Shown: positions 1 to 64,000 of the stretch, piece by piece
Layout of the letters: every line of letters begins with the position of its first letter
Position numbering within the stretch: position 1 is the stretch's first letter
DNA from: Planctomycetota bacterium
GTDB taxonomy: Bacteria; Planctomycetota; PLA2; JAEUHO01
Length of the DNA: 64,000 nucleotides
Direction of reading: 5' to 3'
Assembly (NCBI GenBank): GCA_965223505.1
Contig: CBDCWP010000004.1
Location: 15,309 to 79,308 of the forward strand
Position numbers and translations under genes: made by a program
The notes under the pieces: model-generated
Databases searched by the model: none
The model's input: only the letters and a program-made list of their open reading frames with translations
What the model was told of the DNA's origin: nothing

Positions 1-257
1 CTACGCAACAACGGGGGATTGCTGAACACTTGCGCAGCCAGCGCCGCGCGATCCGCGCCGCCGTCCTCGGCCACGAACTGGGCGCCCAGCTCCTTCTCGA
101 GCCGGCCCTCGCGCGCGCAGGCGTCGAGCGCTTCGTGGGCGAGCTGGTCCGCGTCGACCACCTCGGCCCCCGTCAGCTGGGACAGCAGCGCGGCCACGTG
201 GGACTTCCCCGACCCGATGCCGCCTAACAAACCGAGAACGATGCGCTGGTTGTCCAA
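1..257 (-). CDS. coaE: dephospho-CoA kinase (3' end outside window)
   Basis: Manual translation from TTG at 257 (GGAG RBS upstream): MDNQRIVLGLLGGIGSGKSHVAALL...VVDADQLAH...DRAALAAQVF. This has the CoaE P-loop and DAD motif. Not in the ORF track. Confidence 0.9.
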   Translation of the reverse strand, partial: MDNQRIVLGLLGGIGSGKSHVAALLSQLTGAEVVDADQLAHEALDACAREGRLEKELGAQFVAEDGGADRAALAAQVFSNPPLLR

Positions 258-823
258 GGGACTCCGATCGGATGCCCGGTCTCCATGCGGCTTGGCAGAC
301 GGCCAGCCGCGAGAGACGTCACGTCGCCGCCGGGGATCTCTGGCTTCCGGGTCACTCAAGGTGGTGTGTGCCTCACGAACGGCGCTCCGTGGCCGCCCCA
401 CGCCCCCCCAGGCCCGTCTGGAACGGGCCGCGCTTGACGGGCCCGTCCGGTCGCCACACGGTGACCGGCAAACAACGCCGAGACCTGCCGGCCGCGCCGA
501 ATCGAACAAGGAGGAGCGGGCGGCGCTCAGGAGGGAAGTCCGACGGGGCGCGGGGCCCCGTCTCCGCGTGACCACCATAGAGATGCGCTCGGAGGGGTCA
601 AGCCGGAACCCCCGTTCGGGGCCCGATTTGCGGCGGCCAGCCGAGTGTGTGGATGTTGACGCCCGCGCGGAGGCGCTGCTACCGTATCGAGCCGGTGGGA
701 GGACTGGTCGGTTGGGCTGGCTGGTTCCGGCTCCCCGTGCAGCCACACGGCGTCGCCGCGTGGTGCGGGGCGCTGTTTCCTCGTACCGTTTCGCAATTCG
801 CTCACCCCCCTACGGAGACAGCT

Positions 824-2488
824 ATGCGCTCTCTCAACCGGCTTCAGCGCGGCAGCACGAACTGGCCGTTCGTCATCGCGCTCCTCCTTCTGATCGTCTT
901 CATCTACCTCTGGTACGACTGCACCGACAAGCGCGACACCCAGATGGCGCGTGCGGACAAGGCCGAGAAAGAGATCGCCGACCTGCGCAAGGTCAACACG
1001 GCGGCCGGCGAGGAACTCAACGCCATCGCGGCGCTCATCGGCTTCAAGAAGGCGTACGAGGGGGGCATTCCGGACACGGTCACCGTGGATCGCGCGCTGC
1101 TGGAGCAGCACCTCGCCGACAACGGCTCGATCGCCGGCGACGACGGCGCGGTCGACGGGCTCGTCGCGCTGCTGATCAAGGAAGCCGTCCTCAAGATGGA
1201 GAAGGAGCTCCGTCCCGAGGGCGCGACCAGCGGAACCGAGAAGAGCTACAAGTCCAAGGTCATGTCCGAAGAGCTGAAGAACGCGCTCGCGGACCTGCCC
1301 GAGGTGCCGAGCGCGCCGCCCATGCCCATGGACCAGGGCGATGCGGACGCGATGGCCGAGTACAAGCAGAAGCTCGCGGACTACGAAGCAGCTGTAGCGG
1401 CCTACCGTCAGAAGATGACCGAGCTGTCGCAGATGGAGGGCTTCGAAGAGGTCGCCACGACGATCATGCTGTCGCCGCGCGGCAACCCGGACGGGAAGAA
1501 CCTCGTCGAGATCCGGATGTTCGGCCCGCTCGAGGAGCTCACCGTTCGCGACCTGATCGCGAAGCTGCCGCAGATTCACCGTCAGCTGATCAAGGAGTTC
1601 GTCGCGCACAAGAACGCCGACACGGCCACGATCGTTCAGCTGCGCGAGGACATCAATCAGCGCAACGAGGAGATCACGCGGCTGCAGGGTGAGCTCAAGA
1701 CCGAGCAGGAAGCGCACCAGCGCGACCTGGCGAACGCCGAGACGCAGCTCAACGAGGCGAACGAGCGCACCAACATCAACTTGATCGCGAAGACCAACGC
1801 CGAGCAGGCGCTGGCTCTCGAGAAGGAAGGGCGTCGCAAGGACGTCGGCAAGCTGACGCAGGAGCTCGAGGCGCGCAAGGAAGCGCTGCGCATCCTCAAG
1901 CAGAAGCGCGACCTCGTCATTCGCCGCGACGACATCGACGGCAAGATCCTGGCGGCCAGCAACTCGCTGCGCACCGCCACGATCAACCTCGGCTTCAAGG
2001 ACAAGGTCTACGTCGGCCAGCAGTTCAACGTGAGCGCGTTGAACAACGTCGGCGACCGCGTCCCGAAGGGCGAGGTCATGGTCACGCGCGTCACGGGCGA
2101 TCACTCCGCTCGCGCCCGCATCACCAGCGCCACCTCGATGCTCGGGAGCGGCGATCTCATTCACAACCCGTTCTACAGCCCGACCGAGTCGATCCACGTG
2201 TGGTTCGCCGGCACGCTGGACAAGTGGCCCCGCGAGATGGCCGCGCAGCGCCTTGGACAGATGAACGTCACCGTCCAGGACGCGATGAACGGCAAGACCG
2301 ACTACGTCGTGGTCCCCGACTCCTGGGTGCTTGCCGAGGAGGCGGCGCCGACCGGCGACGAGGATGAGGAGGAAGAAGACGAGGACAGCGGTGCGGCCAG
2401 CCCGCTGGACCAGGTCCGCAAGGCGGCGCGTCTGAACGGCGCGACCATCATCACGGAGAGCCTGCTGGACGCGTTCCTCGACTTCTAA
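824..2488 (+). CDS. membrane-anchored coiled-coil protein with C-terminal beta/BRCT-like region
   Basis: ATG at 824 after GGAGA. N-terminal TM helix (WPFVIALLLLIVFIYLW), long heptad-rich region, then INLGFKDKV and a BRCT-like VWFAG...KTDYVVVP...GATIITESLL segment. Confidence 0.7.
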   Translation: MRSLNRLQRGSTNWPFVIALLLLIVFIYLWYDCTDKRDTQMARADKAEKEIADLRKVNTAAGEELNAIAALIGFKKAYEGGIPDTVTVDRALLEQHLADNGSIAGDDGAVDGLVALLIKEAVLKMEKELRPEGATSGTEKSYKSKVMSEELKNALADLPEVPSAPPMPMDQGDADAMAEYKQKLADYEAAVAAYRQKMTELSQMEGFEEVATTIMLSPRGNPDGKNLVEIRMFGPLEELTVRDLIAKLPQIHRQLIKEFVAHKNADTATIVQLREDINQRNEEITRLQGELKTEQEAHQRDLANAETQLNEANERTNINLIAKTNAEQALALEKEGRRKDVGKLTQELEARKEALRILKQKRDLVIRRDDIDGKILAASNSLRTATINLGFKDKVYVGQQFNVSALNNVGDRVPKGEVMVTRVTGDHSARARITSATSMLGSGDLIHNPFYSPTESIHVWFAGTLDKWPREMAAQRLGQMNVTVQDAMNGKTDYVVVPDSWVLAEEAAPTGDEDEEEEDEDSGAASPLDQVRKAARLNGATIITESLLDAFLDF

Positions 2489-2515
2489 AGCAGTCGACCG
2501 AACAACCAGACATCT

Positions 2516-2545
2516 GAGGGCCGGCGGAGGGATCCGCCGGCCCTC
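2516..2545 (+). terminator. GC-rich hairpin, probable terminator
   Basis: 13-bp stem GAGGGCCGGCGGA/TCCGCCGGCCCTC, about 30 nt after the stop at 2488. Weak U-tract. Confidence 0.5.
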
Positions 2546-2743
2546 TTCAATTCGTCATCGACGCACGCCGATCTACAATCGAGCTGACGAATCTCTCGTC
2601 GCCGAAGGTCGTCGCCCGCGATCCGAGCGCCTGGCGAAGTGCGCTGCGATTCTCGTGACCGATTCGGAAACCACGGCCCGAAGAGGCTGGCAGCCACCCG
2701 CGCATCGAAGGCTATGCTTGCGCCGTAGATCGGTTTCCCCGCG

Positions 2744-3673
2744 ATGATCCCTGACGACGCCACCCACGATCCGATGCGCGACCCCGAAGACGACCTGCCG
2801 CGCATGACGCTGCCGGAGCACTTGAACGAGCTGCGGGCGCGGCTGTTCCGCTCCATGATCGCGATCGTCGTCGGCATGGTGATCGCGTTCTTCTTCTACT
2901 ACGAGATCTTCGAGTTCGTGACCGCGCCGTTCAACGAGGCCGCGATCAAGCTCGGAAAGCCCGAGCTCAAGCTCAACGTGATCGACCCGGGCGAGGCGTT
3001 CATGCAGACGCTGAAGCTGTGCTTCCTCGCGGGCGTCGTCGCCGTCGCGCCGATCGTGCTGTGGCAGATGTGGGGCTTCATCTCGGCGGGGCTGTACGAC
3101 AAGGAGAAGCGCTACGTGCGCATCTTCTTCCCGGTATCGATCGTCCTGTTCGGTTTGGGCCTGTTGGCGGCGTACGTCATCCTGATCCCGTTCGGCATGC
3201 GGTTCCTGCTGGGATGGGCCGGGTCGCTGCCCGAGATCACGAACACGATTCGCCTCGAGTCGTACGTATCGACGTGCCTGACGATGGTTTTCGCGATGGG
3301 GCTGCTGTTCGAGCTACCGCTCGTGATGCTGTTCCTGCAGGCCACCGACATCGTGCGGCGCGAGACGTTCAAGAAGGGCTGGCGCGTCGCGGTCGTCGTC
3401 TCGTTCATCCTCGGCATGTTGTTGACGGACCCGAGCCCGATCACGCAGATCATGATGGCGATCCCGGTGGTGGGGCTCTACTGGCTGGGGGTGTGGGGCG
3501 GCCGCTTCGTGGGGGAGAATCCCGAGCGGTTCCGGCTCTGGAAGGCGTGGCCCATCTTCTTGGGCGCGACGATCTTCACCTTGATGTTGGTGTACGCGGA
3601 CACGCTGAACGACTGGGCCGCCGAAATCTTCGGGCCGGACGAGACGCCCACGAAAGAAGCGCCGGACGAGTAG
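2744..3673 (+). CDS. tatC: twin-arginine translocase subunit TatC
   Basis: HLNELRARL, WQMWGFISAGLYDKEKRY, FELP motifs and multiple TM helices. Confidence 0.95.
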   Translation: MIPDDATHDPMRDPEDDLPRMTLPEHLNELRARLFRSMIAIVVGMVIAFFFYYEIFEFVTAPFNEAAIKLGKPELKLNVIDPGEAFMQTLKLCFLAGVVAVAPIVLWQMWGFISAGLYDKEKRYVRIFFPVSIVLFGLGLLAAYVILIPFGMRFLLGWAGSLPEITNTIRLESYVSTCLTMVFAMGLLFELPLVMLFLQATDIVRRETFKKGWRVAVVVSFILGMLLTDPSPITQIMMAIPVVGLYWLGVWGGRFVGENPERFRLWKAWPIFLGATIFTLMLVYADTLNDWAAEIFGPDETPTKEAPDE

Positions 3674-3813
3674 GAGCGGTCTCGTACCCGCCCGTCCCGT
3701 CGACCTCTTGGTTGCGCTCGACGCCGGTCCGGGCGCCGGCATCGGGATCGGCGCCGGCAACGGGTTCGGTATCGCGTTCGGGTCCGGCGTCTCGGCGCTA
3801 CCCTTCCCGCATC

Positions 3814-4887
3814 ATGCGCATCGCCCTGATCGGACTCCGAGGCGCCGGCAAGACCACCGTCTTCAACGCCGTCGCCGAACAACCCGTCGAGCTTCCCGGC
3901 GGGTTCCAGACCGAGACCCACGTCCAGGTCGTCAAGGTCCGCGACGAACGACTCGAAGCCTGCCGCGACATCTTCAACCCCAAGAAGTTCACCCAGGCGG
4001 GCCTGGAGCTCTGGGACCCGCCCGGCCTCGCGCCCGGCACCGCCGAAGCGGACAAGGAACAGCGCACCCGGCTCCTCTCCCAACTGCGTGACTTCGACGC
4101 CTACGTCGTCGTCGTGCGCAACTTCAAGTCGGACCTCTACCCGTACGAGCGGCCCGAGGCCGATCCAGCCGCCGACGTGAAACGCGTCGTCGGCGAGCTC
4201 ACGTCCGCCGACTTCGTCATCGCCGAGACGCGCGCGGAGAAGCTGCGCGAGAACATCCAACGCAAGGCGCGCTCGTTCGACCAGGACAAGCTCGAGCTCG
4301 CCGTGCTCGAGAAATGCCTCGAGAAGATGGAGGCCGACGAGTACCTCGGCGACCTCGAGCTCGACGCCGGGGACGCCAAGCGCATTCGCGGCTTCCAGTT
4401 CTTCGGCCGCAAGCCGTTCCTGCTGCTCGTGAACGGCGCCGACGCGGGGCCGGTGGGGCTCGGCGACGGCAGCGTCATTCCCTTCCGCGCGACGATGACG
4501 ATGGACGCGCAGATCGACGCGGAGCTCGCCGCCATGGACGCGGAGGACCGGCCCGCGTTCATGGAGGAGTTCGGCATCGAGGAAGCCGCGGCCGAGCGCT
4601 TCGTGCGCGAGGTGTACGCGGGTGTCGGACTGCGCTCGTTCTTCACCGTAGGCGAGGACGAGGTGCGCGCCTGGACGATTCGCGCCGGCGACGACGCGGT
4701 CACCGCCGCCGGCAAGATCCACACGGATCTCGCGAAGGGCTTCGTTCGCGCAGAGGTGTTCCCGTACGAGGCGCTCGTCGCCGCCGGCAGCATGCGTGAG
4801 CTCAAGGCGCAGAACGGCGTGCGTCTCGAATCGAAGGACTACGAGGTCAAGGACGGCGACATCGTCCACATCCGGAGCGGCCTGTAG
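3814..4887 (+). CDS. ychF: YchF/Obg-like ATPase
   Basis: GLRGAGKTT P-loop, FFTVGEDEVRAWTI, AAGKIHTDLAKGFVRAEV, DYEVKDGDIV. Start refined to ATG 3814. Confidence 0.92.
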   Translation: MRIALIGLRGAGKTTVFNAVAEQPVELPGGFQTETHVQVVKVRDERLEACRDIFNPKKFTQAGLELWDPPGLAPGTAEADKEQRTRLLSQLRDFDAYVVVVRNFKSDLYPYERPEADPAADVKRVVGELTSADFVIAETRAEKLRENIQRKARSFDQDKLELAVLEKCLEKMEADEYLGDLELDAGDAKRIRGFQFFGRKPFLLLVNGADAGPVGLGDGSVIPFRATMTMDAQIDAELAAMDAEDRPAFMEEFGIEEAAAERFVREVYAGVGLRSFFTVGEDEVRAWTIRAGDDAVTAAGKIHTDLAKGFVRAEVFPYEALVAAGSMRELKAQNGVRLESKDYEVKDGDIVHIRSGL

Positions 4888-6102
4888 GTGATCGCCGCCT
4901 CCATCGTCATCGTCGGTGACGAGGTGCTGGCGGGACATCGCGCCGACGCGAACGGACCGTGGCTGGCGAGAGCGTTGACGCGTCTCGGCGTGCGCGTGGA
5001 TCGCATTCGCGCGGTCGGGGACGACGAAGACGCCATCGCAGGCGTGCTTCGAAACGCGGCCGCGGTCTCGCAGCTCGTGGTCTGCTGCGGCGGCATCGGA
5101 CCGACGGAGGACGATCGCACCCGCGAGGCGCTCGCGCGCGCGGCCGGCGCGCCGCTCGGGGTCGACGACGAGGCCTTCGGGGCGATCCGGGCGTGTCTCG
5201 CGCAGCGCGGCGTTCCGGTGCGGCCGGTGCACGAGCAACAGGCGCAGGTGCCCGCGGGCGGGACCTGGCTTCGCAACGTCACCGGCGTGGCGCCGGGCAT
5301 CGACGTCGAGATCGACGGCGCGCGGGTCGTGGCGTTTCCGGGCGTGCCGCACGAGATGCACGCGATGTTCGAAGCGCACGTCGAGCCGTGGGTGCGCGCG
5401 CATCCGGACCGTGCGCCGCAGGTCGAGCGGGGCATCTGGACCGCGGGCATCTTCGAGTCGGAGGTCGAGCGCCGGCTGCGCGAGCTGTCGGGCAGCGAGG
5501 GCGTGTCGGTCGGCTTCTATCCGCACGAGGGCGAGGTCGAGGTGCGACTCGTGGGCGCCGACGAAGAAGCGGTTACGCGGTTCGAGGCCCGCGCGCGCGA
5601 CGTGCTGGGCGACCACGTGTTCGACCCGCCGCCGGGCGGGACGATCGAGCACGCGGTGATCGAGCTGCTGCGCGCCGTAGGCCGAACGCTTGCGACCGCC
5701 GAATCGGTGACGGGCGGGCACCTGGTGAACATGCTGACGCGCGTTCCCGGCGCGAGCGACGTGTTGCTGGGTGGTTGGATCACGTATGCGTCGGAGCAGA
5801 AGACGACGCAGCTCGGTGTCTCGGCGGCGCTGATCGAGGTCGAGGGGGTGGTGTCGGCGCCGGTGGCGCGTGCGATGGCGGAGGGGGCGCGGGCGCGCTC
5901 GGGCGCCGACTACGCGTTGGCGACGACGGGTGTGGCGGGGCCGGGCGACTGGGGCGACGTTCCGCAGGGGCGGGTGTTCGTGGGCCTTGCGACGCCGGAC
6001 GGCGGAAGCACGGCGCGGGAGCTGAATCTCCCGTTCCCCCGCGCGGGCGTCCAGCGCCGCGCGTCGGTGGCGGCGCTCGACCTGTTGCGGCGCTCGTTGT
6101 AG
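4888..6102 (+). CDS. cinA: CinA (MocF-like domain plus NMN deamidase PncC)
   Basis: VGDEVLAG, GGIGPTEDDRT, FPGVPHEM, ATAESVTGG, TTGVAGP. Confidence 0.92.
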   Translation: MIAASIVIVGDEVLAGHRADANGPWLARALTRLGVRVDRIRAVGDDEDAIAGVLRNAAAVSQLVVCCGGIGPTEDDRTREALARAAGAPLGVDDEAFGAIRACLAQRGVPVRPVHEQQAQVPAGGTWLRNVTGVAPGIDVEIDGARVVAFPGVPHEMHAMFEAHVEPWVRAHPDRAPQVERGIWTAGIFESEVERRLRELSGSEGVSVGFYPHEGEVEVRLVGADEEAVTRFEARARDVLGDHVFDPPPGGTIEHAVIELLRAVGRTLATAESVTGGHLVNMLTRVPGASDVLLGGWITYASEQKTTQLGVSAALIEVEGVVSAPVARAMAEGARARSGADYALATTGVAGPGDWGDVPQGRVFVGLATPDGGSTARELNLPFPRAGVQRRASVAALDLLRRSL

Positions 6103-6322
6103 GGGCAGCCCTTGTGGCTGCCCAAATGGGTGACCATCCGCTCCGAGGTGTCGTGCACGATCACGTGCACGATCACGTCCACGTGACGGATCAAACGTAG
6201 GGGCAGCCCTTGTGGCTGCCCAATGGGCGACCTGTAGGGGCATCCCTCGTGGCTGCCCAATTGGGCGACCTGTAGGGGCAGCCCTCGTGGACTGCGCGGG
6301 CGACCACGAGGGTCGCCGCGAC
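6099..6322. repeat. cluster of GTAG-type REP-like palindromes
   Basis: GTAGGGGCAGCCCTTGTGGCTGCCC and variants start at 6099, 6197, 6234 and 6272, with an inverted copy at about 6298-6322 and a CACGNN hexamer tract. Same unit as at 24.3 kb. Confidence 0.85.
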
Positions 6323-6379
6323 GGCCATTCGACCCGGACGCGAGTGACGGGGGGGCCGCGTGGGCGTGCCGAACGGAGG

Positions 6380-6455
6380 TGGTTCCCCGGGGAGGACTCG
6401 AACCTCCAACTCTCAGATTCAAAGTCTGATGTGCTACCAGTTGCACCACCGGGGA
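6380..6455 (-). tRNA. tRNA-Gln(TTG)
   Basis: Minus strand reads TCCCCGGTGGTGCAACTGGTAGCACA-TCAGA-CT-TTG-AA-TCTGA-GAGTT-GGAGG-TTCGAGT-CCTCC-CCGGGGA-ACCA. Full cloverleaf with encoded CCA. Confidence 0.95.
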
Positions 6456-6667
6456 ACGCGACACATCGCGAGCGATCGTACCTGCGCCCGGAGCAATCCC
6501 GAATCCGTAGCCGATCCGAGCCCCGAACCCGTTCCTGCTCCTCTCCCGTTCCCGAACCCGCTCCCCACCCCGCTCCCGCTCCCTCGCCCGCTGCTCCCTC
6601 TCCCGCCCTTCCCCTATCTCCCCATATGTGTTCGACTACCGCCCCCGGCCTCAAGGAGGAGAACACG

Positions 6668-6883
6668 ATGGGTCGACTGCTCGCATTCATCCTCGGGGGC
6701 GCGGCGCTCGCGCTCTACGGTCCGCACCTCTTCCCCGGTGACATCGCCGACAACGTCGAGACGTTCTGGCGCGATCTGATCCAGAGCGACGACTGGTACG
6801 AACGCATCTTCAAGACCGGTCCCGGCCTGTTCGCCGGGCTCGCCCTGATCCTCATCGCGACGCGCGGCGGCGGCGGCGACTAG
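6668..6883 (+). CDS. small membrane protein (71 aa)
   Basis: Strong RBS AAGGAGGA. MGRLLAFILGGAALAL...GPGLFAGLALILIA has two hydrophobic stretches and typical codon usage. Confidence 0.7.
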   Translation: MGRLLAFILGGAALALYGPHLFPGDIADNVETFWRDLIQSDDWYERIFKTGPGLFAGLALILIATRGGGGD

Positions 6884-6887
6884 GAAC

Positions 6888-8207
6888 GTGGGCGCAGCAC
6901 GACCCCTCGCCCTGCTGGTTCTCGCAGCCGGCAAGGGCACCCGCATGGGCGGCGACGACGACGCGCCGCCCAAGGTGCTCGTGCCGTGCCTGGGCGTCCC
7001 GCTGCTCGACCACCTCCGGCGGGCCGTCGAACCGCTCGGCGCCGCCGAGACCGTCGTCGTCACCGGGCACCGCGCCGACCTCGTCGACGCCTGGCTCGGC
7101 GAGCACTGGCCCGGCGCCCGGATCGTGCTGCAGGTCCCGCAGAACGGCACCGGCCACGCCACCCGGCTCGCGCTCGAAGCGATCCCGGACTTCGACGGAG
7201 ACGTGCTGGTGCTGAACGGCGACGTCCCGCAGCTGCACACGTCCGATCTGGAGCACCTGCTCGCCGCCCATCGCGACACCGGCGCCCAGGCCTCGCTGCT
7301 CACGGGCGTCGTCGACGAGCCGGGTCGCCTCGGCCGGGTGGTGCGAGACGCCGACGGCGCGTTCGAAGCGATCGTCGAGGCCGCCGACGCCGACGCCGCC
7401 GTGCTCGCGATCAAGGAGTTCAACACCGGCATCTACGCCTTCGACGCGGCGGCGCTGCGGGAGGCCGTCGGCGGCCTCTCGACGGCCAACGCCCAGGGCG
7501 AGGAATACGTCACCGACGCGGTCGGCCTGGTCGACGGCGTCGTCACGCCGGTCCCGTGCGCCGATCCCGGCTCGCTCTCGGGCGTCAACGACTGGGCGGA
7601 CCTGGCGATCGCGACGTCGCTCATTCGGCGCCGGATCACCGCCGCGCACATGGCGCGCGGCGTCGTCGTCACGGACCCCGACACCACGGTCATCGAGGTC
7701 GACGTCGAGATCGAAGCCGGCGCGACCGTCTTTCCGTTCTCGTACATCGGCAAGGGCTGCCGCATCGGCGCAGGCGCGGAGGTCGGCCCGTTCGCACGGC
7801 TGCGCAACGGCGCCGTGCTCGAAGCCGGCGCGCAGGTGGGCAACTTCGTGGAGGTGAAGAACAGCGTGCTGAGAGCCGGCGCCAAGGCGAAGCACCTCAC
7901 CTACCTCGGCGATGCGGACGTCGGCGAGCGCGCCAACATCGGCTGCGGCACGATCACCGCCAACTACGACGGCAAGGACAAGCACCGCACGACCATCGGT
8001 GCCGATGCGAGCGTCGGATCTGGTACCGTCCTCGTCGCGCCGGTGACGCTGCCGGAAGGCGCCCGAACCGGTGCCAATGCGGTGGTCTTGCCTACGACGA
8101 AGGCGCAACCGGGAGACACCGTGGCGGGCGTGCCCGCGCGGGTCGTCTCGAAGAAGAACGACGACGCGTCCGCGCCGGACGCCGAGAAAGAGGAGTCAAG
8201 CGCGTGA
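6888..8207 (+). CDS. glmU: bifunctional GlmU
   Basis: LAAGKGTRM, GTGHA, EFNTGIY, GNFVEVKNS, HLTYLGDA, NIGCGTITANYDG. Confidence 0.95.
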   Translation: MGAARPLALLVLAAGKGTRMGGDDDAPPKVLVPCLGVPLLDHLRRAVEPLGAAETVVVTGHRADLVDAWLGEHWPGARIVLQVPQNGTGHATRLALEAIPDFDGDVLVLNGDVPQLHTSDLEHLLAAHRDTGAQASLLTGVVDEPGRLGRVVRDADGAFEAIVEAADADAAVLAIKEFNTGIYAFDAAALREAVGGLSTANAQGEEYVTDAVGLVDGVVTPVPCADPGSLSGVNDWADLAIATSLIRRRITAAHMARGVVVTDPDTTVIEVDVEIEAGATVFPFSYIGKGCRIGAGAEVGPFARLRNGAVLEAGAQVGNFVEVKNSVLRAGAKAKHLTYLGDADVGERANIGCGTITANYDGKDKHRTTIGADASVGSGTVLVAPVTLPEGARTGANAVVLPTTKAQPGDTVAGVPARVVSKKNDDASAPDAEKEESSA

Positions 8208-9163
8208 GCGAACGAGGCCTACAGCTGATCGCCGGCAACGCCTGTCCCCAGCTCGCCGACGAGATCGCGCTCGAGCTCGGCATCGACCGCACGGCCGCGC
8301 GCGTCGCGCGTTTCCCCGACGGCGAGATCGACGTGCGGATCGACTCGAACGTGCGCGGCGGCGACGTGTTCATCGTGCAGTCCACCTGTCCGCCGGTGAA
8401 CGACAACCTGATGGAGCTGCTGCTGCTCATCGACGCGGCGCGCCGAGCCTCGGCCGATCGCATCACCGCCGTGATTCCGTACTACGGCTACGCACGCAAG
8501 GACCGCAAGGACGAGGGACGCGTTCCGATCACCGCCAAGCTCACAGCGAACCTGCTCGTCGAGGCGGGCGCGCAGCGCGTGCTCACCGTGGACCTGCACG
8601 CGGCGCAGATTCAGGGCTTCTTCGACATCCCGGTCGATCACCTCTACTCGGCGCCGGTGCTGGCGTCGCACTTCCGCAACCAGCGTCTACCCGACTTGAC
8701 CGTCGTGGCGCCGGACGTGGGCTCGTCGAAGATGGCGCGGGGCTACGCCGGCCGGCTCGGGGGCGAGCTCGCCATCGTCGACAAGCGCCGGGTCTCGGCG
8801 GAAGACATCGAGATCGGCGCCGTGATCGGCGAGGTCGAGGGCCGCAACGTCCTGCTCATCGACGACATGATCTCGACGGCGGGGTCGATCACCGAAGCGG
8901 CGAAGCTCTGCAAGGACAAGGGCGCGACGTCCGTTCGGATCGCCGCGACCCACGGCGTCCTGTGCGGGCCGGCCCGGGAGCGCCTGCGGGCGGCGCCCGT
9001 CGAGGAGATCGTGCTGACCGACACGATTCCGGTCGATCCCACGGGGCTGGACAAGCTGACGGTGCTCTCGATCGCCCCGCTGCTGGCGGAGGCGGTGATG
9101 CGGGTCCACAGGGAGCAGTCCATCTCCGCGATCTTCAACCGCCGCGAAGAGGGCATGTCCTAG
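8204..9163 (+). CDS. prs: ribose-phosphate pyrophosphokinase
   Basis: FPDGEI, PYYGYARKDRK, DLHAAQIQGFF, IDDMISTAGS. GTG start overlaps the glmU stop. Confidence 0.96.
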   Translation: MSERGLQLIAGNACPQLADEIALELGIDRTAARVARFPDGEIDVRIDSNVRGGDVFIVQSTCPPVNDNLMELLLLIDAARRASADRITAVIPYYGYARKDRKDEGRVPITAKLTANLLVEAGAQRVLTVDLHAAQIQGFFDIPVDHLYSAPVLASHFRNQRLPDLTVVAPDVGSSKMARGYAGRLGGELAIVDKRRVSAEDIEIGAVIGEVEGRNVLLIDDMISTAGSITEAAKLCKDKGATSVRIAATHGVLCGPARERLRAAPVEEIVLTDTIPVDPTGLDKLTVLSIAPLLAEAVMRVHREQSISAIFNRREEGMS

Positions 9164-9215
9164 CGGACCGCTGGATGCTCGGTGGCGCAGCGGACCGCTG
9201 GATGCTCGGTGGCGC
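9162..9215. repeat. perfect 27-bp tandem duplication
   Basis: AGCGGACCGCTGGATGCTCGGTGGCGC x2 (9162-9188 and 9189-9215). Confidence 0.9.
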
Positions 9216-9472
9216 TGCGTGCCGTCGTCCTTGCGTGGTGCACCACGCGGCGTCCTCCGTCACTTTGCGGCACCTTCGCCCCAGCGATCCGCTCGGGCGC
9301 AAGGAGCTCGGCCGGTTCCCGCCTCCCGTTTCCCGCATCCCGTGAGCACCGTCCGGGAATCGGGAAACGGTCGGATCCCCCCTCCCGATCCTGGGCCCCC
9401 TGCGGTCCCCCGCGTAACCTTTTTGCCCCTCCGCGCCGGCGAACGAACGCCTCGCGATGATGGACAGGTGCC

Positions 9473-10126
9473 ATGGATTTCTTTCAGATCAACGTCGCGC
9501 TGCGCGAAGAGAACGGCACCGCTGCCGTCCGTCGCCTGCGCCGCGCCGGCCAGGTCCCGGCCAACCTCTACGGCCTGAAGCGCCGCAACCTCTCGCTCAC
9601 CATCGGCGAGGAGGACCTGCAGCGGTTCATGCGCTCCGATAGCCACCTCGTCGAGCTCAAGCTGGGCGACGAGGCGCGTCCGGCCATCGTGCGCGAGGTC
9701 CAGATCCACCCCGTCACCGACGAGATCCTGCACGTCGACTTCACGCGCGTCGCCGCGGACGTCGAGGTCGAAGACCACGTCCGCATCACCTTCAAGGGCC
9801 GCGCCAAGGGCACGACCGAAGGCGGCGTGTTCAACGCGCTCATGGACGCGGTCCTGCTGCGCGCACTGCCGAAGCACCTCCCGCACGAGATCATCCTCGA
9901 TGTGACCGAGCTGGCCCTGGGCGACGGCGTCACCGTCGAGGAGCTCGAGCTGCCGCCGAACGTGACAGCCGTCTCGAACCCGGAAGAGATGGTCTGCAAC
10001 GTCTCGACGCCGAAGGCGGTCGTCGAGGAAGAGCCCGTCGAGGGCGAGGAAGGCGAAGCCCCGGCCGAAGGCGAAGCCCCGGCCGAGGGCGGCGAAGAGA
10101 CGCCGGCCGAGGGTGGCGACGAGTAG
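9473..10126 (+). CDS. rplY: 50S ribosomal protein L25/Ctc
   Basis: RRLRRAGQVPANLYG, EVQIHPV...HVDF, C-terminal Ctc domain with acidic tail. prs-rplY-pth synteny. Confidence 0.95.
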   Translation: MDFFQINVALREENGTAAVRRLRRAGQVPANLYGLKRRNLSLTIGEEDLQRFMRSDSHLVELKLGDEARPAIVREVQIHPVTDEILHVDFTRVAADVEVEDHVRITFKGRAKGTTEGGVFNALMDAVLLRALPKHLPHEIILDVTELALGDGVTVEELELPPNVTAVSNPEEMVCNVSTPKAVVEEEPVEGEEGEAPAEGEAPAEGGEETPAEGGDE

Positions 10127-10189
10127 CGCCGCCGCGTCGCACCGCACGGGCCCGTCGTTTCGGATGCGTCGAAGGGGTAGTCTGTCCTC

Positions 10190-10762
10190 GTGTCGCACAT
10201 CCTCTTCGGCCTCGGCAATCCCGGATCGCGCTATGCCAAGACCCGGCATAACGCGGGCTGGCAGGTGCTCGATCAGCTGGTCGCGCGGCACGACGCGTCC
10301 TTCAAGAAGACCCGCCTGCTGAACGGCGAGATCGCCGACGCGCAGTTCGCGGGCCGGCGCGTGCGCATGATCAAGCCGCACTCGTACATGAACCTCGTCG
10401 GCGGCGTCTACTTCCGGGCGCTCGACGTGTTCGACGCGGCGCCCGAGCAGGTGCTCGTGCTCGTCGACGACTTTCAGCTCGAGTTCGGCCGGCTGCGCTT
10501 TCGTGCCGAAGGGTCCGCGGGCGGACACAACGGGCTGAAGTCGATCGAGCAGCGTCTCAACGACCGCGAGTACCCCCGCTTGAAGCTCGGGATCGGCCCC
10601 GCGCCCCAGGGCGCGCGCTGGGCGGACTACGTGCTGCGGGGCTACGACGTCGAGCAGCGCAAGGCGTTGCCGGCCATGCTGGATCGGGCTGCCGACGCCG
10701 TCGAGGCGTGGCTCGCGGACGGCCTCGACAGTGCCATGAACCGCTTCAATCCGAGGGTCTGA
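10190..10762 (+). CDS. pth: peptidyl-tRNA hydrolase
   Basis: GLGNPG..Y..TRHNAG, KPHSYMN, GSAGGHNGLKSI. Confidence 0.96.
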   Translation: MSHILFGLGNPGSRYAKTRHNAGWQVLDQLVARHDASFKKTRLLNGEIADAQFAGRRVRMIKPHSYMNLVGGVYFRALDVFDAAPEQVLVLVDDFQLEFGRLRFRAEGSAGGHNGLKSIEQRLNDREYPRLKLGIGPAPQGARWADYVLRGYDVEQRKALPAMLDRAADAVEAWLADGLDSAMNRFNPRV

Positions 10763-11007
10763 GGGCCGCCATCCGGGCCCGGTCGGCCGTCGGCCCCGAT
10801 TCCGGCTCCAGAGGCCCGGAATTGGGCCTCCGGGCCACTGCTGTATCGGGTTGGGGCTCCGCGAGGGCTCTGGTACTTTCGCTCGCTTGTCGCCCGTCCG
10901 GGGGCCCAAAACTCCGGGAGGGGGTCCGGCCGCGTACGCGCCGGACGACGATCACGCGATGGATTCCTTCCGGCGCCGCACGCTGCGTCCCGAGGGCTGG
11001 ACAGCAC

Positions 11008-11607
11008 ATGAAGATCAATCAGTACGAGGCCATGTTCCTCCTCGACAACAACGCCGCCACTGCGGACTTCGACGCGACGGCCGGCCAGGTCGACGCCATC
11101 CTCGAGAAGCACGGTGCGTCGATCGTCCAGAAGGAGAAGTGGGACGAGCGCAAGCTCGCCTACGAGATCAAGGGCCATCGCCGCGCGACCTACTACCTCG
11201 TCTACTTCACGTCGCCCACGAACGCGATCGACAAGATCAACGAAGACGTGGCGCTGAACGAGGTCATCCTGCGCCACCTCACGATCGCGCTGGACGAGCC
11301 GATCGAGGAGCACATCGAGAAGCGCGCCAAGGAGCGTGAGCTGCTCGCCGAAGACAGCCGCAAGAACTCCCTCGGAGGTTGGGGCGATCGTCGCGACCGT
11401 CGCAGCAGCCGCAAGCCCGGTGGCGAGAAGCCGGCCGCGGACAAGCCCGCGGAGGGCAAGACCGACGACGACAAGCCGGCGGAAGGCAAGGCGGACGACA
11501 AGCCCGCCGCGAAGGACGCGGACGCGGCGCCCGAGGCCGAGACGCCCGTCGCCGAGGCCGAAACGAAATCCGAAGACGTGAAGGAAGAAGCCGCGCCCAA
11601 GTCGTAG
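11008..11607 (+). CDS. rpsF: 30S ribosomal protein S6 with long charged tail
   Basis: NQYEAMFLL, WDERKLAYEIKG, LNEVILRHL. Confidence 0.93.
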   Translation: MKINQYEAMFLLDNNAATADFDATAGQVDAILEKHGASIVQKEKWDERKLAYEIKGHRRATYYLVYFTSPTNAIDKINEDVALNEVILRHLTIALDEPIEEHIEKRAKERELLAEDSRKNSLGGWGDRRDRRSSRKPGGEKPAADKPAEGKTDDDKPAEGKADDKPAAKDADAAPEAETPVAEAETKSEDVKEEAAPKS

Positions 11608-11626
11608 GCGGCGGTAGAGAACCAAC

Positions 11627-11884
11627 ATGGCGAGTCAGAACAAGCTCAAGAACCTGAAGAAGCTCCTGAAGAAGCAGGGCGAGCGCGGAAAGTGCCGTTT
11701 CACCCGCGCGAAGGTGGAATACGTCGACTACAAGGACGTACCCACGCTTCAGAAGATGGTCAGCGCACAGGGCAAGATGTACGGCCGCAAGCGCACGGGA
11801 ACCATGGCGCACTTCCAGCGCAAGGTTCGCGTCGCCGTCAAGCGTGCGCGCTACATCGGGCTGCTCCCGTACGTCGGACGCTAG
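11627..11884 (+). CDS. rpsR: 30S ribosomal protein S18
   Basis: VDYKDV, GKMYGRKRTG, QRKVRVAVKRARYIGLLPY. Confidence 0.95.
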   Translation: MASQNKLKNLKKLLKKQGERGKCRFTRAKVEYVDYKDVPTLQKMVSAQGKMYGRKRTGTMAHFQRKVRVAVKRARYIGLLPYVGR

Positions 11885-11922
11885 AGCCGGCTGTTCAGCC
11901 AGGCTGCAAGGAGTCGAGAGAG

Positions 11923-12486
11923 ATGGCATTCGAAGTCCTGCTTCGCAGAAGCATCGAAGGCGTCGGCAAGGTCGGCGAGGTCGTGCGCGTCAAGAACGGG
12001 TACGCCCGCAACTACCTGCTGCCGAAGGGCTACGCCGCGATCGTCTCGGACGACAGCCTGCGGCAGATCGAGAAGGACAAGAAGGTCGAGGCGGTCCGCC
12101 TCGCCGAGCTCGCGAAGTACCACGCCGAGGTCGCCGAGCAGCTCGAGAAGACGCAGCTCACGATCGAGGCGCGTGCCGGTGAAGACGGTCATCTGTACGG
12201 CTCCGTCGGCGTCAAGCACGTGCTCGACGCGTTCGCCGAGATCGACTTCAACTTCGAGGCCCGACAGATCCGGTTCGAGCCGGTTCGCGAGCTGGGCGAG
12301 TACGTCGTGCCGGTGCACCTGAGCCGCGACCTCGCCGTCGACGTGAAGCTCTGGGTGGTGCAGGACGCCGCCGAGGCCGTCGAGCTGGCCGAGGCCGCCG
12401 AGGCCGCCGCCGAGCGCGAGGCCATCGACGCCGAGATGGCCGCCGAAGAGCGCGCCGAGGAAGAGGCCGAAGCCGTCGGCGAGTAG
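11923..12486 (+). CDS. rplI: 50S ribosomal protein L9
   Basis: GKVGEVVRVKNGYARNYLLPKG, GHLYGSV. Confidence 0.95.
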   Translation: MAFEVLLRRSIEGVGKVGEVVRVKNGYARNYLLPKGYAAIVSDDSLRQIEKDKKVEAVRLAELAKYHAEVAEQLEKTQLTIEARAGEDGHLYGSVGVKHVLDAFAEIDFNFEARQIRFEPVRELGEYVVPVHLSRDLAVDVKLWVVQDAAEAVELAEAAEAAAEREAIDAEMAAEERAEEEAEAVGE

Positions 12487-12732
12487 CGTTCTCGGGCTTC
12501 CGAGCGCGAATCGGCGCGGCTTGCGCCCATGCGGGTCGTTCGACCCAGATCAAATTCGTTGTCGCACCCCCGGTGCATACTTGACTGGGGCTCCGCCCTA
12601 CGGCATAAGTCATTATCTGACAAGGGGTTATGTTAACTCCTTGTGGATTGAGCGGTGAAAAGCCCGTTCAAAACCATGGGAACCGCCCTTCTCACTGCGG
12701 TGCGCGGGCGGGCGTCCTGGAATCAGCGTCCA

Positions 12733-14121
12733 ATGATCGATCGTTCGCCCACGCCCGCTACGCCGTCGCGGGAGACGATCGAGCGCGTTCCGCCCCACAG
12801 CCTCAAGGCCGAGATGGCCGTGCTGGGCTCCGTCCTGCTCGCCCACGACGACGACATCATGGGCAACCTGATTCCGATTCTGCAACCCGAGGACTTCTAT
12901 CACGGCGCGCATCGGAAGCTGTTCGAGATCATCCTCTCGCTCTACGACCGGGGAAGTCCGCTCGACGTGGTGCTCGTCATGCGCGAGTGCGAGCGAACCG
13001 GCGCGCTCGAGAGCGTGGGGGGGCTGGACTACCTGACGAAGCTGCCGGAGGCGGTGTCGAGTCCCGCCAACGCGGAGCACTACGCATCGATCGTGCGCGA
13101 GCGCGGTATCGCGCGCGCGTTGATCGGCGTGACCACCGAGGTGCAACAGCTGGCGTACTCGGGCGAGGAGATCGGCGACGAGCTGCTCGACGTGGCCGAG
13201 TCGAGGGTGTTCGAGATCGGCAACCGGCGCGGCGTGGCCGAGGTACAGGGCGTCGCGGGCATCCTGCACGAGGCGATGGAGGAGCTCGACAACGCCGACG
13301 GTCACGTCGCGGGGATCGAGACGGGCTTCTACGAGCTCGACGAGATGACGACCGGCTTCCGCCCCGGCGAGCTGATCATCATCGCGGGCCGTCCTTCGAT
13401 GGGAAAGACGTCGTTCGCGTTGAACGTCGCGCTGAACGCGGCGTTGATCGGCGGCAAGTCCGTCGGAATCTTCAGCCTCGAGATGACCTCGAAGAACATC
13501 GTGCGCAACATGCTGTGCTCGCTCGCGCGCTTCCCGGGCCAGGACATGCGCAAGGCCGGCCGCGGGCAGTTCATTAGCAAGGAGCGCATGGCGGGCCTGC
13601 GCGAAGCCGCCAGCCCGCTCTTCGAAGCGCCGCTGCACATCGACGACAGCTCGACGCTCACGCCGACGCTGCTGCGCGCGAAGGCGCGCCGTCTGAAGGC
13701 CAAGCACGGACTCGACCTCATCCTGATCGACTACCTGCAGCTCATGGACGCGGGCGGCGCGGTGCGCGGCAGCGACAGCCGCCAGCAGGAGATCTCGTAC
13801 ATCAGCCGTTCGCTCAAGGGGCTCGCACGCGAGCTGCAGGTGCCCGTGATCGCGCTGTCGCAGCTCAACCGCGCGGCGGAGATGCGCCAGGGCAACGAGC
13901 CCAAGCTCTCCGATCTGCGCGAGTCGGGCGCCATCGAGCAGGATGCCGACGTGATCTGCCTGCTCTACCGGAAGTTCTACTACACGCGCAGTCCGGAGGA
14001 CGACGGCCTGGCCGAGGTGATCCTCGCCAAGCAGCGCAACGGCCCGACGGGCAGGGTGAAGTTGTCGTTCTTCGCCGAGTACATGCGCTTCGACAACAAC
14101 ACGAGCGTCGTTACCTTCTAG
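12733..14121 (+). CDS. dnaB: replicative DNA helicase
   Basis: PPHSLKAE, AGRPSMGKTSF, FSLEM, IDYLQLM, LSQLNR, LSDLRESGAIEQDAD, KQRNGPTG. Start codon uncertain. Confidence 0.96.
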   Translation: MIDRSPTPATPSRETIERVPPHSLKAEMAVLGSVLLAHDDDIMGNLIPILQPEDFYHGAHRKLFEIILSLYDRGSPLDVVLVMRECERTGALESVGGLDYLTKLPEAVSSPANAEHYASIVRERGIARALIGVTTEVQQLAYSGEEIGDELLDVAESRVFEIGNRRGVAEVQGVAGILHEAMEELDNADGHVAGIETGFYELDEMTTGFRPGELIIIAGRPSMGKTSFALNVALNAALIGGKSVGIFSLEMTSKNIVRNMLCSLARFPGQDMRKAGRGQFISKERMAGLREAASPLFEAPLHIDDSSTLTPTLLRAKARRLKAKHGLDLILIDYLQLMDAGGAVRGSDSRQQEISYISRSLKGLARELQVPVIALSQLNRAAEMRQGNEPKLSDLRESGAIEQDADVICLLYRKFYYTRSPEDDGLAEVILAKQRNGPTGRVKLSFFAEYMRFDNNTSVVTF

Positions 14122-14335
14122 ATCGGGCGTTCAAGCCGGCGCGGCGCGTGACAAGACGGTGACAGTCCGAAACCGCCGTTTTCATTCGCGCGCCAACGGC
14201 ACGTTCGTTCCTTCGTAGAGCGGGCAGAGGGCAGGACTACAATCGCGCCCGCTTGGGCGGGGGGCAGGCGCGTCGGGGCAGGTCTCGATTCGACGCTGCC
14301 CCTGCAAACGGCCGTAAGGGCAGGGAGAACGCAGC

Positions 14336-17041
14336 GTGCAGCCGAGGCATCGCTCAACCGGGCGCGGATCGCCCGGCCTGCTGCGCGCCGTCTGTCTCGC
14401 ACTGACGCTCCTGCCCGCGGTGGTTCTCGCGCCGGACCGCACCGCCGGCGCGGACAACCCGCCGCCGCCGCCGCCCCCGGCATGGAATCCCGACTGGGAT
14501 CGCGACCCGAGCCTGCGCCGCAAGGCGCCGCAGCCGCGCCCGCGCGGTCCCGCGCCGCGCGTTCGACCGCGCGCCCAGCCGCCGCGCTCCGGCGCCGTCG
14601 TTCGACCGCCGGCGCCCGCCCCGCAGCCGGGTGTACCGCGCCCGCGCCCCGACGAGCCGCCGCCGGATCGCGGCGACACCGGGATCGACCGCATCCAGGG
14701 GACCGACGTCATTCGGCGCATCGAGTTCAAGGGCAACGTCCTCTACAGCGCCGAGAGCATCAAGGTCAAGCTGCTGAACAAAGAGGGGCGGCGCCTCGAC
14801 AAGGCCGCGCTCGTGCGCGACATGGAGACGCTGCACAGCTTCTTCAAGTGGGTGCGCATCACGCAGGAGAACGTCGCCGGCGGCATCGTGCTGCGCTTCA
14901 CCGTCTCCGAGTATCCGCTCGTCGTGCAACTCGTCATCCGCGGCGCCGAGGAGATGGACGAGTCCGAGATTCGCGGCATGATGCAGACGCGCGAGCGTTT
15001 TCCGCTCTCGCCCTATCACCTCGCCGCCGACGTCGAGAACATCGTCGAAGCCTATCGACTGCGCGGTTTCCATTTCGCGCACATTCCGGAGCCGCAGATC
15101 ACGCGGCTCGCGAACGGCGGCCGCCGCATCGATCTCTCGATCGTCGAAGGTCCGGAGGTCAGTGTCGAGCGCATCATCTTCCGCGGCAACCAGCACATTC
15201 CGCGCAAGGACCTGCTCGAGGTGATGCAGACCGAGGGCCGCAGCTTCTTCGAGAACATCCTCAACTCCGGCGGCACGTTCCGCGAGGACGTGCTGCGTGA
15301 GGACCTCGTCGCCCTGAAGCGCCTCTACCGCGACGAGGGATTCCTGGACGCCGAGGTCTTCCTCGACGACCTGCGGTTCTCCGACGACAAGGAACGCGCG
15401 ACCATCGTGATCGCGATCGTCGAGCACCGCGCGTACGAGGTCGGCGACGTCGAGATCATCATCGAGCGCGTCGAGGCCGGGGAGTCGGGAAGTCCGCCGC
15501 CCGAAGACGTCGCCTTCTTCACCGAGGAGCGCATCAGGAACATCATCGGCTGTCGGACCGGTGCACGCTTCTCGGGCAAGAAGCTCACGGAAGGACTGGA
15601 AGCCGTTCGCGACGCCTACTTCGCGCGGTCGTATCTCGAGGCGGTCGTGCGAACGCCCGTGCAGCGCGGCCGGCAGAACGAGCTCGTCGTCGACCTCGAG
15701 ATCACGATCGTGGAAGGTCGCAAGCAGCGCCTGGCGCGTGTCGACTTCTACGGCAACGAGTTCACGCGCGACAAGATCCTCCGTCGTGAGGTCAAGCTGT
15801 CCCCGGGCGGCTACATCGATCGCGGCGAGCTGCAACGCGCTCGGGAGCGCCTGCAACGCACGCGCTTCTTCGACCGCGTCTCGATGCGCATGGAAGACGC
15901 CGTCGGTCCGGACGGGGAGCCGATGGACGGCTGGAAGTCGGTCGCCTACGAGGTGATCGAGGCCAAGACCGGCAACTTCAACTTCGGGATCGGTATCAGC
16001 ACGAACAGCGGCGCGTTCGGCAGCATCACGTTCAACAAGCGCAACTTCGACATCGCCCGGCCCCCCCGGTCGCTCGATGAGGTCTTCTCGCGGCGCGCCT
16101 TCACCGGCGCGGGGCAGAATTTCAACGTCCTTCTGCGCCCGAGCACCGAGCAGAGCCAGTTCCGCGTCGGCTTCGCGGAGCCGCGGCTCTTCGGCACCAT
16201 GCTCTCGTTCAACGCGGAGATCTTCAGCCTCCTCGCGGTGCGCGAGAGCTACGACGAGGCGGTGTACGGCTACCGCGTCGGTTTCGGCTACCCGCTCTAC
16301 CTCGCGCCGGACGAGACCTCCGCGCTCACCGCCGGCATCTCCTGGCGTCACCAGCGCTCCGACATCAACGACATCGAGCCGGACGCGGTGCCCGGCGCGT
16401 TCCTGTTCGCATCGCAGCAGGAGACCCGCGCGGTGCGCTTCGACCTGAGCTACGGCAAGCAGGAGAAGCGCGTCGACCCGATCTGGTCCTGGACCCTCGC
16501 CACACAGGCGGAGCTCGCCGGCACCGTGTTCGGGGGCGACCTCGACTTCGTCAAGGTCATTGCGCAGCTCAACGCCATCTACACGGTGTTCGAAGACGAC
16601 GAGGGCAAGAAGCACCGCGTCTCTTTCAAGTCGCTGGCGCGTTGGGCGGAGGCCCTCGAGGACACGCCGGAGCTGCCGCCCAACGAGCGCTTCTACGCCG
16701 GCGGCACCACCTTCCGCGGCTTCGAGTTCCGCGGCGTCGGTCCTCACGCCAACGGGCAACCGATGGGCGGCGAGTGGGCGCTCGTGAACCAGCTCGAGTA
16801 CGAGTATCCGCTCATCGCGAGGACGCTCAGCGTCGTCGCCTTCACCGACTTCGGCACGCTCGGCACGAACATCTACGAGGACGACGCGTTTCGGTGGCGC
16901 TGGACCGCCGGCCTCGGCCTGCGAATCGTGATTCCGTTCTTGGGCGAGCGCCCGCTGGCCTTCGACTTCGCCCTGCCGATCTTCAAGGAGAGCGAGGACG
17001 AGCGCGGGCTCGTCTCGTTCAGCGTCGGCCGCGATTTCTAG
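14336..17041 (+). CDS. bamA: outer membrane protein assembly factor BamA
   Basis: POTRA repeats (IEFKGN, IIFRGN, FYGNEFTRDKILRRE), RFYAGGTTFRGF, C-terminal FSVGRDF. Pro/Arg-rich N-terminal extension; start uncertain. Confidence 0.9.
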   Translation: MQPRHRSTGRGSPGLLRAVCLALTLLPAVVLAPDRTAGADNPPPPPPPAWNPDWDRDPSLRRKAPQPRPRGPAPRVRPRAQPPRSGAVVRPPAPAPQPGVPRPRPDEPPPDRGDTGIDRIQGTDVIRRIEFKGNVLYSAESIKVKLLNKEGRRLDKAALVRDMETLHSFFKWVRITQENVAGGIVLRFTVSEYPLVVQLVIRGAEEMDESEIRGMMQTRERFPLSPYHLAADVENIVEAYRLRGFHFAHIPEPQITRLANGGRRIDLSIVEGPEVSVERIIFRGNQHIPRKDLLEVMQTEGRSFFENILNSGGTFREDVLREDLVALKRLYRDEGFLDAEVFLDDLRFSDDKERATIVIAIVEHRAYEVGDVEIIIERVEAGESGSPPPEDVAFFTEERIRNIIGCRTGARFSGKKLTEGLEAVRDAYFARSYLEAVVRTPVQRGRQNELVVDLEITIVEGRKQRLARVDFYGNEFTRDKILRREVKLSPGGYIDRGELQRARERLQRTRFFDRVSMRMEDAVGPDGEPMDGWKSVAYEVIEAKTGNFNFGIGISTNSGAFGSITFNKRNFDIARPPRSLDEVFSRRAFTGAGQNFNVLLRPSTEQSQFRVGFAEPRLFGTMLSFNAEIFSLLAVRESYDEAVYGYRVGFGYPLYLAPDETSALTAGISWRHQRSDINDIEPDAVPGAFLFASQQETRAVRFDLSYGKQEKRVDPIWSWTLATQAELAGTVFGGDLDFVKVIAQLNAIYTVFEDDEGKKHRVSFKSLARWAEALEDTPELPPNERFYAGGTTFRGFEFRGVGPHANGQPMGGEWALVNQLEYEYPLIARTLSVVAFTDFGTLGTNIYEDDAFRWRWTAGLGLRIVIPFLGERPLAFDFALPIFKESEDERGLVSFSVGRDF

Positions 17042-17130
17042 CCGCTTGTGAGCCGTCCGGGATTCCCGTGAAGCCCACCGGGTCACAGGCGACAATGTTC
17101 CGAACCACCATCTTCCTGGGAGGAAACCCG

Positions 17131-17697
17131 ATGCACCGCGTCGTGCTGGTTCTCATCTTGAGCGCACTCTTGTTCTCCGGCCGGTCCCTCGACGTCGCCG
17201 AAGCCGCGCCCGTTTCCAATGCCGCGGTCGTCGACATGCTCACGCTGATCGAGGCGCACCCGGAGACCGCGTTGATCCGTCAGAAGTTCGACAACGCGAA
17301 GAAGAAGGCGCAGGAGAACTTCGATCGCTCGAAGGCCGACATCGACAAGGCGCAAAAGGAGCTGGTCGCCATGGGAAAGAAGGACCCCCGGCGCAGGGCC
17401 AAGGAGAACCAGATCCTGATGCAGGTGGTGCAGGCCGAGCACAAGGCCAAGCGCGCCGTTCAGATCGCCCACCAGGACTACATGGACGATCTCGAGTCGG
17501 TGTTCAAGGCCGTCCGGTCCGTCGTGGCCGACTACGCGCGGCGCAACGGCATTCAGCTCGTCCTCCAGAAGACGGAGGACGACCTGAGCCCGAAGGACGA
17601 GCAGGACTACATCTGGAAGGTTGCACTCCGCTCGGTGGTGTACTACGAGCCCGAGCTCGACATCACCGAGGCGGTGGAGGCGGAGCTCAAGAAGTAG
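17131..17697 (+). CDS. skp: OmpH/Skp periplasmic chaperone
   Basis: Signal peptide, AVVDM, helical coiled coil, DITEAV C-terminus. Lies directly after bamA; RBS GGAGG. Confidence 0.8.
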   Translation: MHRVVLVLILSALLFSGRSLDVAEAAPVSNAAVVDMLTLIEAHPETALIRQKFDNAKKKAQENFDRSKADIDKAQKELVAMGKKDPRRRAKENQILMQVVQAEHKAKRAVQIAHQDYMDDLESVFKAVRSVVADYARRNGIQLVLQKTEDDLSPKDEQDYIWKVALRSVVYYEPELDITEAVEAELKK

Positions 17698-17702
17698 GCA
17701 CG

Positions 17703-19025
17703 ATGTCGCGGAAGCAGCGCACCGTCAAACGCGAGGGTGAGATCGGAGGGATCGGACTCCACTCCGGCCGCGAGGCGGTGCTGCACATCGAGCCCGCGGA
17801 GCCCGACACCGGCGTCACCTTCGTGCGCACCGACCTCGAGGGCGCGCCGCGCATCGCAGCACAGGCGGAGAACCTGCGCGACGAGCGGCGCCGGACCGCG
17901 CTTGTGGGAGAGCGCGGCGCCGACGTCCACACGGTCGAGCACTTCCTCGCGTGCTGCACCGCGCTCGGCGTCGACAACCTGGTCGTCAAGATCAGCGGCC
18001 CGGAGTGCCCGGGGCTCGACGGATCGGCCAGGGAGTTCCTCGCCGTGCTCGAGGACCTCGAGCCGGAGGAACAGGATGCCGAGCGTCCGACGGTGCAGGT
18101 CCCGCATCCAGTCGCGGTCGAGGCCGGCAACGGCGCGTCGCTGGTCGCGTTTCCGGCGAGCGACGGCCTGACCGTCTCGTACACGCTCGACTACGGCCAC
18201 AGCTATCTCGACACGCAGCACTTCTCGGTGCGCGTCGATGCCGACACGTTCAAGAACGAGGTCGCCGGTGCCCGCACGTTCTGTCTCGAGTCCGAGGCCG
18301 AGGCGCTGCGCGCGGCCAATCTCGGTCTGGGGGCGTCGTATGAGAACACCCTCGTCGTCGGCGAAGAGGGCGTGATCGACAACACGCTGCGCTGGCCGGA
18401 CGAGTTCGCCCGCCACAAGACCCTCGACCTGCTCGGCGACCTGTTCCTGCTCGGCGCCGACCTGAACGCGCACGTGGTGGCCTACCGCAGCGGACACGCC
18501 GCCAACCTCGACCTCGTCAAGGCGCTGCGATCGGAAGCACGGCGCGCGGAGGAGGCCGCGAAGGCGCCGGCGAAGCCGTCGCAGACCGCGCTCAATCCCG
18601 TGCAGATCCGCCGCATCCTGCCGCACCGCTACCCGTTCCTGCTCGTGGACCGCGTCATCGAGGTCGACGGCTTCCAGCGCGCGGTGGGGGTGAAGAACGT
18701 CAGCGTCAACGAGCCGTTCTTCCAGGGCCACTACCCGTCCGAGCCGATCATGCCGGGCGTGCTCATTCTCGAGGCGATGGCCCAGCTCGCCGGCATCCTC
18801 CTGCTGCGCAAGCTCGAGCTGACGGGGCGCGTCCCCGTGCTTCTGTCCATCGACCGGGTTAAGTTTCGGCGCGCAGTGGTACCGGGAGACCAGATTCGGT
18901 TGGAAGCCCAGACGCTCAGAGTGTCCAGCGGCCGCGGCCGCGTGAAGTGCCGTTCGACGGTGGACGGCCGCCTCGTCTCCGAGGCACGGCTCAACTTCGC
19001 CATGGCGGAGCCGCCCAGCGCATGA
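17703..19025 (+). CDS. lpxC: LpxC-FabZ fusion
   Basis: LpxC motifs QRTV..GIGLHSG, TVEHFLA, ARTF, RHKTLDLLGDL. FabZ motifs LPHRYPFLLVDRV, FFQGHYP..PIMPGVLILEAMAQ. Confidence 0.93.
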   Translation: MSRKQRTVKREGEIGGIGLHSGREAVLHIEPAEPDTGVTFVRTDLEGAPRIAAQAENLRDERRRTALVGERGADVHTVEHFLACCTALGVDNLVVKISGPECPGLDGSAREFLAVLEDLEPEEQDAERPTVQVPHPVAVEAGNGASLVAFPASDGLTVSYTLDYGHSYLDTQHFSVRVDADTFKNEVAGARTFCLESEAEALRAANLGLGASYENTLVVGEEGVIDNTLRWPDEFARHKTLDLLGDLFLLGADLNAHVVAYRSGHAANLDLVKALRSEARRAEEAAKAPAKPSQTALNPVQIRRILPHRYPFLLVDRVIEVDGFQRAVGVKNVSVNEPFFQGHYPSEPIMPGVLILEAMAQLAGILLLRKLELTGRVPVLLSIDRVKFRRAVVPGDQIRLEAQTLRVSSGRGRVKCRSTVDGRLVSEARLNFAMAEPPSA

Positions 19026-19837
19026 CGACGCTCGCCCATCCCACGGCCGTCATCGACGACGCTGCCGAGCTCGCCGAAGACGTGGTCGTCGGCGCCCGCT
19101 GCGTGATCCAGGGGCCGGTCAAGATCGGCGCGGGCACGTTCCTGCACCCGCACGTCACCATCATGGGCGACACGACGATGGGGCGGAACAACCACTTGTT
19201 CCCCGGCGCCGTCATCGGCGCGCCGCCGCAGGACCTCAAGTACGGCGGCGAGCGAACGAAGCTCGTGATCGGCGACCGCAACCACTTCCGCGAGCACGTG
19301 ACCGTCCACCCCGGCACGACCCAGGGCGGCGGCGTCACGCGGATCGGGTCGAACAACCTCTTCATGGTGGGCTGCCACGTCGCGCACGACTGCACCATCG
19401 GCAACAACGTCGTGCTCTCGAATCACGTGCTGCTCGCCGGGCACATCATCGTGAAGGACGGCGCCATCATGAACGGCGCGAGCGCCTCGCATCACTTCAC
19501 GACGGTCGGCCGGCTCTCCTATGTCGGCGGGCTCACGCGCATCACGCAGGACGTGCACCCCTTCACCGTCGTCGAAGGGCATCCGGCCCGCATTCGCGCG
19601 GCGAACGTGATCGGCATGCAGCGCGCGGGGTTCGCCCCCGAGGACATCGAGCTCATCAAGCGCACCGTCTACTCGATCTTCATCTCGGACAAGCTGAGCG
19701 CGTCGGACGCGATCCGGCGGGCCGAAGAGAAGCACGGGAACAACCCGCACATCGTCGAGCTGATCGCGTCGATCCGCGCGCAGCAGGCGGGCCGGCAGGG
19801 ACGCGCGGCCGAAGCGCCGCGGGAGGATCGCGCGTGA
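19022..19837 (+). CDS. lpxA: acyl-ACP--UDP-GlcNAc O-acyltransferase
   Basis: Hexapeptide repeats, PQDLKYGG, HVAHDC, LAGHI. Confidence 0.93.
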   Translation: MTTLAHPTAVIDDAAELAEDVVVGARCVIQGPVKIGAGTFLHPHVTIMGDTTMGRNNHLFPGAVIGAPPQDLKYGGERTKLVIGDRNHFREHVTVHPGTTQGGGVTRIGSNNLFMVGCHVAHDCTIGNNVVLSNHVLLAGHIIVKDGAIMNGASASHHFTTVGRLSYVGGLTRITQDVHPFTVVEGHPARIRAANVIGMQRAGFAPEDIELIKRTVYSIFISDKLSASDAIRRAEEKHGNNPHIVELIASIRAQQAGRQGRAAEAPREDRA

Positions 19838-20883
19838 GTGACGTTGCGGTCAACGGCGGAGGCTCGATCGGCGCGGCCGTGATCGGCGTCGGCTCGTTCG
19901 GCCGCCACCACGCGCGCATCTACAACGAGCTCGCGTCGGACGGCGTCCGCCTCCTCGGTCTCGTCGACACCGACGTGGAGAGTCCGCGCGAGCTCTCGAC
20001 GCGGTTGAACGTGCCGCTCGTTCGGTCGCTGAGCGAGCTCGGCGCCGTGCCCGACGTCGTCTCGATCGCCGTGCCGACGACCGATCACCGGCGTGTCGCC
20101 GAGCCGCTGCTTCGAAGCGGCGTGCACTGTCTCGTCGAGAAGCCCCTCGCGGGCAGCACCAGTGACGCCCGCGCGCTCGTCGAAGCCGCCGAAGCCGGCG
20201 GCGCGCATCTGCAGGTCGGGCTGGTCGAGCGCTTCAATCCGGTGCTTTCGGCGCTCGATCGGCTGGGGGAGCCGCCGGTCTACATCGAGGTCCACCGCCT
20301 GGCGCCCTTCGCTTTCCGTGCGACCGACGTCGGCGTCGTGATGGACATGATGATCCACGATCTCGACATCCTGAATCACCTCGTGGGCGAGGAAGCCTGC
20401 GACGTCCAGGCGGTCGGGGTGCGGGTCTCCGGCGGACAGGAGGACATCGCCAATGCGCGGGTGATCTTCCCGTCGGGCTGCGTGGCCAACGTGACGGCCA
20501 GCCGCGTCTCCCAGCGCCGGATGCGACGCATCCGGATCTTCTCGCACAACGCCTACCTGCGGCTGGACTACGACAAGCGCGAGGCGCGGCTGGTGCGCTC
20601 GTCGCGTTCGGTCCGGGATTGGAACGACCGCCTGCGCGACATGGCCGCCCGGGGCGCGGGCCTGGAGCCCGACGAGGGCGGCGCCGGGGACGACCTGGAG
20701 GCGCGCCTGGAGATCGAGCTGCTGCCGATCCAGGACGCCGAGCCCCTGCGCGAGGAGATCAGCGCCCTGGTGCGGGCCGTGCGCACGGGCCGGGCGCCGG
20801 CGGTGGGGGGCAGCGAGGGGCTGCGGGCGCTTCGGCTCGCGGAGCGCATCCTGGCCGAGATCCGGGCCGGCGAGCCCTCCTGA
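19834..20883 (+). CDS. Gfo/Idh/MocA oxidoreductase (GnnA-like)
   Basis: GVGSFGRHH, LVEKP, VERFNP, DVGVVMDMMIHDLD, TASRVS. Directly after lpxA. Confidence 0.85.
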   Translation: MSDVAVNGGGSIGAAVIGVGSFGRHHARIYNELASDGVRLLGLVDTDVESPRELSTRLNVPLVRSLSELGAVPDVVSIAVPTTDHRRVAEPLLRSGVHCLVEKPLAGSTSDARALVEAAEAGGAHLQVGLVERFNPVLSALDRLGEPPVYIEVHRLAPFAFRATDVGVVMDMMIHDLDILNHLVGEEACDVQAVGVRVSGGQEDIANARVIFPSGCVANVTASRVSQRRMRRIRIFSHNAYLRLDYDKREARLVRSSRSVRDWNDRLRDMAARGAGLEPDEGGAGDDLEARLEIELLPIQDAEPLREEISALVRAVRTGRAPAVGGSEGLRALRLAERILAEIRAGEPS

Positions 20884-21060
20884 GCCCCCGAATTGGGGCC
20901 CCTTCCGGGGCGGGCAACGACCCCTCCATCCGTAGACCCTCTGTGGGGGTCGGGCTACACTCCGCCGCTTGACTCCGCTTTTTGGCGCGGGGTCGCGAAA
21001 CACCCAGTTTGGCCGCCTCCATGGGGCGGGCCGGTGCGTCCCCCGGGGCGCCCAAGAGGA

Positions 21061-22020
21061 ATGGCGTTGGCGAACATCACGCTCGAGCAGCTTCTGGAGA
21101 ACGGCGTCCACTTCGGTCACCGCGCAAGTCGGTGGAATCCGAAGATGCGGCCGTTCATCCACAGCAAGAAGAACCAGATCCACATCATCGACCTGCGTGA
21201 GACCGTCCGCGGCCTCCTGCAGTCGCGTCACTACCTCCAGGCCGTGTCCGCACAGGGCGGGCGCGTCATGTGGGTTGGCACCAAGCGCTCGGCCAAGGAA
21301 GCCATTCGCGGCGTCGCCCAGCGCACCAAACAGCCCTTCGTGACGGAGCGTTGGCTCGGCGGCACGCTGACCAACTTCAAGACGATTCGCAGCCGCCTCG
21401 GCAGGTTGCAGGAGCTCGAGGGCCTGGAGGCCGACGGCACGTTCGAGGTGCTGTCCAAGAAGCAGCAGTCGCGCCACCGCATCGAGAAGAAGAAGATCCT
21501 CAAGAACCTCGAGGGCATTCGCGAGCTCGAGCAGCTGCCCGCGTGCCTGGTCGTCGTCGACCCCAAGCACGAGCACATCGCGGTCGCCGAGGCGAACAAG
21601 ATGCGCATTCCGGTGCTGGCGGTGCTCGACACCGACTGCGACCCGGACAGCGTCGACATCACGATTCCCGGCAACGACGACGCCATGCGTTCGGTCAACG
21701 TGTTGCTCAACCTCCTCGCCGACGCGGTGGAGGAAGGCAACAAGACGTGGGCCGTCGTGAAGGCCGAGCAGGAGCGGCAGCAGGCCGCGCTGCGCGCCGA
21801 AGAGGAACAGCGCCGCGCCGCCGATCGCCAGCGCCAGCAGGTGACCGAGGACTGGCAGCGCAAGCTTCGCGAAGAGGCCGACAAGAGTCGCGCGGTGAAG
21901 ACCGACGACGCGCCGGCGCCCGCGGAAACGCCCGCGGAGGACGCTTCCAAGGAGGACGCTCCCGAGGCGGATGCGCCCAAGACGGACGCGCCTGCAGCGG
22001 AAGAAGCGCCGAGCGAGTAG
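21061..22020 (+). CDS. rpsB: 30S ribosomal protein S2
   Basis: GVHFGH, WNPKM, ERWLGGTLTNF, DTDCDP, PGNDDA. Confidence 0.97.
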   Translation: MALANITLEQLLENGVHFGHRASRWNPKMRPFIHSKKNQIHIIDLRETVRGLLQSRHYLQAVSAQGGRVMWVGTKRSAKEAIRGVAQRTKQPFVTERWLGGTLTNFKTIRSRLGRLQELEGLEADGTFEVLSKKQQSRHRIEKKKILKNLEGIRELEQLPACLVVVDPKHEHIAVAEANKMRIPVLAVLDTDCDPDSVDITIPGNDDAMRSVNVLLNLLADAVEEGNKTWAVVKAEQERQQAALRAEEEQRRAADRQRQQVTEDWQRKLREEADKSRAVKTDDAPAPAETPAEDASKEDAPEADAPKTDAPAAEEAPSE

Positions 22021-22119
22021 CGTGCGGTGCGCTTTCTTCGGAAAGCACTGACATGGTTGGGGCGAGCGATCGCTCGCCTGGGTCGCGGACTGCGACGAAC
22101 GACGACGGAGACCGACGAG

Positions 22120-22974
22120 ATGAGCATTAGCGCTAAGCAGGTGATGGAGCTGCGTGCGGCGACGGGCCTCGGCATGATGAAGTGCAAGCAGGCCCTGATC
22201 GACACCGACGGCGACTTCGAGAAGGCCCAGGAGCTGCTTCGCAAGGAGCTCGGCAAGGCGGCCGAGAAGAAGGCGGGGCGCAAGACGGGCGAAGGCCTCG
22301 TACGCGTGAAGATGTCGGACGACAACAAGACCGGCACCGCGGTCGTCGTGCTGTGCGAGACCGAGCCGGTCAAGAACACGCCGATGTTCATCGAGTTCGT
22401 CGACAAGGTGGTCGGCATCGCGTTCGAGAACGGCGCTGCGACCGTCGAGGAGCTCGAAGCTCTGCCGTGGCCGGGCGACGAGCCCACCGTCGGCGAGGCG
22501 CTCAAGGCGCTCATCGGCACCATCGGCGAGAACATGAAGCTGGCCAACGTCGCGCGCCTGACCGCCACGAACGGTGGCTACGTCGGCTCGTACGTGCACT
22601 TCAACGACAAGATCGGCGTGCTGATCTCGCTGAGCGGCGACGCCGAGGACAAGGCGGAAGCGGCCAAGGAGATCGGCATGCACCTGTCGTTCGGCAAGCC
22701 GCAGGCGATGTCGCGCGACGAGATTCCGGCGGACGAGGTCGAGAAGGAGCTCAGCTTCCTGCGCGAGCAGATCGCCGAGGATCCGAAGATGAAGGGCAAG
22801 CCCGAGCAGGCGATCGAAGGCATCGTCCAGGGCCGGCTCAACAAGAACTTCTTCGGGGAGCGCGTCTTCCTCGAGCAGGCCTGGTCGCGCGACCCGAGCA
22901 AGAAGGTCAAGGCGGCGCTCGACGAGCTGAAGGTCGCCGTCCACGAATACGCCGTCCTGCAGGTCGGGGGCTAA
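22120..22974 (+). CDS. tsf: elongation factor Ts
   Basis: ELRAATGLGMMKCKQAL, KKAGRKTGEG, CETE, IGEN. Confidence 0.95.
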   Translation: MSISAKQVMELRAATGLGMMKCKQALIDTDGDFEKAQELLRKELGKAAEKKAGRKTGEGLVRVKMSDDNKTGTAVVVLCETEPVKNTPMFIEFVDKVVGIAFENGAATVEELEALPWPGDEPTVGEALKALIGTIGENMKLANVARLTATNGGYVGSYVHFNDKIGVLISLSGDAEDKAEAAKEIGMHLSFGKPQAMSRDEIPADEVEKELSFLREQIAEDPKMKGKPEQAIEGIVQGRLNKNFFGERVFLEQAWSRDPSKKVKAALDELKVAVHEYAVLQVGG

Positions 22975-23705
22975 TGGCTGACGGCCCGCGCTGGAAGCGA
23001 GTGCTTCTGAAGGTCTCCGGGGAAGCGCTCTCGGACGACTCGGGCCGTGCGATCGAAGGCGGCGCCGTCGGCGCCCTGGCCGACGAGATCATCGCGGCGC
23101 ATCGCCTGGGCGTTCAGATCGCCGTCGTCAACGGCGGCGGCAACATCCTGCGCGGCGCGCAGACGCACATCGAGGGCATCGGCCGTGCGACGGCCGACAC
23201 GATGGGCATGCTGGCCACCGTGATCAACGCGCTCGCGTTGCAGGACATGCTCGAGAGCAAGGGGGTCAAGACCCGCGTGCTCACGGCGATCAACATGCAC
23301 TCCGTCGCCGAGCCGTACATCCGGCGGCGCTGCGTGCGGCACCTGGAGAAGGGCCGCGTCATCATCCTGGCGGCGGGCACCGGCCATCCGTTCTTCAGCA
23401 CGGACACGGCCGCGGCGCTGCGAGGCACCGAGATCGGCGCGGAGGTGATCCTCAAGGGCACGCAGGTGGACGGGGTCTACGACAAGGATCCGAAGAAGCA
23501 CGACGACGCCGAGCGGTTCGACCGGATCTCGTTCGACGAGGCGGCGCGCCGGCGGCTTCAGATCATGGACCGTACGGCGTTCACCATCTGCGAGGAGAAC
23601 GACGTTCCGATCGTGGTGTTCGACATGGGCGTCAAGGGCAACCTGGCGCGCTTGCTGTCCGGGGAATCCTTGGGAACGACCGTCGGCGGCAAGGCCACGG
23701 CGTAG
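22974..23705 (+). CDS. pyrH: UMP kinase
   Basis: RVLLKVSGEAL, GGGNILRG, GMLATVINA, FSTDTAAALR, VDGVYDKDP. Confidence 0.96.
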   Translation: MADGPRWKRVLLKVSGEALSDDSGRAIEGGAVGALADEIIAAHRLGVQIAVVNGGGNILRGAQTHIEGIGRATADTMGMLATVINALALQDMLESKGVKTRVLTAINMHSVAEPYIRRRCVRHLEKGRVIILAAGTGHPFFSTDTAAALRGTEIGAEVILKGTQVDGVYDKDPKKHDDAERFDRISFDEAARRRLQIMDRTAFTICEENDVPIVVFDMGVKGNLARLLSGESLGTTVGGKATA

Positions 23706-23740
23706 AATCAGGGCCCCGTCCCGGGGCCGGAGTGGTGGTC

Positions 23741-24301
23741 ATGAGTGCAGACGAGATCCTGATGTCGACGGAAGAGCGAATGGAGGGCGCGACGACGCAC
23801 CTCGCGTCGGAGCTGAGCGGGCTGCGGTCCGGTCGCGCGAGTCCGGCGCTGGTCGACAAGCTGCAGGTCGACGCCTACGGCGCGAAGACGCCGCTGGGAC
23901 AGCTGGGGCAGATCGGTTGTCCGGAGCCGCGGCAGATCCTGATCAAGCCGTACGACCCGTCGATCGTGAAGGAGATCGAGCGCGCCATCCAGTCGTCGGA
24001 TCTCGGCTTGAACCCGAGCTCGGACGGCAAGGTGATTCGTCTGACGCTGCCACAGCTCTCGGAGGAGCGCCGCGCGCAGCTGGCCAAGCTCGTGAAGGAG
24101 CATGGCGAGAAGACGAACATCTCGATTCGCAACGTGCGCCGGGACGCGAACAAGGAAGCGGACGCGGCGAAGAACGACAAGGCGCTGACCGAGGACGATC
24201 TCGAGCGGGCGAAGAAGGACATCCAGGACTTGACCAAGAAGTACGAAGGCAAGGTCAAGGAGATGGTGGACAAGAAGATCGCCGAGCTGATGGAGGTTTG
24301 A
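23741..24301 (+). CDS. frr: ribosome recycling factor
   Basis: LRSGRASP, LGLNPSSDG, LSEERR, IRNVRRDA. Confidence 0.96.
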   Translation: MSADEILMSTEERMEGATTHLASELSGLRSGRASPALVDKLQVDAYGAKTPLGQLGQIGCPEPRQILIKPYDPSIVKEIERAIQSSDLGLNPSSDGKVIRLTLPQLSEERRAQLAKLVKEHGEKTNISIRNVRRDANKEADAAKNDKALTEDDLERAKKDIQDLTKKYEGKVKEMVDKKIAELMEV

Positions 24302-24308
24302 CGTCGTC

Positions 24309-24851
24309 GGGGCAGCCCTTGTGTAGGGGCAGCCCTTGTGGCTGCCCAATTGGGCGACAGTCCGGTCCGAGGTGTCGTGCACGATCACGCGCACGTTCAC
24401 GTAACGGATCAAACGTAGGGGCAGCCCTCGTGGCTGCCCGAAATGGGCGACCACAAGGGTCGCCCCTACCAATTTGGGCGACCTGTAGGGGCAGCCCTTG
24501 TGGCTGCCCAATTGGGCGACAATCCGGTCCGAGGTGTCGTGCACGATCACGTTCACGTGCACGATCACGTAACGGATCAAACGTAGGAGCATCCCTCGTG
24601 GCTGCCCGAAATGGGCGACCACAAGGGTCGCCCCTACCAATTTGGGCGACCTGTAGGGGCAGCCCTTGTGGCTGCCCAATTGGGCGACAATCCGGTCCGA
24701 GGTGTCGTGCACGATCACGTGCACGATCACGTTCACGCGCACGTTCACGTAACGGATCAAACGTAGGGGCAGCCCTCGTGGCTGCCCGAAATGGGCGACC
24801 ACAAGGGTCGCCCCTACCAATTGGGCGACCACAAGGGTCGCCCCCACCTAC
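24309..24851. repeat. BIME/REPIN-like array of three composite units
   Basis: Units start at 24323, 24485 and 24653. Each is REP, linker, (CACGNN)n, REP, inverted REP, with n = 4, 5, 7. Lies between convergent genes. Confidence 0.88.
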
Positions 24852-24867
24852 CACGAGCGTTGTTGCC

Positions 24868-25800
24868 CTACCGCCGCCGCAACGGCGCGCGCAGCGCCCA
24901 CGCCCTGAGCCACTGCCCGCTCTTGCGCTCGTAGCCGTAGTCACGCGTCAGCTGCTTCTCGAGATCCGGCATGTGCGCAGCGCCGTAGAAGATCGCGATC
25001 CGGCCGTTCGTCTGATCGCGCACCTCGTCGAAGCGCTTCATCACGACCTCGTTGCGCTTGTCCAGAATCAACTCCGACATCTCCGGGAACATGTCCAACG
25101 CACCCTCGATGTCGGTCGTCCCCAGAACGCGCGCGAACTCGCGCCGCGCCAGCGAACGCAGCACGTTCGGCTTCGACATCGTCTGGTCCATGAAGCCCTC
25201 GAACTGCCTCAACATGCTCTTCAACGCGCCGGTCAGCTCGCCGCGGCCGTCCCAGCTCTCCGACGGATTCGTCTCCAGGTTGATGAAGCGCCCGCCGCCC
25301 GCGTCCGCGAACTGCTCCAGACTCATGTCCGCGTGCACGAAGTTCTCGCGCGTGTAGTCGATGGCGTCGAGCTGGAACTTGAATCCGAACCAGCCCGCCA
25401 TCTTGGCCTGGAACCGACGCGCCTCGACCTCGCTGTCCAGGCCGTTCTGGAACGCCTCGGCGTCCGCGTCTTCGGGCTTCACGCCCTCGTAGAGCACGAT
25501 GTCGCACGTCGCGAGGTAGTCCTGGAGCTTCTGGAAGTACCCCTCGTCCGCGATGTGCACGACGCCGACCAGGTCGACCTTCGGACCGCCGCTCGGGTTC
25601 GCGTAGGTCGTGATCGCGATGTCGAGCCCGCCGCCGCGCGCGCTCGCGGGGCTGTAGCGGATGAACTCGCCCGCCTCCGGCACGTCATCGGGCTGGATGA
25701 CGTTGACCTCCTCCGGCGGGACGACCTCCCATTCCCGGCGCTCCCCGCACGCGCAGAGCGCGATGAGGGGCAGGGTCAGCACGAGGGGGAGGAGGCGCAT
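24868..25800 (-). CDS. putative lipoprotein of unknown function
   Basis: Lipobox-like LCAC. Motif-like segments VDLVGVVHIAD, VLYEGV, HADMS, RN, IAIFYGAAHMPDL (distantly TraB/TIKI-like, inferred). Confidence 0.7.
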   Translation of the reverse strand: MRLLPLVLTLPLIALCACGERREWEVVPPEEVNVIQPDDVPEAGEFIRYSPASARGGGLDIAITTYANPSGGPKVDLVGVVHIADEGYFQKLQDYLATCDIVLYEGVKPEDADAEAFQNGLDSEVEARRFQAKMAGWFGFKFQLDAIDYTRENFVHADMSLEQFADAGGGRFINLETNPSESWDGRGELTGALKSMLRQFEGFMDQTMSKPNVLRSLARREFARVLGTTDIEGALDMFPEMSELILDKRNEVVMKRFDEVRDQTNGRIAIFYGAAHMPDLEKQLTRDYGYERKSGQWLRAWALRAPLRRR

Positions 25801-25880
25801 CAGGGTTCATTCTCCCACTGATTCGGGGCACCGGCCACGTCCGCGTTTCGCGGCTGTTCGCGCAGTACCCTTTGGACGAC

Positions 25881-26429
25881 GTGAGCGACGACGACCGAGA
25901 GCGCTGGGACGCGAGGTACCGGGACCGCGGGCCCACACCCATGGCGCCGACGCCGTTCCTGACCGGCAACCGTCATCTGCTGCCCGACGCCGGGCGCGCC
26001 CTCGACGTCGCCGGGGGCGCGGGCCGCCAGGCCGCCTGGCTCGTCGCGCAGGGGTTCGACGTCACCCTTGTCGACTTTTCCCCGGTGGGCCTTGATCTGG
26101 CCCGGGCGGCCCACGGGGTCGCCACCGTCTGCGCCGATCTCGAGCGCGAGCCGCTGCCAGAGGGCCCGTGGGACCTCGTCGTCCAGGTGCACTACCTGCA
26201 CCGGCCGCTGTTCGCGCAGTACCCGCGGATCCTGCGGCCCGGCGGCGTGCTGCTCTTCGAGCACCCCACGCGCACGAACCTGCGGCGCAACCCGAAGCCG
26301 TCCGAGCGCTTCCTGCTCGAGGACGGGGAGCTGCCGTCGCTGATCCAGGGGCTCGAGGTCGTGCACTACGGCGAAGGCTGGAACGCCACCGGGCGGCACG
26401 AGGCCCGCCTGATCGCGGTCAACCCTTGA
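25881..26429 (+). CDS. class I SAM-dependent methyltransferase (TehB-like)
   Basis: WDARY, ALDVAGGAGR, VDFSPVGL, YLHRPLF, LRPGG. Confidence 0.85.
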   Translation: MSDDDRERWDARYRDRGPTPMAPTPFLTGNRHLLPDAGRALDVAGGAGRQAAWLVAQGFDVTLVDFSPVGLDLARAAHGVATVCADLEREPLPEGPWDLVVQVHYLHRPLFAQYPRILRPGGVLLFEHPTRTNLRRNPKPSERFLLEDGELPSLIQGLEVVHYGEGWNATGRHEARLIAVNP

Positions 26430-27648
26430 CGCAGACGACCTGACGCAGCGTGTGGACGATCGACACCAGGTCGCGCTGGGCGCGCATGACGTCGTCGATC
26501 GACTTGTACGCGGCCGGCGTCTCGTCGATCACGCCGATGTCCTTGCGGCACTCGACGCCGCGCGTGGCCTTCTCGTGGTCCGCGAGCGTGAAGCGCTTGC
26601 GCGCCGCCGTGCGCGACATCGTGCGGCCCGCGCCGTGCGAGCAGCTCTCGAAGCTCTCCGGGTTGCCCTTGCCGCGCACGATGTACGAGCGCGCACCCAT
26701 GCTGCCCGGAATGATGCCGAGGTCGTCCTTGCCCGCCCGCACCGCGCCCTTGCGGGTCAGCCACACGTCCTTGCCGTAGTGGCGCTCGCGCTGCACGTAG
26801 TTGTGATGGCAGTTGACCGCTTCCGCCTCCATGCGGAACGGCTTGATGCCCTTCACGCGGGCGACGGCCTCGACCACCGCGTCCATCATCAGATCGCGGT
26901 TCACGCGCGCGAAGCGCTGCGCCCAACCGACGGCCTCGACGTAGTCGTCGAACGAGGTCGTGCCTTCCTGCAGGTACGCGAGGTCCTTGTCCGGCAGTCG
27001 CATGTCCAGGCGCTCCATCTCCTTCTTGGCGAGCGAGATGAAGTGCTGGCCGATGCGGTTGCCCACGCCGCGCGAGCCGCTGTGCAGCATGAACCACACG
27101 CGGTCTTCCTCGTCGAGGCAGACCTCGATGAAGTGGTTGCCGGTGCCGAGCGTGCCGAGCTGGCGTTCGGTCTGGCCGCGGTCCAGGCGCGGGTACTTGG
27201 CGAGGATGCCCTCGTAGCCGGGCCGCAGCCGCTTCCAGGCTTTCTCGTGGGGGGCGGGGAGGTCGCGGAAGGCGCCCTTGTCGTTGCGGCCGCCGTGGTG
27301 GGTGCGCCCGTGGGGGACGGCGCGTTCGATGGCCGTACGAACGCCCTTGAGGTCGTCCGGCAGGTCCGCGGCGTCGAGCGTGGTACGGGCCGCGATCATG
27401 CCGCAGCCGATGTCGACGCCGACGGCGGCAGGGATGATGGCCTTGTCCGTGGGGATGACGCTGCCGACGGTGGCGCCGTAACCGAGGTGCACGTCGGGCA
27501 TGGCCGCGACCCAGCGGTGGATGAACGGCAGGCTGGCGACGTTTTCGAGCTGCTTGCGGGCGGCGTCTTCGAGCGGCACGCCGCGGGTCCAGCTCTTGAT
27601 GGGAACGCCGTCGGTCGGATTCAGGATGTAGGCCGTACGCTTGGCCAT
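26419..27648 (-). CDS. rtcB: RNA ligase RtcB
   Basis: MPDVHLGYG, GVDIGCG, GTLGTGNHFIE, HSGSRG, HHNY, RKGA, PGSMG, SHGAGR, DETPAAYK. RBS GGAGA before ATG 27648. Confidence 0.95.
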   Translation of the reverse strand: MAKRTAYILNPTDGVPIKSWTRGVPLEDAARKQLENVASLPFIHRWVAAMPDVHLGYGATVGSVIPTDKAIIPAAVGVDIGCGMIAARTTLDAADLPDDLKGVRTAIERAVPHGRTHHGGRNDKGAFRDLPAPHEKAWKRLRPGYEGILAKYPRLDRGQTERQLGTLGTGNHFIEVCLDEEDRVWFMLHSGSRGVGNRIGQHFISLAKKEMERLDMRLPDKDLAYLQEGTTSFDDYVEAVGWAQRFARVNRDLMMDAVVEAVARVKGIKPFRMEAEAVNCHHNYVQRERHYGKDVWLTRKGAVRAGKDDLGIIPGSMGARSYIVRGKGNPESFESCSHGAGRTMSRTAARKRFTLADHEKATRGVECRKDIGVIDETPAAYKSIDDVMRAQRDLVSIVHTLRQVVCVKG

Positions 27649-27768
27649 GATGTCTCCGGTGCAAACACGTCGGACGACGGCGCGGCACCTCAAGTTCCGT
27701 CCATCGTACGTCGGGGCGCGGTCCTCATCTCCGAGCCCGTACCCAGCGGGCGGGGCCGCGCCCGGCGC

Positions 27769-29106
27769 CTACGCCCCGGAGAACTGCACGCCCTCGAACG
27801 CCATCGTCGGCACGCGCATGGCCGAGCACGGATACGGATCGTTGCCGACGTGCAGCAGCCGCCCGAGCATCCGGAGGTAGTTGCCCGTGATGTTCATCTC
27901 GCCCACGGCTTCGCCGAGCTCGCCGTCCACGATGCGGTTGCCGCGAATGCCGAACGAGAAGTCGCCCGTCGTCGCGTCGGCGTTCCCGCCGGCCCAGTTG
28001 GTCACGTAGATGCCGTTGCCCACCGCCGCGAGGATGCCGTCGCGGTCGTGCTCGCCGTGCGCGAAGACCAGATTCGACGCCGAGCCGCTGGTCGGCTCCC
28101 AGCCGAGCTTGCGGCCGTAGTAGGTGTCGACGTAGAAGCTCTTCAGCACCCCGTTTTCGATCACGGCCCGCGGCCTGGCTGCGATGCCCTCGCCGTCGTA
28201 GTGATGCGAGCCCAGCCCGCGCGCGATCAACGGTTCATCGGTGATCGTGAGAAGCGCGGGCGCGATCGTCTGGTCGCGCTGCTTTTCGAGGAAGGAGCGG
28301 CCCTGCTGGATCGAGGACGCCGTGAGCGCGCCGAAGATGCGCCCGAGAAACGACGCGCCTGCTTCGCGGTCGACGACCATCGTGAAGCGGCCGGACGCGC
28401 CCTTGACCGCGCCGATGCGCCCGATCGCGCGCGCGAGCGCCTCCCGGGCGATCGCATCGTGGCTGCGCATGTCCTCGAGGTGCCGGGCGCAGCCGTAGTC
28501 GTAGGCCTCGGGGCGCTTGTCTCCCTCCCCTTGCACGGTGACCTCGGTGTACGCCGAAATGCGCGTGCCGGCACGCGCGCCGCGAAATCCGTTCGAGCTC
28601 ACGCGCGCGGACGCGCCCGCGCCCATGGCGAGATGACTCGTCGCGCTGATGACGCGCTCGTCGGTGTGCGACGCGGCGTCCATCTTCGACAGCCACTCGA
28701 TGCAGCGGTCGCGGTCCAGCGCTTCGACGGCGGGATCGAAGAGATCGAGGTCGACGTCCGAGCGGCCTTCGTACAGCGCCGGATCGGGGATCGTTCGATA
28801 CGGATCCGGCTCCAACGCGCGGGTCAGCTTGACCGCCTCGCGCAGGAACGGCTTGAGCACCGACGGACGCAGGTCGTTGCTCTGATGCGCCGAGTACCGT
28901 CCGTCCACGTAGAGCTGCACGCCCAGCATGCGACTCGCGCTCTCCTGGACGCGCTCGATCTGGCCGTCGCGGTACGAGTACTCCGTCGAGCGGCCCGTGC
29001 TGACGCCGGTGACCACGTCGTCCGCGCCCGCCGCGAGGGCGAGGGCGAGCGCCTGCTCGGCGTCGTCGAGCAGCTCGGTCTCCGTGGCCTGGTCCGTCGC
29101 CGGCAT
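27769..29106 (-). CDS. tldE: TldE/PmbA family protein
   Basis: PmbA-type motifs (YDGEG, IENGVLKSF, TGDFSFG). No HExxGH. TGATG coupling with tldD. Confidence 0.88.
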   Translation of the reverse strand: MPATDQATETELLDDAEQALALALAAGADDVVTGVSTGRSTEYSYRDGQIERVQESASRMLGVQLYVDGRYSAHQSNDLRPSVLKPFLREAVKLTRALEPDPYRTIPDPALYEGRSDVDLDLFDPAVEALDRDRCIEWLSKMDAASHTDERVISATSHLAMGAGASARVSSNGFRGARAGTRISAYTEVTVQGEGDKRPEAYDYGCARHLEDMRSHDAIAREALARAIGRIGAVKGASGRFTMVVDREAGASFLGRIFGALTASSIQQGRSFLEKQRDQTIAPALLTITDEPLIARGLGSHHYDGEGIAARPRAVIENGVLKSFYVDTYYGRKLGWEPTSGSASNLVFAHGEHDRDGILAAVGNGIYVTNWAGGNADATTGDFSFGIRGNRIVDGELGEAVGEMNITGNYLRMLGRLLHVGNDPYPCSAMRVPTMAFEGVQFSGA

Positions 29107-30539
29107 CAGTCCTGCCCTCCGACGGTGAGCTGCTTGACGAGCACGGACGGGATGCCCTGGCTCACCGGAACCCCCTGGCCGTCCTTGCCGCAGGTCCAGC
29201 CACCCGAGTCGAGCTTGGCGTCGTTCGCGGCCATGGTGATGTCGCGCAGGGCATCGGGGCCGTTGCCGATGATGTTCACGTTGGCGATGGGGGAGGTGAT
29301 CTTGCCGTCCTCGATCAGCCAACCGTTCTTCACGAAGAAGGTGAAGTCGCCGGCGCCGATCTGCACCTGTCCGTTCGTGAACGTCTCGGCGACGATGCCT
29401 CGGTCGACCGACGCGATGATCTCGTCGTAGCTGTGGGGCCCGTTCTCCATGAACGTGCAGCGCATGCGCGGCATGGGGACGTGACGGAAGCTCTCGCGGC
29501 GCCCGGAGCCGGTCGGCTCGATGCCGTATTGCTTGGCGCTGATGCGGTCGTGCATGTAGCTGCGCAGGACGCCGTCCTCGATGAGAACCGTGCGCTCGAC
29601 CGCGTTGCCTTCGTCGTCGACGTTGATCGAGCCGCGCTCGTGTTCGAGCGTGCCGTCGTCGACCACGGTCACGAAGTCGGGCGCGACCTTCTGGTCCATC
29701 ATGGTCGAGTAGATCGATACGTTCTTGCGGTTGAAGTCGGCTTCGAGCCCGTGGCCGATGGCTTCGTGCAGCAGGATGCCGGATGCGCCGGCGGCCAGCA
29801 CGACGGGCATCTCACCCGCGGGCGGCTTGCGCGCGTCGAACAGGATCATCGTGCGCTTGACCGCGTCCTCGACCAGATCGCGCAGCCGCTCGTCGGTGAA
29901 CCACTCGATGCCGTCGCGGCGAACCAGGCTGGCCATGCCGGTCTGGCGTTCGTCGTTCTTCGTCGCATTGACGACGCAGTGCAGGCCCGCCATGGGGCGA
30001 CGATCGGTGAAGATCGCGCCCTCGCTCGTGGCGATGAGCACGCGGTCGTCGCTGTCGAACCAACCCGTCGAGACCTTGTCGACGGCGGGCTCGAGCGCGC
30101 GTGCCAGCTCGTCGATCCGGCGCAACAGCGGCAGCTTCTCCTCGACCGCGACGTCTTCGACGTTGCGCTGGACGGCGTAGTAGTCCGGCAGGCTGCGCAC
30201 CTCGATCGCCTGCGGGGCGACCTTGGCGTTGCCGGCGGCGATGGAGGCCGCGGTGCGCGCCGCGCGGCATAGCGCCTCGACGTCGAGGTCTTCGCTGTAG
30301 GCGTAGCCGGTTTGGTCGCCGATGACGACGCGGACGCCGGCGCCCTGGTCGACGCTCGAGGAGCCGCGGCTGACGATGCCGTCCTCCATGCCGATCGACG
30401 TCGAGTGTTGGTGCTGGAAGTAGACGTCGGCGAAGTCGGCGCCGCGCTCCATGGCGGCGGCGAGGACGCGGCGAAGGAGCGGTTCGTCGATGCCGAACCA
30501 GGTGGCGAACGGGTTGTCTGTCAGTGCGGCGGTCGTCAT
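29106..30539 (-). CDS. tldD: TldD metalloprotease
   Basis: HEAIGHGLEADFNRK, DDEG, PMPRMRCT, CGKDGQGVPV. Confidence 0.93.
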   Translation of the reverse strand: MTTAALTDNPFATWFGIDEPLLRRVLAAAMERGADFADVYFQHQHSTSIGMEDGIVSRGSSSVDQGAGVRVVIGDQTGYAYSEDLDVEALCRAARTAASIAAGNAKVAPQAIEVRSLPDYYAVQRNVEDVAVEEKLPLLRRIDELARALEPAVDKVSTGWFDSDDRVLIATSEGAIFTDRRPMAGLHCVVNATKNDERQTGMASLVRRDGIEWFTDERLRDLVEDAVKRTMILFDARKPPAGEMPVVLAAGASGILLHEAIGHGLEADFNRKNVSIYSTMMDQKVAPDFVTVVDDGTLEHERGSINVDDEGNAVERTVLIEDGVLRSYMHDRISAKQYGIEPTGSGRRESFRHVPMPRMRCTFMENGPHSYDEIIASVDRGIVAETFTNGQVQIGAGDFTFFVKNGWLIEDGKITSPIANVNIIGNGPDALRDITMAANDAKLDSGGWTCGKDGQGVPVSQGIPSVLVKQLTVGGQD

Positions 30540-30608
30540 GGGGAGCAGAGTCTGACAGGGGCTGCGGAGGCTGCCGAACATTCCCGGAAGGCGCCGCGCC
30601 TGATCCCG

Positions 30609-32057
30609 TCAGGTTCGCGCGCCCTGCGGCAGCTCACGGACGTATCGTCGGTAGGTCGCCAGCCAGCGCTCGGGATGGCGCAAGGGATGCACGTATTCGA
30701 GCAGCGCGCCCGGCAGGTCGAACGCCAGGCGGTCCGGAATCGCGTTCCACACACGACAGCGACCGAAGGTCAGTGTCGCCGACGACACCTCGCATCGGAG
30801 GAACGCGAGAAGATCGCGCGCCCAACACTCGAACACGGCGACGTAGTCGCTGACGGGATCGCCCGAGTCCACGGCGACGAACGTAGAGCGCTGCGGTTCG
30901 TACGCGTATACGAATGCGCCGTCGTCCTCCCCGTCGCGCAGCGCCAGGGCGAAGGTCGGGCGCGTCTGCGCGTCGTCCAGCGCCCCGAGCGAGTACAGGT
31001 CCTTGAAGAGGTCCCTTCCATACAGGTGCGCCGCCAACGAGCGCAGCTCGACGTCGAGGGCGTCGAGCTCCTCGTCCGAGAGCGACGCCTGCGAGGTCGC
31101 CGCGTCGTAGTCTTCGAGCCACTCGACGTCGCCGACGAACGTCCGCGCGGGCCACTCGTCCTCGGGCGAAGCGGACAGGAACGGTGTGCCGTGCGCCTGC
31201 TCGACCAACTCACCGTCTATCATCACATACGTGTCGCCGGGCCGAGGCCAACACACACGGTTCGCGGGCAGGAGCGGCTCGAGCGCGAGGGCGTGCGCGC
31301 GCCCGTCCGTCGTGAAGGCATTTCCGTTGAGCCAGGCCCGATCGCCCCCGAAGCAGAATCCGCCGCCGACGACGGCCCAGGCGGCCGGCATTCGGTGGTT
31401 CGCATCGAGCCACTCGCAGATCCCGATGGCGCTTTGCACGAACGTTGCGATCTCTTCCGGATGCGGTCCGCTCCAGCTCGTGAGGAAGTGCCACTCGCTC
31501 CAGTTGTTGGTCTGCCCCCAGACTCCGACGCGGTCGACGCGGGCACGGACCCGCTCGAGCATGTCTTGCGTCGCCGGCATGTCCACGCTGGTGAAGAAGC
31601 TGCCGTGCCCGGCCAGGTCACGTACCAGATACGGCAGGACGTCCCACTCTTCGATGATGGCGTCGCGGCGCTGATCGGCGGACATCGGCAGGAACTCGAG
31701 GCCGCCGACCGTCACGCCCTCGTCCGGGTTCAGCAGACGGACGCCGAATCCCATCTCCGCCAGGATCGTCCGCATGGCGACAGAGGAGCGCGACGACATG
31801 TAGATGGGCACCGAGCGGTCCAGGCAGTGGAGCGAGGCCAGGTCGAAGTGCCCTTCGTGTTCGTGCGTGAGCATGACCGCGTCGAGAGCCGGGAGCGCCG
31901 ATACGTCGACGCGGCGGGGCGGAAACACGCGCAGGCCGACCGCGGGCGTCAGTCCGAACGCGTCGTGCAAGAGGGGATCGACGAGGATCCGCGCATCAGC
32001 GGCCTCGAACAGCCAGCCGTGGTGGCCGAGCGCGGTCATGCGAAAGGCGTCGTTCAT
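30609..32057 (-). CDS. MBL-fold metalloprotein, paralogue 1 (putative RiPP tailoring enzyme)
   Basis: GHHGWLF, ILVDPLL, THEHEGH, FTSVD. C-terminal domain shared with paralogues 2 and 3. Confidence 0.8.
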   Translation of the reverse strand: MNDAFRMTALGHHGWLFEAADARILVDPLLHDAFGLTPAVGLRVFPPRRVDVSALPALDAVMLTHEHEGHFDLASLHCLDRSVPIYMSSRSSVAMRTILAEMGFGVRLLNPDEGVTVGGLEFLPMSADQRRDAIIEEWDVLPYLVRDLAGHGSFFTSVDMPATQDMLERVRARVDRVGVWGQTNNWSEWHFLTSWSGPHPEEIATFVQSAIGICEWLDANHRMPAAWAVVGGGFCFGGDRAWLNGNAFTTDGRAHALALEPLLPANRVCWPRPGDTYVMIDGELVEQAHGTPFLSASPEDEWPARTFVGDVEWLEDYDAATSQASLSDEELDALDVELRSLAAHLYGRDLFKDLYSLGALDDAQTRPTFALALRDGEDDGAFVYAYEPQRSTFVAVDSGDPVSDYVAVFECWARDLLAFLRCEVSSATLTFGRCRVWNAIPDRLAFDLPGALLEYVHPLRHPERWLATYRRYVRELPQGART

Positions 32058-34186
32058 GGCATCCGGGCTCGCAGGGTGTGAATCTCACCGAACACGGGCC
32101 TGAGATCCGGCGCCAATCCGAGCTGAAGCCGTCTCACCGCGCGCTCGAGGTGTGGCCCGCCGTCGGCGTCGAGCTCGGGCCACCGCAGACGCAGGGTGTT
32201 GATGCCCGATCGCACGGTCGTCGCCGGCGCCAGCACGGTCGCGCGGCTCCATTGCGCACCTGTGGTGATCCGGCCCACCTCCGTGCCGTTCAGCACGAGG
32301 GCCGACGTGCGATCGTCCTCGTCGTCGCGGGGGGCACGGAGCGTGAGCGCGAGCTCCACGGCGCGAGGCTCGACGACCAGAAAGTGGAACGTGGACTCCG
32401 GCGTCAGCGCGCGCTCGTAGGAACGCGACGTCGGATATGCGGCGAACGGCGACCCGCGGAAGTACCCGCGCGCGAGATCCTGCTCGCCGCGCTCGAGTCC
32501 GCGGGCGTCGGCCAGCAGCAGTTCGAGCCGCTCGCCGGCGCCCGGTCGCCGGCGCTCGAGGACGGCGATGACCGCGCGGACCACGGGCACGTCGAGCACG
32601 TCGTAGTCCTGCCAGCGCCAGATCCGCGCCGGCATACGGTACGGCGATTCGAACACGCGTTGCTGCGCCGACGAGAGCAGTGGGGGGGCGCAGGCCGCCT
32701 TTGCCGCGACGTAGTCCGCCAGCACCTCCTCGATGCCTTCCGAGCTGTCGAGTGCCTGCTCGATCCAGTACTCGGTGCCGGCGGCGCCGTCGGTCAGCGG
32801 ACGCTGAATGTGGGCGGTGTGCAGCGCGGCCAACATCGCGCCGCGGGCCTCGACCGTGTCCGCCGGACTCGGCGGCGGCGATGCACTCGCGACCGTTCGC
32901 CAGTCCAGCGCCTGGAAGCGAGCGGGATGGCTGACTGCCAACACCTCGGCCACGACCGCGGCCATCGCGACGTGCATGCCCTCGGGCGTCAGATGACAAT
33001 AGTCGAGGAACAACCTGCGACCGGGCAGCGGCGATGCGGCATGGTCTGCGAACACGGCCGGAAGGTCGACACACAACAGGTCGTGCGCTTGCGCCGCGTC
33101 ACGGATCGCTTGCCGGACCACCGGACTCGCACCGGGCGCCGATGCGCGTCCGAGCCAGCGCGACGCCTCGAGTCCGGCGAGCAGCGCGTCGCGCGCCGCC
33201 TCCGTCCGACCGATGCGAAGCAGTGTCGTACCGAGTGCCTGATGGGACGTGGCGCACGTTCCGTCGTCCAGGGCAAGCATCGCGCGGGCGGCGTTCTCCG
33301 CTGCCGCGAGATCGTCGTTCGCCAGCGCGTCGAGAACCTCTTGCTTGTGCGCGAGCCAGCGGCGATTCCGGTCGCCCGGCAACCACGACGGCGGGAGATC
33401 GTGCTCCCAATCCGTCAGGTTCGTCTCCGGCACGACCAACGCCATCGTGACTCCGGAGCGGTCCGCGATCGCGGCGAGCTCGGCGCACACGGCCTCCGCC
33501 TTCGACTTCAGGTGGTTCGTTGCGAGGCGCTGAAGGCCAGCCGGCCCTTCGGCGTCCAGCGCCGCCGCGTGTTCGTGCAGGAGCTCGAGCGAGAGGACGT
33601 CGGCGAACGCGGGCGCGTCCGGCGCCGCGGCGAGCCAGTTGTTGCCGGCGAACACGACGATCACGTCCGGAAGCAGCTGCAACGCGGTCCGCGAGACCTC
33701 CAGGACGCCCTCGTCCGTCTGATCGACCCGGCACAGGTCGATGACCTCGAACAGGTCCGCGCCCGCCGTTGCGTCCAGCTGGCCCTGCAGCACCTGCGCG
33801 GGCGTCAGATCCGGCGCGTACAAGAACCCCGCCGCCGTCGACTCGCCGACGAGGCAGACCCGAATCGGCAGGAACGCGTCTTTGGGTCGCAGCGTCTTGG
33901 TGAGCGCCCAGTCGTCCTCGAGCTCGAGAGGATCGGGGCGAACGAAGACCAGCTCGCCGTCGACCTCCTGGGGCTCCCAGATCCCGATGGCCTCCGGGCG
34001 GTCGGCGTCCGGATCGTCTTCGTCGGAGTACGGCTCGTCGAGCCCGGCCGGCTCGACGGCGCGCGGGACGCCGACCATGCCGGTCTGTTGCAGCAGACGC
34101 AGCGTGCGCAGTCCTTCCTCCGTTGCCAAGAGCTGCGCGAGCTCTTCGCAGGCGGCCAACGGAGGTTGTCGTCGGTCTCGGGACAT
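32054..34186 (-). CDS. SGNH/GDSL-type hydrolase with TPR-like insert
   Basis: Block I LVGESTAAG, block III VFAGNNW, block V FLDYCH. Helical TPR-like middle region. Start ATG 34186, 8 nt after the carbamoyltransferase stop. Confidence 0.72.
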   Translation of the reverse strand: MSRDRRQPPLAACEELAQLLATEEGLRTLRLLQQTGMVGVPRAVEPAGLDEPYSDEDDPDADRPEAIGIWEPQEVDGELVFVRPDPLELEDDWALTKTLRPKDAFLPIRVCLVGESTAAGFLYAPDLTPAQVLQGQLDATAGADLFEVIDLCRVDQTDEGVLEVSRTALQLLPDVIVVFAGNNWLAAAPDAPAFADVLSLELLHEHAAALDAEGPAGLQRLATNHLKSKAEAVCAELAAIADRSGVTMALVVPETNLTDWEHDLPPSWLPGDRNRRWLAHKQEVLDALANDDLAAAENAARAMLALDDGTCATSHQALGTTLLRIGRTEAARDALLAGLEASRWLGRASAPGASPVVRQAIRDAAQAHDLLCVDLPAVFADHAASPLPGRRLFLDYCHLTPEGMHVAMAAVVAEVLAVSHPARFQALDWRTVASASPPPSPADTVEARGAMLAALHTAHIQRPLTDGAAGTEYWIEQALDSSEGIEEVLADYVAAKAACAPPLLSSAQQRVFESPYRMPARIWRWQDYDVLDVPVVRAVIAVLERRRPGAGERLELLLADARGLERGEQDLARGYFRGSPFAAYPTSRSYERALTPESTFHFLVVEPRAVELALTLRAPRDDEDDRTSALVLNGTEVGRITTGAQWSRATVLAPATTVRSGINTLRLRWPELDADGGPHLERAVRRLQLGLAPDLRPVFGEIHTLRARMP

Positions 34187-34194
34187 GTCGCTCG

Positions 34195-35958
34195 TCAAAT
34201 GAAGGTGTAGACCGTCTCGCTGATTCGCCCGCGGCGGTCGGAAGCCCGTAGCCGGCGATGGTATTCCAGTGTGTGTGTCCACGACGAGGGCAGCATCTCC
34301 CGGTCGATGACGAAGTCCTCTAGGACCAGCGCGTCCAGGCGTGCGTCGACGGCGCACAGCAGGGCTTCGGCCGGCGTGCGCACGATCGGCTCGCCGCGGA
34401 CGTTGAACGACGTGTTCACCAACACGGGGCAGCCCGTCAGTTCTTCGAACGCCGAAAGCAGCGCGGCGAACCTGGGCGCGACCGATGGATCCACCGTCTG
34501 GGGGCGCGCCGATCCGTCGACGTGCGTGATCGCCGGCAGGTCGAGCTTCGAGTCGACCCGGCACGTCTCCAACATGAACGGAGACGGGTGATCGAGCGCG
34601 AAGTGTTCGGCGGTGCGATCGGCGAGCACCGCCGGCGCGAACGGCCGGAACCCCTCCCGTTTCTTGATCCGCTCGTTCAGGCGGCTCTGCATCTGCGGGT
34701 CGCGTGGGTCCGCGAGGATGCAGCGCGCGCCGAGCGCGCGGGGGCCGAACTCCATTCGGCCCTGGAACCAACCTACGACCTGTCCGGCCGCGAGTCGTCG
34801 CGCGACGTCGGCGACGAGCTGTCCTTCGTCGTGCCGGAACGCGGCTGCCTCGATCCCGACGCCCTCCAGCAGCCGCGCGACGTCGTCGCGCGCGAACGAC
34901 GGACCGAGGCAGACGTCCTCCAGTCGCCGAGTGTCCGGTCGATGCCCCGTGAGTCGCACATGCGCCAGCGCGGCGGCGCCGAGCGCGCCGCCCGCATCGC
35001 CCGCGGCCGGCTGGACGAACACGTTGCCGAACGGGCCCTCCCGCGCGATGCGACCGTTTGCGACGCAGTTGAGCGCCACGCCGCCGGCCATGCAGAGGTT
35101 GTCCGAGGCGACGAGCCCGGCGAGACGGGAGACGGCGTCGAGCAGGATGTCTTCGAGCACGACCTGCAGACTGCGAGCGATGTCCTTGTGTCGTTGGCGC
35201 AGTGGCTCGTCGGGCCGTCGTGCCGGCCCGCCGAGCAGGTCGCAGAGCGCGTCGGTGTACATGCGATCTGCGCGACGAAATTCGAAGTACGAGAGGTCGA
35301 GCGCGTAGTGTCCGGCGCCGTCCGGCGTGCTCAGCGCGCGAATCGCATCGACGCAGGTCGGTCGCCCGTAGGGAGCGAGTCCCATCACCTTGTACTCGCC
35401 ACTGTTGACAGCGAACCCGAGGTATCCGGTGATCGTGCTGTACAGCAGGCCCAGCGAGTGGGGGAAACGCACCTCGTCGAGCAACTCGATCTCGGCGCCC
35501 TGAGCGCGTCCGTAGGTCGTCGTCGCCCACTCGCCGACGCCGTCGACCGTCAGCACCGCCGCGTCGTCGAACCCGGAGAAGAAGTACGCGCTCGCCGCGT
35601 GCGACATGTGATGCTCGAAGGACTCGATCCGTCCCTCGTGGCCGAGGAGCTCGCGAATGTCCCGTTCCGGCCGTCCCGGGTCGATCCAGCGAAGATCCTG
35701 CGCTCCGCCGAGCGGACAGCCTGCCCAAATCTGTCTAGCCAGCTTGAGCGGCGGCGACTCGTAGTATGCGACACAGTCCACGTCGTCGATGTCGATCGCC
35801 CCCTCGTCCAGGCAGAATCGGAATGCATCCACGGGAAGCCGCCCGTCGTGCTTGATGCGCGAGAAGCGCTCCTGGGCGGCGGCGGCGACGAGCACGCCGT
35901 CCGAGATCAGGCAGCATGCGGACTCGTGGAAGTACATGGAGAGACCGATGATGTTCAC
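34195..35958 (-). CDS. carbamoyltransferase (NodU/CmcH/TobZ family)
   Basis: HESA, ERFSRIKH, EHHMSHAASA, DGVGE, EYKVMGLAPYG, AGGVALNC, EFGPRALG, KKREGFRPFAP, HVDGSARPQ, NTSFN. GTG start overlaps the upstream stop. Confidence 0.95.
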   Translation of the reverse strand: MNIIGLSMYFHESACCLISDGVLVAAAAQERFSRIKHDGRLPVDAFRFCLDEGAIDIDDVDCVAYYESPPLKLARQIWAGCPLGGAQDLRWIDPGRPERDIRELLGHEGRIESFEHHMSHAASAYFFSGFDDAAVLTVDGVGEWATTTYGRAQGAEIELLDEVRFPHSLGLLYSTITGYLGFAVNSGEYKVMGLAPYGRPTCVDAIRALSTPDGAGHYALDLSYFEFRRADRMYTDALCDLLGGPARRPDEPLRQRHKDIARSLQVVLEDILLDAVSRLAGLVASDNLCMAGGVALNCVANGRIAREGPFGNVFVQPAAGDAGGALGAAALAHVRLTGHRPDTRRLEDVCLGPSFARDDVARLLEGVGIEAAAFRHDEGQLVADVARRLAAGQVVGWFQGRMEFGPRALGARCILADPRDPQMQSRLNERIKKREGFRPFAPAVLADRTAEHFALDHPSPFMLETCRVDSKLDLPAITHVDGSARPQTVDPSVAPRFAALLSAFEELTGCPVLVNTSFNVRGEPIVRTPAEALLCAVDARLDALVLEDFVIDREMLPSSWTHTLEYHRRLRASDRRGRISETVYTFI

Positions 35959-37415
35959 GCCGACCTCCGCGGGCCGGGCAGACGCGGCCCGTCGTCGTGA
36001 AGCGCGGCGACGATCGAACGATAGCGCTCGCGATACGCATCCGGACGACGCAACGGATGCACGTACTCGAACAGCGGCTTGTTGAACTCGAACGCGAAGG
36101 CACGGGGATTCGCATTCCACATGCGCGAGCGTCCGAAGCAGAGCGCCGTCGTCGACATCCGGCAGGTCAACATGGCCAGGAGGTCCGTCGCCCAGCACTC
36201 GTAGACGGCGAGGAACTCCTTCGGCGGATCGGGTGACGCGACGCGCACGAACGAGCAATGCTCCGGTCGGTAGGCGAAGGCGAGCGGCTGCTCGCCGTCA
36301 CGAAGCGACAAGGCGAAGGTCGGGATCCGTCCCGCCGCGTCCGGCACGGACAGGCCGCAGATGGCGCGGTGAAGCGAACCACCGTGCAGGCTGCGCGCCA
36401 GCCCGGCCAACGCAGCTTCGAGCGCCGGGACGTGCGAACGCTCCAGCACCTCGCGACCGGAGGCCGGGCGGTAGTCCTCCAACCAAGCGACGTCGCCGCG
36501 ATGCTCCCGCGCCGGCCACGCGGCCCTCGGCGCGACGCGCACGAACGGCGAGCTCGGTCGGACCTCGGCGACCTCGCCGTTCTTCAGAATCAACGTTTCA
36601 CCGGGGACCGACGGGCGAACCGTGACGCCCGGGAGCTGCAGCGCCAGCGCGCGCGCGGCCTCGTCGTTGGTCCAGGGGAAGACCTCGTGATTGAGGAACG
36701 CTTGCTCCCCCCGGAAGCAGAAGCTCTCGCCGGTGACCAGCAGCTGCTCGGGCGCGGTCCACTCATGCGCCATCGCGGTGTGGTAGTCGACGATCGATCC
36801 CACGAAGCTGGACAGGCTGAAACGGTCCGGACGCGCCCACCGGGCCTGGAAGTGCCAGTCCGTGTTGTTGTTGGTGTACACCCAGAGCCCCGGTCGCTCG
36901 ACGAAGGAGCGTGCGCTGCGCCACATCGAAGGCGTCGGCGCCATGTCGATGTGCGTGAAGAGGTTGCCGTGTCCGTCGCGATCGCGAACCACGAACGGCA
37001 GCACGTCCCACTCCTCGACGATGCCGTTCTCCACCTGGTCCGCGGTCATCGGAAGCACGCTCAGATCCGCGCCGATCTCGACGGGACGTCCCGGTCTCGT
37101 GAGCCGAACGGAGAAGCCCATGTCGGTCAGAATCTCGCGCATCGCCGGGGACGAGCGGGACGGCATCAAGATCGGCGTGCTGCGATCCACCATGTCGATC
37201 GACGCGAGGTCGAAGTGGTCCTCGTGCTCGTGCGTGAGCAGCACGGCGTCAAGAGGCGGCGCAGCATCGAAGTCGAATCGCCGCGGCGGATGTACGGCGA
37301 GTCCTACGGCTTCGGTCGCGGCGAACGTGTCGCGCAGCAACGGGTCGACGAGCAGGGTGGAGGATGCCGTCGACACGACCCATCCGTTGTGTCCGACGTG
37401 GGTGACGGAAAACAT
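35955..37415 (-). CDS. MBL-fold metalloprotein, paralogue 2
   Basis: GHNGW, LLVDPLL, THEHEDH (intact HxHxDH), FTHID. Collinear with paralogue 1. Confidence 0.83.
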   Translation of the reverse strand: MFSVTHVGHNGWVVSTASSTLLVDPLLRDTFAATEAVGLAVHPPRRFDFDAAPPLDAVLLTHEHEDHFDLASIDMVDRSTPILMPSRSSPAMREILTDMGFSVRLTRPGRPVEIGADLSVLPMTADQVENGIVEEWDVLPFVVRDRDGHGNLFTHIDMAPTPSMWRSARSFVERPGLWVYTNNNTDWHFQARWARPDRFSLSSFVGSIVDYHTAMAHEWTAPEQLLVTGESFCFRGEQAFLNHEVFPWTNDEAARALALQLPGVTVRPSVPGETLILKNGEVAEVRPSSPFVRVAPRAAWPAREHRGDVAWLEDYRPASGREVLERSHVPALEAALAGLARSLHGGSLHRAICGLSVPDAAGRIPTFALSLRDGEQPLAFAYRPEHCSFVRVASPDPPKEFLAVYECWATDLLAMLTCRMSTTALCFGRSRMWNANPRAFAFEFNKPLFEYVHPLRRPDAYRERYRSIVAALHDDGPRLPGPRRSA

Positions 37416-37419
37416 GACG

Positions 37420-38625
37420 TCAAAGCGCCTTCCGATAGCGCTCGGCGAAACGCTCGGGGAACCGATGCGGGTGGATGTGTGCTTCCAAGGCGCTCGCGAG
37501 CTCGAATGTGAACCGTGGATGCGCGACGGAGGTGCTCTGCGAGCCGGTCCGCGTCAGCGTCTCCGGCAGGATCTCGGCACGCAACGTCATCAACAAGTCC
37601 GTTGCCCAGCACTCGAAAACGGCGACGTAGTCGTCGATCGTTCGACTGTCGTGAAGCAGCCGGAACGCGCATGCGTGCGGCGCGTACTCGAACACGTGCC
37701 CTTCGCGATCCGTACTTCGCAAGAAGAGTGCAACCGTTGGACGCTTGCCCGGATGCTCCTGGGGCGAGAGCGAGTAGAGCTCGCGAAACAAACGCTTGCC
37801 GTACAGGTGTCTTGCCAATGTGTTCAGCTCAGCGCGAAGCTCCGCGATCTCTCCGTCCGAGAGCGCGCCGCGTCCGCACAGCGGACCGTTCTCCAGCGTG
37901 TCTTCGATGGGTTCCCGGGCGTCCACATAGGCGTCATCGCTCTCGTGTTCGACGACCGTTCCACGGCGGACGCCGAAGCGCTGCCCCGGAGCCCACGCGC
38001 GCACGTCGTCTTGCGGCAGGAGCTGCGCGAGAACGCCGGCTTGTGCCTGCGCGCCCGTCGCCGGTCCATCGGCGATCAACAGGCCCGCCGGGCGTGCCCA
38101 CTGCCGGCTCATGCGCCGGTGCGCCCCGGCCAGCGCCAGGATGCCTTCATGCGCCGGCGCCGGGTACACCACCAACCCGGGGACGTCGAGTGCGGCGCTC
38201 GCCGCCGCGCACTCCACGGATGAGGGCGCTCCGTCGATCGGCATGAAGAGACTGCCCTCCGCGTCGGCGTCGCGAACGACGCACCCGAGCGCACCCCACG
38301 CTCGGCCGGCGTCGGCGATGTCCGCCACCGTGTCGACGCGCAGCGTTCCGATGTCCAGCGTCTCTCCACCGTGCACACGCTGCGTCGCGAAGCCCAGCTC
38401 CTCGATGACGACGACCATTGCGGTGGACGCATGCGCGGACACGTAGATCGGGACGCTGCGATCCAGCCCCGCGAGCGACGTAGGATCGAACGCTCGTTCG
38501 CGTGGCAGAAACACGGCGTCAGGCGCGTGTCCGCGGTCCACTCGGAACGCGTCACCGATGATCAGGTGCCCGCGACGCCCGCGCACCGACCAGGTGCGAC
38601 TGCCCAGGTACGTGGCCGTGAACAT
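37420..38625 (-). CDS. degenerate MBL-fold paralogue 3 (no metal-binding motif)
   Basis: Shares LDRSVPIY, VFECWATDLL and HPHRFPERF..RYR with paralogues 1 and 2. The THEHExH segment is absent. Confidence 0.72.
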   Translation of the reverse strand: MFTATYLGSRTWSVRGRRGHLIIGDAFRVDRGHAPDAVFLPRERAFDPTSLAGLDRSVPIYVSAHASTAMVVVIEELGFATQRVHGGETLDIGTLRVDTVADIADAGRAWGALGCVVRDADAEGSLFMPIDGAPSSVECAAASAALDVPGLVVYPAPAHEGILALAGAHRRMSRQWARPAGLLIADGPATGAQAQAGVLAQLLPQDDVRAWAPGQRFGVRRGTVVEHESDDAYVDAREPIEDTLENGPLCGRGALSDGEIAELRAELNTLARHLYGKRLFRELYSLSPQEHPGKRPTVALFLRSTDREGHVFEYAPHACAFRLLHDSRTIDDYVAVFECWATDLLMTLRAEILPETLTRTGSQSTSVAHPRFTFELASALEAHIHPHRFPERFAERYRKAL

Positions 38626-38655
38626 CGACGCCCCGTCCTTGCCGGCAAGACCTTG

Positions 38656-38898
38656 CTAGGAGGAGACGTTGTCGTTGGTGTTGCCGTTGTTGAGTCGGTT
38701 CTGCACGGCCCACAACGCGTTGACGGCAGGTGTGTTCTTCTGACCGATGGCCCAGAGGGCGTTCAGGGCCGTGTTGGTGCCCCCGATGGCGTTGCTGGCG
38801 CTGGGGTGTCGCATCCCCCCGCGCATCTCCCGCAACTCTTTCTTGGGGATCGTCCGGGTCTTGCCCGTCAACTGGACGCGCCGTGCTCGCTTCTTCAT
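38656..38898 (-). CDS. double-glycine RiPP precursor peptide A (80 aa)
   Basis: RBS GAGAGG. Leader ...IPKKELREMRGG followed by a 52-aa Asn-rich core with NALWA twice. Near a C39 ABC exporter. Confidence 0.8.
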   Translation of the reverse strand: MKKRARRVQLTGKTRTIPKKELREMRGGMRHPSASNAIGGTNTALNALWAIGQKNTPAVNALWAVQNRLNNGNTNDNVSS

Positions 38899-38928
38899 GG
38901 CAACCTCTCAGGTTATCGACCCCTGCGC

Positions 38929-38958
38929 ATCGTAGCACTTCTGCGCGGCGCCATGCAA
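38929..38958 (-). promoter_or_regulatory. candidate sigma-70 promoter for precursor A and tailoring genes
   Basis: TTGCAT-N18-TACGAT with an extended -10 TG, about 30 nt upstream of ATG 38898. Confidence 0.4.
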
Positions 38959-39047
38959 GGCCACCAGCGCATGGCGACCCCCGCCATATGTTCACGATTA
39001 TCGACATCGGCTGTACGGCGCAGATACAAGCCGTATCGACGCCGAAT

Positions 39048-39082
39048 CCGTCCCGCCGGCCACTCGCGGGCCGACGGGACGG
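39048..39082 (-). terminator. 14-bp stem-loop after precursor B
   Basis: Minus strand CCGTCCCGTCGGCC-N7-GGCCGGCGGGACGG (one G-U pair), 12 nt downstream of the TAG at 39095-39097. Confidence 0.55.
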
Positions 39083-39094
39083 TGGTTTGCGCTT

Positions 39095-39300
39095 CTAGAA
39101 AACCTGGTTCGCGAAATGCACCGCGTCCTGCACGCCGTTGCTTGCGGGGTTGATGAAGACGGAGTAGATGTCGCCTTCGGAGGCGGGAAGAGGGCGCTCG
39201 GCCAACCCGAAGTAACCACGGCAACGCCGGCGGCGTTGTCACTGAGGCCCCCGCGGGTCAAACGCATGTCCTTCTTGGAAAGCTGCTTCGTGAAGTCCAT
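39095..39300 (-). CDS. double-glycine RiPP precursor peptide B (apparent 1-nt frameshift; ORF track gives 38998-39309)
   Basis: Leader MDFTKQLSKKDMRLTRGG. Adding one C at the C-run (+ strand GGG 39185-39187) gives the core LSDNAAGVAVVTSGWPSALFPASEGDIYSVFINPASNGVQDAVHFANQVF*, with GC3-rich codons and a downstream hairpin. Confidence 0.62.
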
Positions 39301-39455
39301 CCTCGTCAAGTGGTTTCAACCAGCCGAGCGGGATGCTCGACCGGGGGTGGGAGTCTAGCAGGCCACCGTTGAAGCCCTTTGCGGCGAAGCGTCCGAATCG
39401 AAGACCAAGACGACGTTCACTCTGCGCGACACTCTCCGTTCACTCAGCGCGGCCG

Positions 39456-41747
39456 TCACTTGTTCCTCGGCGGCGTGTTCGCGCGGACCGCTTCGATGAG
39501 GACGTCGCCGGTGGTCTGCAGGCTCGCCCGCGATACCCGCTCCACGCGGTCCTCCGACGTGTGTCGGAATCGATTGCGACCGGCGCGTCGAACGGGATCG
39601 GCGCCGCCGAAGTCGAAGTCGCACAGCAACGCCGCCGGGATGCCGGCGCGAAGAAACGGGATGTGGTCGTTGCGCACGGCGATCGGAATGCTGTGGGCGC
39701 GCGCTATCTCGAAGTAGCGTCCGTAGCCCAACCGTGCTCCGGCGTCGAGCAGCGATGCCGCCACCGACGTCGTGGAGCGTAGATCGTCGGTGAACTGCAG
39801 TCGCTCGTCGCCGACCATGTCGCAGACGACGACCGCGATCAGCCGGTCGACCTCGCCGGCGGCGACGACGTGCTCGACGAATGCGCGGCTGCCGTACAAG
39901 CCGTGGCGCGGACCCGAACGCCCCAGCGCCTCCTTGCCGTCGAAGAACGCGATCCGCACCGCCGGACGGGGCTTCATGGCCGCCAGGACACGCGCGCACT
40001 CGATCAGGACGGCGGCGCCAGAAGCGCCTTCGTTCGCGCCGGTGAAACCCGACACCCCCTCCAGCCGCTTCGTGTCGAGGTGCGTCGCGAGAAGAACGTA
40101 TCGTTCGTCACGCTCGCCTGGCAACGAGGCGAGCGTGTTCTTCAGGACCCGTCCCCCGCCCGGCGTTTGCACTGCGACGTCCTCGATCTCCACTGACCAA
40201 CCCGCGGCCTCGAGCTGCGCGCGCACGTACCCGCGTGCGTTCTCCAGGGCCTCGCTGCCGAGGGGACGCGGACCCAGCTCGGCCAGGGCGACGAGGTCCG
40301 CCATCGAACGATCGGCGTCGAACGGCGTTCGCGCAGCGGGCGCCGGTCGCGGCGAGAGCGGCGGCGGCGCTTCGGTCGGCGTCGTCGGCGTCACCGCGGC
40401 GCCTCCGCTCAGGCCGAACAGGCGACGCACCGGTTCGAAGAGCAAGCTGACGATCCGCGGTCGCTCGGTCACGATCTCCGCGGAGAGCGTCAGCCCTGCG
40501 CGCAGTGCAAGCCCCTCCGGTGCGTCGCCTTGCACACGCTGTACGGCGAGGCGTCCGGTGAACACCGACGCGCCCGTCGTAGGGTCCTCCGTCGGTACCA
40601 GCGCGACACTCTCCAACCGTGCCTTCACGACGCCGAAGCGCTCGAACGGATACGCGTCGAGCTTGATCTTGCAGAGCGCGCCGGGTCGCAGAGCCGCGGC
40701 GTCGCGATTGGCGAACGTCGCGGTCGCCGCCACGTGGGGGGACGTGGAGATCGAAAATGCAGGCGTGTCCGCCTCGACCCGGTCGCCCGGAACGATCGGC
40801 GCCGCGAAGTTGATCAACCCGCTCACCGGCGCATGCAGGACCAGCAGCTCGAGCACGCGCTCGCTCGCGTCGATCTCCGCCTCGAGCTTCTCGATGTCCG
40901 CGCGCGCCGTGTCGCGGGTGGCCCGCGTACGCGCGGCCGCGTCGCGCAGCGCGGCCTGCGCGGATTCCAGTCGGCTCTTCGCGGCGGCGACGCGTTCGTC
41001 GGCTTCGATGGTGATCACGTCGAGCGCCTGACGCGCCTCGCGCAACGCCGCTTTCGCACCCTCGACGAGTCCGCGCTGCGCGTCACGCTTGGCGATCGCC
41101 GCGTCGTGCGTCTCGCCGTCGATCAGCTTCTTCTTGTACAACGTCGTCGCGCGCTCGGCCGCCTTGTCGTCCCTACGAAGGGTGGCTTCGGCGGCGGTCA
41201 GCGCCGCCTGCTTGGCCTCGAGGCGTGCGCGCTCGAGCTCCACCCGGCGCGGAATGACCGTCTCGCGATGACGCAGCTCTCGCGTGTGCGCGTCGCGCGC
41301 TGCGCGCCAGTCTTCGATCGTCTCGGCGGCGGCGACGTCGGCGACGGCCTTCGCTTCGCCCGACGCCAGGAGGGCCGCCAGCGCGGTGACGGTCTCGTCG
41401 AGGGTCGTCCACTGCCGGTGCGCGCGACCGTGGTCCTTGCGCAGCCGCTCCAGACGCCCGCGTTCGGCTGCGTCTTCCAACCGCAGGAGCAGCTGTCCGG
41501 CTCGCACCTGCTCGCCTTCGGCCGCGTAGACCTCCGCGACGACGCCGGCGGTCGAGAGCCGTACGTCCGTGCGCTCGTCCACGGCGACGAGCAGCCCGCG
41601 GCCGACGACGACCCGATCGACGCGCACGACCGTCACGAACGTTCCGACCGCGCCCAGCAGGAGGAGCAACAGCCACAACAGCAGCCGACGCCCGCGCGCG
41701 CCGACCGCGGGCTTGGCGGGACGGGGCAGGATGGCGCCGCCGCTCAT
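39456..41747 (-). CDS. HlyD-family adaptor fused to an M28 peptidase/glutaminyl-cyclase-like domain
   Basis: TM helix, GEQVRAGQLLLRL, coiled coil, APVSG, KLDAYPFERFG, LRAGLTLSAEI. Then a Pro/Thr linker, then THLDTK, GANEGASG, FFDGKE, LYGSR, DMVGD, NDHIPF, RHT. Confidence 0.85.
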   Translation of the reverse strand: MSGGAILPRPAKPAVGARGRRLLLWLLLLLLGAVGTFVTVVRVDRVVVGRGLLVAVDERTDVRLSTAGVVAEVYAAEGEQVRAGQLLLRLEDAAERGRLERLRKDHGRAHRQWTTLDETVTALAALLASGEAKAVADVAAAETIEDWRAARDAHTRELRHRETVIPRRVELERARLEAKQAALTAAEATLRRDDKAAERATTLYKKKLIDGETHDAAIAKRDAQRGLVEGAKAALREARQALDVITIEADERVAAAKSRLESAQAALRDAAARTRATRDTARADIEKLEAEIDASERVLELLVLHAPVSGLINFAAPIVPGDRVEADTPAFSISTSPHVAATATFANRDAAALRPGALCKIKLDAYPFERFGVVKARLESVALVPTEDPTTGASVFTGRLAVQRVQGDAPEGLALRAGLTLSAEIVTERPRIVSLLFEPVRRLFGLSGGAAVTPTTPTEAPPPLSPRPAPAARTPFDADRSMADLVALAELGPRPLGSEALENARGYVRAQLEAAGWSVEIEDVAVQTPGGGRVLKNTLASLPGERDERYVLLATHLDTKRLEGVSGFTGANEGASGAAVLIECARVLAAMKPRPAVRIAFFDGKEALGRSGPRHGLYGSRAFVEHVVAAGEVDRLIAVVVCDMVGDERLQFTDDLRSTTSVAASLLDAGARLGYGRYFEIARAHSIPIAVRNDHIPFLRAGIPAALLCDFDFGGADPVRRAGRNRFRHTSEDRVERVSRASLQTTGDVLIEAVRANTPPRNK

Positions 41748-44700
41748 CCCACCTGCTCCGCGTGGAACATGGCATACAAGCCGCCTTGCTCGAGGAGGGC
41801 GGCGTGGGTGCCTTGCTCGGCGACGCGGCCCCGTTCGAGCACCACGATGCGATCCGCCCGCCGCGCGTACCCGAGGCGGTGCGCGAGGAACACCACGGTG
41901 CGGTCGCGGCTGGTCTCGTCCAACGCGTTCAAGAGCGCGGCCTCGCTTTCCATGTCGAGCGAGCTCGTCGGCTCGTCGAGCAGCAGGAGTCTCGGCTGCC
42001 CCACGAGCGCGCGCGCGATCGCGAGACGTTGGAGCTCACCGCCGGAGAACCGTGCCGTGCTCCGCTCGCCGACGAGCGTACCGTAACCCTGCGGGCGATT
42101 GATGATCTGGTCGTGGATCCCCGCAGCCTGCGCAGCGGCGATGATGTCCGCTGCTGCGAGCTCGCGGCCGACCGCGATGTTCTCCATGATCGTTCCGGAA
42201 AGCAGCTCGATCTTCTGCGGAACGAATCCGACCTGGCGGCGCAGCGATCGCGCCGAGACGTTGCGCAGGTCGTGACGATCGACGTAGACCGAACCCTTCT
42301 CGGGTTGAAAGAGCTTCAGCAGCAGATGAACGAATGTGGTCTTGCCCGCGCCGCTGCGTCCGACGATCGCGACGCGTTCGCCGGGCAGGACCTCGAGCGA
42401 GAGATCTTCGAAGACCGGCGGTAGGTCCCGTTCGTAGCGAAACGTGACATTCTCCAGGCGAATGTGGCCTTCCACGGAGCCGATGTCGAGCAACGACTCC
42501 GTCTGCGGTTCCTCCGGCGAAGCGTCGAACACCTGGCTGAGCCGCTCGAGCGAGACCGCCGTCTCCTGAAAGCTCTCCCAGATCCCCAGCAAGCGCGTCG
42601 CGGGCGCGAGCACCTGGGCTAGCACGGCCGAGAAAGCGACGTACGCACCGACGCTGAGCGAACCGTCGATCACGAACCGTGCGCCGAAGTAGATGACCGC
42701 GGCTTGGCCGCACGCGCCAATGAACGTGCCGAGCGTCTGCGACAACGTCACGAGGCGCACCCCGCGCAGCTCCGAGGCGAGCATCCGGTGGAAGAGACGC
42801 TCGTATCGGCGCCGTTCCGCATGTTCCGCGTTCGCGCCCTTGACCGTGACGACCGACGAGAGCGAGTCGACGAGGGCGGACTGGGTCTCGCCCTGGCGGG
42901 TCACCTGCTCTCGGCGGATGCGACGCAGGCGCGGTGTGATGAACCACGTGAGCAGTGCCAACAGCGGAATCGGAAACAGTCCGATGATTGCGAGCTCGAC
43001 GTCGTAGCACAGGAGCACGATCAGGTACACGGCCCCCAACGCGACGTCCAGGATGGCGCCCGTCGCGACGGTCGTGAGGAAGTGACGGACCTTCTCGTTG
43101 TCCGCGAACCGCACGAGCAGGTCGCCGACCTTGCGCGACGCGAAGAACTGCAGCGGCAGGCGAAAGAGCTTGTGGTGGAAATCGCTCACCAGCGCCAGGT
43201 CGGCCGCACGCACGACGTCGTAGAGCAGCAGCGTGCGCAGCGCGCCGATCAGCGCGGAGAAGAGCGCGGCGCCGATCATCGCGGCCAACAACGCGATCAG
43301 GATCGACACCTCGCCGTGGACGAACACCCGATCGATGACGGTCTGTGTCGTGAAGGGGATGACGAGACCAAGCAGCTGCAATGTGAAGGCGGCCAGCAGC
43401 ACCTGGAAGATGACGCCGCGGTGGGGCCGCAGGTAGGGCAGAAAGCGCGAGAGCCCCTTCGGTCGTCCGCCCGCGTCTTCGGGCGGCGCGGAGGTGGGCC
43501 GCAACAACAGCAAGGTGCCGTCCCACCCTTCCATGAACGCCTTGAGCGGTATGCGCTTGAGCCCCTGCATCGGGTCTGCCACGACGACACGTCGTCGCGA
43601 GACGGCGTACAAGACGACGAAATGATTGCCGCCGACGTGCGCGATGGCGGGCAGCCGCACGTTGCGCAGGTCGTCCGCCCCTTCGACGCCGACGCCGCGG
43701 GCGAGGAAGCCGATGTCCTCGGCGGCTTCGGCCAGCGACAGGAGGGAACAGCCTTGCTGCGAGACGCACGCGAGCTCGCGCAGCCGCCCGTGCAACGCCG
43801 GCCGTCCGTAGAAGTCCGCGATCATGCCCAGGCAGGCCGGACCGCAGTCGGTCGCGTCCGGTTGGAGCCGCAAGGGGTACCTGTGCAACGCCCGTCGCAG
43901 TGCGCGTCCGACGAGCGTGCCCGGCGGTTCCAGCAGACGGGGATCGAGCGCCTCTTCGAGCTCCTCCTCGACGGTTTCATGCGACGCGCTGCGTGTCGGC
44001 GTGCGGCGTCCGCGGTGCGACAGGGCGGCCACGAGGGTCGCGAAGAACGGCCGCAGGGCCCGCGCCTCTTCGTCGGACGCGGCAAGCACGAGCCGCCGCC
44101 CCGGCGACAGCGCCACGATGTCGGCCGGCTCCGGCGTGTCGAGCGCCATGCCGGCTTCGCCGAAGGTGTCGCCGCTCACCAGCATGCGCGGCGAGTCGTG
44201 CGCGTCCCCGGCCTCGCGGCGAGCGCGTCCTTCGACAAGGAGCGAGAAGCCGTCGGCGCGCTCGCCCTGGCGGGCCAACACGTCGCCGGCGGCGAACGCC
44301 TGGGGTGCGAGCGCGAGGACGACGTTGCGGACGATCTCGGCGTCGACGGACGTCGCGTCGAGATCGTCCAAGAAGGCACGCAGCGCCGGCTCCCCGAGCG
44401 CGGCCGTCAACGGTCGAAGCGACGGGTCGTTGTCGAGCACGCTTCGATCGAGGCGCAACACGGTCATCGCCGTCTCGACGTGCACGGCATCGCCGCCCGG
44501 CGCCTCGCCGAAGAGCTGTCCCCGGAACGCGACGCCGCCTTGTCCGACGGGCGCGTCGCCGCCCTCGGATCTCCCCATCCCGTCGAGCACGAGTAGGGCG
44601 CCCTTGGACGGCGGGATCACGGCGCCGCGTTTGAAGCGTGCGCGCTCGCCGTGCGCCGCGAGTTCCGTGCAGGCGTTGCGTCCGAGCACCCGCAGCACGG

Positions 44701-44752
44701 CGTCGGCGAGTAGCAACCGGGCTGTTCGCCGGAGTTCGGGGTCGTCCTGCAC
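41744..44752 (-). CDS. peptidase-containing ABC transporter (cNMP-binding-like, C39, TMD, NBD)
   Basis: Q..ATDCGPACL, NHFVVL, VADP (C39 triad intact). GRSGAGKTT, FSGGELQR, LLLDEPTSSLD. N-terminal cNMP-like segment GDVLARQGE..GDTFGE. Confidence 0.92.
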   Translation of the reverse strand: MQDDPELRRTARLLLADAVLRVLGRNACTELAAHGERARFKRGAVIPPSKGALLVLDGMGRSEGGDAPVGQGGVAFRGQLFGEAPGGDAVHVETAMTVLRLDRSVLDNDPSLRPLTAALGEPALRAFLDDLDATSVDAEIVRNVVLALAPQAFAAGDVLARQGERADGFSLLVEGRARREAGDAHDSPRMLVSGDTFGEAGMALDTPEPADIVALSPGRRLVLAASDEEARALRPFFATLVAALSHRGRRTPTRSASHETVEEELEEALDPRLLEPPGTLVGRALRRALHRYPLRLQPDATDCGPACLGMIADFYGRPALHGRLRELACVSQQGCSLLSLAEAAEDIGFLARGVGVEGADDLRNVRLPAIAHVGGNHFVVLYAVSRRRVVVADPMQGLKRIPLKAFMEGWDGTLLLLRPTSAPPEDAGGRPKGLSRFLPYLRPHRGVIFQVLLAAFTLQLLGLVIPFTTQTVIDRVFVHGEVSILIALLAAMIGAALFSALIGALRTLLLYDVVRAADLALVSDFHHKLFRLPLQFFASRKVGDLLVRFADNEKVRHFLTTVATGAILDVALGAVYLIVLLCYDVELAIIGLFPIPLLALLTWFITPRLRRIRREQVTRQGETQSALVDSLSSVVTVKGANAEHAERRRYERLFHRMLASELRGVRLVTLSQTLGTFIGACGQAAVIYFGARFVIDGSLSVGAYVAFSAVLAQVLAPATRLLGIWESFQETAVSLERLSQVFDASPEEPQTESLLDIGSVEGHIRLENVTFRYERDLPPVFEDLSLEVLPGERVAIVGRSGAGKTTFVHLLLKLFQPEKGSVYVDRHDLRNVSARSLRRQVGFVPQKIELLSGTIMENIAVGRELAAADIIAAAQAAGIHDQIINRPQGYGTLVGERSTARFSGGELQRLAIARALVGQPRLLLLDEPTSSLDMESEAALLNALDETSRDRTVVFLAHRLGYARRADRIVVLERGRVAEQGTHAALLEQGGLYAMFHAEQVG

Positions 44753-44844
44753 GCGCCGGATTCTACGGGAACGCGTCGTGGGATCGGGCGGCCTGGCAAA
44801 CCCGGCCGTCTGTCAAATGCCGAACACGCCGAGCGATCCGACCG

Positions 44845-46194
44845 CTACTCGCCCGCTTCGTCGGCTTCGGCCAACCCGTATCGAAGCAGCTTGCGGTACA
44901 GCGTCTTGCGATCGACGCCCAGGATCGCCGCCGCGCGCCGGCGAACACCGCCGACGCTCTTCAGCACCGACAAGATGTGCGCGCGCTCGACCGCTTCCAG
45001 CGTCTGCAGCGAACCCGGCGCCGCGTCCGACTTGCGCTCGTTCCCGTGGCGAATGACCGAAGGCAGCTCGTCCACGTCGATGCGCGGACCGCGCGCGAGC
45101 GCCACGGCGCGCTCGATCACGTGCGCCAGCTCCCGGACGTTGCCGGGCCACGGATACGAGTGCAGCGCGGCGAGGGCGTTGTCCGTGATCTTCGCCGCCT
45201 TGCCGGCCGTGGCGAATCGGCGTAGGAAGTGGCCGACGAGCAACGGAATGTCCTCGACGCGATCGCGCAACGGCGGAACGCGGATCGTCACCGCGTTCAA
45301 GCGATACAGGAGATCCTCGCGGAAGCTCCCGTCCCGAACGGCCGTATCGAGGTCGCAGTTCGTGGCCGCGAGCACACGCACGTCCACGTGGCGCACCGAC
45401 GACGACCCCACGCGCCGCACCTCGTTGGACTCGAGCACGCGCAGCAGCTTCGCCTGCACGGCTAGGGGCATGTCCCCGATCTCGTCGAGCAGGATCGTGC
45501 CCTTGTCCGCGGCTTCGAAGAGACCGGGACGGTCCGCGTTCGCGCCGGTGAACGCGCCGCGCACGTGGCCGAACAGTTCGCTCTCCAGCAGTCCCTCCGG
45601 CAACGAGGGACAGTTCACGGCGACGTACGGACCGCTCGAGCGCGGGCCCGCGTCGTGGATCGCGCGCGCAACCAGTTCCTTGCCGGTGCCGGTCTCGCCT
45701 TGCACGAGCACGGACACCGTCAGGGGTGCGACGCGCGCGATCGACTTGAACACCCGCGTCATGGCCTCCGAGCGGCCGACCATCGCGCGCTTCGCTTCGC
45801 CGCGCTCCATCGACGCCTCGCCCGCCTCGCCGCGCGCCTCGGCGGCGCGCTTCACCATGCGGCAGATCTCGTCCATGGAGAACGGCTTGCTCATGTAGTC
45901 GAACGCGCCGGCGTGAATCGCCTCGACGGCCGTCTCCAGCGACCCGAACGCGGTGACGACGATCGCTTGCAGCTTCGGATCCCGCTCGCGCAGCGTGCGC
46001 ATGAGCTCGATGCCGTCCATGCCCTCGAGCCTTACGTCCGTGACGACGACGTCCACCGTCTCGCCGTTCATCGCCTCCAACGCGGACTCCGCGCTGTCGG
46101 CCGCGCTCACGTCGTAGCCTTCGCCTCGCAGGACCTCGACGAGGAGGTTGCGCGCAACCGCGTCGTCTTCCACGATCAACACGCTCGTGCCCAT
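44845..46194 (-). CDS. sigma-54-dependent response regulator (NtrC/AtoC family)
   Basis: REC domain (VEDD, TDV, KPF), GETGTGKE, ESELFGH, GAFTGA, WPGNVREL, Fis-type HTH. Confidence 0.93.
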   Translation of the reverse strand: MGTSVLIVEDDAVARNLLVEVLRGEGYDVSAADSAESALEAMNGETVDVVVTDVRLEGMDGIELMRTLRERDPKLQAIVVTAFGSLETAVEAIHAGAFDYMSKPFSMDEICRMVKRAAEARGEAGEASMERGEAKRAMVGRSEAMTRVFKSIARVAPLTVSVLVQGETGTGKELVARAIHDAGPRSSGPYVAVNCPSLPEGLLESELFGHVRGAFTGANADRPGLFEAADKGTILLDEIGDMPLAVQAKLLRVLESNEVRRVGSSSVRHVDVRVLAATNCDLDTAVRDGSFREDLLYRLNAVTIRVPPLRDRVEDIPLLVGHFLRRFATAGKAAKITDNALAALHSYPWPGNVRELAHVIERAVALARGPRIDVDELPSVIRHGNERKSDAAPGSLQTLEAVERAHILSVLKSVGGVRRRAAAILGVDRKTLYRKLLRYGLAEADEAGE

Positions 46195-46195
46195 C

Positions 46196-46999
46196 TCAGC
46201 GCTCCTCGCCCAGCGGCTCGATGGTGAGCGTGACCACGGTGCCGATGCCCGGCTTGGAGTCCAGAAGGATGTCGCCACCGTGCGCCTTCGCGATCTCCCG
46301 GCAGATGGCGAGACCGAGGCCGGATCCGCGGCCCGCCCCCTTGGTCGAGAAGAAGGGCTCGAAGACGTGGTCCATGTGCCGCGACGAGACCCCGTGCCCG
46401 GAGTCGCAGACGGAGATGGCGCGGCCGGCGCCGGTGGCGTCGGTTCGAATGACGAGCGTGCCGCCCTTGGGCATCGCGTCGATCGCGTTTTGAACGAGAT
46501 TGAGGAAGACCTGTTCGAGCTGATCGCGGTCGCACGCGATCGGCGCTTCCGACCCGGCGCCGATGTCGAGTTCGAGTTGAATCTCGTTCTTGGTCAGCAG
46601 AGGTTCGAGAACGTCGAGGACGTGCACGAGCAGGGCGTGAATGTCGGTCGGCGTCGGCTCGGGCTCGGGGCCTCGCAGTCGGCGCAGGTAGCGCCGAATG
46701 AGCAGCGAGAGGCGAGAGACCTGGTCCGCGATGATCTCGGTGCGGCGGCGCGCGTCGTCCGGAAGCGCCGGGTCCGCGAGCATGAGGTCGAGATGTCCGG
46801 AGATGGAGTGCAGAGGCGTGCCGAGCTCGTGCGCGAGACGGCCGACCAACGCGCCGAGTGCGGCGACCCGCTGCGCTTGCGCGAGCTTGCGCTGCATGTC
46901 GAGCAGGGTCGGCGACGTCGCGTCCTGCGTGGGCTCGGACGGCGGCGTCTGCGTGGCGCGCTCTTCGCTCTGACGCGCATCCGCGTTCATACGTGACAC
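46196..46999 (-). CDS. sensor histidine kinase lacking an obvious input domain
   Basis: AHELGTPL, QVFLNLVQNAIDAM, DSGHG, FEPFFSTK, GSGLGL. No TM helix. Start uncertain. Confidence 0.88.
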   Translation of the reverse strand: MSRMNADARQSEERATQTPPSEPTQDATSPTLLDMQRKLAQAQRVAALGALVGRLAHELGTPLHSISGHLDLMLADPALPDDARRRTEIIADQVSRLSLLIRRYLRRLRGPEPEPTPTDIHALLVHVLDVLEPLLTKNEIQLELDIGAGSEAPIACDRDQLEQVFLNLVQNAIDAMPKGGTLVIRTDATGAGRAISVCDSGHGVSSRHMDHVFEPFFSTKGAGRGSGLGLAICREIAKAHGGDILLDSKPGIGTVVTLTIEPLGEER

Positions 47000-47084
47000 T
47001 CCGCGCGTGGTGCGCGTTCACATGATACGCGGGGAGCCGGTCGACCGCAGTCCGCGGAGGTCATGCGGTCGACCGTCGTCGGCG

Positions 47085-47852
47085 CTACTTGTCGGCGTCC
47101 TTGAAGAGCGCGCTCAGCTTCTTCTTGTTGGCCTTGTACGCTTCCACCCACTCCTTCCCGCCGGGGAAGGTCTGGCCGGTGAGCCCGTTGGCGGACGCGA
47201 CGAGCGCTCCGCCGAGCGCCTTCCAGGGTGCGCCTCCGGATCCGCCCTTGGGATTGCGCCCCGCGGACTCGGCGGCCGCGTACAGCCGGCTCATCGTGTC
47301 GAGAAGCTCATTGAGAACGTCGGCGCGCTTCTTCGACGCGCCGTAGCGCCCGAGTGCCACGATCGCTTCTTTGGCCGCGGCGGGGGCCTTGGCCTTCTGC
47401 ATGAGCTTGACCAGGACGGGAATCGCCGAATCCGGCGCCAGGGCCGCGGTCGCCCGCAGGGCTTCGAGCTGAAGCGGGCTCGCATCCTTGTCCTTGGGTT
47501 GGGGGAAGGCCTTGACGAGCTCGGCGTAGGCGCCCTTGGGGTCGTCGAGACGACCCAGCGCTTCGGCGGCCGCGGTGGCGGCGTTGCCGGCCTTGGCGTC
47601 CTTCAGGACCTTGCCGAGCGCGGCGCGGAGCTTCTTCTTCAGCGGCGCCTTCTCGAGGCCGTTGTGGACGTCGGGCACGCGCCGGACCGCGTCTTCGAGG
47701 CCGGTGCGTTCCTTGTCCTTGCGCGCCTTGTCGATCTCGGCAAGCAGCGCCTTGACGGCTGTCTCGCTGTCGTCGGCCGCGCGTGCGAGCTCGTTGCCGC
47801 CACAAAGCAGCAGTCCAGCGGCGAAGCCACAGAGAATGAGACGTTGGATCAT
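47085..47852 (-). CDS. secreted HEAT-repeat-like protein
   Basis: Signal peptide MIQRLILCGFAAGLLL...ARA. Helical repeats AAAEALGRL and EAIVALGRY. Confidence 0.65.
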   Translation of the reverse strand: MIQRLILCGFAAGLLLCGGNELARAADDSETAVKALLAEIDKARKDKERTGLEDAVRRVPDVHNGLEKAPLKKKLRAALGKVLKDAKAGNAATAAAEALGRLDDPKGAYAELVKAFPQPKDKDASPLQLEALRATAALAPDSAIPVLVKLMQKAKAPAAAKEAIVALGRYGASKKRADVLNELLDTMSRLYAAAESAGRNPKGGSGGAPWKALGGALVASANGLTGQTFPGGKEWVEAYKANKKKLSALFKDADK

Positions 47853-48112
47853 GGGTCGAAAACTCCGAAGATCGCCGCTGCCAAGCACGCAGCGGGCCAA
47901 CTGCGGCGAGGTGCCGAATTCCGCCTCCGAGGCGCCCCCGACCGACCCGGCGGGGCATTTTGCCCCTCGCGTGGGGCAGTTGGCCCCAGCGCCGCGCCCG
48001 ATGTGCGCGTCCGCGGGCGTCTTCTTCCGGCGCAGCGAGGCCGGCGCGGACCTCGCGTCGCGTGGCACGCACGTTGCGAAGCGGTGGATCGATCCTTTCA
48101 CAGGAGGTTCCC

Positions 48113-48319
48113 ATGTTCGACATGAGCAGTAGCACCGACGACAGCACCGAATGTTCGGTCTGCGGCGAGCTCGTTCCCCACAGCCACACCGTCCTGCGAT
48201 CCGGCATCGGCCGCATGTGCTGGTTCTGCCACACGGACGAAAGCATGGATCCCGACGTCCTCGACGGCGAGGACTTCGACGACTACGACGACTACGACGA
48301 TTGGGAAGACTGGGCCTGA
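48113..48319 (+). CDS. small CxxC...CxxC protein with acidic tail (68 aa)
   Basis: RBS AGGAGG. CSVC...CWFC, tail DGEDFDDYDDYDDWEDWA. Confidence 0.65.
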   Translation: MFDMSSSTDDSTECSVCGELVPHSHTVLRSGIGRMCWFCHTDESMDPDVLDGEDFDDYDDYDDWEDWA

Positions 48320-48430
48320 CGCCCGGCGACCCGTCGTTGCTCCCTCTGTTTCGTTCTTTTTGTTTCTCTCTCTCCAACTTCCCTCCCCCTCCAAACGAGA
48401 ACGCCTCATAACGAAGAAAGCGAAGGCACG

Positions 48431-48466
48431 AACGCACCCCGTCTCTCGGCGGGGTGCGTTTTTCTT
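48431..48466 (+). terminator. intrinsic terminator
   Basis: AACGCACCCCG-N8-CGGGGTGCGTT followed by TTTCTT. Confidence 0.7.
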
Positions 48467-48615
48467 CGGGAGTATGTACTTAGCGCACGGGCGGCCAGGA
48501 CGCCGCAGAAATGGGCCTCGGAAGGCCACGCCACCTCGGCGACGCACGCATTCATCAACGGGACTGGGTAGTTGGCGAAAACCGACCAGCCTCGGACCGA
48601 CCAGCGCCGGGCGGC

Positions 48616-49624
48616 CTAGCTCCAGATTACGTCCACGTCAGGTCCGGGAAGGGCGATCCCGTGGCGAAAGTACGCCCAGAATCTGCCACCATGGATAGTG
48701 CCGAAGACGCGGTTTTCGATCTTCCGATATGGCACTCCATCTCGGAAACGAGCATCTCGATTCCAGAGTATCAGATTGCAAATCGCCGTCCCTGCGATCG
48801 CCCGCTCGAAGTTACGCAGGCCAGCCGCAAACTCCGAGTCGTCATAGCGTAGGAGCCGAACCTCACCGCCGGGAGGTCCCGGCTTCCCGGGCACCGGCAG
48901 GTGAGCGACCGTAAGTCGGTAGATCCGAGATGCTCACCAAGTCGAAGATTGGCGAGCAGTCAACGAGCAGCACGCCGTTTTCGAATTCCGTTGACCGAAG
49001 CTGCCTCCTCTTCGCCTCGACAACCTCGACCAGCTTGGACCAGAACTCCGCGACGGTCCGTTGCTTGACTATCTGTGGGTACCGACTCGTAGCCTCACAC
49101 GGGTAAGCGAGTCCGTCTCGTTTGGCGAGGAAGTCTGGTCGGCCCCCCGAAGTGGACGGATCGGCAACAAATTCAATCTCAAAGCCTTCCCGGGCGAGGT
49201 AACCCGCAACGAGGAACATGAAGCCTTGGCCGCGCAGGTTGGGATCATCGGCATCGTCATCCTTCCGATAGCCAACATTCGAGAGTTGCTTGAACTCGTA
49301 GCGAAAGCCGACCGAGTTCGTGTACGGGCGAAGGTGCCAGAGGCTGAACCCGATCGTGCCGAGTGCATCGACGTCGCGGACCAAGCGCACTTGTTCGGGG
49401 TCCTCCGGGCGCCACTCAGGACTGCCGTCGTCGGCCGACTCTATGCGCCGCAGGTTGATTCCGCCGACCATGCGGATGCGATCCGCCAGCCTGCTGTTCG
49501 GGCGGCGACGTTCCAGTTCCTCATAGAGGTAGTTCACCCCCGCAAACAAGACGCTCCAGCAGAGTTGCGGGTGGCGCCAGTTGGCGACGTCGTTCATGAT
49601 CTCAAAGGGGACCTTCTCAGTCAC
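48616..49624 (-). pseudogene. frameshifted gene with a PD-(D/E)XK nuclease-like motif
   Basis: RPDFLAKRDGLAYPCEATSR. The coding frame appears to switch near 48900 into ORF 48616-48894. Confidence 0.45.
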
Positions 49625-49642
49625 GCAAGTGCTCCGGTATCA

Positions 49643-50619
49643 CTACTCGTCGCACCGGATCACCCAATCTTTTCCGTCGCGAATTGGCCGGACGACGAAT
49701 CCATCGAATACTCGGCCCCCGACTTGGTGAGGCTCGTCCTCGTAGTAGACGGTCGCGCCGATGCACGGCTGAATAGGGCGCCGCTCGTTCGAAGCTAGGA
49801 GCACCTGCCACCACGTGCTGTTCTCCTCATTGGCGAACAGCCTGAGGCAGACCATGACCTGATTCTCCTCGGACTTGCCGATCCCGAAGACGTGCTTGGG
49901 GCGAGTCGGGCACTCATCCCGCAGAGGACCAAGCGGGCTCTGCGTCGGGTTGTCGGGGTTGGCGGACAGCGGTCCCCACGGTCGGCCGTCACCAAGAATG
50001 AAGCTCCGCACATCCTCAAACTCGTCTTCGTGCCCTTGCGACCGGTAGATCGCCAGAAAGACGTGGAACGCGACCATCACGATCGCACGTCTCTGGACCT
50101 CGGTGACCTCGTACTTTCGTGCGGAGTCGAAGACCTGCCCCTCATGCATCGGGTCCCGCTCTTCGATCTTGGCCTTCGGGTACAGCTTGCGCAGAAGCTC
50201 GGGAAGGACATCCCCCGTACCAGAAGGTCTTCATGACCTTGCCCTTGTGGCCCGCTCGCTCAATCGCCTCCGCCAGGGCATCTGCCGTCTGAATGTACTC
50301 GGGGACATGCCACGGCGTCGTAGAGCCATCGGCTTCCGTGAAAACCAGTTGTCGGGCTGCACGGCCCGTGCGTCCACCGAGGTCCCGATCCACGAGCATC
50401 GGTCCTTCCACGCCCTCTACCTCAGCGAGCGCCATCTCATAACCCGCCCCTTGTGGACGATTCTTCTTCGGTGGCCGCCCGAGCTTCCAAGGGACCGCAC
50501 GCCGGGCCTGGCTGTAGAAGCCCTTCTGAAGGAGCGGCGTGATCAGTTCATTGCCGAGCCGGATGTTGCAGTCGTGGCATAGGAGCCCCCGCTTGGGTAG
50601 GAATGGCGCGGGGAATCTC
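49643..50619 (-). pseudogene. HNH-like endonuclease, 5'-truncated by IS and frameshifted
   Basis: LLCHDCNIRLG directly after the IS end. A G5 run (50212-50216) shifts the frame into DVLPELLRKLYPK...MHEGQ...RRAIVMVAF...FEDVRSFI. Confidence 0.55.
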
Positions 50620-52016
50620 GGCAGAGCAACGTTCTTTCTGTAAATCGCTGAGCGGTTGATCAAGCGTCGTCCCTCGGCAAGTACCTCCGTCCGGTTTCCC
50701 ATTCCTCGCTGATCTCGATGAGCACCGCGCTTGCGAGCCGCAGCAAGGACGCTTCGTTCGGAAACAATCCGGCGACGCGAGTGCGGCGGCGGATCTGCTG
50801 ATTCAGGTTCTCGAGGCTGTTGGTGGTGCGAAGGCGCTTGCGCTGCGCTTCGTTCAGGCCGAGATCGAACACGGTGAAGCCCTGCGGAATGTTCTCTTCG
50901 GCCCAGCGCGCCAGGTCGGGCGCGGGCTTGTCCCACTTCTTCACGAAGGCCTTGAGCTTCTCTTCGGCCTCGCGACGCGACGTCGCATTGAACGCGGCGC
51001 GAAGGTCAGCGGCAACGTCGCGTCGAAGCTTCTGGCGCGGAACGTAGCTCTGCGCGTTCTGCTGCAGGTGGAACTGGCAGCGCTGCCAGGCCACGCCGGC
51101 GAACCGCGCCGCCAGCGCGGCCGCAATGCCCTTGTGGCCGTCGCTGGTGATGAGCTCGACGCCGTGAAGGCCGCGATCCTGGAGAGAAGCGAGGAACTCG
51201 CGCCAATGGACCTCGGCCTCCGAGAGGCTCACGCTCGTTCCCAGCACGCTGCGCTTGCCGTGAGAATCGACGCCGATGGCGATCAGCACAGCGCAGTCGC
51301 GCACCGATCCGCCGTGGCGCACCTTCTCGTAGCGAGCGTCGAGTACGAGGTACTTGAACGCGCCGAGCGGACGTGTGCGCCAGCGCTCGAGCTCCTCGTC
51401 GAGCAGCGCAGCTGCTCGAGACACGCTCGTGGAGCTGATCTCCAGGCCGTTGCAAAGCACCTTCGTGATCGCCTCGACACGCCGCGTCGAGACGCCCTGG
51501 ACGTACATCTCCGCCAGGGCCAGCGTGAGCGCTCTCTCGCTTCGCTGGCCGCGTTCGAGGCTGGAGGGGTAGAACGTGTCGCCGCCCTCGACGTCGCGAA
51601 CCTGGGGCACCTGGACGTCGATCTCGCCCAAGCGGGTTCTGACGCGCTTGCGCTTGAAGCCGTTGGCGTAGCCGCGGCGCTGATCCGTGCGTTCGTGGGG
51701 CTCGGCGCCGAGGAAGGCACTGCGTTCGACCTTCATGGCCTCGTTCACCAGCACCCGCATCGCCTCAGCCATGCCGTCGAACCCGTTCTCGCTGAGCGCT
51801 TCCAGTGCGTCGCCCCAAGGCGTACGCTGTTCGTGGTGGGTCACGTCGTTCCTCCTTTGCGTGGTGTCGTTACCTGCAAAGGTACGGCGTTGATCCGCCA
51901 CTCAGTTCGCCCCGGGAGATGGCGGCGCGCCCGCTTCGCTTGAATCAGCTAGCTGATTCAAGCGAAGCGAGCGCCTCTCTCTCGGGAGCCATTTACAGAA
52001 AGAACGGTACACCCTC
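50620..52016 (-). mobile_element. IS256-family element, copy A (1397 bp, no target duplication)
   Basis: Imperfect terminal IRs GGCAGAGCAACGTTCTTTCTGTAAAT / GAGGGTGTACCGTTCTTTCTGTAAAT. Flanks GGAATCTC and CGGGCAGT differ. Confidence 0.92.
50660..51844 (-). CDS. IS256-family transposase
   Basis: EMYVQGVSTR, LDARYEKVR, SDGHKG, WQRCQFH, RTTNSLENLN. GTG start after AAGGAGG. Confidence 0.95.
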   Translation of the reverse strand: MTHHEQRTPWGDALEALSENGFDGMAEAMRVLVNEAMKVERSAFLGAEPHERTDQRRGYANGFKRKRVRTRLGEIDVQVPQVRDVEGGDTFYPSSLERGQRSERALTLALAEMYVQGVSTRRVEAITKVLCNGLEISSTSVSRAAALLDEELERWRTRPLGAFKYLVLDARYEKVRHGGSVRDCAVLIAIGVDSHGKRSVLGTSVSLSEAEVHWREFLASLQDRGLHGVELITSDGHKGIAAALAARFAGVAWQRCQFHLQQNAQSYVPRQKLRRDVAADLRAAFNATSRREAEEKLKAFVKKWDKPAPDLARWAEENIPQGFTVFDLGLNEAQRKRLRTTNSLENLNQQIRRRTRVAGLFPNEASLLRLASAVLIEISEEWETGRRYLPRDDA

Positions 52017-52075
52017 CGGGCAGTCCGATATGGATATCGACTACAGAAGAAGAGGAAGACTGGAAGTAGTACGAC

Positions 52076-52327
52076 TCAACGCAGGTCGTCAGCAGTGCCT
52101 GCGAGCCCATCGGCCCCGATACTGAACAATTCGAACGACTTGACACCCAATGTTCGGTACACGAAGGACTGCCCCCATGGGTCCGCGGGCACGGTGAGCA
52201 TCAACTGTGGCCTTGTCGTTCTTAGCTCGTCAAGAGTGATCGGTAACCGATCATGGAGTTCAACAAAGCGCCTAACGAAGTGTTCGAGTTCGCCGATGAG
52301 GCCGTACGCGGTGGTGATTTCATCCAT
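52076..52327 (-). CDS. type II secretion protein G-like C-terminal domain (probable fragment)
   Basis: DPWGQSFVY, FELFSIGADGLAGTADDL. No prepilin leader. Confidence 0.55.
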   Translation of the reverse strand: MDEITTAYGLIGELEHFVRRFVELHDRLPITLDELRTTRPQLMLTVPADPWGQSFVYRTLGVKSFELFSIGADGLAGTADDLR

Positions 52328-52532
52328 GAGGGCCTGTGTGGACGGGCTAGGCGGGAGGTTGACTCTTGATGCCGGGCTTCAAGGCAACGCAACGTGGACT
52401 GTGCTCATTGACTCAAACGACCCATAAAGCGGGGGTCGTCGGTTCGGGGTCGTTTTGGCGGCGGGACGGGTGAACTTCGGGCCTAGGCTCCGCTGAATGT
52501 TCAGCCGAGCGCACCGCGATGAGGTCGTGTCT

Positions 52533-52835
52533 CTAGGGCAGTTGCGCGACGCCTGAACTCTCAAGGTTGCTTGGGTTCTGAATGACGAGGTAATACGTTC
52601 CCGGGGGTAGGTGCTCTCGCCATTCTAGCTCGTTGCCGTTGGGTGGCATCGGCCCCATAAACTTCGTCACGTTGCCCTCCTGCCACTGACGATATTGCTC
52701 CTCCGTCAGGACCATCACCTGGACTTCCGGAGCGAAGCGCAGTCGAAACTCAAAGGGCTTGCTGTTCGGCGGAACCTCGTACCGCACCACCCAGGAATGG
52801 TGCGGGCTGATCCTGAGTACGTGGTTCTGTCGCAT
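52533..52835 (-). CDS. small hypothetical beta-rich protein (100 aa)
   Basis: MRQNHVLRI...VQVMVLTEEQYRQWQEG...PGTYYLVIQN. Non-random composition. Confidence 0.5.
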   Translation of the reverse strand: MRQNHVLRISPHHSWVVRYEVPPNSKPFEFRLRFAPEVQVMVLTEEQYRQWQEGNVTKFMGPMPPNGNELEWREHLPPGTYYLVIQNPSNLESSGVAQLP

Positions 52836-52898
52836 TAGGTAGATGCCTTGTCGCTTTCGGTCACGCCGCTCTTGTCCTTCGGAGGCAACGGTGAGCCG

Positions 52899-54295
52899 GG
52901 CAGAGCAACGTTCTTTCTGTAAATCGCTGAGCGGTTGATCAAGCGTCGTCCCTCGGCAAGTACCTCCGTCCGGTTTCCCATTCCTCGCTGATCTCGATGA
53001 GCACCGCGCTCGCAAGCCGCAGCAAGGACGCTTCGTTTGGAAAGAGTCCGGCAACACGCGTGCGCCGCCGGATCTGTTGATTCAGGTTTTCGAGGCTGTT
53101 GGTGGTGCGCAGGCGCTTGCGTTGCGCCTCGTTGAGGCCATGGTCGAACACGGTGAATCCCTGCGAGATGTTCTCCTCGGCCCAACGCGCCAAGTCGGGC
53201 GCGGGCTTGTCCCACTTCTTTACGAAGGCCTCGAGCTTCTCTTGAGCCTCGCGCCGCGACGTCGCGTTGAACGCGGCGCGAAGATCAGCGGCGACGTCGC
53301 GTCGAAGCTTCTGACGCGGCACGTAAGCTTGTGCGTTCTGCTGCAGGTGGAACTGGCAGCGCTGCCAGGCGACGCCGGCGAAGCGGGCAGCGAGCGCGGC
53401 GGCCAAGCCCTTGTGGCCGTCGCTGGTGATGAGCTCGACGCCATGCAGTCCGCGGTCCTGGAGCGAGCTGAGGAACTCGCGCCAGTGAACCTCGGCTTCC
53501 GAAAGGCTCACGCTCGTTCCCAGCACGCTGCGCCTGCCGTCGTGGCCGATGCCGATGGCGATGAGCAGCGCGCAGTCGCGCACCGATCCGCCGTGGCGCA
53601 CCTTCTCGTAGCGGGCATCGAGCACGAGGTACTTGAATGCCCCGAGCGGCCGTGTGCGCCAACGCGAAAGCTCCTCATCGAGCAGCGCAGCTGCTCGCGA
53701 CACGCTCGTGGAGCTGATTTCAAGGCCGTTGCAAAGCACCTTCGTAATCTCCTCGACACGGCGCGTCGAAACACCCTGGACGTACATCTCCGCCAAAGCC
53801 AGCGTGAGCGCTCTCTCGCTTCGCTGGCCGCGTTCAAGGCTCGATGGGTAAAACGCATCGCCGCCCTCGACGTCGCGCACCTGAGGCACCTGTACGTCGA
53901 TCTCGCCTAGGCGCGTGCGAACGCGCTTGGGCTTGAACCCGTTGGCGTACCCGCGACGCTGCTCGCTGCGCTCGTGCGGTTCAGCGCCGAGGAAGGCACT
54001 GCGTTCGATTCTCATGGACTCGTTGATCAGCACTCGCATCGCCTCGGCCATGCCGTCGAATCCGCTCTCGCTGAGCGCTTCCAGGGCGTCGGCCCACGGC
54101 GTACGCTGTTCGTGGTGGGTCACGTCGATCTCCAATGCAAGTTGTCGTAGACCTGCAAAGGTACGGCGTTGATCCGCCACTCAGTTGACCCCGGGAGATG
54201 GCGGCGCGCCCGCTTCGCTTGAATCAGCTAGCTGATTCAAGCGAAGCGAGCGCCTCTCTCTCGGGAGCCATTTACAGAAAGAACGGTACACCCTC
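52899..54295 (-). mobile_element. IS256-family element, copy B (1397 bp)
   Basis: Same IRs. 8-bp target duplication GTGAGCCG at 52891-52898 and 54296-54303. Confidence 0.95.
52939..54123 (-). CDS. IS256-family transposase
   Basis: Same motifs as copy A. Protein identical to copy C. Confidence 0.95.
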   Translation of the reverse strand: MTHHEQRTPWADALEALSESGFDGMAEAMRVLINESMRIERSAFLGAEPHERSEQRRGYANGFKPKRVRTRLGEIDVQVPQVRDVEGGDAFYPSSLERGQRSERALTLALAEMYVQGVSTRRVEEITKVLCNGLEISSTSVSRAAALLDEELSRWRTRPLGAFKYLVLDARYEKVRHGGSVRDCALLIAIGIGHDGRRSVLGTSVSLSEAEVHWREFLSSLQDRGLHGVELITSDGHKGLAAALAARFAGVAWQRCQFHLQQNAQAYVPRQKLRRDVAADLRAAFNATSRREAQEKLEAFVKKWDKPAPDLARWAEENISQGFTVFDHGLNEAQRKRLRTTNSLENLNQQIRRRTRVAGLFPNEASLLRLASAVLIEISEEWETGRRYLPRDDA

Positions 54296-54743
54296 GTGAG
54301 CCGCCCCCGATAGCCGTGCCACTTCTTAACTCGTAGCCGGCGCCAGTTCCCATGCCTGCCGAGGCAGGCTGAGCGGCTGGGAGCGTGGCTGCACTGAGTG
54401 AGAGCCGCAGACAGGCCCATTGAGACAACTAAGGCCGGGTACAGGTAGGAAACTCGGGCTCGTTGCGCCGGGACGACCCGGAAGTCGCCTCCGCCCCCCG
54501 GTCATTGAAAACGGTCCTGTATCGGGGGTGTGGCGCGGTCGGTGATCCGGTCCCATGGCAGGCAAATGCACTCCGCAGGGGAGAGCCCGCAAGCGGAAGC
54601 GGCGCTATAGACGACGGGCCAGGAGTGGCACTGATCGGAGCGCGAAGGCTGGAGACCCCAGCTAGCAGCCTCTGCCCCGCCCGAGCGTTCTGCACCACCC
54701 TCGCCGTTGCCGTGCCCGCGCAGCAGGTGCAAGATGGGGAGCG

Positions 54744-55655
54744 ATGGTCCGAGCTGCTGTCATCTTGCTGGCGATTCTCGGCTTAGCGGCGTGCGGGGAC
54801 GAAACAGTAAAGGACCCGGAGGCTGAGCGTGAGCCCTACGTGGGCGTCTACCGAGCGATGCCGACAGCTGTGTCCAAGTACCTCTACCGGGATGTCGTCG
54901 CCTACCTCGGACGGGGTGGGATCTTCCGGTTCTGCTGGATGCCGGAAACGCGACGAGCGTCAGGCACCCCCCTCATCGGGACGTGGCGAATCGTCGATGG
55001 CAAGCTCGTTGAGTTCACTGTAACGCACGAAGTCTGGAGTGACGCCGTGCGGGTTGGGGCCTTCATGCGAGGAGGATGCGGTCCCCCGGAGGATCCTGTG
55101 ATACCCCGACTGCCGCCCTGGAAGGTGATCGCAAACCTCGAAGACGGTGGCTTCGTATGGCCGGTCGGAGATCCTGTCCCATTCAAGCGAGTTCCAACCC
55201 CGCCGTGGGCCGAAGAGCATCTCAACTACACAGTCCCGGCCGAAGTGCGCTGGGGGTACGACCCAACCGGAAGCTTCGCCGGATCGTACAGACTCGACAG
55301 GCAGAAGTTCGTTGAGACTCTTCGCGAGTTCGGCTTTCGCAACGTCAGCGCTCTCGCGGCGAACTCAAAGGCCACACTGGAGTTGAATGCTGACGGAGCC
55401 TATTGGTTGGTGGAGAACCGAGCCTGGAAGCAGGAGAAGTGGCGCGAGCCCAAATCATTTCGTGGCCACTGGCTCACTCACGAGGGAATCCTGTACTTGG
55501 TCAGACCCGACGGTAATCGACCGGATGTGCGGCTCGTGCGCAGGCAAGAGGGCCGTCTACTCCTACACGGGAATGACAAGGGTCCGCCCGACGAGCATCC
55601 AGACTGGACCGATTGGTTCGAGCTGCCACTCGCCTTCGTTCGGGCGGGGGAGTGA
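54744..55655 (+). CDS. putative lipoprotein
   Basis: MVRAAVILLAILGLAAC lipobox. Two apparent beta-barrel-like halves (YVGVY.../FAGSY...). Confidence 0.6.
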   Translation: MVRAAVILLAILGLAACGDETVKDPEAEREPYVGVYRAMPTAVSKYLYRDVVAYLGRGGIFRFCWMPETRRASGTPLIGTWRIVDGKLVEFTVTHEVWSDAVRVGAFMRGGCGPPEDPVIPRLPPWKVIANLEDGGFVWPVGDPVPFKRVPTPPWAEEHLNYTVPAEVRWGYDPTGSFAGSYRLDRQKFVETLREFGFRNVSALAANSKATLELNADGAYWLVENRAWKQEKWREPKSFRGHWLTHEGILYLVRPDGNRPDVRLVRRQEGRLLLHGNDKGPPDEHPDWTDWFELPLAFVRAGE

Positions 55656-56423
55656 CGCACCCACAGCCGCGCCAAAACAGCGCCCTTAGCCGCCGCCGCC
55701 CCCTCACCCCACCCAGGCATGCCCCGGCAGCAACGGCGTCGTGAAAGTGCCGCCGCGTCGGGGGCCGAGAGCACAGCGGGGCTGTCTGGGGCAAAGGGCA
55801 GCGTGTGGCGCGGCGGGGTCAGGGGGCCCATCCAGTGAGCCAGTTTGCTTGCACGAGCAGCGTGAGGACGGCGAGCGCATTGTCGGCTGCTCAAGAGCCA
55901 GCGGAGTGCTAGGCATCCGGGAAGGGGAGCCCCTGCTGATCGTACGAAGTCGCAGGGCCGAGCACCGCCTCGACGGTCCTCTTTAGATTCAGAACATCAT
56001 GCGTGGGCGTTTCATCCCACTCTTCGGCCAGCCGGACAATGAGGCCGATCAGCTCACTCTTAGATGGTCACTACCCCCTTCAGGACCTCTGGGACGGCTT
56101 GAACCTGGCGCGGCCGGGAATGACGCCGTGGGCGTGGGCTGGGGCAGTGCGCAGGGCCCGAGATCAGAGCCTTGGAAGTCACTCGCTCAATACCTCGGAT
56201 ATTGGCGGCAACGGGGACGGCGATGCGCCCTGGTAGCCATATGGGTGCCTTATGCAATGCGTATGGCGACGACAAATAGGACACCCCTTCACGCGCCCGC
56301 GCGCGCGCGCGAGGCAACATGGGTGCCGGTCGGTTGCTGCGAGAGGCACGGACGGCATCGAGAAGCAACAAAGGAAGTATGCCCACGACTTGCATCATTG
56401 ATAAGAGTTGATAAGATCGCCCC

Positions 56424-56672
56424 ATGGCAAGACCCGACGAAATGGTCATGATCTCGTTTCAGTTACCCAGCCGTACAGCCAATGCACTTTCACGAAAGGC
56501 AAACGCGAGGCGGATTAGCCGGTCCGCGCTGATTCGAGATCTGATTAAGGCTGGGTTGCAGAGTCAAACGGACCTTGCCTCGGAAATGCGTCAGTTTCGC
56601 CAGGAGATCAAGGACCTCCGGAAGGCAATCGGAGGCGAGGCTGCGCAGAAGCGTGAGAGGAGGAGTCGATGA
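56424..56672 (+). CDS. ribbon-helix-helix (CopG-like) DNA-binding protein
   Basis: ISFQLP...ALSRKA...ISRSALIRDLI. ATGA overlap with the integrase. Confidence 0.65.
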   Translation: MARPDEMVMISFQLPSRTANALSRKANARRISRSALIRDLIKAGLQSQTDLASEMRQFRQEIKDLRKAIGGEAAQKRERRSR

Positions 56673-57985
56673 GCCTCTACAAACGAGGGCGTATATGGTG
56701 GACGAAGTTCTCCGTTGGCGGCGAGGTCTATTACAGAAGTACTCGCACCCGAGACAAGAGGGCTGCCGAAGAGGTCGCACGCGGCATCCGCAGACACGAG
56801 GAACGCAGGCGCGCTGGACTAGTAGATCCCCGGGAGGCGCACGGGGCACGACCGCTTTCTGAGCACCTCAAAGGCTTCAGGTCGACACTCGCAGCCCGGG
56901 GCGTTACGAAGCACCATCTCGACGACCGGATGCGATGCTTGAAAGCCTTCAAGGCGGATACTGGTGCTACCCGGCTAGGCGACCTTGATCTGGCGACGGC
57001 TAGTGACTGGATCGAGGGGATTGCCCGGACCGGGTTGTCCGCCAGAAGCGTCAACCGGCGGATTCAGGCGCTACGCCAGTTCGGGCGCTGGCTGCATCAG
57101 ACCCAGCGAACGGGGTTCGATCCCTTCCGCCAGTTGGGGATGCGGAACGAATCTGAGGACCGTCGACGCGTGAGGCGTTCGCTCTCGCCGCAGGAGTTCG
57201 CCCGACTGTTGAACTCCGCCTTCCGGCGTCCTCTCGAAACGGCCCGCGAGCAGCGTGTCCGGGCTGGTGTCTCAGCCAGCGAGGAGAAGCGGCTTCGGCG
57301 CCTGGGAGGTACACGCGCCCTTGTCTACCTGCTGGCCGCGGGCACAGGCTTGCGCCGCTCAGAGTTGGCTCGCTTGCGCTGGTGCGACTTGGACCTCGAC
57401 CGCGCTCTCTTGACCGTGCCAGCCAGCTCCGCGAAGTCACGGCGGGAGCAGTTCGTTGATCTGCATGGCCATCTCATGGAGGCCCTGGCAGCGTTCAGGC
57501 CGGAGGACGCGGAGGCTACCGACACCGTGGTGCCGCGGGGGAGCTTCCCCAACATCAAGACCTTCACAAAGGACTTGGAGGGCGCGGGTATCCCGAAAGT
57601 GGACGACACGGGCCGCGTGGTGGACCTCCACGCCCTAAGGACGAGTTTCATCTCGTGGTGCGCCGCGAACAATGAGCATCCTCGGGTTGCGCAGGCACTG
57701 GCGCGGCACTCGTCGATGAAGACGACGATGTCGCACTACGTAGACCTTCGGCTGATGGACACGCGCGGCGCCGTCGAGCGGCTGCCGATGCCTAGGCTGG
57801 CCGCAGACGGGAAACTGTCACCGATACTGTCACCATCCTCTGACCCTTCCTTGCCTGTGGCTGCATCTCTTCGCAACGAGGGCGGCGTCGGTGACGCAAT
57901 ACCCTCCGCCCTGAGCCCTGAGTTTGGAGGGTGTACCGTTCTTTCTGTAAATGGCTCCCGAGAGAGAGGCGCTCGCTTCGCTTGA
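56669..57985 (+). CDS. tyrosine recombinase/integrase (3' end interrupted by IS copy C)
   Basis: N-terminal LYKRGRIWW arm-binding-like segment. Catalytic residues in GLRRSEL, AKSR, HALR, ARHSS, TMSHY. Confidence 0.92.
   Translation: MSLYKRGRIWWTKFSVGGEVYYRSTRTRDKRAAEEVARGIRRHEERRRAGLVDPREAHGARPLSEHLKGFRSTLAARGVTKHHLDDRMRCLKAFKADTGATRLGDLDLATASDWIEGIARTGLSARSVNRRIQALRQFGRWLHQTQRTGFDPFRQLGMRNESEDRRRVRRSLSPQEFARLLNSAFRRPLETAREQRVRAGVSASEEKRLRRLGGTRALVYLLAAGTGLRRSELARLRWCDLDLDRALLTVPASSAKSRREQFVDLHGHLMEALAAFRPEDAEATDTVVPRGSFPNIKTFTKDLEGAGIPKVDDTGRVVDLHALRTSFISWCAANNEHPRVAQALARHSSMKTTMSHYVDLRLMDTRGAVERLPMPRLAADGKLSPILSPSSDPSLPVAASLRNEGGVGDAIPSALSPEFGGCTVLSVNGSRERGARFA
57814..57834. repeat. tandem ACTGTCACC direct repeats, candidate integrase arm sites
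   Basis: Copies at 57814-57822 and 57826-57834, about 130 bp from the tRNA 3' end once the IS is removed. Confidence 0.45.
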
Positions 57986-59323
57986 ATCAGCTAGCTGATT
58001 CAAGCGAAGCGGGCGCGCCGCCATCTCCCGGGGTCAACTGAGTGGCGGATCAACGCCGTACCTTTGCAGGTCTACGACAACTTGCATTGGAGATCGACGT
58101 GACCCACCACGAACAGCGTACGCCGTGGGCCGACGCCCTGGAAGCGCTCAGCGAGAGCGGATTCGACGGCATGGCCGAGGCGATGCGAGTGCTGATCAAC
58201 GAGTCCATGAGAATCGAACGCAGTGCCTTCCTCGGCGCTGAACCGCACGAGCGCAGCGAGCAGCGTCGCGGGTACGCCAACGGGTTCAAGCCCAAGCGCG
58301 TTCGCACGCGCCTAGGCGAGATCGACGTACAGGTGCCTCAGGTGCGCGACGTCGAGGGCGGCGATGCGTTTTACCCATCGAGCCTTGAACGCGGCCAGCG
58401 AAGCGAGAGAGCGCTCACGCTGGCTTTGGCGGAGATGTACGTCCAGGGTGTTTCGACGCGCCGTGTCGAGGAGATTACGAAGGTGCTTTGCAACGGCCTT
58501 GAAATCAGCTCCACGAGCGTGTCGCGAGCAGCTGCGCTGCTCGATGAGGAGCTTTCGCGTTGGCGCACACGGCCGCTCGGGGCATTCAAGTACCTCGTGC
58601 TCGATGCCCGCTACGAGAAGGTGCGCCACGGCGGATCGGTGCGCGACTGCGCGCTGCTCATCGCCATCGGCATCGGCCACGACGGCAGGCGCAGCGTGCT
58701 GGGAACGAGCGTGAGCCTTTCGGAAGCCGAGGTTCACTGGCGCGAGTTCCTCAGCTCGCTCCAGGACCGCGGACTGCATGGCGTCGAGCTCATCACCAGC
58801 GACGGCCACAAGGGCTTGGCCGCCGCGCTCGCTGCCCGCTTCGCCGGCGTCGCCTGGCAGCGCTGCCAGTTCCACCTGCAGCAGAACGCACAAGCTTACG
58901 TGCCGCGTCAGAAGCTTCGACGCGACGTCGCCGCTGATCTTCGCGCCGCGTTCAACGCGACGTCGCGGCGCGAGGCTCAAGAGAAGCTCGAGGCCTTCGT
59001 AAAGAAGTGGGACAAGCCCGCGCCCGACTTGGCGCGTTGGGCCGAGGAGAACATCTCGCAGGGATTCACCGTGTTCGACCATGGCCTCAACGAGGCGCAA
59101 CGCAAGCGCCTGCGCACCACCAACAGCCTCGAAAACCTGAATCAACAGATCCGGCGGCGCACGCGTGTTGCCGGACTCTTTCCAAACGAAGCGTCCTTGC
59201 TGCGGCTTGCGAGCGCGGTGCTCATCGAGATCAGCGAGGAATGGGAAACCGGACGGAGGTACTTGCCGAGGGACGACGCTTGATCAACCGCTCAGCGATT
59301 TACAGAAAGAACGTTGCTCTGCC
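57927..59323 (+). mobile_element. IS256-family element, copy C (1397 bp)
   Basis: Same IRs. 8-bp target duplication TGAGTTTG at 57919-57926 and 59324-59331. Confidence 0.95.
58099..59283 (+). CDS. IS256-family transposase
   Basis: Same motifs. Identical protein to copy B. Confidence 0.95.
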   Translation: MTHHEQRTPWADALEALSESGFDGMAEAMRVLINESMRIERSAFLGAEPHERSEQRRGYANGFKPKRVRTRLGEIDVQVPQVRDVEGGDAFYPSSLERGQRSERALTLALAEMYVQGVSTRRVEEITKVLCNGLEISSTSVSRAAALLDEELSRWRTRPLGAFKYLVLDARYEKVRHGGSVRDCALLIAIGIGHDGRRSVLGTSVSLSEAEVHWREFLSSLQDRGLHGVELITSDGHKGLAAALAARFAGVAWQRCQFHLQQNAQAYVPRQKLRRDVAADLRAAFNATSRREAQEKLEAFVKKWDKPAPDLARWAEENISQGFTVFDHGLNEAQRKRLRTTNSLENLNQQIRRRTRVAGLFPNEASLLRLASAVLIEISEEWETGRRYLPRDDA

Positions 59324-59367
59324 TGAGTTTGGGGGCGTCTACGCGCACGCAGGTGCAGGGAGTGAAG

Positions 59368-59440
59368 TAGGGGCAGAGGGACTCGAACCCCCGACCGTTG
59401 GCTTAAAAGGCCACTGCTCTACCAACTGAGCTATGCCCCC
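59368..59440 (-). tRNA. tRNA-Lys(TTT)
   Basis: Minus strand GGGGGCATAGCTCAGTTGGTAGAGCAGTGGC-CT-TTT-AA-GCCAACGGTCGGGGGTTCGAGTCCCTCTGCCCCTA. CCA not encoded. Confidence 0.93.
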
Positions 59441-59504
59441 ACGAAGGGCCCGCGAGTGTACGCCACGCTCACGCACGCTCCCAACCCGTGTAGGGTGCGC
59501 GCAC

Positions 59505-60941
59505 ATGGCGAGACGCCTCCTCCCCCTCGCATGTTTCGTGCTCGCCCTCGCCGCCGATCCCGTGCCGTCCGCCCACGCCGCCGACCGCGGCTGGGACTAC
59601 CTCGTCACCGCCGACGAGAACCTCTCCACCCTGCGCGTTCGCATCTGCTTCCGCCGCTTCGCGCCCAAACACCTCACCGTCGGCGAACCCGCCGCGCTCG
59701 AAGCCATGCGCTTCCCCGCCGCGGCGCGCGGACGCGCCCGACTTCAGCTCGACGAGCGCCGCTGGGGCGCGCGCCCCGTCGACGTCGGTCCGAACGACTG
59801 CGTCACCTACGAGATCGACGTCGCCAAGCTCGACGCGCACCCCAAGCTGCGCCAGGCCAATCATCTCGGCAAGGACCTCGTCGTACCGCCCGGCTACCTC
59901 TTCCTGCGACCCGCGCTCTGGCCGCGCGACGTCAAGGTCACCTTGCGTGTCGAGCTGCCCGCGCCGTGGCGGGCGGCGATTCCGTGGCGCCCCGTCGCGA
60001 ACACCGCCGACACGTATCAACTCTGGGACACCTGTCTCAGCAAGACCGGGATCCTCGCGTTCGGACGCTTCGACATCGACGTCGTGCACACGTCGAAGAC
60101 GCAGATTCGATACGCCATCCTCGACGCCCCGCACACCGCGACGAAGCAAGGCATCGCCGCGTGGCTGAAGGCCGCCGCCGACGCCGTCGCGAATTTGTTC
60201 GGCCGCTTCCCCGCGCCGCGCGTCACCGTGCTGGTCGCGCCCACCGGCGTCACGCGCGTGCCGGTCATGTTCGGGCGCGCCATGCAGCCCGGCGGCGCCA
60301 ACGTCATGTTCTATATCTCGCAGACCGTGAGCGACGAAGCGCTCGTCGGCGAGTGGGTCGCCGTGCACGAGTTCACCCACCTCGGCATGTCGTGGACCAA
60401 GGACAGCGAAGCCTGGTACCAGGAAGGCTTCACGACGTACTACCAGGAGGTGCTGCGCGCCCGCGCCGGCTTCCAGTCCGTCCAGGGCGGTTGGCAGCAG
60501 CTGCACGAGGGCTTCGGCCGCGGCCGCGGCGCCTTGTCCGGACGCACGCTCGCCGAAACCAGCCGCGACATGCACCGGCGGCACTCGTACTGGCACGTCT
60601 ACTGGAGCGGCGCCGCCATCGCGTTGCAGTGCGATCTCGCCATCCGGCGCTACACCGCCGGCAAGCGCAACCTCGATGATGCGATCCGCTATCTCTACCG
60701 CCGGCCCGACCGCGGATCGAGTGCCAAGACCGGACTCGAGCTGCTGCGGCAGATCGATGCGTGGATCGGCAAGCCGCTCTGCGTCCCGATCGCGACGAAG
60801 CACCTCCGGAGCGACGCGTTTCCGGATCTCGCCGCCGCCTACCGCGAGCTCGGCTTGCGCGGCGGCGATCGCGTCACGTTTGCGGACGGTCTGCAACCGG
60901 ACGGCGTCGCGTTTCGGATCATGAGCAAGGACGGACGCTGA
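59505..60941 (+). CDS. secreted gluzincin metallopeptidase (M61/M1-like)
   Basis: Signal peptide, HEFTH...WYQEGFTTYY, VYWSGA. Confidence 0.8.
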   Translation: MARRLLPLACFVLALAADPVPSAHAADRGWDYLVTADENLSTLRVRICFRRFAPKHLTVGEPAALEAMRFPAAARGRARLQLDERRWGARPVDVGPNDCVTYEIDVAKLDAHPKLRQANHLGKDLVVPPGYLFLRPALWPRDVKVTLRVELPAPWRAAIPWRPVANTADTYQLWDTCLSKTGILAFGRFDIDVVHTSKTQIRYAILDAPHTATKQGIAAWLKAAADAVANLFGRFPAPRVTVLVAPTGVTRVPVMFGRAMQPGGANVMFYISQTVSDEALVGEWVAVHEFTHLGMSWTKDSEAWYQEGFTTYYQEVLRARAGFQSVQGGWQQLHEGFGRGRGALSGRTLAETSRDMHRRHSYWHVYWSGAAIALQCDLAIRRYTAGKRNLDDAIRYLYRRPDRGSSAKTGLELLRQIDAWIGKPLCVPIATKHLRSDAFPDLAAAYRELGLRGGDRVTFADGLQPDGVAFRIMSKDGR

Positions 60942-61180
60942 TCGCCGCGTCAGCCTTCTCTGGCGCGACGCGCGCCCCTCGCTGAGGCGGGTGTTCGCAC
61001 GCGGGATCCGGGGTCGTTCGTTCGGGGTCGGGTCGTCGGAGCGAAGGCACCGCGAAGCCGACGAGGAGGCCGCGTGGTCGCCCACGCAACGACGAGAGCG
61101 AGCGGCAGCGAGCGGTCGGCAATGCGCTGCCGAGCTGCCGGCGAGCCGCACGGCATGCGGAACGACCCGCTCCCCGACCC

Positions 61181-62149
61181 CTACCTCGTGCGGCGGATCC
61201 AGAAGCTGCCAGCACCCATGCCGTAGCCCTCGTCGAAGGCCTTGAACGCCTTGCGCAGCGCGTTCGGGTGGTTCTGCACCATGTACTGCCCGGCCCACAG
61301 CACCTCGAAGTGCTCGTTGTAGGCCATGAACGCCTGCAACAAGTACTGCTCGTTCCAGAAGCGATTGTGCTCCATGACCCAGTACTTCGGGTACGAGCTC
61401 GGAAGAAAGATGTCGTGGATGTGCACCAGCACGCCCGGCTTGAGCCGCGGGAGGATCTCCAGGAACTCGTACTGCAGATCCCCGCCGATCCGAACGACGT
61501 GCGACGTGTCGAGAAAGAGAATGTCGTCCCGACCGAGCACCTCGAACTCCGCCAGCGAGATGCTCTCGACCTTCTCGATGGCCAGCTGCGTCAGCCCCGG
61601 GATCTCGCCGGAGATCATGTCGCGCGGGTGCGGCTCGATCGCGAGGAACTCGCACGAGTGACCCTCTTCTTCGTTCTTCAGAAGCGCCTGGGCGGTCAGG
61701 AGCGTCGAGTAACCGGACCCGACCTCGACGAGTCGGTTCGGCTTGAAGTGCCGCACCATGCCGTACAGCATCTCCGCGTCGATGGACGTGAAGTTGCCGT
61801 TCTCGAGGAAGAACTCGTGCGGCTTGCCCGTCGCCTCCCGCGGGAACGCGTCGTACTCCGGCTTGCACGTGTCGGCGATCGCGTTCATCAACGCCAGCTG
61901 CTCGCCGTCGTTCATGTCCACGCCGATCAGGTCGGTCGTCCGCATGAAGACGGCGTCGCTCAGCTCCCGCGTGTCCGGGATGGGGGAGCGGTAGTCCGCC
62001 TTGACCACGTGGATGCCGCGCTTCTGCCACAGCGCGAAGTAACGCCGGTCGCGCAGGATCCCGAACGGCAGGATCCAGCTGAGCAGCTTCGCCACCGCGC
62101 CACGGAATCCGTGGCGTAGCCTGCGACCGAGCTTCTCCTTCTTCGGCAC
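61181..62149 (-). CDS. class I SAM-dependent methyltransferase (Methyltransf_24-like)
   Basis: VEVGSGYST, DILFLDTSH, LKPGVLVHIHDIF, WNEQYLL. GTG start after GGAGG. Confidence 0.85.
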   Translation of the reverse strand: MPKKEKLGRRLRHGFRGAVAKLLSWILPFGILRDRRYFALWQKRGIHVVKADYRSPIPDTRELSDAVFMRTTDLIGVDMNDGEQLALMNAIADTCKPEYDAFPREATGKPHEFFLENGNFTSIDAEMLYGMVRHFKPNRLVEVGSGYSTLLTAQALLKNEEEGHSCEFLAIEPHPRDMISGEIPGLTQLAIEKVESISLAEFEVLGRDDILFLDTSHVVRIGGDLQYEFLEILPRLKPGVLVHIHDIFLPSSYPKYWVMEHNRFWNEQYLLQAFMAYNEHFEVLWAGQYMVQNHPNALRKAFKAFDEGYGMGAGSFWIRRTR

Positions 62150-62227
62150 CGCGCCAACCTCCCGGGGTACGGCTGAGAAGGGTATTCTCTCACGCCGCCT
62201 CGTGAAACCCAGGAGCACCCGATTCCC

Positions 62228-62797
62228 GTGTACTCGACCAGCGACCTAAAGAAGGGCCTCATCATCGAGCTCGACGGCGCGCCGCACGTCGTCGAGTCGG
62301 TCAAGATCTCGTCGCCGACGGCGCGCGGCGGCAACACCATCTCGCGCGTGCGGCTGCGCAACCTCAAGACCAAGCAGAAGGTGGACAAGTCGTTTCGCGG
62401 CAGCGAGTCGTTCGCCGACCCCGCCTTCGAGAAGCGCGACTGCCAGCTGCTCTATCGCGAGCAGGACACGTTCCACTTCATGGACCAGATGACGTTCGAG
62501 CAGTTCTTCTTCGAGAAGGACGACATCGAGTGGGAGGCGAACTTCCTGCGCGACGAGCTCGAGGGCATTCGCGCGCTGATCTACAACGACGAGGTGATCG
62601 GCTTGGAGCTGCCGTCCCACGTCACGCTGAAGATCGCCGAAACCCAGCCGTCGATCAAAGGAGCGTCCGCAACCGCGCGCACCAAGCCGGCGACGCTCGA
62701 GACGGGACACGTCGTCCAGGTGCCGGAGCACATCGGTCCCGACGACGTCCTCAACGTCGATACGCGCACCGGCGAGTTCCTGGGGCGGGCGAACTAG
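62228..62797 (+). CDS. efpL: elongation factor P family protein, EfpL/YeiP-like
   Basis: DLKKG, loop SSPTARGG instead of PGKG, FMD, KPATLETG, VDTRTGEF. Confidence 0.8.
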   Translation: MYSTSDLKKGLIIELDGAPHVVESVKISSPTARGGNTISRVRLRNLKTKQKVDKSFRGSESFADPAFEKRDCQLLYREQDTFHFMDQMTFEQFFFEKDDIEWEANFLRDELEGIRALIYNDEVIGLELPSHVTLKIAETQPSIKGASATARTKPATLETGHVVQVPEHIGPDDVLNVDTRTGEFLGRAN

Positions 62798-63489
62798 CTC
62801 TTGGTCTCCGGCGGTCCTATCCGCCAGAGCGCGAATCGGATCAGCAGCACGAGCGCGATGATCCCGATGGCGACGGCGGCGATTACGTCGTAGCTGTGAA
62901 AGTGGTCTTCGAGCGCCTCGCCGGCCCACGTCGAGACGCCCACCAACGCCACGACGTACACGGCGACCGTCACGAACAGCGTGACCAGGAACGTCACCGG
63001 CCGAACGCCCAGCATGCCCGCCGCGAAGTACGCGGGGACGCGCACCGCCGGGAGCAGCCGCACGAGCGTGAGGACGAGGACGGCGCGCTTGCGCATCCAC
63101 GTCTCACAGCGTTGCACGTCCGTCTCCTTGACGACCCAGCGCATCGGCCGGGCCCGAAGCGCCGCGGGTCCGACGAAGCGGCCGAGAAGGTAGAGCGCGA
63201 CGTCGGACACGACGATGCCCGTGAAACAGGCGGCCGCAGCGAGGACGAAGGTCATCCGGCCCGCGCCGGCCGCGATGCCCGCGCCGATGCACGTCAGGTC
63301 CTCGGTGATGCACGCGGCCAGCGCGGCGAGCACGAAGAGCGCGCCGGCGCTCTCGCCGTCCGTCTCGAACGGGCTGCCGGTGTGGCTGGTGAGGACGTGC
63401 GTCACGGCCAGCCCTGCGACGATCAGGGCCGCAGCGAGGCCCAGAATGCGCCAGATCCGGCCGCGTCGGGAGGGCGGGTCCTTGGTCAA
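62794..63489 (-). CDS. DedA/VTT family membrane protein
   Basis: EDLTCIGAG, SDVALYLLGR, RLLPAVR...AGML. TTG start after GGAGG (uncertain). Confidence 0.8.
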   Translation of the reverse strand: MTKDPPSRRGRIWRILGLAAALIVAGLAVTHVLTSHTGSPFETDGESAGALFVLAALAACITEDLTCIGAGIAAGAGRMTFVLAAAACFTGIVVSDVALYLLGRFVGPAALRARPMRWVVKETDVQRCETWMRKRAVLVLTLVRLLPAVRVPAYFAAGMLGVRPVTFLVTLFVTVAVYVVALVGVSTWAGEALEDHFHSYDVIAAVAIGIIALVLLIRFALWRIGPPETKS

Positions 63490-63627
63490 CGGGCCTCCAA
63501 CGTCCCAAGTCGATTCCCGGAAGCGGCTTACAATGGTCCCGCCTTTCGGGCGGCGTGTCAGGATCGCGCGACGTTTGGATATACCTGGCAGTCCCCCTGT
63601 GGGCGAGGTGGGAATGGAGACCGTTGC

Positions 63628-64000
63628 ATGCTGCGCGTGATGTCCTGTTCCCTTGTCTTCGCGTCGGCGCTTCTGGCGGCCCTGGTGTTCGTCGACGTCG
63701 AGCCCGCGCTCGCCCACGGCGGCAAGATCATCCCGCCGCCCGGCCGCCAGCCCATTCCGGTGATGCCGCCGCCCGTCAACATCCCCAACGGCGGCAATCC
63801 GTCGCCGACGACGGGCCGGCCGAACCCCCGCGTGACGACCCCCGGCGGGCGCGCGCGCACCGGCGGCGGACCGCTGCGGCCGGCGCTGCCGCAGGCGCTG
63901 CCCACCGCCGACTGGGAGACCTGGTGGGGGCTCAACCGCTGGGGCTTCCTCCCCGAGCGCCTCGGCGTTCGACTGAAGTCCGACAAGGCCGTCACGCCGA
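63628..64000 (+). CDS. secreted Pro-rich protein, partial (probably a HEAT-repeat protein N-terminus)
   Basis: Signal peptide ending ALA-HGG, Pro/Gly-rich stretch, WETWWGLNRWGFL. Runs off the window. Confidence 0.6.
   Translation, partial: MLRVMSCSLVFASALLAALVFVDVEPALAHGGKIIPPPGRQPIPVMPPPVNIPNGGNPSPTTGRPNPRVTTPGGRARTGGGPLRPALPQALPTADWETWWGLNRWGFLPERLGVRLKSDKAVTP

What the first reader, a model, noticed from the sequence alone, without database searches (positions are those of the whole stretch)
27769..46999. Putative new RiPP class: double-glycine precursors with three MBL-fold proteins, a carbamoyltransferase and an SGNH hydrolase
Seen: 13 consecutive minus-strand genes, most overlapping or under 100 nt apart (HK, sigma-54 RR, C39 ABC exporter, HlyD-M28, precursors B and A, MBL3, MBL2, carbamoyltransferase, SGNH/TPR, MBL1, tldD, tldE). 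Known: C39 exporters cut GG leaders, NodU/CmcH/TobZ enzymes carbamoylate hydroxyls or amines, some MBL-fold enzymes are iron hydroxylases (CmlA, PqqB), and TldDE matures microcin B17. No YcaO, LanM/LanB, radical SAM or P450 is present, so the cluster lacks the class-defining enzymes of the RiPP families I know. Inference: the MBL proteins hydroxylate core residues, which are then carbamoylated, giving an exported carbamoylated peptide.
Basis: partly seen in the sequence, partly recalled or inferred. Interest (0 to 1): 0.92.

Follow-up and report, generated by a model that had tools for sequence, protein, structure and literature searches.

The report
Candidate new peptide natural-product gene cluster
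A tightly packed bacterial operon links exported double-glycine peptides to a rare family of metallo-enzymes, a carbamoyl-adding enzyme and an esterase, and is probably an undescribed type of modified-peptide pathway whose chemistry is still unknown.

Summary
The gene row is real. Thirteen minus-strand genes lie at 27769-46999, and 11 of 12 junctions are 100 nt or less. They encode HK, a sigma-54 RR, a cNMP-C39-ABC exporter, a HlyD-M28 fusion, two GG-leader peptides, three MBL paralogs, a carbamoyltransferase (CT), an SGNH-TPR hydrolase and TldD/TldE.

- Precursor B changes frame after its leader.
- MBL3 has lost the metal motif.

The MBL proteins belong to a rare family: 334 representatives in 1.84 billion proteins. 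The fold is an MBL domain plus an SCP2-like C-terminal domain. It matches hydrolases and diiron hydroxylases equally well, so hydroxylation is not shown.

In 48 genome loci the family is single-copy, and 38 have no RiPP hallmark. The window's own clade is different: three of its four genome loci have a leader-like peptide next to the gene.

The CT-SGNH pair recurs in a Streptomyces NRPS-type cluster, with the CT 58% identical.

Verdict: probably a new variant of RiPP pathway (about 0.55). Hydroxylation followed by carbamoylation is only one option. I found no description of this architecture in print.

The parts
46196..46999 (-). Cytoplasmic histidine kinase, 267 aa (HisKA + HATPase_c, no sensor domain found)
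   Evidence: Pfam. Its end overlaps the RR start by 2 nt.
44845..46197 (-). NtrC-type sigma-54-dependent response regulator (receiver + AAA+ + HTH_8)
   Evidence: Pfam Sigma54_activat 1.4e-68. NCBIfam ntrC 2.7e-135, below its cut-off. GAFTGA motif present. No TGGC-N8-TGC site upstream of the precursors.
41744..44752 (-). ABC exporter, 1002 aa, with an N-terminal cNMP-binding region, a C39 peptidase domain, a membrane domain and an ATPase
   Evidence: Pfam Peptidase_C39 1.4e-28, ABC_membrane, ABC_tran, cNMP_binding 6e-10. NHLM_micro_ABC1 3.7e-146, below its cut-off. C39 Cys (DCGPAC) and His (NHFVV) motifs are present.
39456..41747 (-). HlyD-type periplasmic adaptor fused to a C-terminal M28 / glutaminyl-cyclase-like domain, 763 aa
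   Evidence: Pfam HlyD_3 and Peptidase_M28 2.8e-27. In the PDB, residues 492-756 match an M28 peptidase (7d18, 2e-29), then insect, bacterial and human glutaminyl cyclases.
39247..39300 (-). Precursor B leader (18 aa ending in GG). The reading frame downstream is uncertain.
   Evidence: GG-leader motif match. GC3 follows the leader frame to about 39240, then another frame that stops near 39098.
38998..39246 (-). Precursor B core region. The frame-0 ORF runs to 38998, but codon bias favours a second frame ending near 39098. This is a frameshift, a sequencing error or a pseudogene.
38656..38898 (-). Precursor A, 80 aa: a 28-aa leader ending ELREMRGG and a 52-aa Asn/Ala-rich core with two NALWA motifs and no Cys
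   Evidence: GC3 0.80-1.00 in windows along the ORF. No relative found in a word-indexed search of 5.8 billion proteins.
37420..38625 (-). MBL3, 401 aa: a degenerate paralog of the MBL+SCP2-like family. The HxHxxH motif and the Glu/Asp of the EEWD segment are lost; the C-terminal domain is kept.
   Evidence: No Pfam hit. 31% identical to MBL2, E 2e-40. Motif table. Family HMM 1.6e-100 and C-terminal-domain HMM 1.5e-58.
35955..37415 (-). MBL2, 486 aa: MBL domain with HEHEDH, plus an SCP2-like C-terminal domain
   Evidence: Pfam. AlphaFold model pLDDT 94. Foldseek. Groups with metagenome proteins P0006 and P0008.
34195..35931 (-). NodU/CmcH/TobZ-family carbamoyltransferase, 578 aa
   Evidence: Pfam N and C domains, about 1e-67 each. 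PDB: NovN 2.9e-97, GdmN 1.2e-94, TobZ 1.2e-82. 58% identical over its full length to the CT of Streptomyces plasmid NZ_CP109497.
32054..34189 (-). SGNH hydrolase, 711 aa, with a TPR insert and a C-terminal part of about 300 aa with no match found
   Evidence: The atlas search gave no usable hit for residues 425-711. 30% identical over its full length to the hypothetical protein that follows the CT in NZ_CP109497.
30609..32057 (-). MBL1, 482 aa: same family, with motif HEHEGH (the canonical Asp replaced by Gly)
   Evidence: Pfam. 47% identical to MBL2. Motif table.
29106..30581 (-). TldD-like metalloprotease with an HExxxH motif
   Evidence: Pfam. NCBIfam TldD 1.3e-124, 416 bits, below the 513-bit cut-off. 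Motif at residue 272.
27769..29109 (-). TldE/PmbA-like partner, with no HExxxH motif
   Evidence: Pfam. NCBIfam PmbA 1.6e-50, below its cut-off..

Best explanation
This is a RiPP-type biosynthetic operon of a kind that has not been described.

Shown:
- One intact precursor with a double-glycine leader (A) and a second, frame-disrupted one (B) lie between an export unit and a run of enzymes that are probably co-transcribed.
- The export unit is a C39-ABC exporter plus a HlyD adaptor fused to an M28/glutaminyl-cyclase-like domain.
- The enzymes, in order, are MBL3, MBL2, the carbamoyltransferase, the SGNH-TPR hydrolase, MBL1, TldD and TldE.

Inferred:
1. The MBL+SCP2-like proteins are the class-defining maturases. 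MBL1 and MBL2 keep a metal site. MBL3 is a non-catalytic paralog that may hold the peptide or pair with an active paralog.
2. Their chemistry is open: oxidative (CmlA-like) or hydrolytic or other. The target may lie at or near Trp.
3. [quoted passage not shown] The acceptor is probably a hydroxyl (Ser, Thr or an installed OH) and less probably an amine.
4. Its conserved SGNH partner acts as an esterase or peptidase on the same substrate, as the Ser/Asp/His hydrolase CgnD does in crocagin biosynthesis.
5. The C39 domain cuts after GG during export. The periplasmic M28/QC-like domain and perhaps TldD/E process the ends.
6. The HK and sigma-54 RR probably control expression.
For: Operon structure:
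- preA to MBL3 is 30 nt. All enzyme junctions are 27 nt or less or overlap.
- Two of only three GG-leader motif matches in the 64 kb lie here.
- The C39 Cys and His motifs are present.

Family association with peptides:
- Leader-like short ORFs lie directly upstream of the MBL gene in L001, L002, L006, L038, L044 and L048.
- In L004 such an ORF lies two genes upstream. That locus also has a C39-ABC, a HlyD, a sigma-54 activator and a protein with a marginal PqqD/RRE hit of 23.3 bits.
- LanB dehydratases adjoin the MBL gene in L007 and L023.
- L008 has a Trp halogenase, a 2OG oxygenase, an S8 peptidase and a CT.
- Control test: 4 of 40 MBL genes against 7 of 374 other genes carry an upstream leader-like ORF (Fisher p = 0.015).
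- The window's paralogs fall in a clade with SH-aLRT support of 96 (33 rows). Three of its four genome loci (L001, L002, L006; not L005) have such peptides.
- By matching contig lengths, two metagenome contigs carry 3 and 2 paralogs of that clade.

Enzyme competence:
- The MBL1 and MBL2 motifs are intact, and Glu135, Asp157 and His453 are conserved in 93 of 93, 93 of 93 and 86 of 93 rows.
- The SGNH triad is conserved. TldD has HExxxH.
- The CT matches O-carbamoyltransferases over its full length.

Core composition: Trp occurs in 5 of 7 candidate cores (p = 0.015, post hoc).
Against: - No modification has been observed.
- 38 of 48 genome loci of the MBL family show no peptide, exporter or other RiPP hallmark among up to two flanking genes on each side. 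The family as a whole is therefore not RiPP-specific.
- The SCP2-like domain is a lipid- or alkyl-binding fold, not an RRE.
- The SGNH family (at least 338 hits, mostly Thermoanaerobaculia and other Acidobacteriota) shares a contig length with an MBL hit only once.
- SGNH was found in 0 of 55 fetched loci. The CT and TldD/E were each found in 1 of 55.
- The CT-SGNH pair also serves an NRPS-type cluster.
- Precursor A has no detectable relatives, and precursor B is frame-disrupted.
- No sigma-54 promoter was found before the precursors.
- The peptide-enrichment test is crude. Its motif was chosen after the first hits had been seen.
Confidence: 0.55

Rival explanations
1. Two neighbours, not one pathway. 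HK/RR, the C39-ABC exporter, HlyD and the GG peptides form an ordinary export locus for an unmodified bacteriocin or pheromone. MBL3-MBL2-CT-SGNH-MBL1 (with or without TldD/E) make or degrade an unrelated small molecule or lipid. This would resemble the gvg-like or NRPS-linked esterase-plus-carbamoyltransferase modules.
For: - Most MBL-family loci (38 of 48) lack RiPP hallmarks. Several lie beside lipid or ester enzymes: WS/DGAT plus carboxylesterase in L018, L021 and L025; PLD in L022, L035 and L045; acyl-CoA dehydrogenase in L014 and L020.
- The best sequence match in the PDB is NAPE-PLD, and the C-terminal domain is SCP2-like.
- The CT-SGNH pair sits in a Streptomyces NRPS/AsnB/ATP-grasp cluster.
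- An esterase/lipase plus CT core is described for gvg and gvg-like clusters (PMC8064604 and bioRxiv 10.1101/080572, passages read).
Against: - Only 30 nt separate precursor A from MBL3, and no terminator-like site lies between them. The three sites found are inside genes.
- The window's MBL clade is the one that has adjacent leader-like peptides.
- gvg clusters themselves need small ORFs, so that analogy does not exclude a peptide substrate.
Confidence: 0.27
2. One reading: MBL1 and MBL2 are iron-dependent hydroxylases of core residues, and the new hydroxyls are then O-carbamoylated, giving +16 and +43 Da. This is a sub-case of the best explanation.
For: - CmlA and FrsH are among the top structural and sequence matches.
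- Motif III is Glu rather than His in all 93 active-type rows. From memory, CmlA has the same feature.
- The CT resembles O-carbamoyltransferases.
- Crocagin shows beta-hydroxylation followed by carbamoylation in a myxobacterial RiPP (PMC10070186, passages read).
Against: - Hydrolases score the same (3rpc, SaxA, NAPE-PLD, UlaG).
- From memory, MBL-fold alkylsulfatases also carry Glu at motif III, and they share the SCP2-like domain.
- The canonical Asp of HxHxDH is Gly in 28 of 32 rows of the window's clade. That argues against a standard two-metal site.
- The core already holds Ser and Thr, which could be carbamoylated without hydroxylation.
Confidence: 0.18
3. The MBL proteins are not maturases. 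They act as self-protection or turnover hydrolases that cleave or inactivate the peptide product.
For: The MBL fold is mostly hydrolytic. In many loci a single MBL gene follows a short peptide gene with no other enzyme (L001, L002, L006, L038).
Against: Three paralogs, one of them catalytically dead, placed between the precursor and the tailoring enzymes is atypical for immunity genes. No test bears on this directly.
Confidence: 0.05

Closest known systems
Crocagin pathway of Chondromyces crocatus (CgnA-L)
   Same: It is a myxobacterial RiPP. A NodU-type carbamoyltransferase (CgnI) acts after beta-hydroxylation. An esterase-like Ser79/Asp325/His328 hydrolase (CgnD) frees the core. Paralogous proteins include a non-catalytic one (CgnE) that guides the oxidation (PMC10070186, passages).
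   Different: Oxidation there is by a 2OG dioxygenase (CgnC), not an MBL protein. CgnA has an 18-aa Lys-rich leader, not a GG leader. The SGNH profile found no CgnD-like chain in the PDB, and the MBL profile found no CgnB or CgnE. This is a resemblance in logic, not membership.
Std cluster of Streptomyces thermodiastaticus (StdF)
   Same: A NodU-like carbamoyltransferase acts on a ribosomal peptide. The paper states that carbamoyltransferases in RiPPs are exceedingly rare, with crocagin and StdF the only two cases (PMC13174530, passages).
   Different: StdF is fused to an S8/S53 peptidase and carbamoylates the epsilon-amine of Lys. That cluster is defined by YcaO/TfuA and an MNIO, which are absent here.
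Double-glycine leader / C39 peptidase-ABC export systems (class II bacteriocins, NHLP/Nif11-type systems)
   Same: A GG leader with the usual hydrophobic spacing, a C39 domain with the Cys and His motifs, and a HlyD adaptor.
   Different: The exporter carries an N-terminal cNMP-binding region, and the adaptor is fused to an M28/QC-like domain. The NHLP-specific NCBIfam models are matched only below their cut-offs.
CmlA / FrsH diiron beta-hydroxylases (MBL fold)
   Same: The N-terminal MBL domain matches at Foldseek E about 2e-9 to 3e-9 and at profile E 7e-8 to 3e-6. Motif III is Glu.
   Different: Those enzymes act on carrier-protein-bound amino acids and have a different extra domain. The match covers the MBL core only (TM 0.35-0.38) and is no better than the match to hydrolases.
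MBL-fold (type III) alkylsulfatases SdsA1 / YjcS / Pisa1
   Same: The same two-part build: an MBL domain followed by an SCP2-like C-terminal domain (supported by the atlas lead).
   Different: The Foldseek hits are weak (E 6e-3 to 1e-1, TM to query 0.27-0.29). No Pfam alkylsulfatase domain was detected. The full-length model did not list them among its top 50 hits.
gvg and gvg-like clusters (4-formylaminooxyvinylglycine; core gvgA esterase/lipase, gvgB small ORF, gvgC, gvgF carbamoyltransferase)
   Same: An esterase/lipase, a NodU-type CT and required small ORFs are encoded together. gvg-like variants are reported in Proteobacteria and Streptomyces (PMC8064604, bioRxiv 10.1101/080572 and PMC4010436, passages).
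   Different: GvgA is about 320 aa, not 711. No heme-oxygenase-like GvgC was seen here. The product there is a small amino acid.
TldD/TldE in microcin B17 maturation
   Same: A TldD/TldE pair with the HExxxH motif in TldD stands at the end of a peptide operon. The microcin role is recalled, not read here.
   Different: In E. coli the pair is a housekeeping enzyme encoded away from the mcb operon. Here its involvement rests on spacing alone. A TldD/E pair lies within 10 kb of the MBL gene in only 1 of 55 other loci (L002).

Membership tests
RiPP biosynthetic gene cluster (general definition) | A short precursor gene with a leader and a core | tested here: met
   Precursor A has a 28-aa GG leader and a 52-aa core with high GC3. 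Precursor B has a leader, but its core frame is broken.
RiPP biosynthetic gene cluster (general definition) | A leader peptidase or exporter encoded with the precursor | tested here: met
   C39-ABC with the Cys and His motifs, plus HlyD.
RiPP biosynthetic gene cluster (general definition) | Enzymes that modify the core peptide | not testable with these tools
Known RiPP classes (lanthipeptide, YcaO/azoline, radical SAM, P450, MNIO, lasso, graspetide) | The class-defining enzyme domain is present | tested here: not met
   No such Pfam domain among the 13 cluster proteins or the 18 flanking ORFs scanned. Window positions 1-17.7 kb were not scanned.
Metallo-beta-lactamase superfamily | HxHxDH motif and the alpha-beta/beta-alpha fold | tested here: met
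   MBL2 has HEHEDH. MBL1 has HEHEGH, with the Asp lost. MBL3 has lost the motif. The fold is confirmed for MBL2.
CmlA-type diiron beta-hydroxylase | A carboxylate-rich two-iron site and oxygen-dependent hydroxylation | tested here: inconclusive
   The structural and sequence matches equal those to hydrolases. Glu at motif III is conserved, but Asp66 is Gly in 28 of 32 rows of the clade. Metal content and activity cannot be tested here.
MBL-fold alkylsulfatase (SdsA1 type) | MBL domain, dimerisation domain and SCP2-like C-terminal domain | tested here: inconclusive
   The SCP2-like fold is supported weakly. There is no Pfam Alkyl_sulf hit.
RiPP recognition element (PqqD-like RRE) | A winged-helix RRE domain in a cluster protein | tested here: not met
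   No PqqD hit among the window proteins. The MBL C-terminal domain folds as SCP2-like, not as an RRE. Only the L004 neighbour has a marginal PqqD hit.
NodU/CmcH/TobZ carbamoyltransferase | The Kae1-like and YrdC-like halves are both present | tested here: met
   Both Pfam domains at about 1e-67. Full-length matches to NovN, GdmN and TobZ. The NodU equivalog cut-off is not reached (158.6 against 1000 bits), so it is not NodU itself.
SGNH/GDSL hydrolase | Block I Ser, block III Asn and block V DxxH | tested here: met
   GES, GNNW and DYCH are present and conserved at 90% or more in 118 homologs. The Pfam score is below its cut-off.
TldD/TldE (PmbA) protease pair | Two adjacent paralogs, one with HExxxH | tested here: met
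   Pfam domains. The motif is in TldD only. The NCBIfam equivalog cut-offs are not reached.
gvg-like cluster | Homologs of GvgA, GvgB, GvgC and GvgF encoded together | not tested
   This is known from passages of the papers only.
Crocagin-type cluster | CgnB/CgnE-family peptide-binding proteins plus the CgnC dioxygenase | tested here: not met
   No 2OG oxygenase domain in the cluster. No CgnB or CgnE chain among the PDB hits of the MBL profile.

The most novel reading that the evidence does not exclude
The MBL+SCP2-like proteins are a new class-defining family of RiPP maturases. They would work as a set of paralogs: an Asp-type enzyme (MBL2), a Gly-type enzyme (MBL1) and a dead paralog (MBL3) that presents the peptide. 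They would carry out a so far unknown metal-dependent modification at or near Trp in GG-leader or xRAG-leader peptides. In this cluster the product would be further carbamoylated by a portable CT-SGNH module, giving only the third known carbamoylated RiPP.
Probability: 0.3. Interest if true: 0.82.

Novelty: new variant of a known kind. Interest (0 to 1): 0.62.

Why it matters
- If the MBL+SCP2-like proteins act on the peptides, this opens a new RiPP class with a new enzyme fold for peptide tailoring and probably new chemistry.
- The family is small: 334 representative clusters at E of 1e-30 or better among 1.84 billion proteins. It is mostly from uncultured Myxococcota and other soil or water bacteria, so it would be missed by rule-based mining tools that look for known core enzymes.
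- It would add a third case of carbamoylation in RiPPs, which a 2026 preprint calls exceedingly rare (PMC13174530).
- It points to a reusable carbamoyltransferase-esterase pair shared between ribosomal and non-ribosomal pathways.
- The dead paralog offers a test case for pseudo-enzymes as peptide chaperones.
- If the rival is right, the locus is an ordinary bacteriocin exporter beside an unknown small-molecule pathway. The MBL family would still lack a known function.

Tried and rejected
**Sigma-54 promoter.** TGGC-N8-TGC gave 18 matches in the window against 10.4 expected. None lies upstream of the precursors, so the regulator link stays positional.

**Sigma-70 promoter and terminator scan of 27000-46999.** It found 0 promoters and 3 terminator-like sites, all inside genes and fewer than in shuffles. 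It was uninformative. A first attempt was over the size limit.

**Precursor A relatives.** Only the protein itself was found. The search is word-indexed, so this is weak evidence of absence.

**Precursor A against the L001 peptide.** They share only GG-(M/L)-RH at the same position (E 0.055). This is not significant.

**All-against-all clustering of neighbour ORFs.** The first run timed out. The reduced run found no conserved neighbour beyond ABC transporters, seen in 9 loci.

**Looking for peptides in L005, L008 and L023 by eye.** None was convincing.

**SGNH against the PDB.** The single-sequence search found nothing. The profile search found only TPR proteins and weak GDSL lipases.

**Atlas search of the SGNH C-terminal part.** No usable hit.

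**NCBIfam.** No model exists for MBL1, MBL3, SGNH or the precursors.

**RRE-Finder paper.** It was listed for 'metallo-beta-lactamase', but the term is not in its main text.

**Complex prediction (MBL2 alignment plus precursor A).** It was never accepted. The queue was full at 16 hand-ins, and the tool was then declared unavailable. There is no result of any kind.

**Plasmid search with MBL2.** It found only N-terminal matches of about 120 aa to generic Streptomyces MBL hydrolases. I did not follow these up.

**Considered and rejected:**
- The MBL C-terminal domain as an RRE.
- MBL3 as an active enzyme.
- The 100-aa frame-0 ORF as the true precursor B.

Full report
**1. The observation**

The window is about 68% G+C. 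From 46999 down to 27769 the minus strand carries 13 genes.

Pfam gave hits for 10 of the 13 proteins:
- TldE and TldD.
- MBL1 and MBL2 (Lactamase_B_2/_3).
- A carbamoyltransferase (CT) with both halves, each at about 1e-67.
- A 711-aa protein with a sub-threshold GDSL_2 match.
- A HlyD adaptor fused to Peptidase_M28.
- A 1002-aa protein with cNMP_binding, Peptidase_C39 and ABC domains.
- An NtrC-type regulator and a histidine kinase.

MBL3 and the two peptides gave no hit. NCBIfam has no model for MBL1, MBL3, the SGNH protein or the peptides.

The junction gaps are -2, 92, -4, 155, 99, 30, 4, 23, 5, -4, 27 and -4 nt. A GG-leader expression matches three places in the six-frame translation of the whole window. 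Two of them are the neighbouring precursors.

The expected motifs are present: the Cys and His motifs of C39, HExxxH in TldD, and the Ser, Asn and DxxH blocks of SGNH. The flanks are unrelated: RtcB lies downstream and a HEAT-repeat protein upstream.

**2. Corrections**

Precursor B has a good leader. Its codon bias leaves the leader frame near 39240 and continues in another frame, which stops near 39098. The gene is frameshifted, mis-sequenced or decaying.

MBL3 is a true paralog: E 2e-40 to MBL2 and 1.6e-100 to the family HMM. It has lost both His of HxH, the third His, and the Glu/Asp of the EEWD segment. It keeps the C-terminal domain. It is most simply read as non-catalytic.

**3. What the MBL proteins are**

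The family is rare.
- A word-indexed search of 5.8 billion proteins gave 50 hits. These include the window's own two proteins, and only one hit carries a name, a Pyxidicoccus fallax hypothetical protein.
- An exhaustive profile search of 1.84 billion representatives gave 334 at E of 1e-30 or better.

The AlphaFold model of MBL2 is confident (pLDDT 94). Foldseek matches cover only the N-terminal 300 residues or so. A putative hydrolase (3rpc), CmlA, FrsH, the isothiocyanate hydrolase SaxA, NAPE-PLD and UlaG all sit at E about 1e-9 to 4e-8 with TM 0.33-0.40. By sequence profile the order is NAPE-PLD (5.9e-10), FrsH (7e-8), then CmlA (2e-6), over residues 2-120 only.

The C-terminal 190 residues were modelled separately (pLDDT 91). 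They give weak but consistent SCP2 matches. These include the SCP2-like domains of the MBL-fold alkylsulfatases SdsA1, YjcS and Pisa1. A language-model search had independently pointed to an SCP2-like family. The domain is not an RRE.

The fold therefore does not say whether these are oxygenases or hydrolases.

**4. Related loci**

A scan of one genome per species returned 55 loci. Of these, 48 (L001-L048) encode a full-length-type relative. Most are Myxococcota MAGs. Some are Alphaproteobacteria, Acidobacteriota and others.

Gene content:
- tblastn with the 13 window proteins found the SGNH protein in 0 of 55 loci, the CT in 1 (L008) and TldD/E in 1 (L002).
- An HMM search found a second family member in none of them. 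Only the window has three.

Neighbour genes were scanned with Pfam in all 48 loci. The scan covered a wider stretch in ten loci and up to two genes on each side in the other 38.

Ten loci show RiPP-type features:
- L001, L044 and L048 have GG-leader ORFs directly upstream. In L044 the MBL is fused to a PIG-L domain. L048 also has a C39-ABC.
- L002, L006 and L038 have short ORFs ending in a G-x-R-A-G motif followed by cores of 6-16 residues.
- L004 has a GG peptide, an unknown gene, the MBL, a protein with a marginal PqqD hit, a C39-ABC, a HlyD and a sigma-54 activator.
- L007 and L023 have an adjoining LanB dehydratase.
- L008 has a Trp halogenase, a 2OG oxygenase, an S8 peptidase and a CT.

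The other 38 loci show nothing of the kind. Several of these lie beside lipid or ester enzymes.

In a fixed test, 4 of 40 MBL genes against 7 of 374 other genes have a leader-like ORF just upstream (p = 0.015). The test is crude, and I framed its motif after seeing the first hits.

**5. Phylogeny**

The tree has 95 rows: 47 loci, 45 metagenome proteins and the 3 window paralogs. I left out L028, P0016 (which is MBL1 itself) and P0020, P0024 and P0047 as too short.

The window paralogs fall in one clade of 33 rows with SH-aLRT support of 96. It contains four genome loci. Three of them (L001, L002, L006) have adjacent leader-like peptides, and L005 does not.

In this clade the Asp of HxHxDH is Gly in 28 of 32 rows. 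It is Asp in all 61 rows of the other two groups. The window has one enzyme of each type plus the dead copy.

Trp is present in 5 of 7 candidate cores (p = 0.015, post hoc), and L008 has a Trp halogenase next to the MBL.

**6. The CT-SGNH pair**

The SGNH family is larger than the MBL family: at least 338 hits, with the named ones mostly from Thermoanaerobaculia. Its catalytic blocks are conserved. Only one of the 119 listed relatives shares a contig length with an MBL hit.

In the plasmid collection a single relative was found, on Streptomyces sp. NBC_01431 plasmid NZ_CP109497. There it directly follows a carbamoyltransferase, inside a cluster with NRPS, ATP-grasp, AsnB and luciferase-like monooxygenase genes. 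That CT is 58% identical to the window's over its full length, and the partner is 30% identical. The pair is therefore a portable module.

[quoted passage not shown] I could not test homology to those proteins.

The CT matches the O-carbamoyltransferases NovN, GdmN and TobZ.

**7. Comparison with the literature**

Six full-text searches found no paper describing an MBL-fold core enzyme with a CT and an SGNH hydrolase in a RiPP cluster. The library covers open-access papers and bioRxiv only.

A 2026 preprint states that crocagin and StdF are the only RiPP-linked carbamoyltransferases (PMC13174530, passages).

Crocagin biosynthesis is the closest in logic (PMC10070186, passages). It combines hydroxylation guided by paralogous proteins, one of them non-catalytic, with a Ser/Asp/His hydrolase that removes the leader, followed by carbamoylation. 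None of its defining proteins is present here.

**8. Verdict**

The locus is most likely a RiPP-type operon of an undescribed architecture (about 0.55). The main rival is an ordinary GG-peptide export locus beside an unrelated small-molecule or lipid pathway (about 0.27).

The hydroxylation-then-carbamoylation scheme is one possible version (about 0.18). It is a sub-case of the best explanation, so these figures are not meant to add up.

TldD/E membership and sigma-54 control are positional inferences only. The binding prediction could not be run. The contexts of the closest metagenomic relatives could not be fetched.

Noticed in passing
window 39098-39300 (-): Precursor B: codon bias switches frame about 20 codons after the GG site. 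The second frame ends in a plausible high-GC3 tail that stops near 39098. This is a frameshift, an assembly error or a decaying gene.
   Followed up: partly
window 39456-41747 (-), residues 492-756: The M28 domain fused to the HlyD adaptor matches glutaminyl cyclases (insect, bacterial and human) almost as well as aminopeptidases. A periplasmic N-terminal cyclase or trimming enzyme tethered to the export adaptor would be unusual. Neither core begins with Gln or Glu directly after the GG site.
   Followed up: partly
window 43900-44752 (-), N-terminal ~290 aa of the exporter: A cyclic-nucleotide-binding-like region precedes the C39 domain of the ABC exporter (cNMP_binding 6e-10). This suggests ligand-gated export.
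   Followed up: no
window 50620-59323: There are three copies of a Mutator-family transposase gene (413 aa each). Two 1397-nt copies are 100% identical and inverted (52899-54295 and 57927-59323), bracketing 3.6 kb of lower G+C. A third copy is 89-92% identical. A tRNA gene at 59368-59440 abuts the last copy.
   Followed up: partly
window 17703-19022 (+): A single ORF combines LpxC with a FabA/FabZ-like domain and is followed by an LpxA-like acyltransferase.
   Followed up: no
L007 4940-9654 (-) and L023 6693-9956 (-): Full-length LanB-type dehydratases lie divergently next to the MBL gene in two Polyangia MAGs. L007 also has a 52-aa peptide with a K-T-G-I-K-A-G leader end and a Cys- and Thr-containing core.
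   Followed up: partly
L044 10001-12226 (+): Here the MBL-family protein is fused to a PIG-L (LmbE-like deacetylase) domain and is preceded by a GG-leader ORF with a 10-residue core. The record title names Bifidobacterium, although the contig is 66% G+C.
   Followed up: no
L008 1244-12348: A Burkholderiaceae MAG has, around its MBL gene, a tryptophan halogenase, a 2OG-Fe(II) oxygenase, an S8 subtilase and a carbamoyltransferase with an N-terminal extension of about 330 aa. No precursor was recognised.
   Followed up: partly
L056 (NZ_CP109497.1 453381-479144): This Streptomyces plasmid cluster encodes AsnB, a CT (58% identical to the window's), an SGNH-like hypothetical protein, a MupA-type monooxygenase, an MFS transporter, a Thr/Ser dehydratase, an ATP-grasp enzyme and NRPS genes. 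A 55-aa hypothetical ORF lies nearby. Its product is not known to me.
   Followed up: partly
L046 4779-5975 (-): An arylsulfotransferase gene follows the MBL gene in an Acidobacteria MAG. This is notable because the fold resembles MBL-type sulfatases, but it is a single case.
   Followed up: no
window 26419-27693 (-): An RtcB RNA ligase gene follows TldE on the same strand after 75 nt. From memory, rtcB is under sigma-54 control in E. coli. No link to the cluster was tested.
   Followed up: no

Follow-up and report, generated by a model that had tools for sequence, protein, structure and literature searches.

A double-glycine-leader peptide with an Asn-rich, internally repeated core, encoded beside MBL, carbamoyltransferase and TldD/E genes: a candidate modified peptide

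The leaders of double-glycine (GG) peptides follow a consensus with an acidic residue at position -8 and hydrophobic residues at positions -4, -7 and -12, and the export logic of the systems that handle them is already known. For ribosomal peptides that are enzymatically modified (RiPPs), three described pathways come closest to the enzymes considered here. The Std cluster is reported to encode a NodU-like carbamoyltransferase, StdF, that converts a RiPP lysine to homocitrulline (PMC13174530). Crocagin biosynthesis is reported to rely on the carbamoyltransferase CgnI and on CgnE, a paralog without a metal site that serves as peptide recruiter (PMC10070186). PQQ production is reported to involve the hydroxylase PqqB together with tldD (PMC9851590).

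We analyzed a stretch of 64,000 nucleotides (hereafter the window) that contains one small gene of interest, precursor A. With NHLP, Nif11, class II microcin and bacteriocin precursors, precursor A has in common a GG leader in which position -8 is E and positions -12, -7 and -4 are hydrophobic, and the locus shares with the same double-glycine peptide systems an adjoining C39-ABC exporter and HlyD adaptor. Our analysis reveals that precursor A is a real small gene for a GG-leader peptide with an Asn-rich, internally repeated core. The claim that it encodes a secreted GG-leader precursor, probably enzyme-modified, is supported.

A small gene at the head of an enzyme string

The open reading frame (ORF) at 38656-38898 on the minus strand, to which the initial annotation had drawn attention, translates as described there into 80 aa followed by a stop codon. 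Its GC content by codon position is 0.51/0.49/0.90, which resembles that of its neighbors (GC3 of 0.80-0.93), and a ribosome-binding site, GAGAGG, lies 5 nt 5' of the ATG. An alternative start, the TTG at codon 10, would yield a 19-aa leader of the same length as that of a second GG-leader ORF nearby (ORF B), but of the two starts it is the ATG that has the better ribosome-binding site. When we searched for homologues with a word index covering 5.8 billion clusters, the sole match was the query itself, and tblastn against the one related locus that we confirmed (L001, see below) found nothing; as far as sequence searches go, precursor A is an orphan peptide within the protein set searched. The genes and elements of its surroundings, listed in their order along the minus strand, are as follows.

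46196-46999, minus strand: histidine kinase, 267 aa
44845-46278, minus strand: sigma-54 response regulator
41744-44752, minus strand: cNMP-binding domain, C39 peptidase and ABC exporter in one protein of 1002 aa (C39 1.4e-28; ABC_membrane 3e-38)
39456-41747, minus strand: HlyD-type adaptor fused to an M28 peptidase domain, 763 aa (HlyD_3 1.5e-12; M28 2.8e-27)
39095-39300, minus strand: ORF B, second GG-leader ORF, ATG at 39300, leader MDFTKQLSKKDMRLTRGG
39048-39082, minus strand: GC-rich hairpin 3' of ORF B, with no U-run (-38 kcal/mol, z = -3.57)
38656-38898, minus strand: precursor A, 80 aa plus stop (from translation, GC3 and ribosome-binding site)
37420-38625, minus strand: MBL0, 401 aa, no Pfam match
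35955-37415, minus strand: MBL1, 486 aa, motif HEHEDH
34195-35958, minus strand: NodU/TobZ-type carbamoyltransferase, 587 aa (Carbam_trans_N 2e-70; Carbam_trans_C 2e-67)
32054-34186, minus strand: 710-aa protein with a weak SGNH/GDSL match and TPR-like features
30609-32057, minus strand: MBL2, 482 aa, motif HEHEGH
29106-30581, minus strand: TldD
27769-29322, minus strand: TldE/PmbA, true start probably downstream of 29322

The kinase, regulator, exporter and adaptor genes thus precede a spacer of 557 bp, which separates HlyD-M28 from precursor A, and behind precursor A come MBL0, MBL1, the carbamoyltransferase, the 710-aa gene, MBL2, TldD, TldE/PmbA and RtcB. From precursor A through TldD the gaps measure 30, 4, -4, 8, -4 and 27 nt, the start of the carbamoyltransferase gene overlapping the MBL1 stop (GTGA) and the start of MBL2 that of the 710-aa gene (ATGA), a spacing that suggests one transcription unit. 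The arrangement looked for in a RiPP locus is present, namely a small gene co-oriented and tightly linked (-4 to 30 nt) with putative tailoring enzymes. The last gene of the series, which encodes an RtcB-family RNA ligase (26419-27693, minus strand), lies 75 nt past TldE on the same strand. For the 710-aa protein, the GDSL match scores 26.2 bits, under the cut-off of 32.9, and a language-model search leads to clusters of hypothetical proteins of about 700 aa and to remoter GDSL/TPR relatives (0.98-0.99). The isoelectric points of the cluster proteins were uninformative.

On the export side, the C39 domain of the exporter displays all three of its motifs, with Cys in DCGPAC, His in NHFVV and Asp in ADP, residues that we take to be catalytic. 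A C39-ABC exporter carrying these motifs and an HlyD adaptor in the same locus would make a putative cognate exporter for a GG-leader peptide. The best specific NCBIfam match of the exporter is NHLM_micro_ABC1 (3.7e-146), whose 488 bits stay below the cut-off of 853. A scan by consensus of positions 38300-39700 returned neither promoters nor terminators.

About 400 bp upstream of precursor A, ORF B continues after its leader MDFTKQLSKKDMRLTRGG as LSDNAAGVAVV... Its first 36 codons have a GC3 of 0.81, which then drops to 0.51, and an alternative frame rises to 0.84 and ends ...INPASNGVQDAVHFANQVF (...FANQVF) at 39095, so that the coding signal changes frame near 39190-39215. ORF B is probably an apparently frameshifted second precursor, a paralog of A, which would make it either a pseudogene or the product of a sequence error. 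BLASTP found no alignment between its distal part and the core of precursor A. The hairpin that follows (39048-39082) is matched in folding energy by 2 of 200 shuffles. Elsewhere in the window, a REP-like palindromic element of about 38 nt, with the stem GGGCAGCC...GGCTGCCC, occurs in five copies at 6098-6308 and again at 24322-24895, there inside three tandem 168-nt units; two tRNA genes lie at 6383-6455 and 59368-59440, both on the minus strand with 70 bits in Rfam, the first of them adjoining the REP-like repeats.

The leader and the Asn-rich core of precursor A

Translation divides the product of precursor A into a basic leader and a core with the following features.

38815-38898, minus strand: leader, residues 1-28, net charge +9, ends ELREMRGG (translation; BLASTP similarity to the ORF B leader)
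38659-38814, minus strand: core, residues 29-80, with 11 Asn and three AxNA[IL] units, each followed by N-T
38779-38784, minus strand: second GG, residues 39-40, its upstream context a poor GG-leader match on direct reading
38749-38763, minus strand: NALWA copy 1, residues 46-50, AAC GCC CTC TGG GCC
38707-38721, minus strand: NALWA copy 2, residues 60-64, AAC GCG TTG TGG GCC

The initial annotation had proposed a 28-aa leader matching the pattern LSxxELxxIxGG, and translation bears out both its length and its end, IPKKELREMRGG. E, L, G and G of the pattern are identical in the leader, with I in place of L, M in place of I and P in place of S, which was scored as four of six specified positions identical and two conservative. 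The residues diagnostic of double-glycine leaders are all present, that is, G-G at -2/-1, E at -8 and the hydrophobic I, L and M at -12, -7 and -4. The expression E[LIVM]xx[LIVM]xGG matches only two places in the six-frame translation of the window, one of which is this leader, and the leaders of A and ORF B are related (9 of 25 residues identical, E = 3e-4 by BLASTP). NHLP and Nif11 leader models gave no match, as precursor A hit no NCBIfam model at E ≤ 0.01 and no Pfam model at E ≤ 10.

As for the core, counting upholds the composition first reported, 52 aa with 11 Asn and no Cys, to which 8 Ala and 2 Trp can be added. Asn makes up 11 of 52 core residues (21%) vs. 112 of 6607 (1.7%) in 12 other cluster proteins, a difference with a binomial P of about 1e-9; the absence of Cys, in contrast, is unremarkable (P = 0.56). 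The AxNA[IL] unit, said to occur three times, does so with starts at residues 34, 44 and 58, and the second GG is likewise where it had been noticed, at residues 39-40. A few residues past each unit comes an N-T, in the contexts TNT, KNT and GNT. Two of the units are NALWA, a motif found at only these two places in the six-frame translation of the window, and when the core was shuffled 200,000 times with its composition preserved, an exact 5-mer repeat arose in just 890 cases (0.45%). Both the Asn enrichment and the repeated 5-mer exceed chance.

The two NALWA copies are written with different codons, as the initial annotation had it, two of five being different and synonymous (GCC/GCG and CTC/TTG). 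Counted from codons over the 8-residue unit A-[LV]-N-A-L-W-A-[IV], 17 of 24 bases are identical between the copies, and the changes amount to two synonymous and two conservative codons. Because only 17 of 24 bases agree, the repeat is no recent DNA duplication. Our preferred reading of the three AxNA[IL] units would be that they repeat one structural or recognition element, maintained in the protein sequence. The earlier statement that the motif is conserved at protein level holds in part: the codon changes within the peptide's own repeats fit it, but the small peptide encoded at L001 lacks NALWA. The expectation that NALWA or an Asn bias would recur at related loci failed at that locus, whose 46-aa peptide also has only 2 Asn in 46 residues. 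It thereby speaks against the initial annotation's conjecture that the motif would mark modification sites (Asn or Trp) or multiple cores. This counter-evidence weighs little, since the MBL and TldD/E genes are all that L001 has in common with the window.

Cys-based RiPP classes (lanthipeptides, thiazole/oxazole peptides and sactipeptides) do not suit a core with 0 Cys, and no LanM/LanB, YcaO or radical SAM domain was found among the 18 ORFs scanned. The core contains a single Lys, K54, located between the two NALWA units.

The MBL family and a related locus

The three MBL proteins are paralogs. MBL1 and MBL2 are the closest pair (47% identical, E = 2e-136), and MBL0 is 31% identical to MBL1 (E = 2e-40) and 32% to MBL2 (E = 1e-48). 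Where MBL1 and MBL2 have HEHEDHFD and HEHEGHFD, MBL0 reads PRERA--FD, and it is also devoid of equivalents of H9, E135 and D137. To judge by these sequences, MBL0 is a predicted pseudo-enzyme, a paralog of MBL1/2 without the metal site, the HxHxDH motif having been lost. In a set of 15 billion proteins, MBL0 is its own representative at 50% identity.

A profile search with the MBL family recovered 2424 representatives at E ≤ 1e-3, a number that fell to 245 at E ≤ 1e-30. Neither Pfam nor NCBIfam has a model for the C-terminal 300 aa of the family. HxHxDH is present in 127 of 152 family sequences (P0004-P0155), the other 25 being fragments, members of the HEHEGH subtype, or degenerate. In an alignment of 68 rows, five residues do not vary (D24, H64, H67, D157 and D411), H62 and E135 each occur in 67, and D66 is replaced by Gly in 9. 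In a tree of 69 sequences, MBL0, MBL1, MBL2, the L001 MBL and every Gly-type member fall together into a clade of 12 (support 0.94). Some members of the family are fused to a DUF6065, DUF6445 or GT2 glycosyltransferase domain (P0022, P0030, P0056), fusions that hint at multi-step tailoring roles. Among plasmids, tblastn with MBL1 returned five records with a coverage of 21-26%, all of which we rejected as generic MBL hydrolases.

The predicted structure of MBL1 (pLDDT 96.4) has as its best fold matches the diiron β-hydroxylases CmlA (E = 1.6e-10, TM 0.37) and FrsH (6e-10), with generic MBL hydrolases scoring within one order of magnitude of them (3x2z, 1.9e-9). By sequence, the nearest proteins are NAPE-PLD (5e-11), FrsH (3.8e-9) and CmlA (6.8e-9), in matches that cover only the first 100-120 residues or so. 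Taken at face value, the predicted fold and the sequence matches would fit an oxygenase or a hydrolase alike and do not separate the two. What can be said of a CmlA-like site is that the model has an MBL fold, that HxHxDH is present and that E135, D157 and D411 are conserved, their equivalence to metal ligands being drawn from spacing and from general knowledge of CmlA. Complex prediction with MBL0, MBL1 and precursor A scored 0.00 in two runs, which speaks neither for nor against binding.

A scan of genome contigs for similar loci gave 34 pattern matches, of which one was confirmed, L001, in an alphaproteobacterial metagenome-assembled genome.

L001, 9809-9949, plus strand: ORF for a 46-aa peptide, 52 nt before an MBL homologue

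This ORF has a GAGG 6 nt before its ATG and a GC3 of 0.83, and is followed by a 12-bp hairpin and a U-run, terminator-like in appearance. The peptide recurs in three database clusters at 87-100% identity with a conserved stretch ...GDGGV[TC]HTDNWR..., which includes DNW; its sequence is unrelated to that of precursor A. TldD (62% identical) and TldE (48%) are found within 9 kb, at 18469-21307. Between the peptide/MBL pair and TldD/E, genes on the other strand encode CotH kinase, PI3/4-kinase-like, arylsulfotransferase-like and PP2C-cNMP proteins. Of the 13 window proteins tested, 8 had no match at L001, including the exporter, the carbamoyltransferase and the 710-aa protein. Both in the window and at L001, genes of this MBL clade have a small peptide gene and TldD/E as neighbors. 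The adjacency of TldD/E in two loci is weak evidence, because TldD/E are widespread housekeeping genes.

Candidate pathway, alternatives and known systems

We lean, with modest confidence, toward a reading in which precursor A encodes a ribosomal secreted peptide whose leader is cut by C39 and whose core is probably modified by the enzymes of the operon. The C39 domain of the adjacent ABC exporter would cut the basic leader after Gly27-Gly28, working with the HlyD-M28 adaptor, and the periplasmic M28 domain may then trim the new N terminus of the exported core. Before export, the Asn-rich core would probably be modified by the products of the genes behind precursor A. MBL1 and MBL2, two putative metal-binding MBL-fold enzymes from an uncharacterized family of about 480 aa, would act on the core; MBL0, most likely a noncatalytic peptide-binding partner, would hold the strongly basic leader (net +9) for them. 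The NodU-type carbamoyltransferase could carbamoylate a hydroxyl group (of Ser, Thr or one installed enzymatically) or Lys54, and TldD/E would degrade or trim unmodified peptide. All of the modification chemistry at this locus is something we infer. For precursor A itself, we regard as established the gene, its leader motif, the repeat and the excess of Asn; for its surroundings, the order of the genes, their family assignments and the fact that MBL0 has lost the motif. As a new kind of modified peptide, precursor A is a candidate and not a proof. The more ambitious version, a new RiPP class in which an MBL trio with MBL0 as metal-free leader scaffold β-hydroxylates or otherwise alters AxNALW units, NodU carbamoylates, and TldD/E with M28 finish the product, strikes us as distinctly unlikely on present evidence. 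Were it true, the uncharacterized MBL proteins of about 480 aa, with 245 clusters at E ≤ 1e-30, would amount to a widespread family of peptide-modifying enzymes.

Several other readings have to be weighed against the modified, secreted peptide. Precursor A might encode an unmodified peptide of the class II microcin or bacteriocin kind, with the downstream genes serving immunity or unrelated metabolism, a minority view that we nonetheless take seriously. Such peptides are normally exported by just this kit, a GG leader with C39-ABC and HlyD. The core, which has Ser-Ser at its end and an abundance of Asn, Ala, Gly, Ser and Thr, has a make-up typical of class II microcins, and the pair of neighboring GG-leader ORFs, A and B, is reminiscent of two-peptide bacteriocin loci. 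An Atlas language-model search, in which 0.9 is the level that counts and the top score was 0.78, gave leads to a cluster with 19% ComC members (0.77) and to a class II bacteriocin cluster (0.75). Against these points stand the overlapping start and stop codons and the short gaps that tie precursor A to seven downstream genes, and the L001 member of the MBL clade, which also adjoins a small peptide gene. Nor does the core give an amphipathic-helix signal, its maximal hydrophobic moment of 0.40 being reached by 4195 of 5000 shuffles. Inspection of the ORFs of at least 25 aa in 38900-39460, and of the genes directly downstream of precursor A, brought up no small membrane immunity gene, a soft result, as such genes are hard to recognize. 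The ComC lead, weak as it is, and the histidine kinase and response regulator directly upstream of the exporter would also suit a GG-leader pheromone (ComC/BlpC-like), exported by C39-ABC and sensed through the neighboring kinase and sigma-54 regulator. We consider this very unlikely: the first NCBIfam match in the 267-aa kinase ORF begins at residue 26-36, which leaves no room for a membrane sensor domain; a core of 52 aa is long for a pheromone; and the enzyme operon would be left unexplained. Moreover, no sigma-54 site was found before precursor A or the exporter, where the best candidate has 4 mismatches in 11, and over the whole window the pattern matches 431 times vs. 507 expected, which is noise.

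The repeats themselves invite the idea of a multi-core precursor from which each AxNA[IL]W unit is freed as a separate small product, and the three units, the second GG and the presence in the cluster of the processive peptidases TldD/E and M28 would be in keeping with it. However, direct reading of the translation finds no recurring recognition or cleavage sequences flanking the units, which are unequal in length, and the context of the second GG, MRHPSASNAIGG, is without the acidic and hydrophobic positions of the leader, so that we give this idea slightly less credence still than the pheromone. Finally, high-GC DNA is rich in spurious ORFs (129 of at least 40 aa overlap 30000-48000), and a chance ORF would also account for the missing homologue among 5.8 billion clusters. 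An antisense ORF at 38747-38935 has a GC3 of 0.87, a value that its mirror frame predicts, and its direction opposes that of the whole cluster. That precursor A is no gene at all is nevertheless the reading in which we believe least, to the point of near dismissal, given a GC3 pattern, a ribosome-binding site and a strand that agree with the cluster, a GG leader beside a C39 exporter with a paralogous leader (E = 3e-4) 400 bp upstream, and an Asn excess (P = 1e-9) that is the opposite of GC-rich noise.

If the core is modified, as in the reading that we favor, a role in making peptide natural products would fall to an MBL-fold family that has no assigned function and numbers hundreds of metagenomic members, and the peptide would offer a substrate that can be tested and that brings its own repeats. 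If it is not, precursor A would still encode an unusual Asn-rich secreted peptide of a GC-rich bacterium, with a nonstandard export kit made of a cNMP-gated C39-ABC pump and an HlyD-M28 fusion. The literature covered, which did not extend to subscription-only papers, holds no description of this enzyme set or of the NALWA motif; the peptide, the grouping of an MBL trio, a carbamoyltransferase and TldD/E in one locus, and protein architectures such as cNMP-C39-ABC and HlyD-M28 are all absent from what we found.

How, then, does the locus differ from the systems it resembles? Compared with known double-glycine exporters, the exporter here has an N-terminal cNMP-binding domain and its adaptor a C-terminal M28 domain, and precursor A differs from NHLP, Nif11 and bacteriocin precursors in matching none of their models and in a leader with an additional basic N-terminal stretch. 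The association of a NodU-type enzyme with a ribosomal peptide is shared with Std, K54 being the possible target here (PMC13174530), but StdF is reported to carry a fused S8/S53 peptidase and to act together with YcaO-TfuA and MNIO enzymes, none of which occurs at this locus. With crocagin (CgnA, CgnB/CgnE/CgnC and CgnI) the locus shares a precursor, a carbamoyltransferase and a pair of paralogs one of which has no metal ligands (PMC10070186). The crocagin core, however, is a C-terminal tripeptide, and neither a GG leader nor C39 export belongs to the pathway; we rejected membership in a crocagin-type family, as CgnB/CgnE are there M29-aminopeptidase-like rather than MBL-fold.

TldD/E as a peptidase of a RiPP pathway is common to this locus and, as reported, to microcin B17 and PQQ (PMC5810440, PMC9851590). 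Unlike in those pathways, the leader here should already be off via C39. PqqB has an MBL fold, but MBL1 matches no PqqB model in NCBIfam. With CmlA and FrsH, MBL1 shares HxHxDH, and its conserved E135 lies 73 residues past the first His; in CmlA, the ligand Glu377 lies about 72 residues past the first His. The TM-score is nevertheless only 0.37, and the C-terminal 300 aa or so of MBL1 have no solved relative. Lastly, the substrates of CmlA are carrier-protein-bound amino acids, unlike the ribosomal peptide proposed here.

Follow-up and report, generated by a model that had tools for sequence, protein, structure and literature searches.

A HlyD-type adaptor fused to a glutaminyl cyclase-like M28 domain with substituted active-site residues in a Planctomycetota peptide-export operon

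Described relatives of the adaptor and the M28 domain

Bacterial type II (animal-type) glutaminyl cyclases (QCs) are represented by structures from Acidobacteriales (7d18), P. gingivalis (PgQC; 6qql, 7cjg), and B. thetaiotaomicron (7d1d, 7d1e). PgQC is a lipoprotein of the periplasm with its anchor in the inner membrane (PMC10653852). In human QC numbering, PMC11312887 gives Asp159, Glu202, and His330 as the zinc ligands and His140, Asp159, and Asp248 as an unused Zn2 site. A hydrogen-bond network of Ser160, Glu201, Asp248, Asp305, and His319 in the active site, with the substrate bound by Glu201 and Asp248, is described in PMC10435661. The protein reported here carries, behind a HlyD-type adaptor, a domain with the QC fold over its whole length. 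This domain would share the compartment and the membrane-proximal tethering of the bacterial enzymes, and the equivalents of Asp248, His140, and Glu202 are kept. It differs from them by Lys for Glu201, Asn for Asp305, Glu for Asp159, and Arg for the Trp preceding His330, by a HlyD adaptor instead of a lipid as the anchor, by an Arg-rich insertion, and by its association with putative peptide cores that lack an initial Gln.

The adaptor part was compared with membrane-fusion proteins of the HlyD/type I group (TIGR01843; HlyB-HlyD complex 8dck). It shares with them the N-terminal anchor, a lipoyl-like motif, a long helical region, and a β-barrel region; it matches the family model end to end, and its gene lies directly behind, and overlaps, that of its ABC partner. 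In contrast to solved and textbook HlyD, the adaptor has an extra 320 residues (linker plus M28 domain), and the partner ABC protein carries an active-type C39 protease with an intact triad and a cNMP-binding domain. The combination of GG-leader precursors, a C39-ABC exporter, and a HlyD adaptor follows the same logic as the NHLP/Nif11-type bacteriocin export sets. However, all scores remained under the equivalog cut-offs: the ABC protein reached 488 bits with TIGR03796 (E 3.7e-146; cut-off 853) and 372 bits with TIGR03797 (E 7.7e-111; cut-off 709), and the adaptor 48 bits with the NHLP HlyD model TIGR03794 (E 7.9e-13; cut-off 156). In addition, a single ABC protein here joins what the NHLP sets split in two, and the precursors match no NCBIfam model.

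Non-catalytic domains of the M28 fold are known from eukaryotes, in the protease-like domain of the transferrin receptor and in the GPI-transamidase subunit Gaa1. The present domain may follow the same principle, in which an M28/cyclase-like fold is kept for binding or scaffolding after catalytic loss, although in an unrelated context. No paper describing a HlyD-M28 fusion was found in the literature searched on HlyD and membrane-fusion proteins, M28, glutaminyl cyclase, bacteriocins, and pseudoenzymes, and the first 300,000 characters of a tripartite-pump review (PMC8277102) contain none of the terms "M28," "glutaminyl," and "aminopeptidase."

Architecture and operon of the HlyD-M28 gene

The window analyzed is a stretch of 64,000 nucleotides of a Planctomycetota contig. 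The gene lies on the minus strand, which was missing from a preliminary description of this DNA. It forms one uninterrupted ATG-to-stop ORF (39456..41747, minus strand) of 763 aa plus the stop codon, in which Pfam places HlyD_3/HlyD_D23 and Peptidase_M28 in that order; the architecture is common to seven other protein clusters. The complete HlyD, the in-frame Pro/Thr linker, and the M28 domain of ∼290 aa that had been read from the sequence earlier were thus all recovered. The HlyD part comprises aa 1–444 (40416..41747, minus strand; supported by the TIGR01843 and 8dck_C alignments) and the M28 domain aa 474–756, or 283 aa (39480..40328, minus strand; supported by the AF2 model, Foldseek, VIA-align, and phmmer). 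Between them, a linker rich in Pro, Thr, and Ala, aa 445–473 (40329..40415, minus strand), runs in frame with the sequence GLSGGAAVTPTTPTEAPPPLSPRPAPAARTP and is weakly conserved between conserved flanks. A single hydrophobic segment near the N terminus of the translation lies at about aa 21–41 ( 41625..41687, minus strand) and reads RLLLWLLLLLLGAVGTFVTVV. Because of the 8dck match and what is known of the HlyD family, we infer that this segment is the membrane anchor and that the remainder of the protein is periplasmic.

Within aa 62–401 of the HlyD part, Pfam matched HlyD_3 (48.7 bits; cut-off 22.2) and HlyD_D23 (38.5 bits; cut-off 30), both above the curated thresholds, and Biotin_lipoyl_2 below threshold. 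The NCBIfam model of type I HlyD, TIGR01843, aligned from aa 19 to 441 with model positions 3–412 of 422 (E 9.5e-40), and the score of 136.8 bits lies under the curated cut-off of 208.65. Judged from these scores, the adaptor is a divergent member of the broad HlyD family, outside the curated TIGR01843 subfamily. Residues 245–468 of solved HlyD (8dck_C, 478 aa) aligned to aa 214–441. This alignment ends near the HlyD C terminus, and the M28 domain is therefore appended after a normal HlyD C terminus. All six proteins found at E ≤ 1e-10 in a word-indexed search with the HlyD part also have an M28 domain.

Upstream, the stop codon of a gene for a 1002-aa protein (41744..44752, minus strand) overlaps the HlyD start by 4 nt, so that the adaptor gene adjoins that of an inner-membrane ABC partner. 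Pfam identified a cNMP-binding domain, a C39 peptidase, and an ABC exporter in this protein. Alignment to PCAT1 (4ry2) showed the C39 triad to be intact, with the Cys of DCG, the His of HFVV, and the Asp of ADP kept, and this C39 domain is the only one in the genome. As in PCAT export systems, the intact protease is accompanied by ORFs with leaders ending in ...RGG, two of which lie directly downstream of the adaptor gene. The leader of putative precursor A (39095..39300, minus strand) runs from the ATG at 39300 to 39247 and ends ...KKDMRLTRGG; the high-GC3 frame shifts after the leader, and a peptide-like reading stops at 39095–39097 in another frame. Putative precursor B (38656..38898, minus strand) has 80 aa and a GC3 of 0.9 in frame; its leader ends ...KKELREMRGG and its core starts MRHPSAS. 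Nowhere else in the 5.15-Mb genome does the leader motif occur. The first residues after the double-glycine motifs are L and M, so that neither putative core starts with Gln, as noted before, or offers the N-terminal Gln or Glu used by active type II QCs, although the domain may have other substrates. Six TolC-like (OEP family) frames are present elsewhere in the genome. A scan with a sigma-54 consensus gave four matches against 3.47 expected, none of them upstream of the operon. No sigma-70 promoter or terminator was found in 38400–39600, no Rfam match in 38400–45200, and no meaningful NCBIfam match for the precursor ORFs.

Public contigs from three runs, two samples, and one study were identical to the window wherever they covered this stretch, and no indels were reported. 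Contig X2 covers 39831–40440 including the linker, where neither a stop nor a frameshift is present. Contig X3, from the second sample, covers 39139–39354. A third contig, X1, may be the source assembly of the window.

Fold, active-site positions, and fused relatives

Peptidase_M28 (PF04389) matched aa 537–753 with 96.2 bits, above the gathering score of 21.3. An AF2 model of aa 470–763 was confident throughout (mean pLDDT 93.8, pTM 0.93), and its best Foldseek match was 7d18 (TM 0.89, 29% identity). Superposition on QC structures, as the preliminary description had proposed, showed a close fit to bacterial type II enzymes. With VIA-align, 281 residues were placed on 7d18 with Z 40.9 and rmsd 2.1; other bacterial QCs gave Z 37–38 and animal QCs Z 32–33, so that Z ranges from 32 to 41 over M28/QC structures. 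The phmmer E value of the domain with 7d18_A was 4.9e-30.

The motifs GANEGASG, FFDGKEA, RNDHIPF, and RHT align with GANDGGS, DDGEEA, EDDHLPF, and HHT of 7d18; the family consensus is GANDGGSS, FFDGEEA, DDHxPF, and WHT. The substitutions reported earlier in GANEGASG, FFDGKE, and NDHIPF are real by this alignment and correspond, in human QC numbering, to D159→E, E201→K, and D305→N. At the position of the zinc ligand Asp159 the protein has E573 (codon GAA, 40029..40031, minus strand), where 128 of 138 non-fused representatives have D. K605 (AAG, 39933..39935, minus strand) stands for Glu201, which is E in 124/138 non-fused representatives and K, H, or A in all eight fused clusters. N693 (AAC, 39669..39671, minus strand) replaces Asp305, at which position 122/138 non-fused representatives have D and the fused clade N, H, or A. 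Each of the three codons is one nucleotide away from a canonical one. The C-terminal His of the RHT motif, H729 at the position of the zinc ligand His330 (39561..39563, minus strand), is kept in this protein, as had been stated, and in four of the eight fused clusters; the others have Q, F, R, and R. The residue before H729 is R728, at a position held by Trp in the family (127/138 non-fused representatives). The Zn1 ligand positions are thus occupied by E573, E606 (Glu202), and H729, and residues of the Zn2-site type are present in H556 (His140) and D643 (Asp248), the latter kept in 8/8 fused clusters. Of the acidic pair of active type II QCs at 305 and 248, only D643 is retained.

Eight fused HlyD-M28 clusters were found, including that of this protein. 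Over the sites H140, D159, E201, E202, D248, D305, W329, and H330, this protein and three close relatives read H E K E D N R H, and P0004 differs only by Q at H330 (H E K E D N R Q). The remaining clusters read H D H E D H R F (P0011), H D A E D A W R (P0012), and H E K D D A L R (P0013). Taken together, E201 is K in six clusters and H and A in the others, D305 is N in five and otherwise A, H, and A, and H330 is H in four and otherwise Q, F, R, and R. In contrast, 113 of the 138 non-fused representatives are canonical at six catalytic and metal sites. The E/K/N set is kept in 5/5 close relatives at 63–73% overall identity, which answers the question of conservation raised in the preliminary description. 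The "rewired active site" claimed there is only partly supported: the three substitutions are real and conserved in close relatives, but no new catalytic set is common to the eight fused clusters, because E201 and D305 are replaced by differing residues and H330 is lost in half of the clusters. E201→K also occurs in non-fused proteins, namely P0042, P0073, P0094, and P0148 (4/138 counted) and P0154, which is outside the 138 (dropped for a gap column). This could point to an alternative function that has arisen repeatedly, and not to the ease of the mutation (GAG→AAG).

Identity to the fused counterparts was 48–72% for the M28 domain, 39–77% for the HlyD part, and 13–50% for the linker; by this measure, conservation of the M28 domain is roughly on a par with that of the HlyD part in most comparisons. 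Across nine sequences, 64 columns are invariant. An Arg-rich loop specific to the clade, DFDFGGxDPxRRxxRN, is inserted before the His330 motif. In the tree, the eight fused sequences and P0010 form one clade (UFBoot 100 / SH-aLRT 99), with a terminal branch of 0.39 for the canonical P0010 versus 0.77–1.23 for P0011–13. P0010 has canonical residues but is truncated (297 aa); its first residue is a V within the linker region, and its contig measures 2522 bp. Another canonical homologue from the same phylum, L002, is a standalone protein with a lipoprotein-like N terminus.

The fusion was not found in the 39 other genomes of the class, nor in 400 other genomes sampled from the phylum. In locus scans of metagenome and genome contigs, among the 80 matches listed for each, only the M28 part was matched (query start ≥424, identity ≤43%), and a tblastn search with the HlyD part over 180 of those loci, the window included, found it in one, the window itself. 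The HlyD-M28 fusion is real but rare.

Within the sub-lineage of this protein, the Zn1 positions (E573, E606, H729) keep metal-binding chemistry in 4/5 members, and K605 is invariant in 5/5; K is also found in P0013. Because of these retained residues, a metal site and some activity may persist in this sub-lineage.

A probable pseudoenzyme and its alternatives

Because no fused lineage retains the equivalents of Glu201 and Asp305 and half of them lack the zinc His, while the fold is conserved, we consider the M28 domain to be probably a pseudoenzyme, derived most likely from an active export-coupled cyclase and now in a role that is most probably non-catalytic. The gene product would serve as periplasmic adaptor to an ABC exporter that contains a peptidase and handles double-glycine peptides. 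If the HlyD part, anchored by one N-terminal helix, behaves like solved HlyD, it would oligomerize about the ABC dimer and extend to a TolC-like channel of the outer membrane whose gene lies elsewhere. Through the flexible linker of ∼30 residues, a complete cyclase-type M28 domain would be tethered close to the inner membrane on its periplasmic side, in the compartment in which the lipid-anchored type II cyclases of bacteria act. In the course of its descent from the active cyclase, the domain would have lost the general acid/base (the Glu201 equivalent) and Asp305, and selection would still hold the fold, H556, D643, and the Arg-rich loop. The domain may hold the exported peptide or a partner in the export machine, or it may form a structural collar.

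The preliminary description had left a choice between non-catalytic binding and altered chemistry, of which the residue pattern favors binding. In the second case, a Glu-Glu-His metal site in which Lys605 stands in for Glu201 would catalyze another reaction, during or after export, on the N terminus exposed by cleavage at the double glycine or on another periplasmic substrate. This is unlikely, although the protein has all of E573, E606, H729, H556, and D643, the close relatives share the E/K/N set without change despite ∼30% divergence, Lys recurs at the Glu201 position in other QC-like proteins, and the M28 domain is clearly under purifying selection. Against it, P0004 has Q at the His330 position, and P0011–13 have H, A, or K at 201 together with F, R, and R at 330, which leaves no common catalytic set. 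Furthermore, all three changes are single-nucleotide steps, the family Trp before His330 is Arg here, and we know of no chemistry for a Glu-Glu-His plus Lys site.

It is very improbable that the domain is a functionless remnant of an active cyclase fusion that lost its job and is drifting toward loss. Its catalytic positions do differ among lineages, and the branches of non-canonical members are 2–3 times longer than that of P0010. However, the domain is free of stops and deletions in all eight clusters, in most comparisons its conservation equals or exceeds that of the HlyD part, the invariant columns run through the nine sequences, and the AF2 model is confident throughout; drift in this protein looks like the linker. 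The canonical homologue that the preliminary description would have taken as a sign of decay does exist in P0010, but decay itself was not borne out, and the remnant reading is rejected on the conservation of the domain. A false joining of adjacent hlyD and standalone M28 genes within the linker, through faulty assembly or sequencing, is rejected as practically negligible, for although the window comes from a metagenome-assembled genome of 44 contigs and depth in the public contigs is low (∼5), the same architecture with the linker in frame recurs in independent metagenomes (P0004, P0005, P0012, P0013), X2 and X3 are identical where they cover this stretch, and the M28 part, unlike standalone homologues, is preceded by neither a signal peptide nor a lipobox.

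A trimming aminopeptidase was also considered. Co-catalytic M28 aminopeptidases use five metal ligands (His, Asp, Glu, Asp, His) and an adjacent catalytic Glu, which we take to correspond to H556, E573 (for Asp), E606, D643, H729, and Lys605, respectively. This reading was rejected because Lys605 occupies the position of the catalytic Glu.

The periplasmic adaptors of tripartite exporters are commonly seen as passive connecting pieces, and secretion of the HlyD type as a route around the periplasm. Here, a folded, selected, and apparently cyclase-derived domain has stayed tethered to the adaptor through at least eight diverged lineages. The fusion suggests either a past coupling of maturation and export, in which the C39 cut exposed an N-terminal Gln that was then cyclized, or a present periplasmic handling of cargo or of a partner. 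There is an outside chance that the tethered domain is a working periplasmic station, either a receptor that captures the newly cut N terminus or some other stretch of the double-glycine peptide, or an enzyme of the Lys605/Glu-Glu-His type with a chemistry undescribed for the M28 fold; hand-over, quality control, and producer protection are possible purposes. Strictly one-step export via a sealed HlyD-TolC duct would keep the cargo out of reach of any periplasmic domain. If the domain is such a station, cargo of a HlyD-type system would be exposed to the periplasm, against the one-step picture of type I secretion. As a probable pseudoenzyme, the domain would offer a clean natural case of the transition from enzyme to pseudoenzyme, made testable by comparison with the possibly still-canonical sister P0010. 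In practice, the M28 domain serves to recognize a small and unstudied family of peptide-export clusters.

Domain architecture and fold

The gene under study (39456–41747, minus strand) is a single open reading frame that begins with ATG and runs for 763 codons without an internal stop. In Pfam, its product scored above the cut-offs for HlyD_3 and HlyD_D23, accompanied by a weak lipoyl-like motif between residues 62 and 401, and Peptidase_M28 was matched at residues 537–753 with 96.2 bits. The NCBIfam type I HlyD model aligned from position 3 to 412 of 422 with residues 19–441 (E = 9.5e-40), at a score under the curated cut-off. Residues 245–468 of HlyD from the solved HlyB-HlyD complex (8dck_C, 478 residues) aligned to residues 214–441. 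Because this match extends to residue 468 of 478, the adaptor is complete and all that follows residue ∼444 is an addition. The Pro/Thr/Ala-rich linker (residues 445–473, minus strand) is in frame with both parts, which bears out the preliminary description of an HlyD adaptor, linker, and M28 domain in one gene. One hydrophobic stretch in the translation, at residues ∼21–41, is the sole candidate membrane anchor; the rest of the protein would be periplasmic, judging from the HlyD family.

The closest solved relative of residues 440–763 by sequence was 7d18_A (E = 4.9e-30), ahead of glutaminyl cyclases (QCs) from insects, ticks, humans, and bacteria. An AlphaFold2 model of residues 470–763, made from a 97-row alignment, had a mean pLDDT of 93.8 and a pTM of 0.93. 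Foldseek ranked 7d18 ("Acidobacteriales bacterium glutaminyl cyclase") first with a TM score of 0.89. The superposition on a QC proposed earlier was obtained with VIA-align, where the model fitted 7d18 with a Z score of 40.9 and an rmsd of 2.1 over 281 of 293 residues. Z scores were 37–38 for the Porphyromonas, Bacteroides, and Tannerella cyclases and 32–33 for animal cyclases and di-zinc aminopeptidases. By sequence and by model, the appended domain is a glutaminyl-cyclase-type M28 domain.

Active-site residues and history of the fused clade

When aligned to 7d18 and to the consensus of the family, the domain showed the motifs reported in the preliminary description: GANEGAS for the family GANDGGS, DGKEA for DGEEA, NDHIPF for DDH(L/I)PF, and RHT for (W/H)HT. 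We take these motifs to carry the human QC positions on the basis of motif alignments, with H140 corresponding to H556, D159 to E573, E201 to K605, E202 to E606, D248 to D643, D305 to N693, W329 to R728, and H330 to H729. Each of the substituted codons, GAA (E573), AAG (K605), and AAC (N693), differs by a single nucleotide from a codon for Asp or Glu. In human QC, Asp159, Glu202, and His330 are the zinc ligands, and His140, Asp159, and Asp248 make up a second site, conserved but unoccupied (PMC11312887). The active-site hydrogen-bond network consists of Ser160, Glu201, Asp248, Asp305, and His319, with Glu201 and Asp248 touching the substrate (PMC10435661). Crystal structures are available for the QC mutants E201D/L/Q, D248A/Q, and D305A/E. 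Mutants at E201, D248, and D305 were reportedly strongly impaired (Huang et al., 2008).

Three public runs, from two samples of a single study, gave contigs identical to the stretch over all covered parts; one of them, X1, is possibly its source. The stop or frameshift in the linker considered in the preliminary description was not seen in these contigs, which were identical across the linker, and no indels were reported. When the M28 part was used as query, a word-indexed search across 5.8 billion proteins yielded four fused relatives (P0002–P0005) with 70–72% identity. An exhaustive HMMER search of 1.84 billion representatives added three remoter ones (P0011, P0012, and P0013; 49–50%), whose HlyD plus M28 architecture was verified by Pfam. 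With the HlyD part alone as query, all six matches at E ≤ 1e-10 were fused proteins. The architecture thus recurs in independent metagenomes, in eight clusters, of which three are truncated at the N terminus. This recurrence rules out an assembly artefact more decisively than the identical contigs do. Identity of the fused homologues to this protein was 48–72% in the M28 domain compared with 39–77% in the HlyD part and 13–50% in the linker, indicating purifying selection on the M28 domain about as strong as on the adaptor.

A maximum-likelihood tree was calculated from 57 domain sequences, namely those of the top 60 matches with at least 240 residues and three outgroup aminopeptidases. The eight fused sequences and P0010 formed one clade (UFBoot 100/SH-aLRT 99), at the base of which the order among P0010, P0012, and the remainder was not resolved. 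P0010 is fully canonical and has a terminal branch of 0.39, the shortest compared with 0.77 for P0012, 0.86 for P0011, and 1.23 for P0013. It comprises 297 residues on a 2.5-kb contig, lacks a signal peptide, and its first residue, a valine, aligns inside the linker of this protein. P0010 probably represents an incomplete gene call; a search for longer versions with P0010 as query found no closer fused form. A canonical homologue, proposed earlier as a sign of decay, does exist in the clade, but a decaying copy is ruled out by the conservation of the M28 domain at about the level of the HlyD part. An Arg-rich insertion just before the His330 motif, DFDFGGxDPxRRxxRN, is specific to the clade, with R721, R724, and N725 invariant in all nine sequences. 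Because canonical P0010 shares it, the insertion tracks the clade and not the loss of catalysis.

At positions 140, 159, 201, 202, 248, 305, 329, and 330, this protein, P0002, P0003, and P0005 have H, E, K, E, D, N, R, and H. P0004 differs from this close group by Gln at the last position. The corresponding residues are HDHEDHRF in P0011, HDAEDAWR in P0012, and HEKDDALR in P0013. His140 and Asp248 are retained in all eight fused clusters, and in every fused lineage a basic residue has been acquired at one or more of positions 201, 329, and 330. The active site had been described as rewired. In favor of this, the E/K/N set at the Asp159, Glu201, and Asp305 positions is invariant in the close group (5/5). 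However, Glu201 and Asp305 are replaced in all eight clusters by three different residues each, and the zinc-binding His330 is lost in four. From these sequences, the site appears rewired only in a weak sense, and an altered chemistry of the domain in this sub-lineage is improbable.

Among non-fused representatives, 113 of 138 were canonical at the six catalytic and metal sites, counting rows with all columns filled and leaving out gapped rows and four distant aminopeptidase-like rows (P0006–P0009). The other 25 were not, so degeneration is not uncommon among QC-like proteins. Five standalone cyclase-like proteins, P0042, P0073, P0094, P0148, and P0154, have Lys at the Glu201 position as well. 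P0042 also has Asn at the Asp305 position and is sister to canonical P0017 (support 100/98); the K/N pair thus arose at least twice.

Gene neighborhood and distribution

The stop codon of the exporter gene (41744–44752, minus strand, 1002 residues) overlaps the ATG of the HlyD-M28 gene by 4 nucleotides. The exporter consists of a 150-residue N-terminal region with no Pfam match, a cNMP-binding domain, a C39 peptidase, and the ABC membrane and ATPase domains. Its C39 domain is the only one in the 5.15-Mb genome. Alignment to PCAT1 (4ry2) shows that this domain keeps the motifs of the catalytic Cys, His, and Asp, and by sequence the protease is apparently active. A sigma-54-dependent response regulator (44845–46278) and a histidine kinase (46196–46999) lie directly upstream on the same minus strand; a search around the operon gave no convincing sigma-54 promoter. 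Six TolC-like frames occur elsewhere in the genome.

Immediately downstream of the HlyD-M28 gene are two small reading frames, putative precursors A and B, whose leaders end in KKDMRLTRGG and KKELREMRGG. This double-glycine (GG) leader motif was found nowhere else in the genome. The putative cores begin with L and M, in agreement with the earlier statement that neither starts with Gln. In precursor A (39095–39300, minus strand; ATG at 39300, GG at 39247), the high-GC3 frame switches from ∼39235, and the peptide-like codon-biased reading ends at the stop 39095–39097 in another frame. A contig from a second sample, covering 39139–39354, was identical there. The frame change is therefore genuine, marking either a frameshifted gene or a recoding site, and is no isolated error of assembly. 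Three proteins follow the precursors, two of them MBL-fold by Pfam. Beyond these are a carbamoyltransferase (34195 to ∼35950, minus strand; Carbam_trans_N and Carbam_trans_C), a 712-residue product (32057–34192, minus strand) with only a weak GDSL-lipase match (26 bits, below cut-off), TldD, and PmbA. A 1224-residue open reading frame (32054–35728, within 32054–36258, minus strand), in a different frame from the carbamoyltransferase, is largely spurious. Beyond the cluster, and still on its strand, lie the TldD/PmbA metalloprotease pair and an RtcB ligase gene (27769–30581 and 26419–27693, minus strand).

The fusion was not found in the 39 further species genomes in the class, here equal to the order, or in 400 other genomes sampled from the phylum. 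Standalone cyclase-like genes were detected in 12 of these 400 (E ≤ 1e-30); one, L002, has canonical motifs and a lipoprotein-like N terminus. A member of the P0002 cluster is carried by a metagenome-assembled genome labeled Planctomycetota by NCBI. Just upstream of the cluster (48000–58000), GC content falls from ∼0.68–0.71 to ∼0.62–0.64, and a Mutator-family transposase gene (50660–51901, minus strand) lies in this low-GC stretch. Together with the absence from the 39 class genomes, these features hint at horizontal acquisition of the cluster. The same M28 domain, mostly canonical, is fused in P0056, P0070, P0080, P0158, P0159, and P0160 to other partners (PMT_2 glycosyltransferase-like membrane domain, ICMT/PEMT methyltransferase, DUF456, RNase III with dsrm, and citrate synthase); gene calling may have created some of these joins.

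Proposed role in export

The C39 domain, with its intact triad, would cut the leader after GG, the ABC part would pump the core, and the HlyD part would bridge to an outer-membrane channel, as in its family. Each adaptor copy would tether one cyclase-like domain through the ∼30-residue linker on the periplasmic side of the inner membrane. Lipid-anchored PgQC acts in this place on N termini exposed by signal peptidase (PMC10653852). In the simplest reading, the clade descends from an active cyclase, and the ancestral arrangement may have cyclized Gln exposed by the C39 cut. Catalysis would later have been given up, with the catalytic positions drifting or becoming charge-compensated while the fold and most family-invariant residues were retained. 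In present lineages, the domain would be unable to cyclize Gln, and no core starts with Gln.

The M28 domain is probably neither a cyclase nor an aminopeptidase. Its retention under selection suggests binding or scaffolding, and we moderately favor the complete proposal, including a non-catalytic, export-linked role. Both halves of the fusion protein have known families, one being the HlyD adaptors and the other the type II QC-like M28 fold. Our literature searches found no description of an export adaptor that tethers a probable pseudoenzyme of cyclase origin; what is new is this combination.
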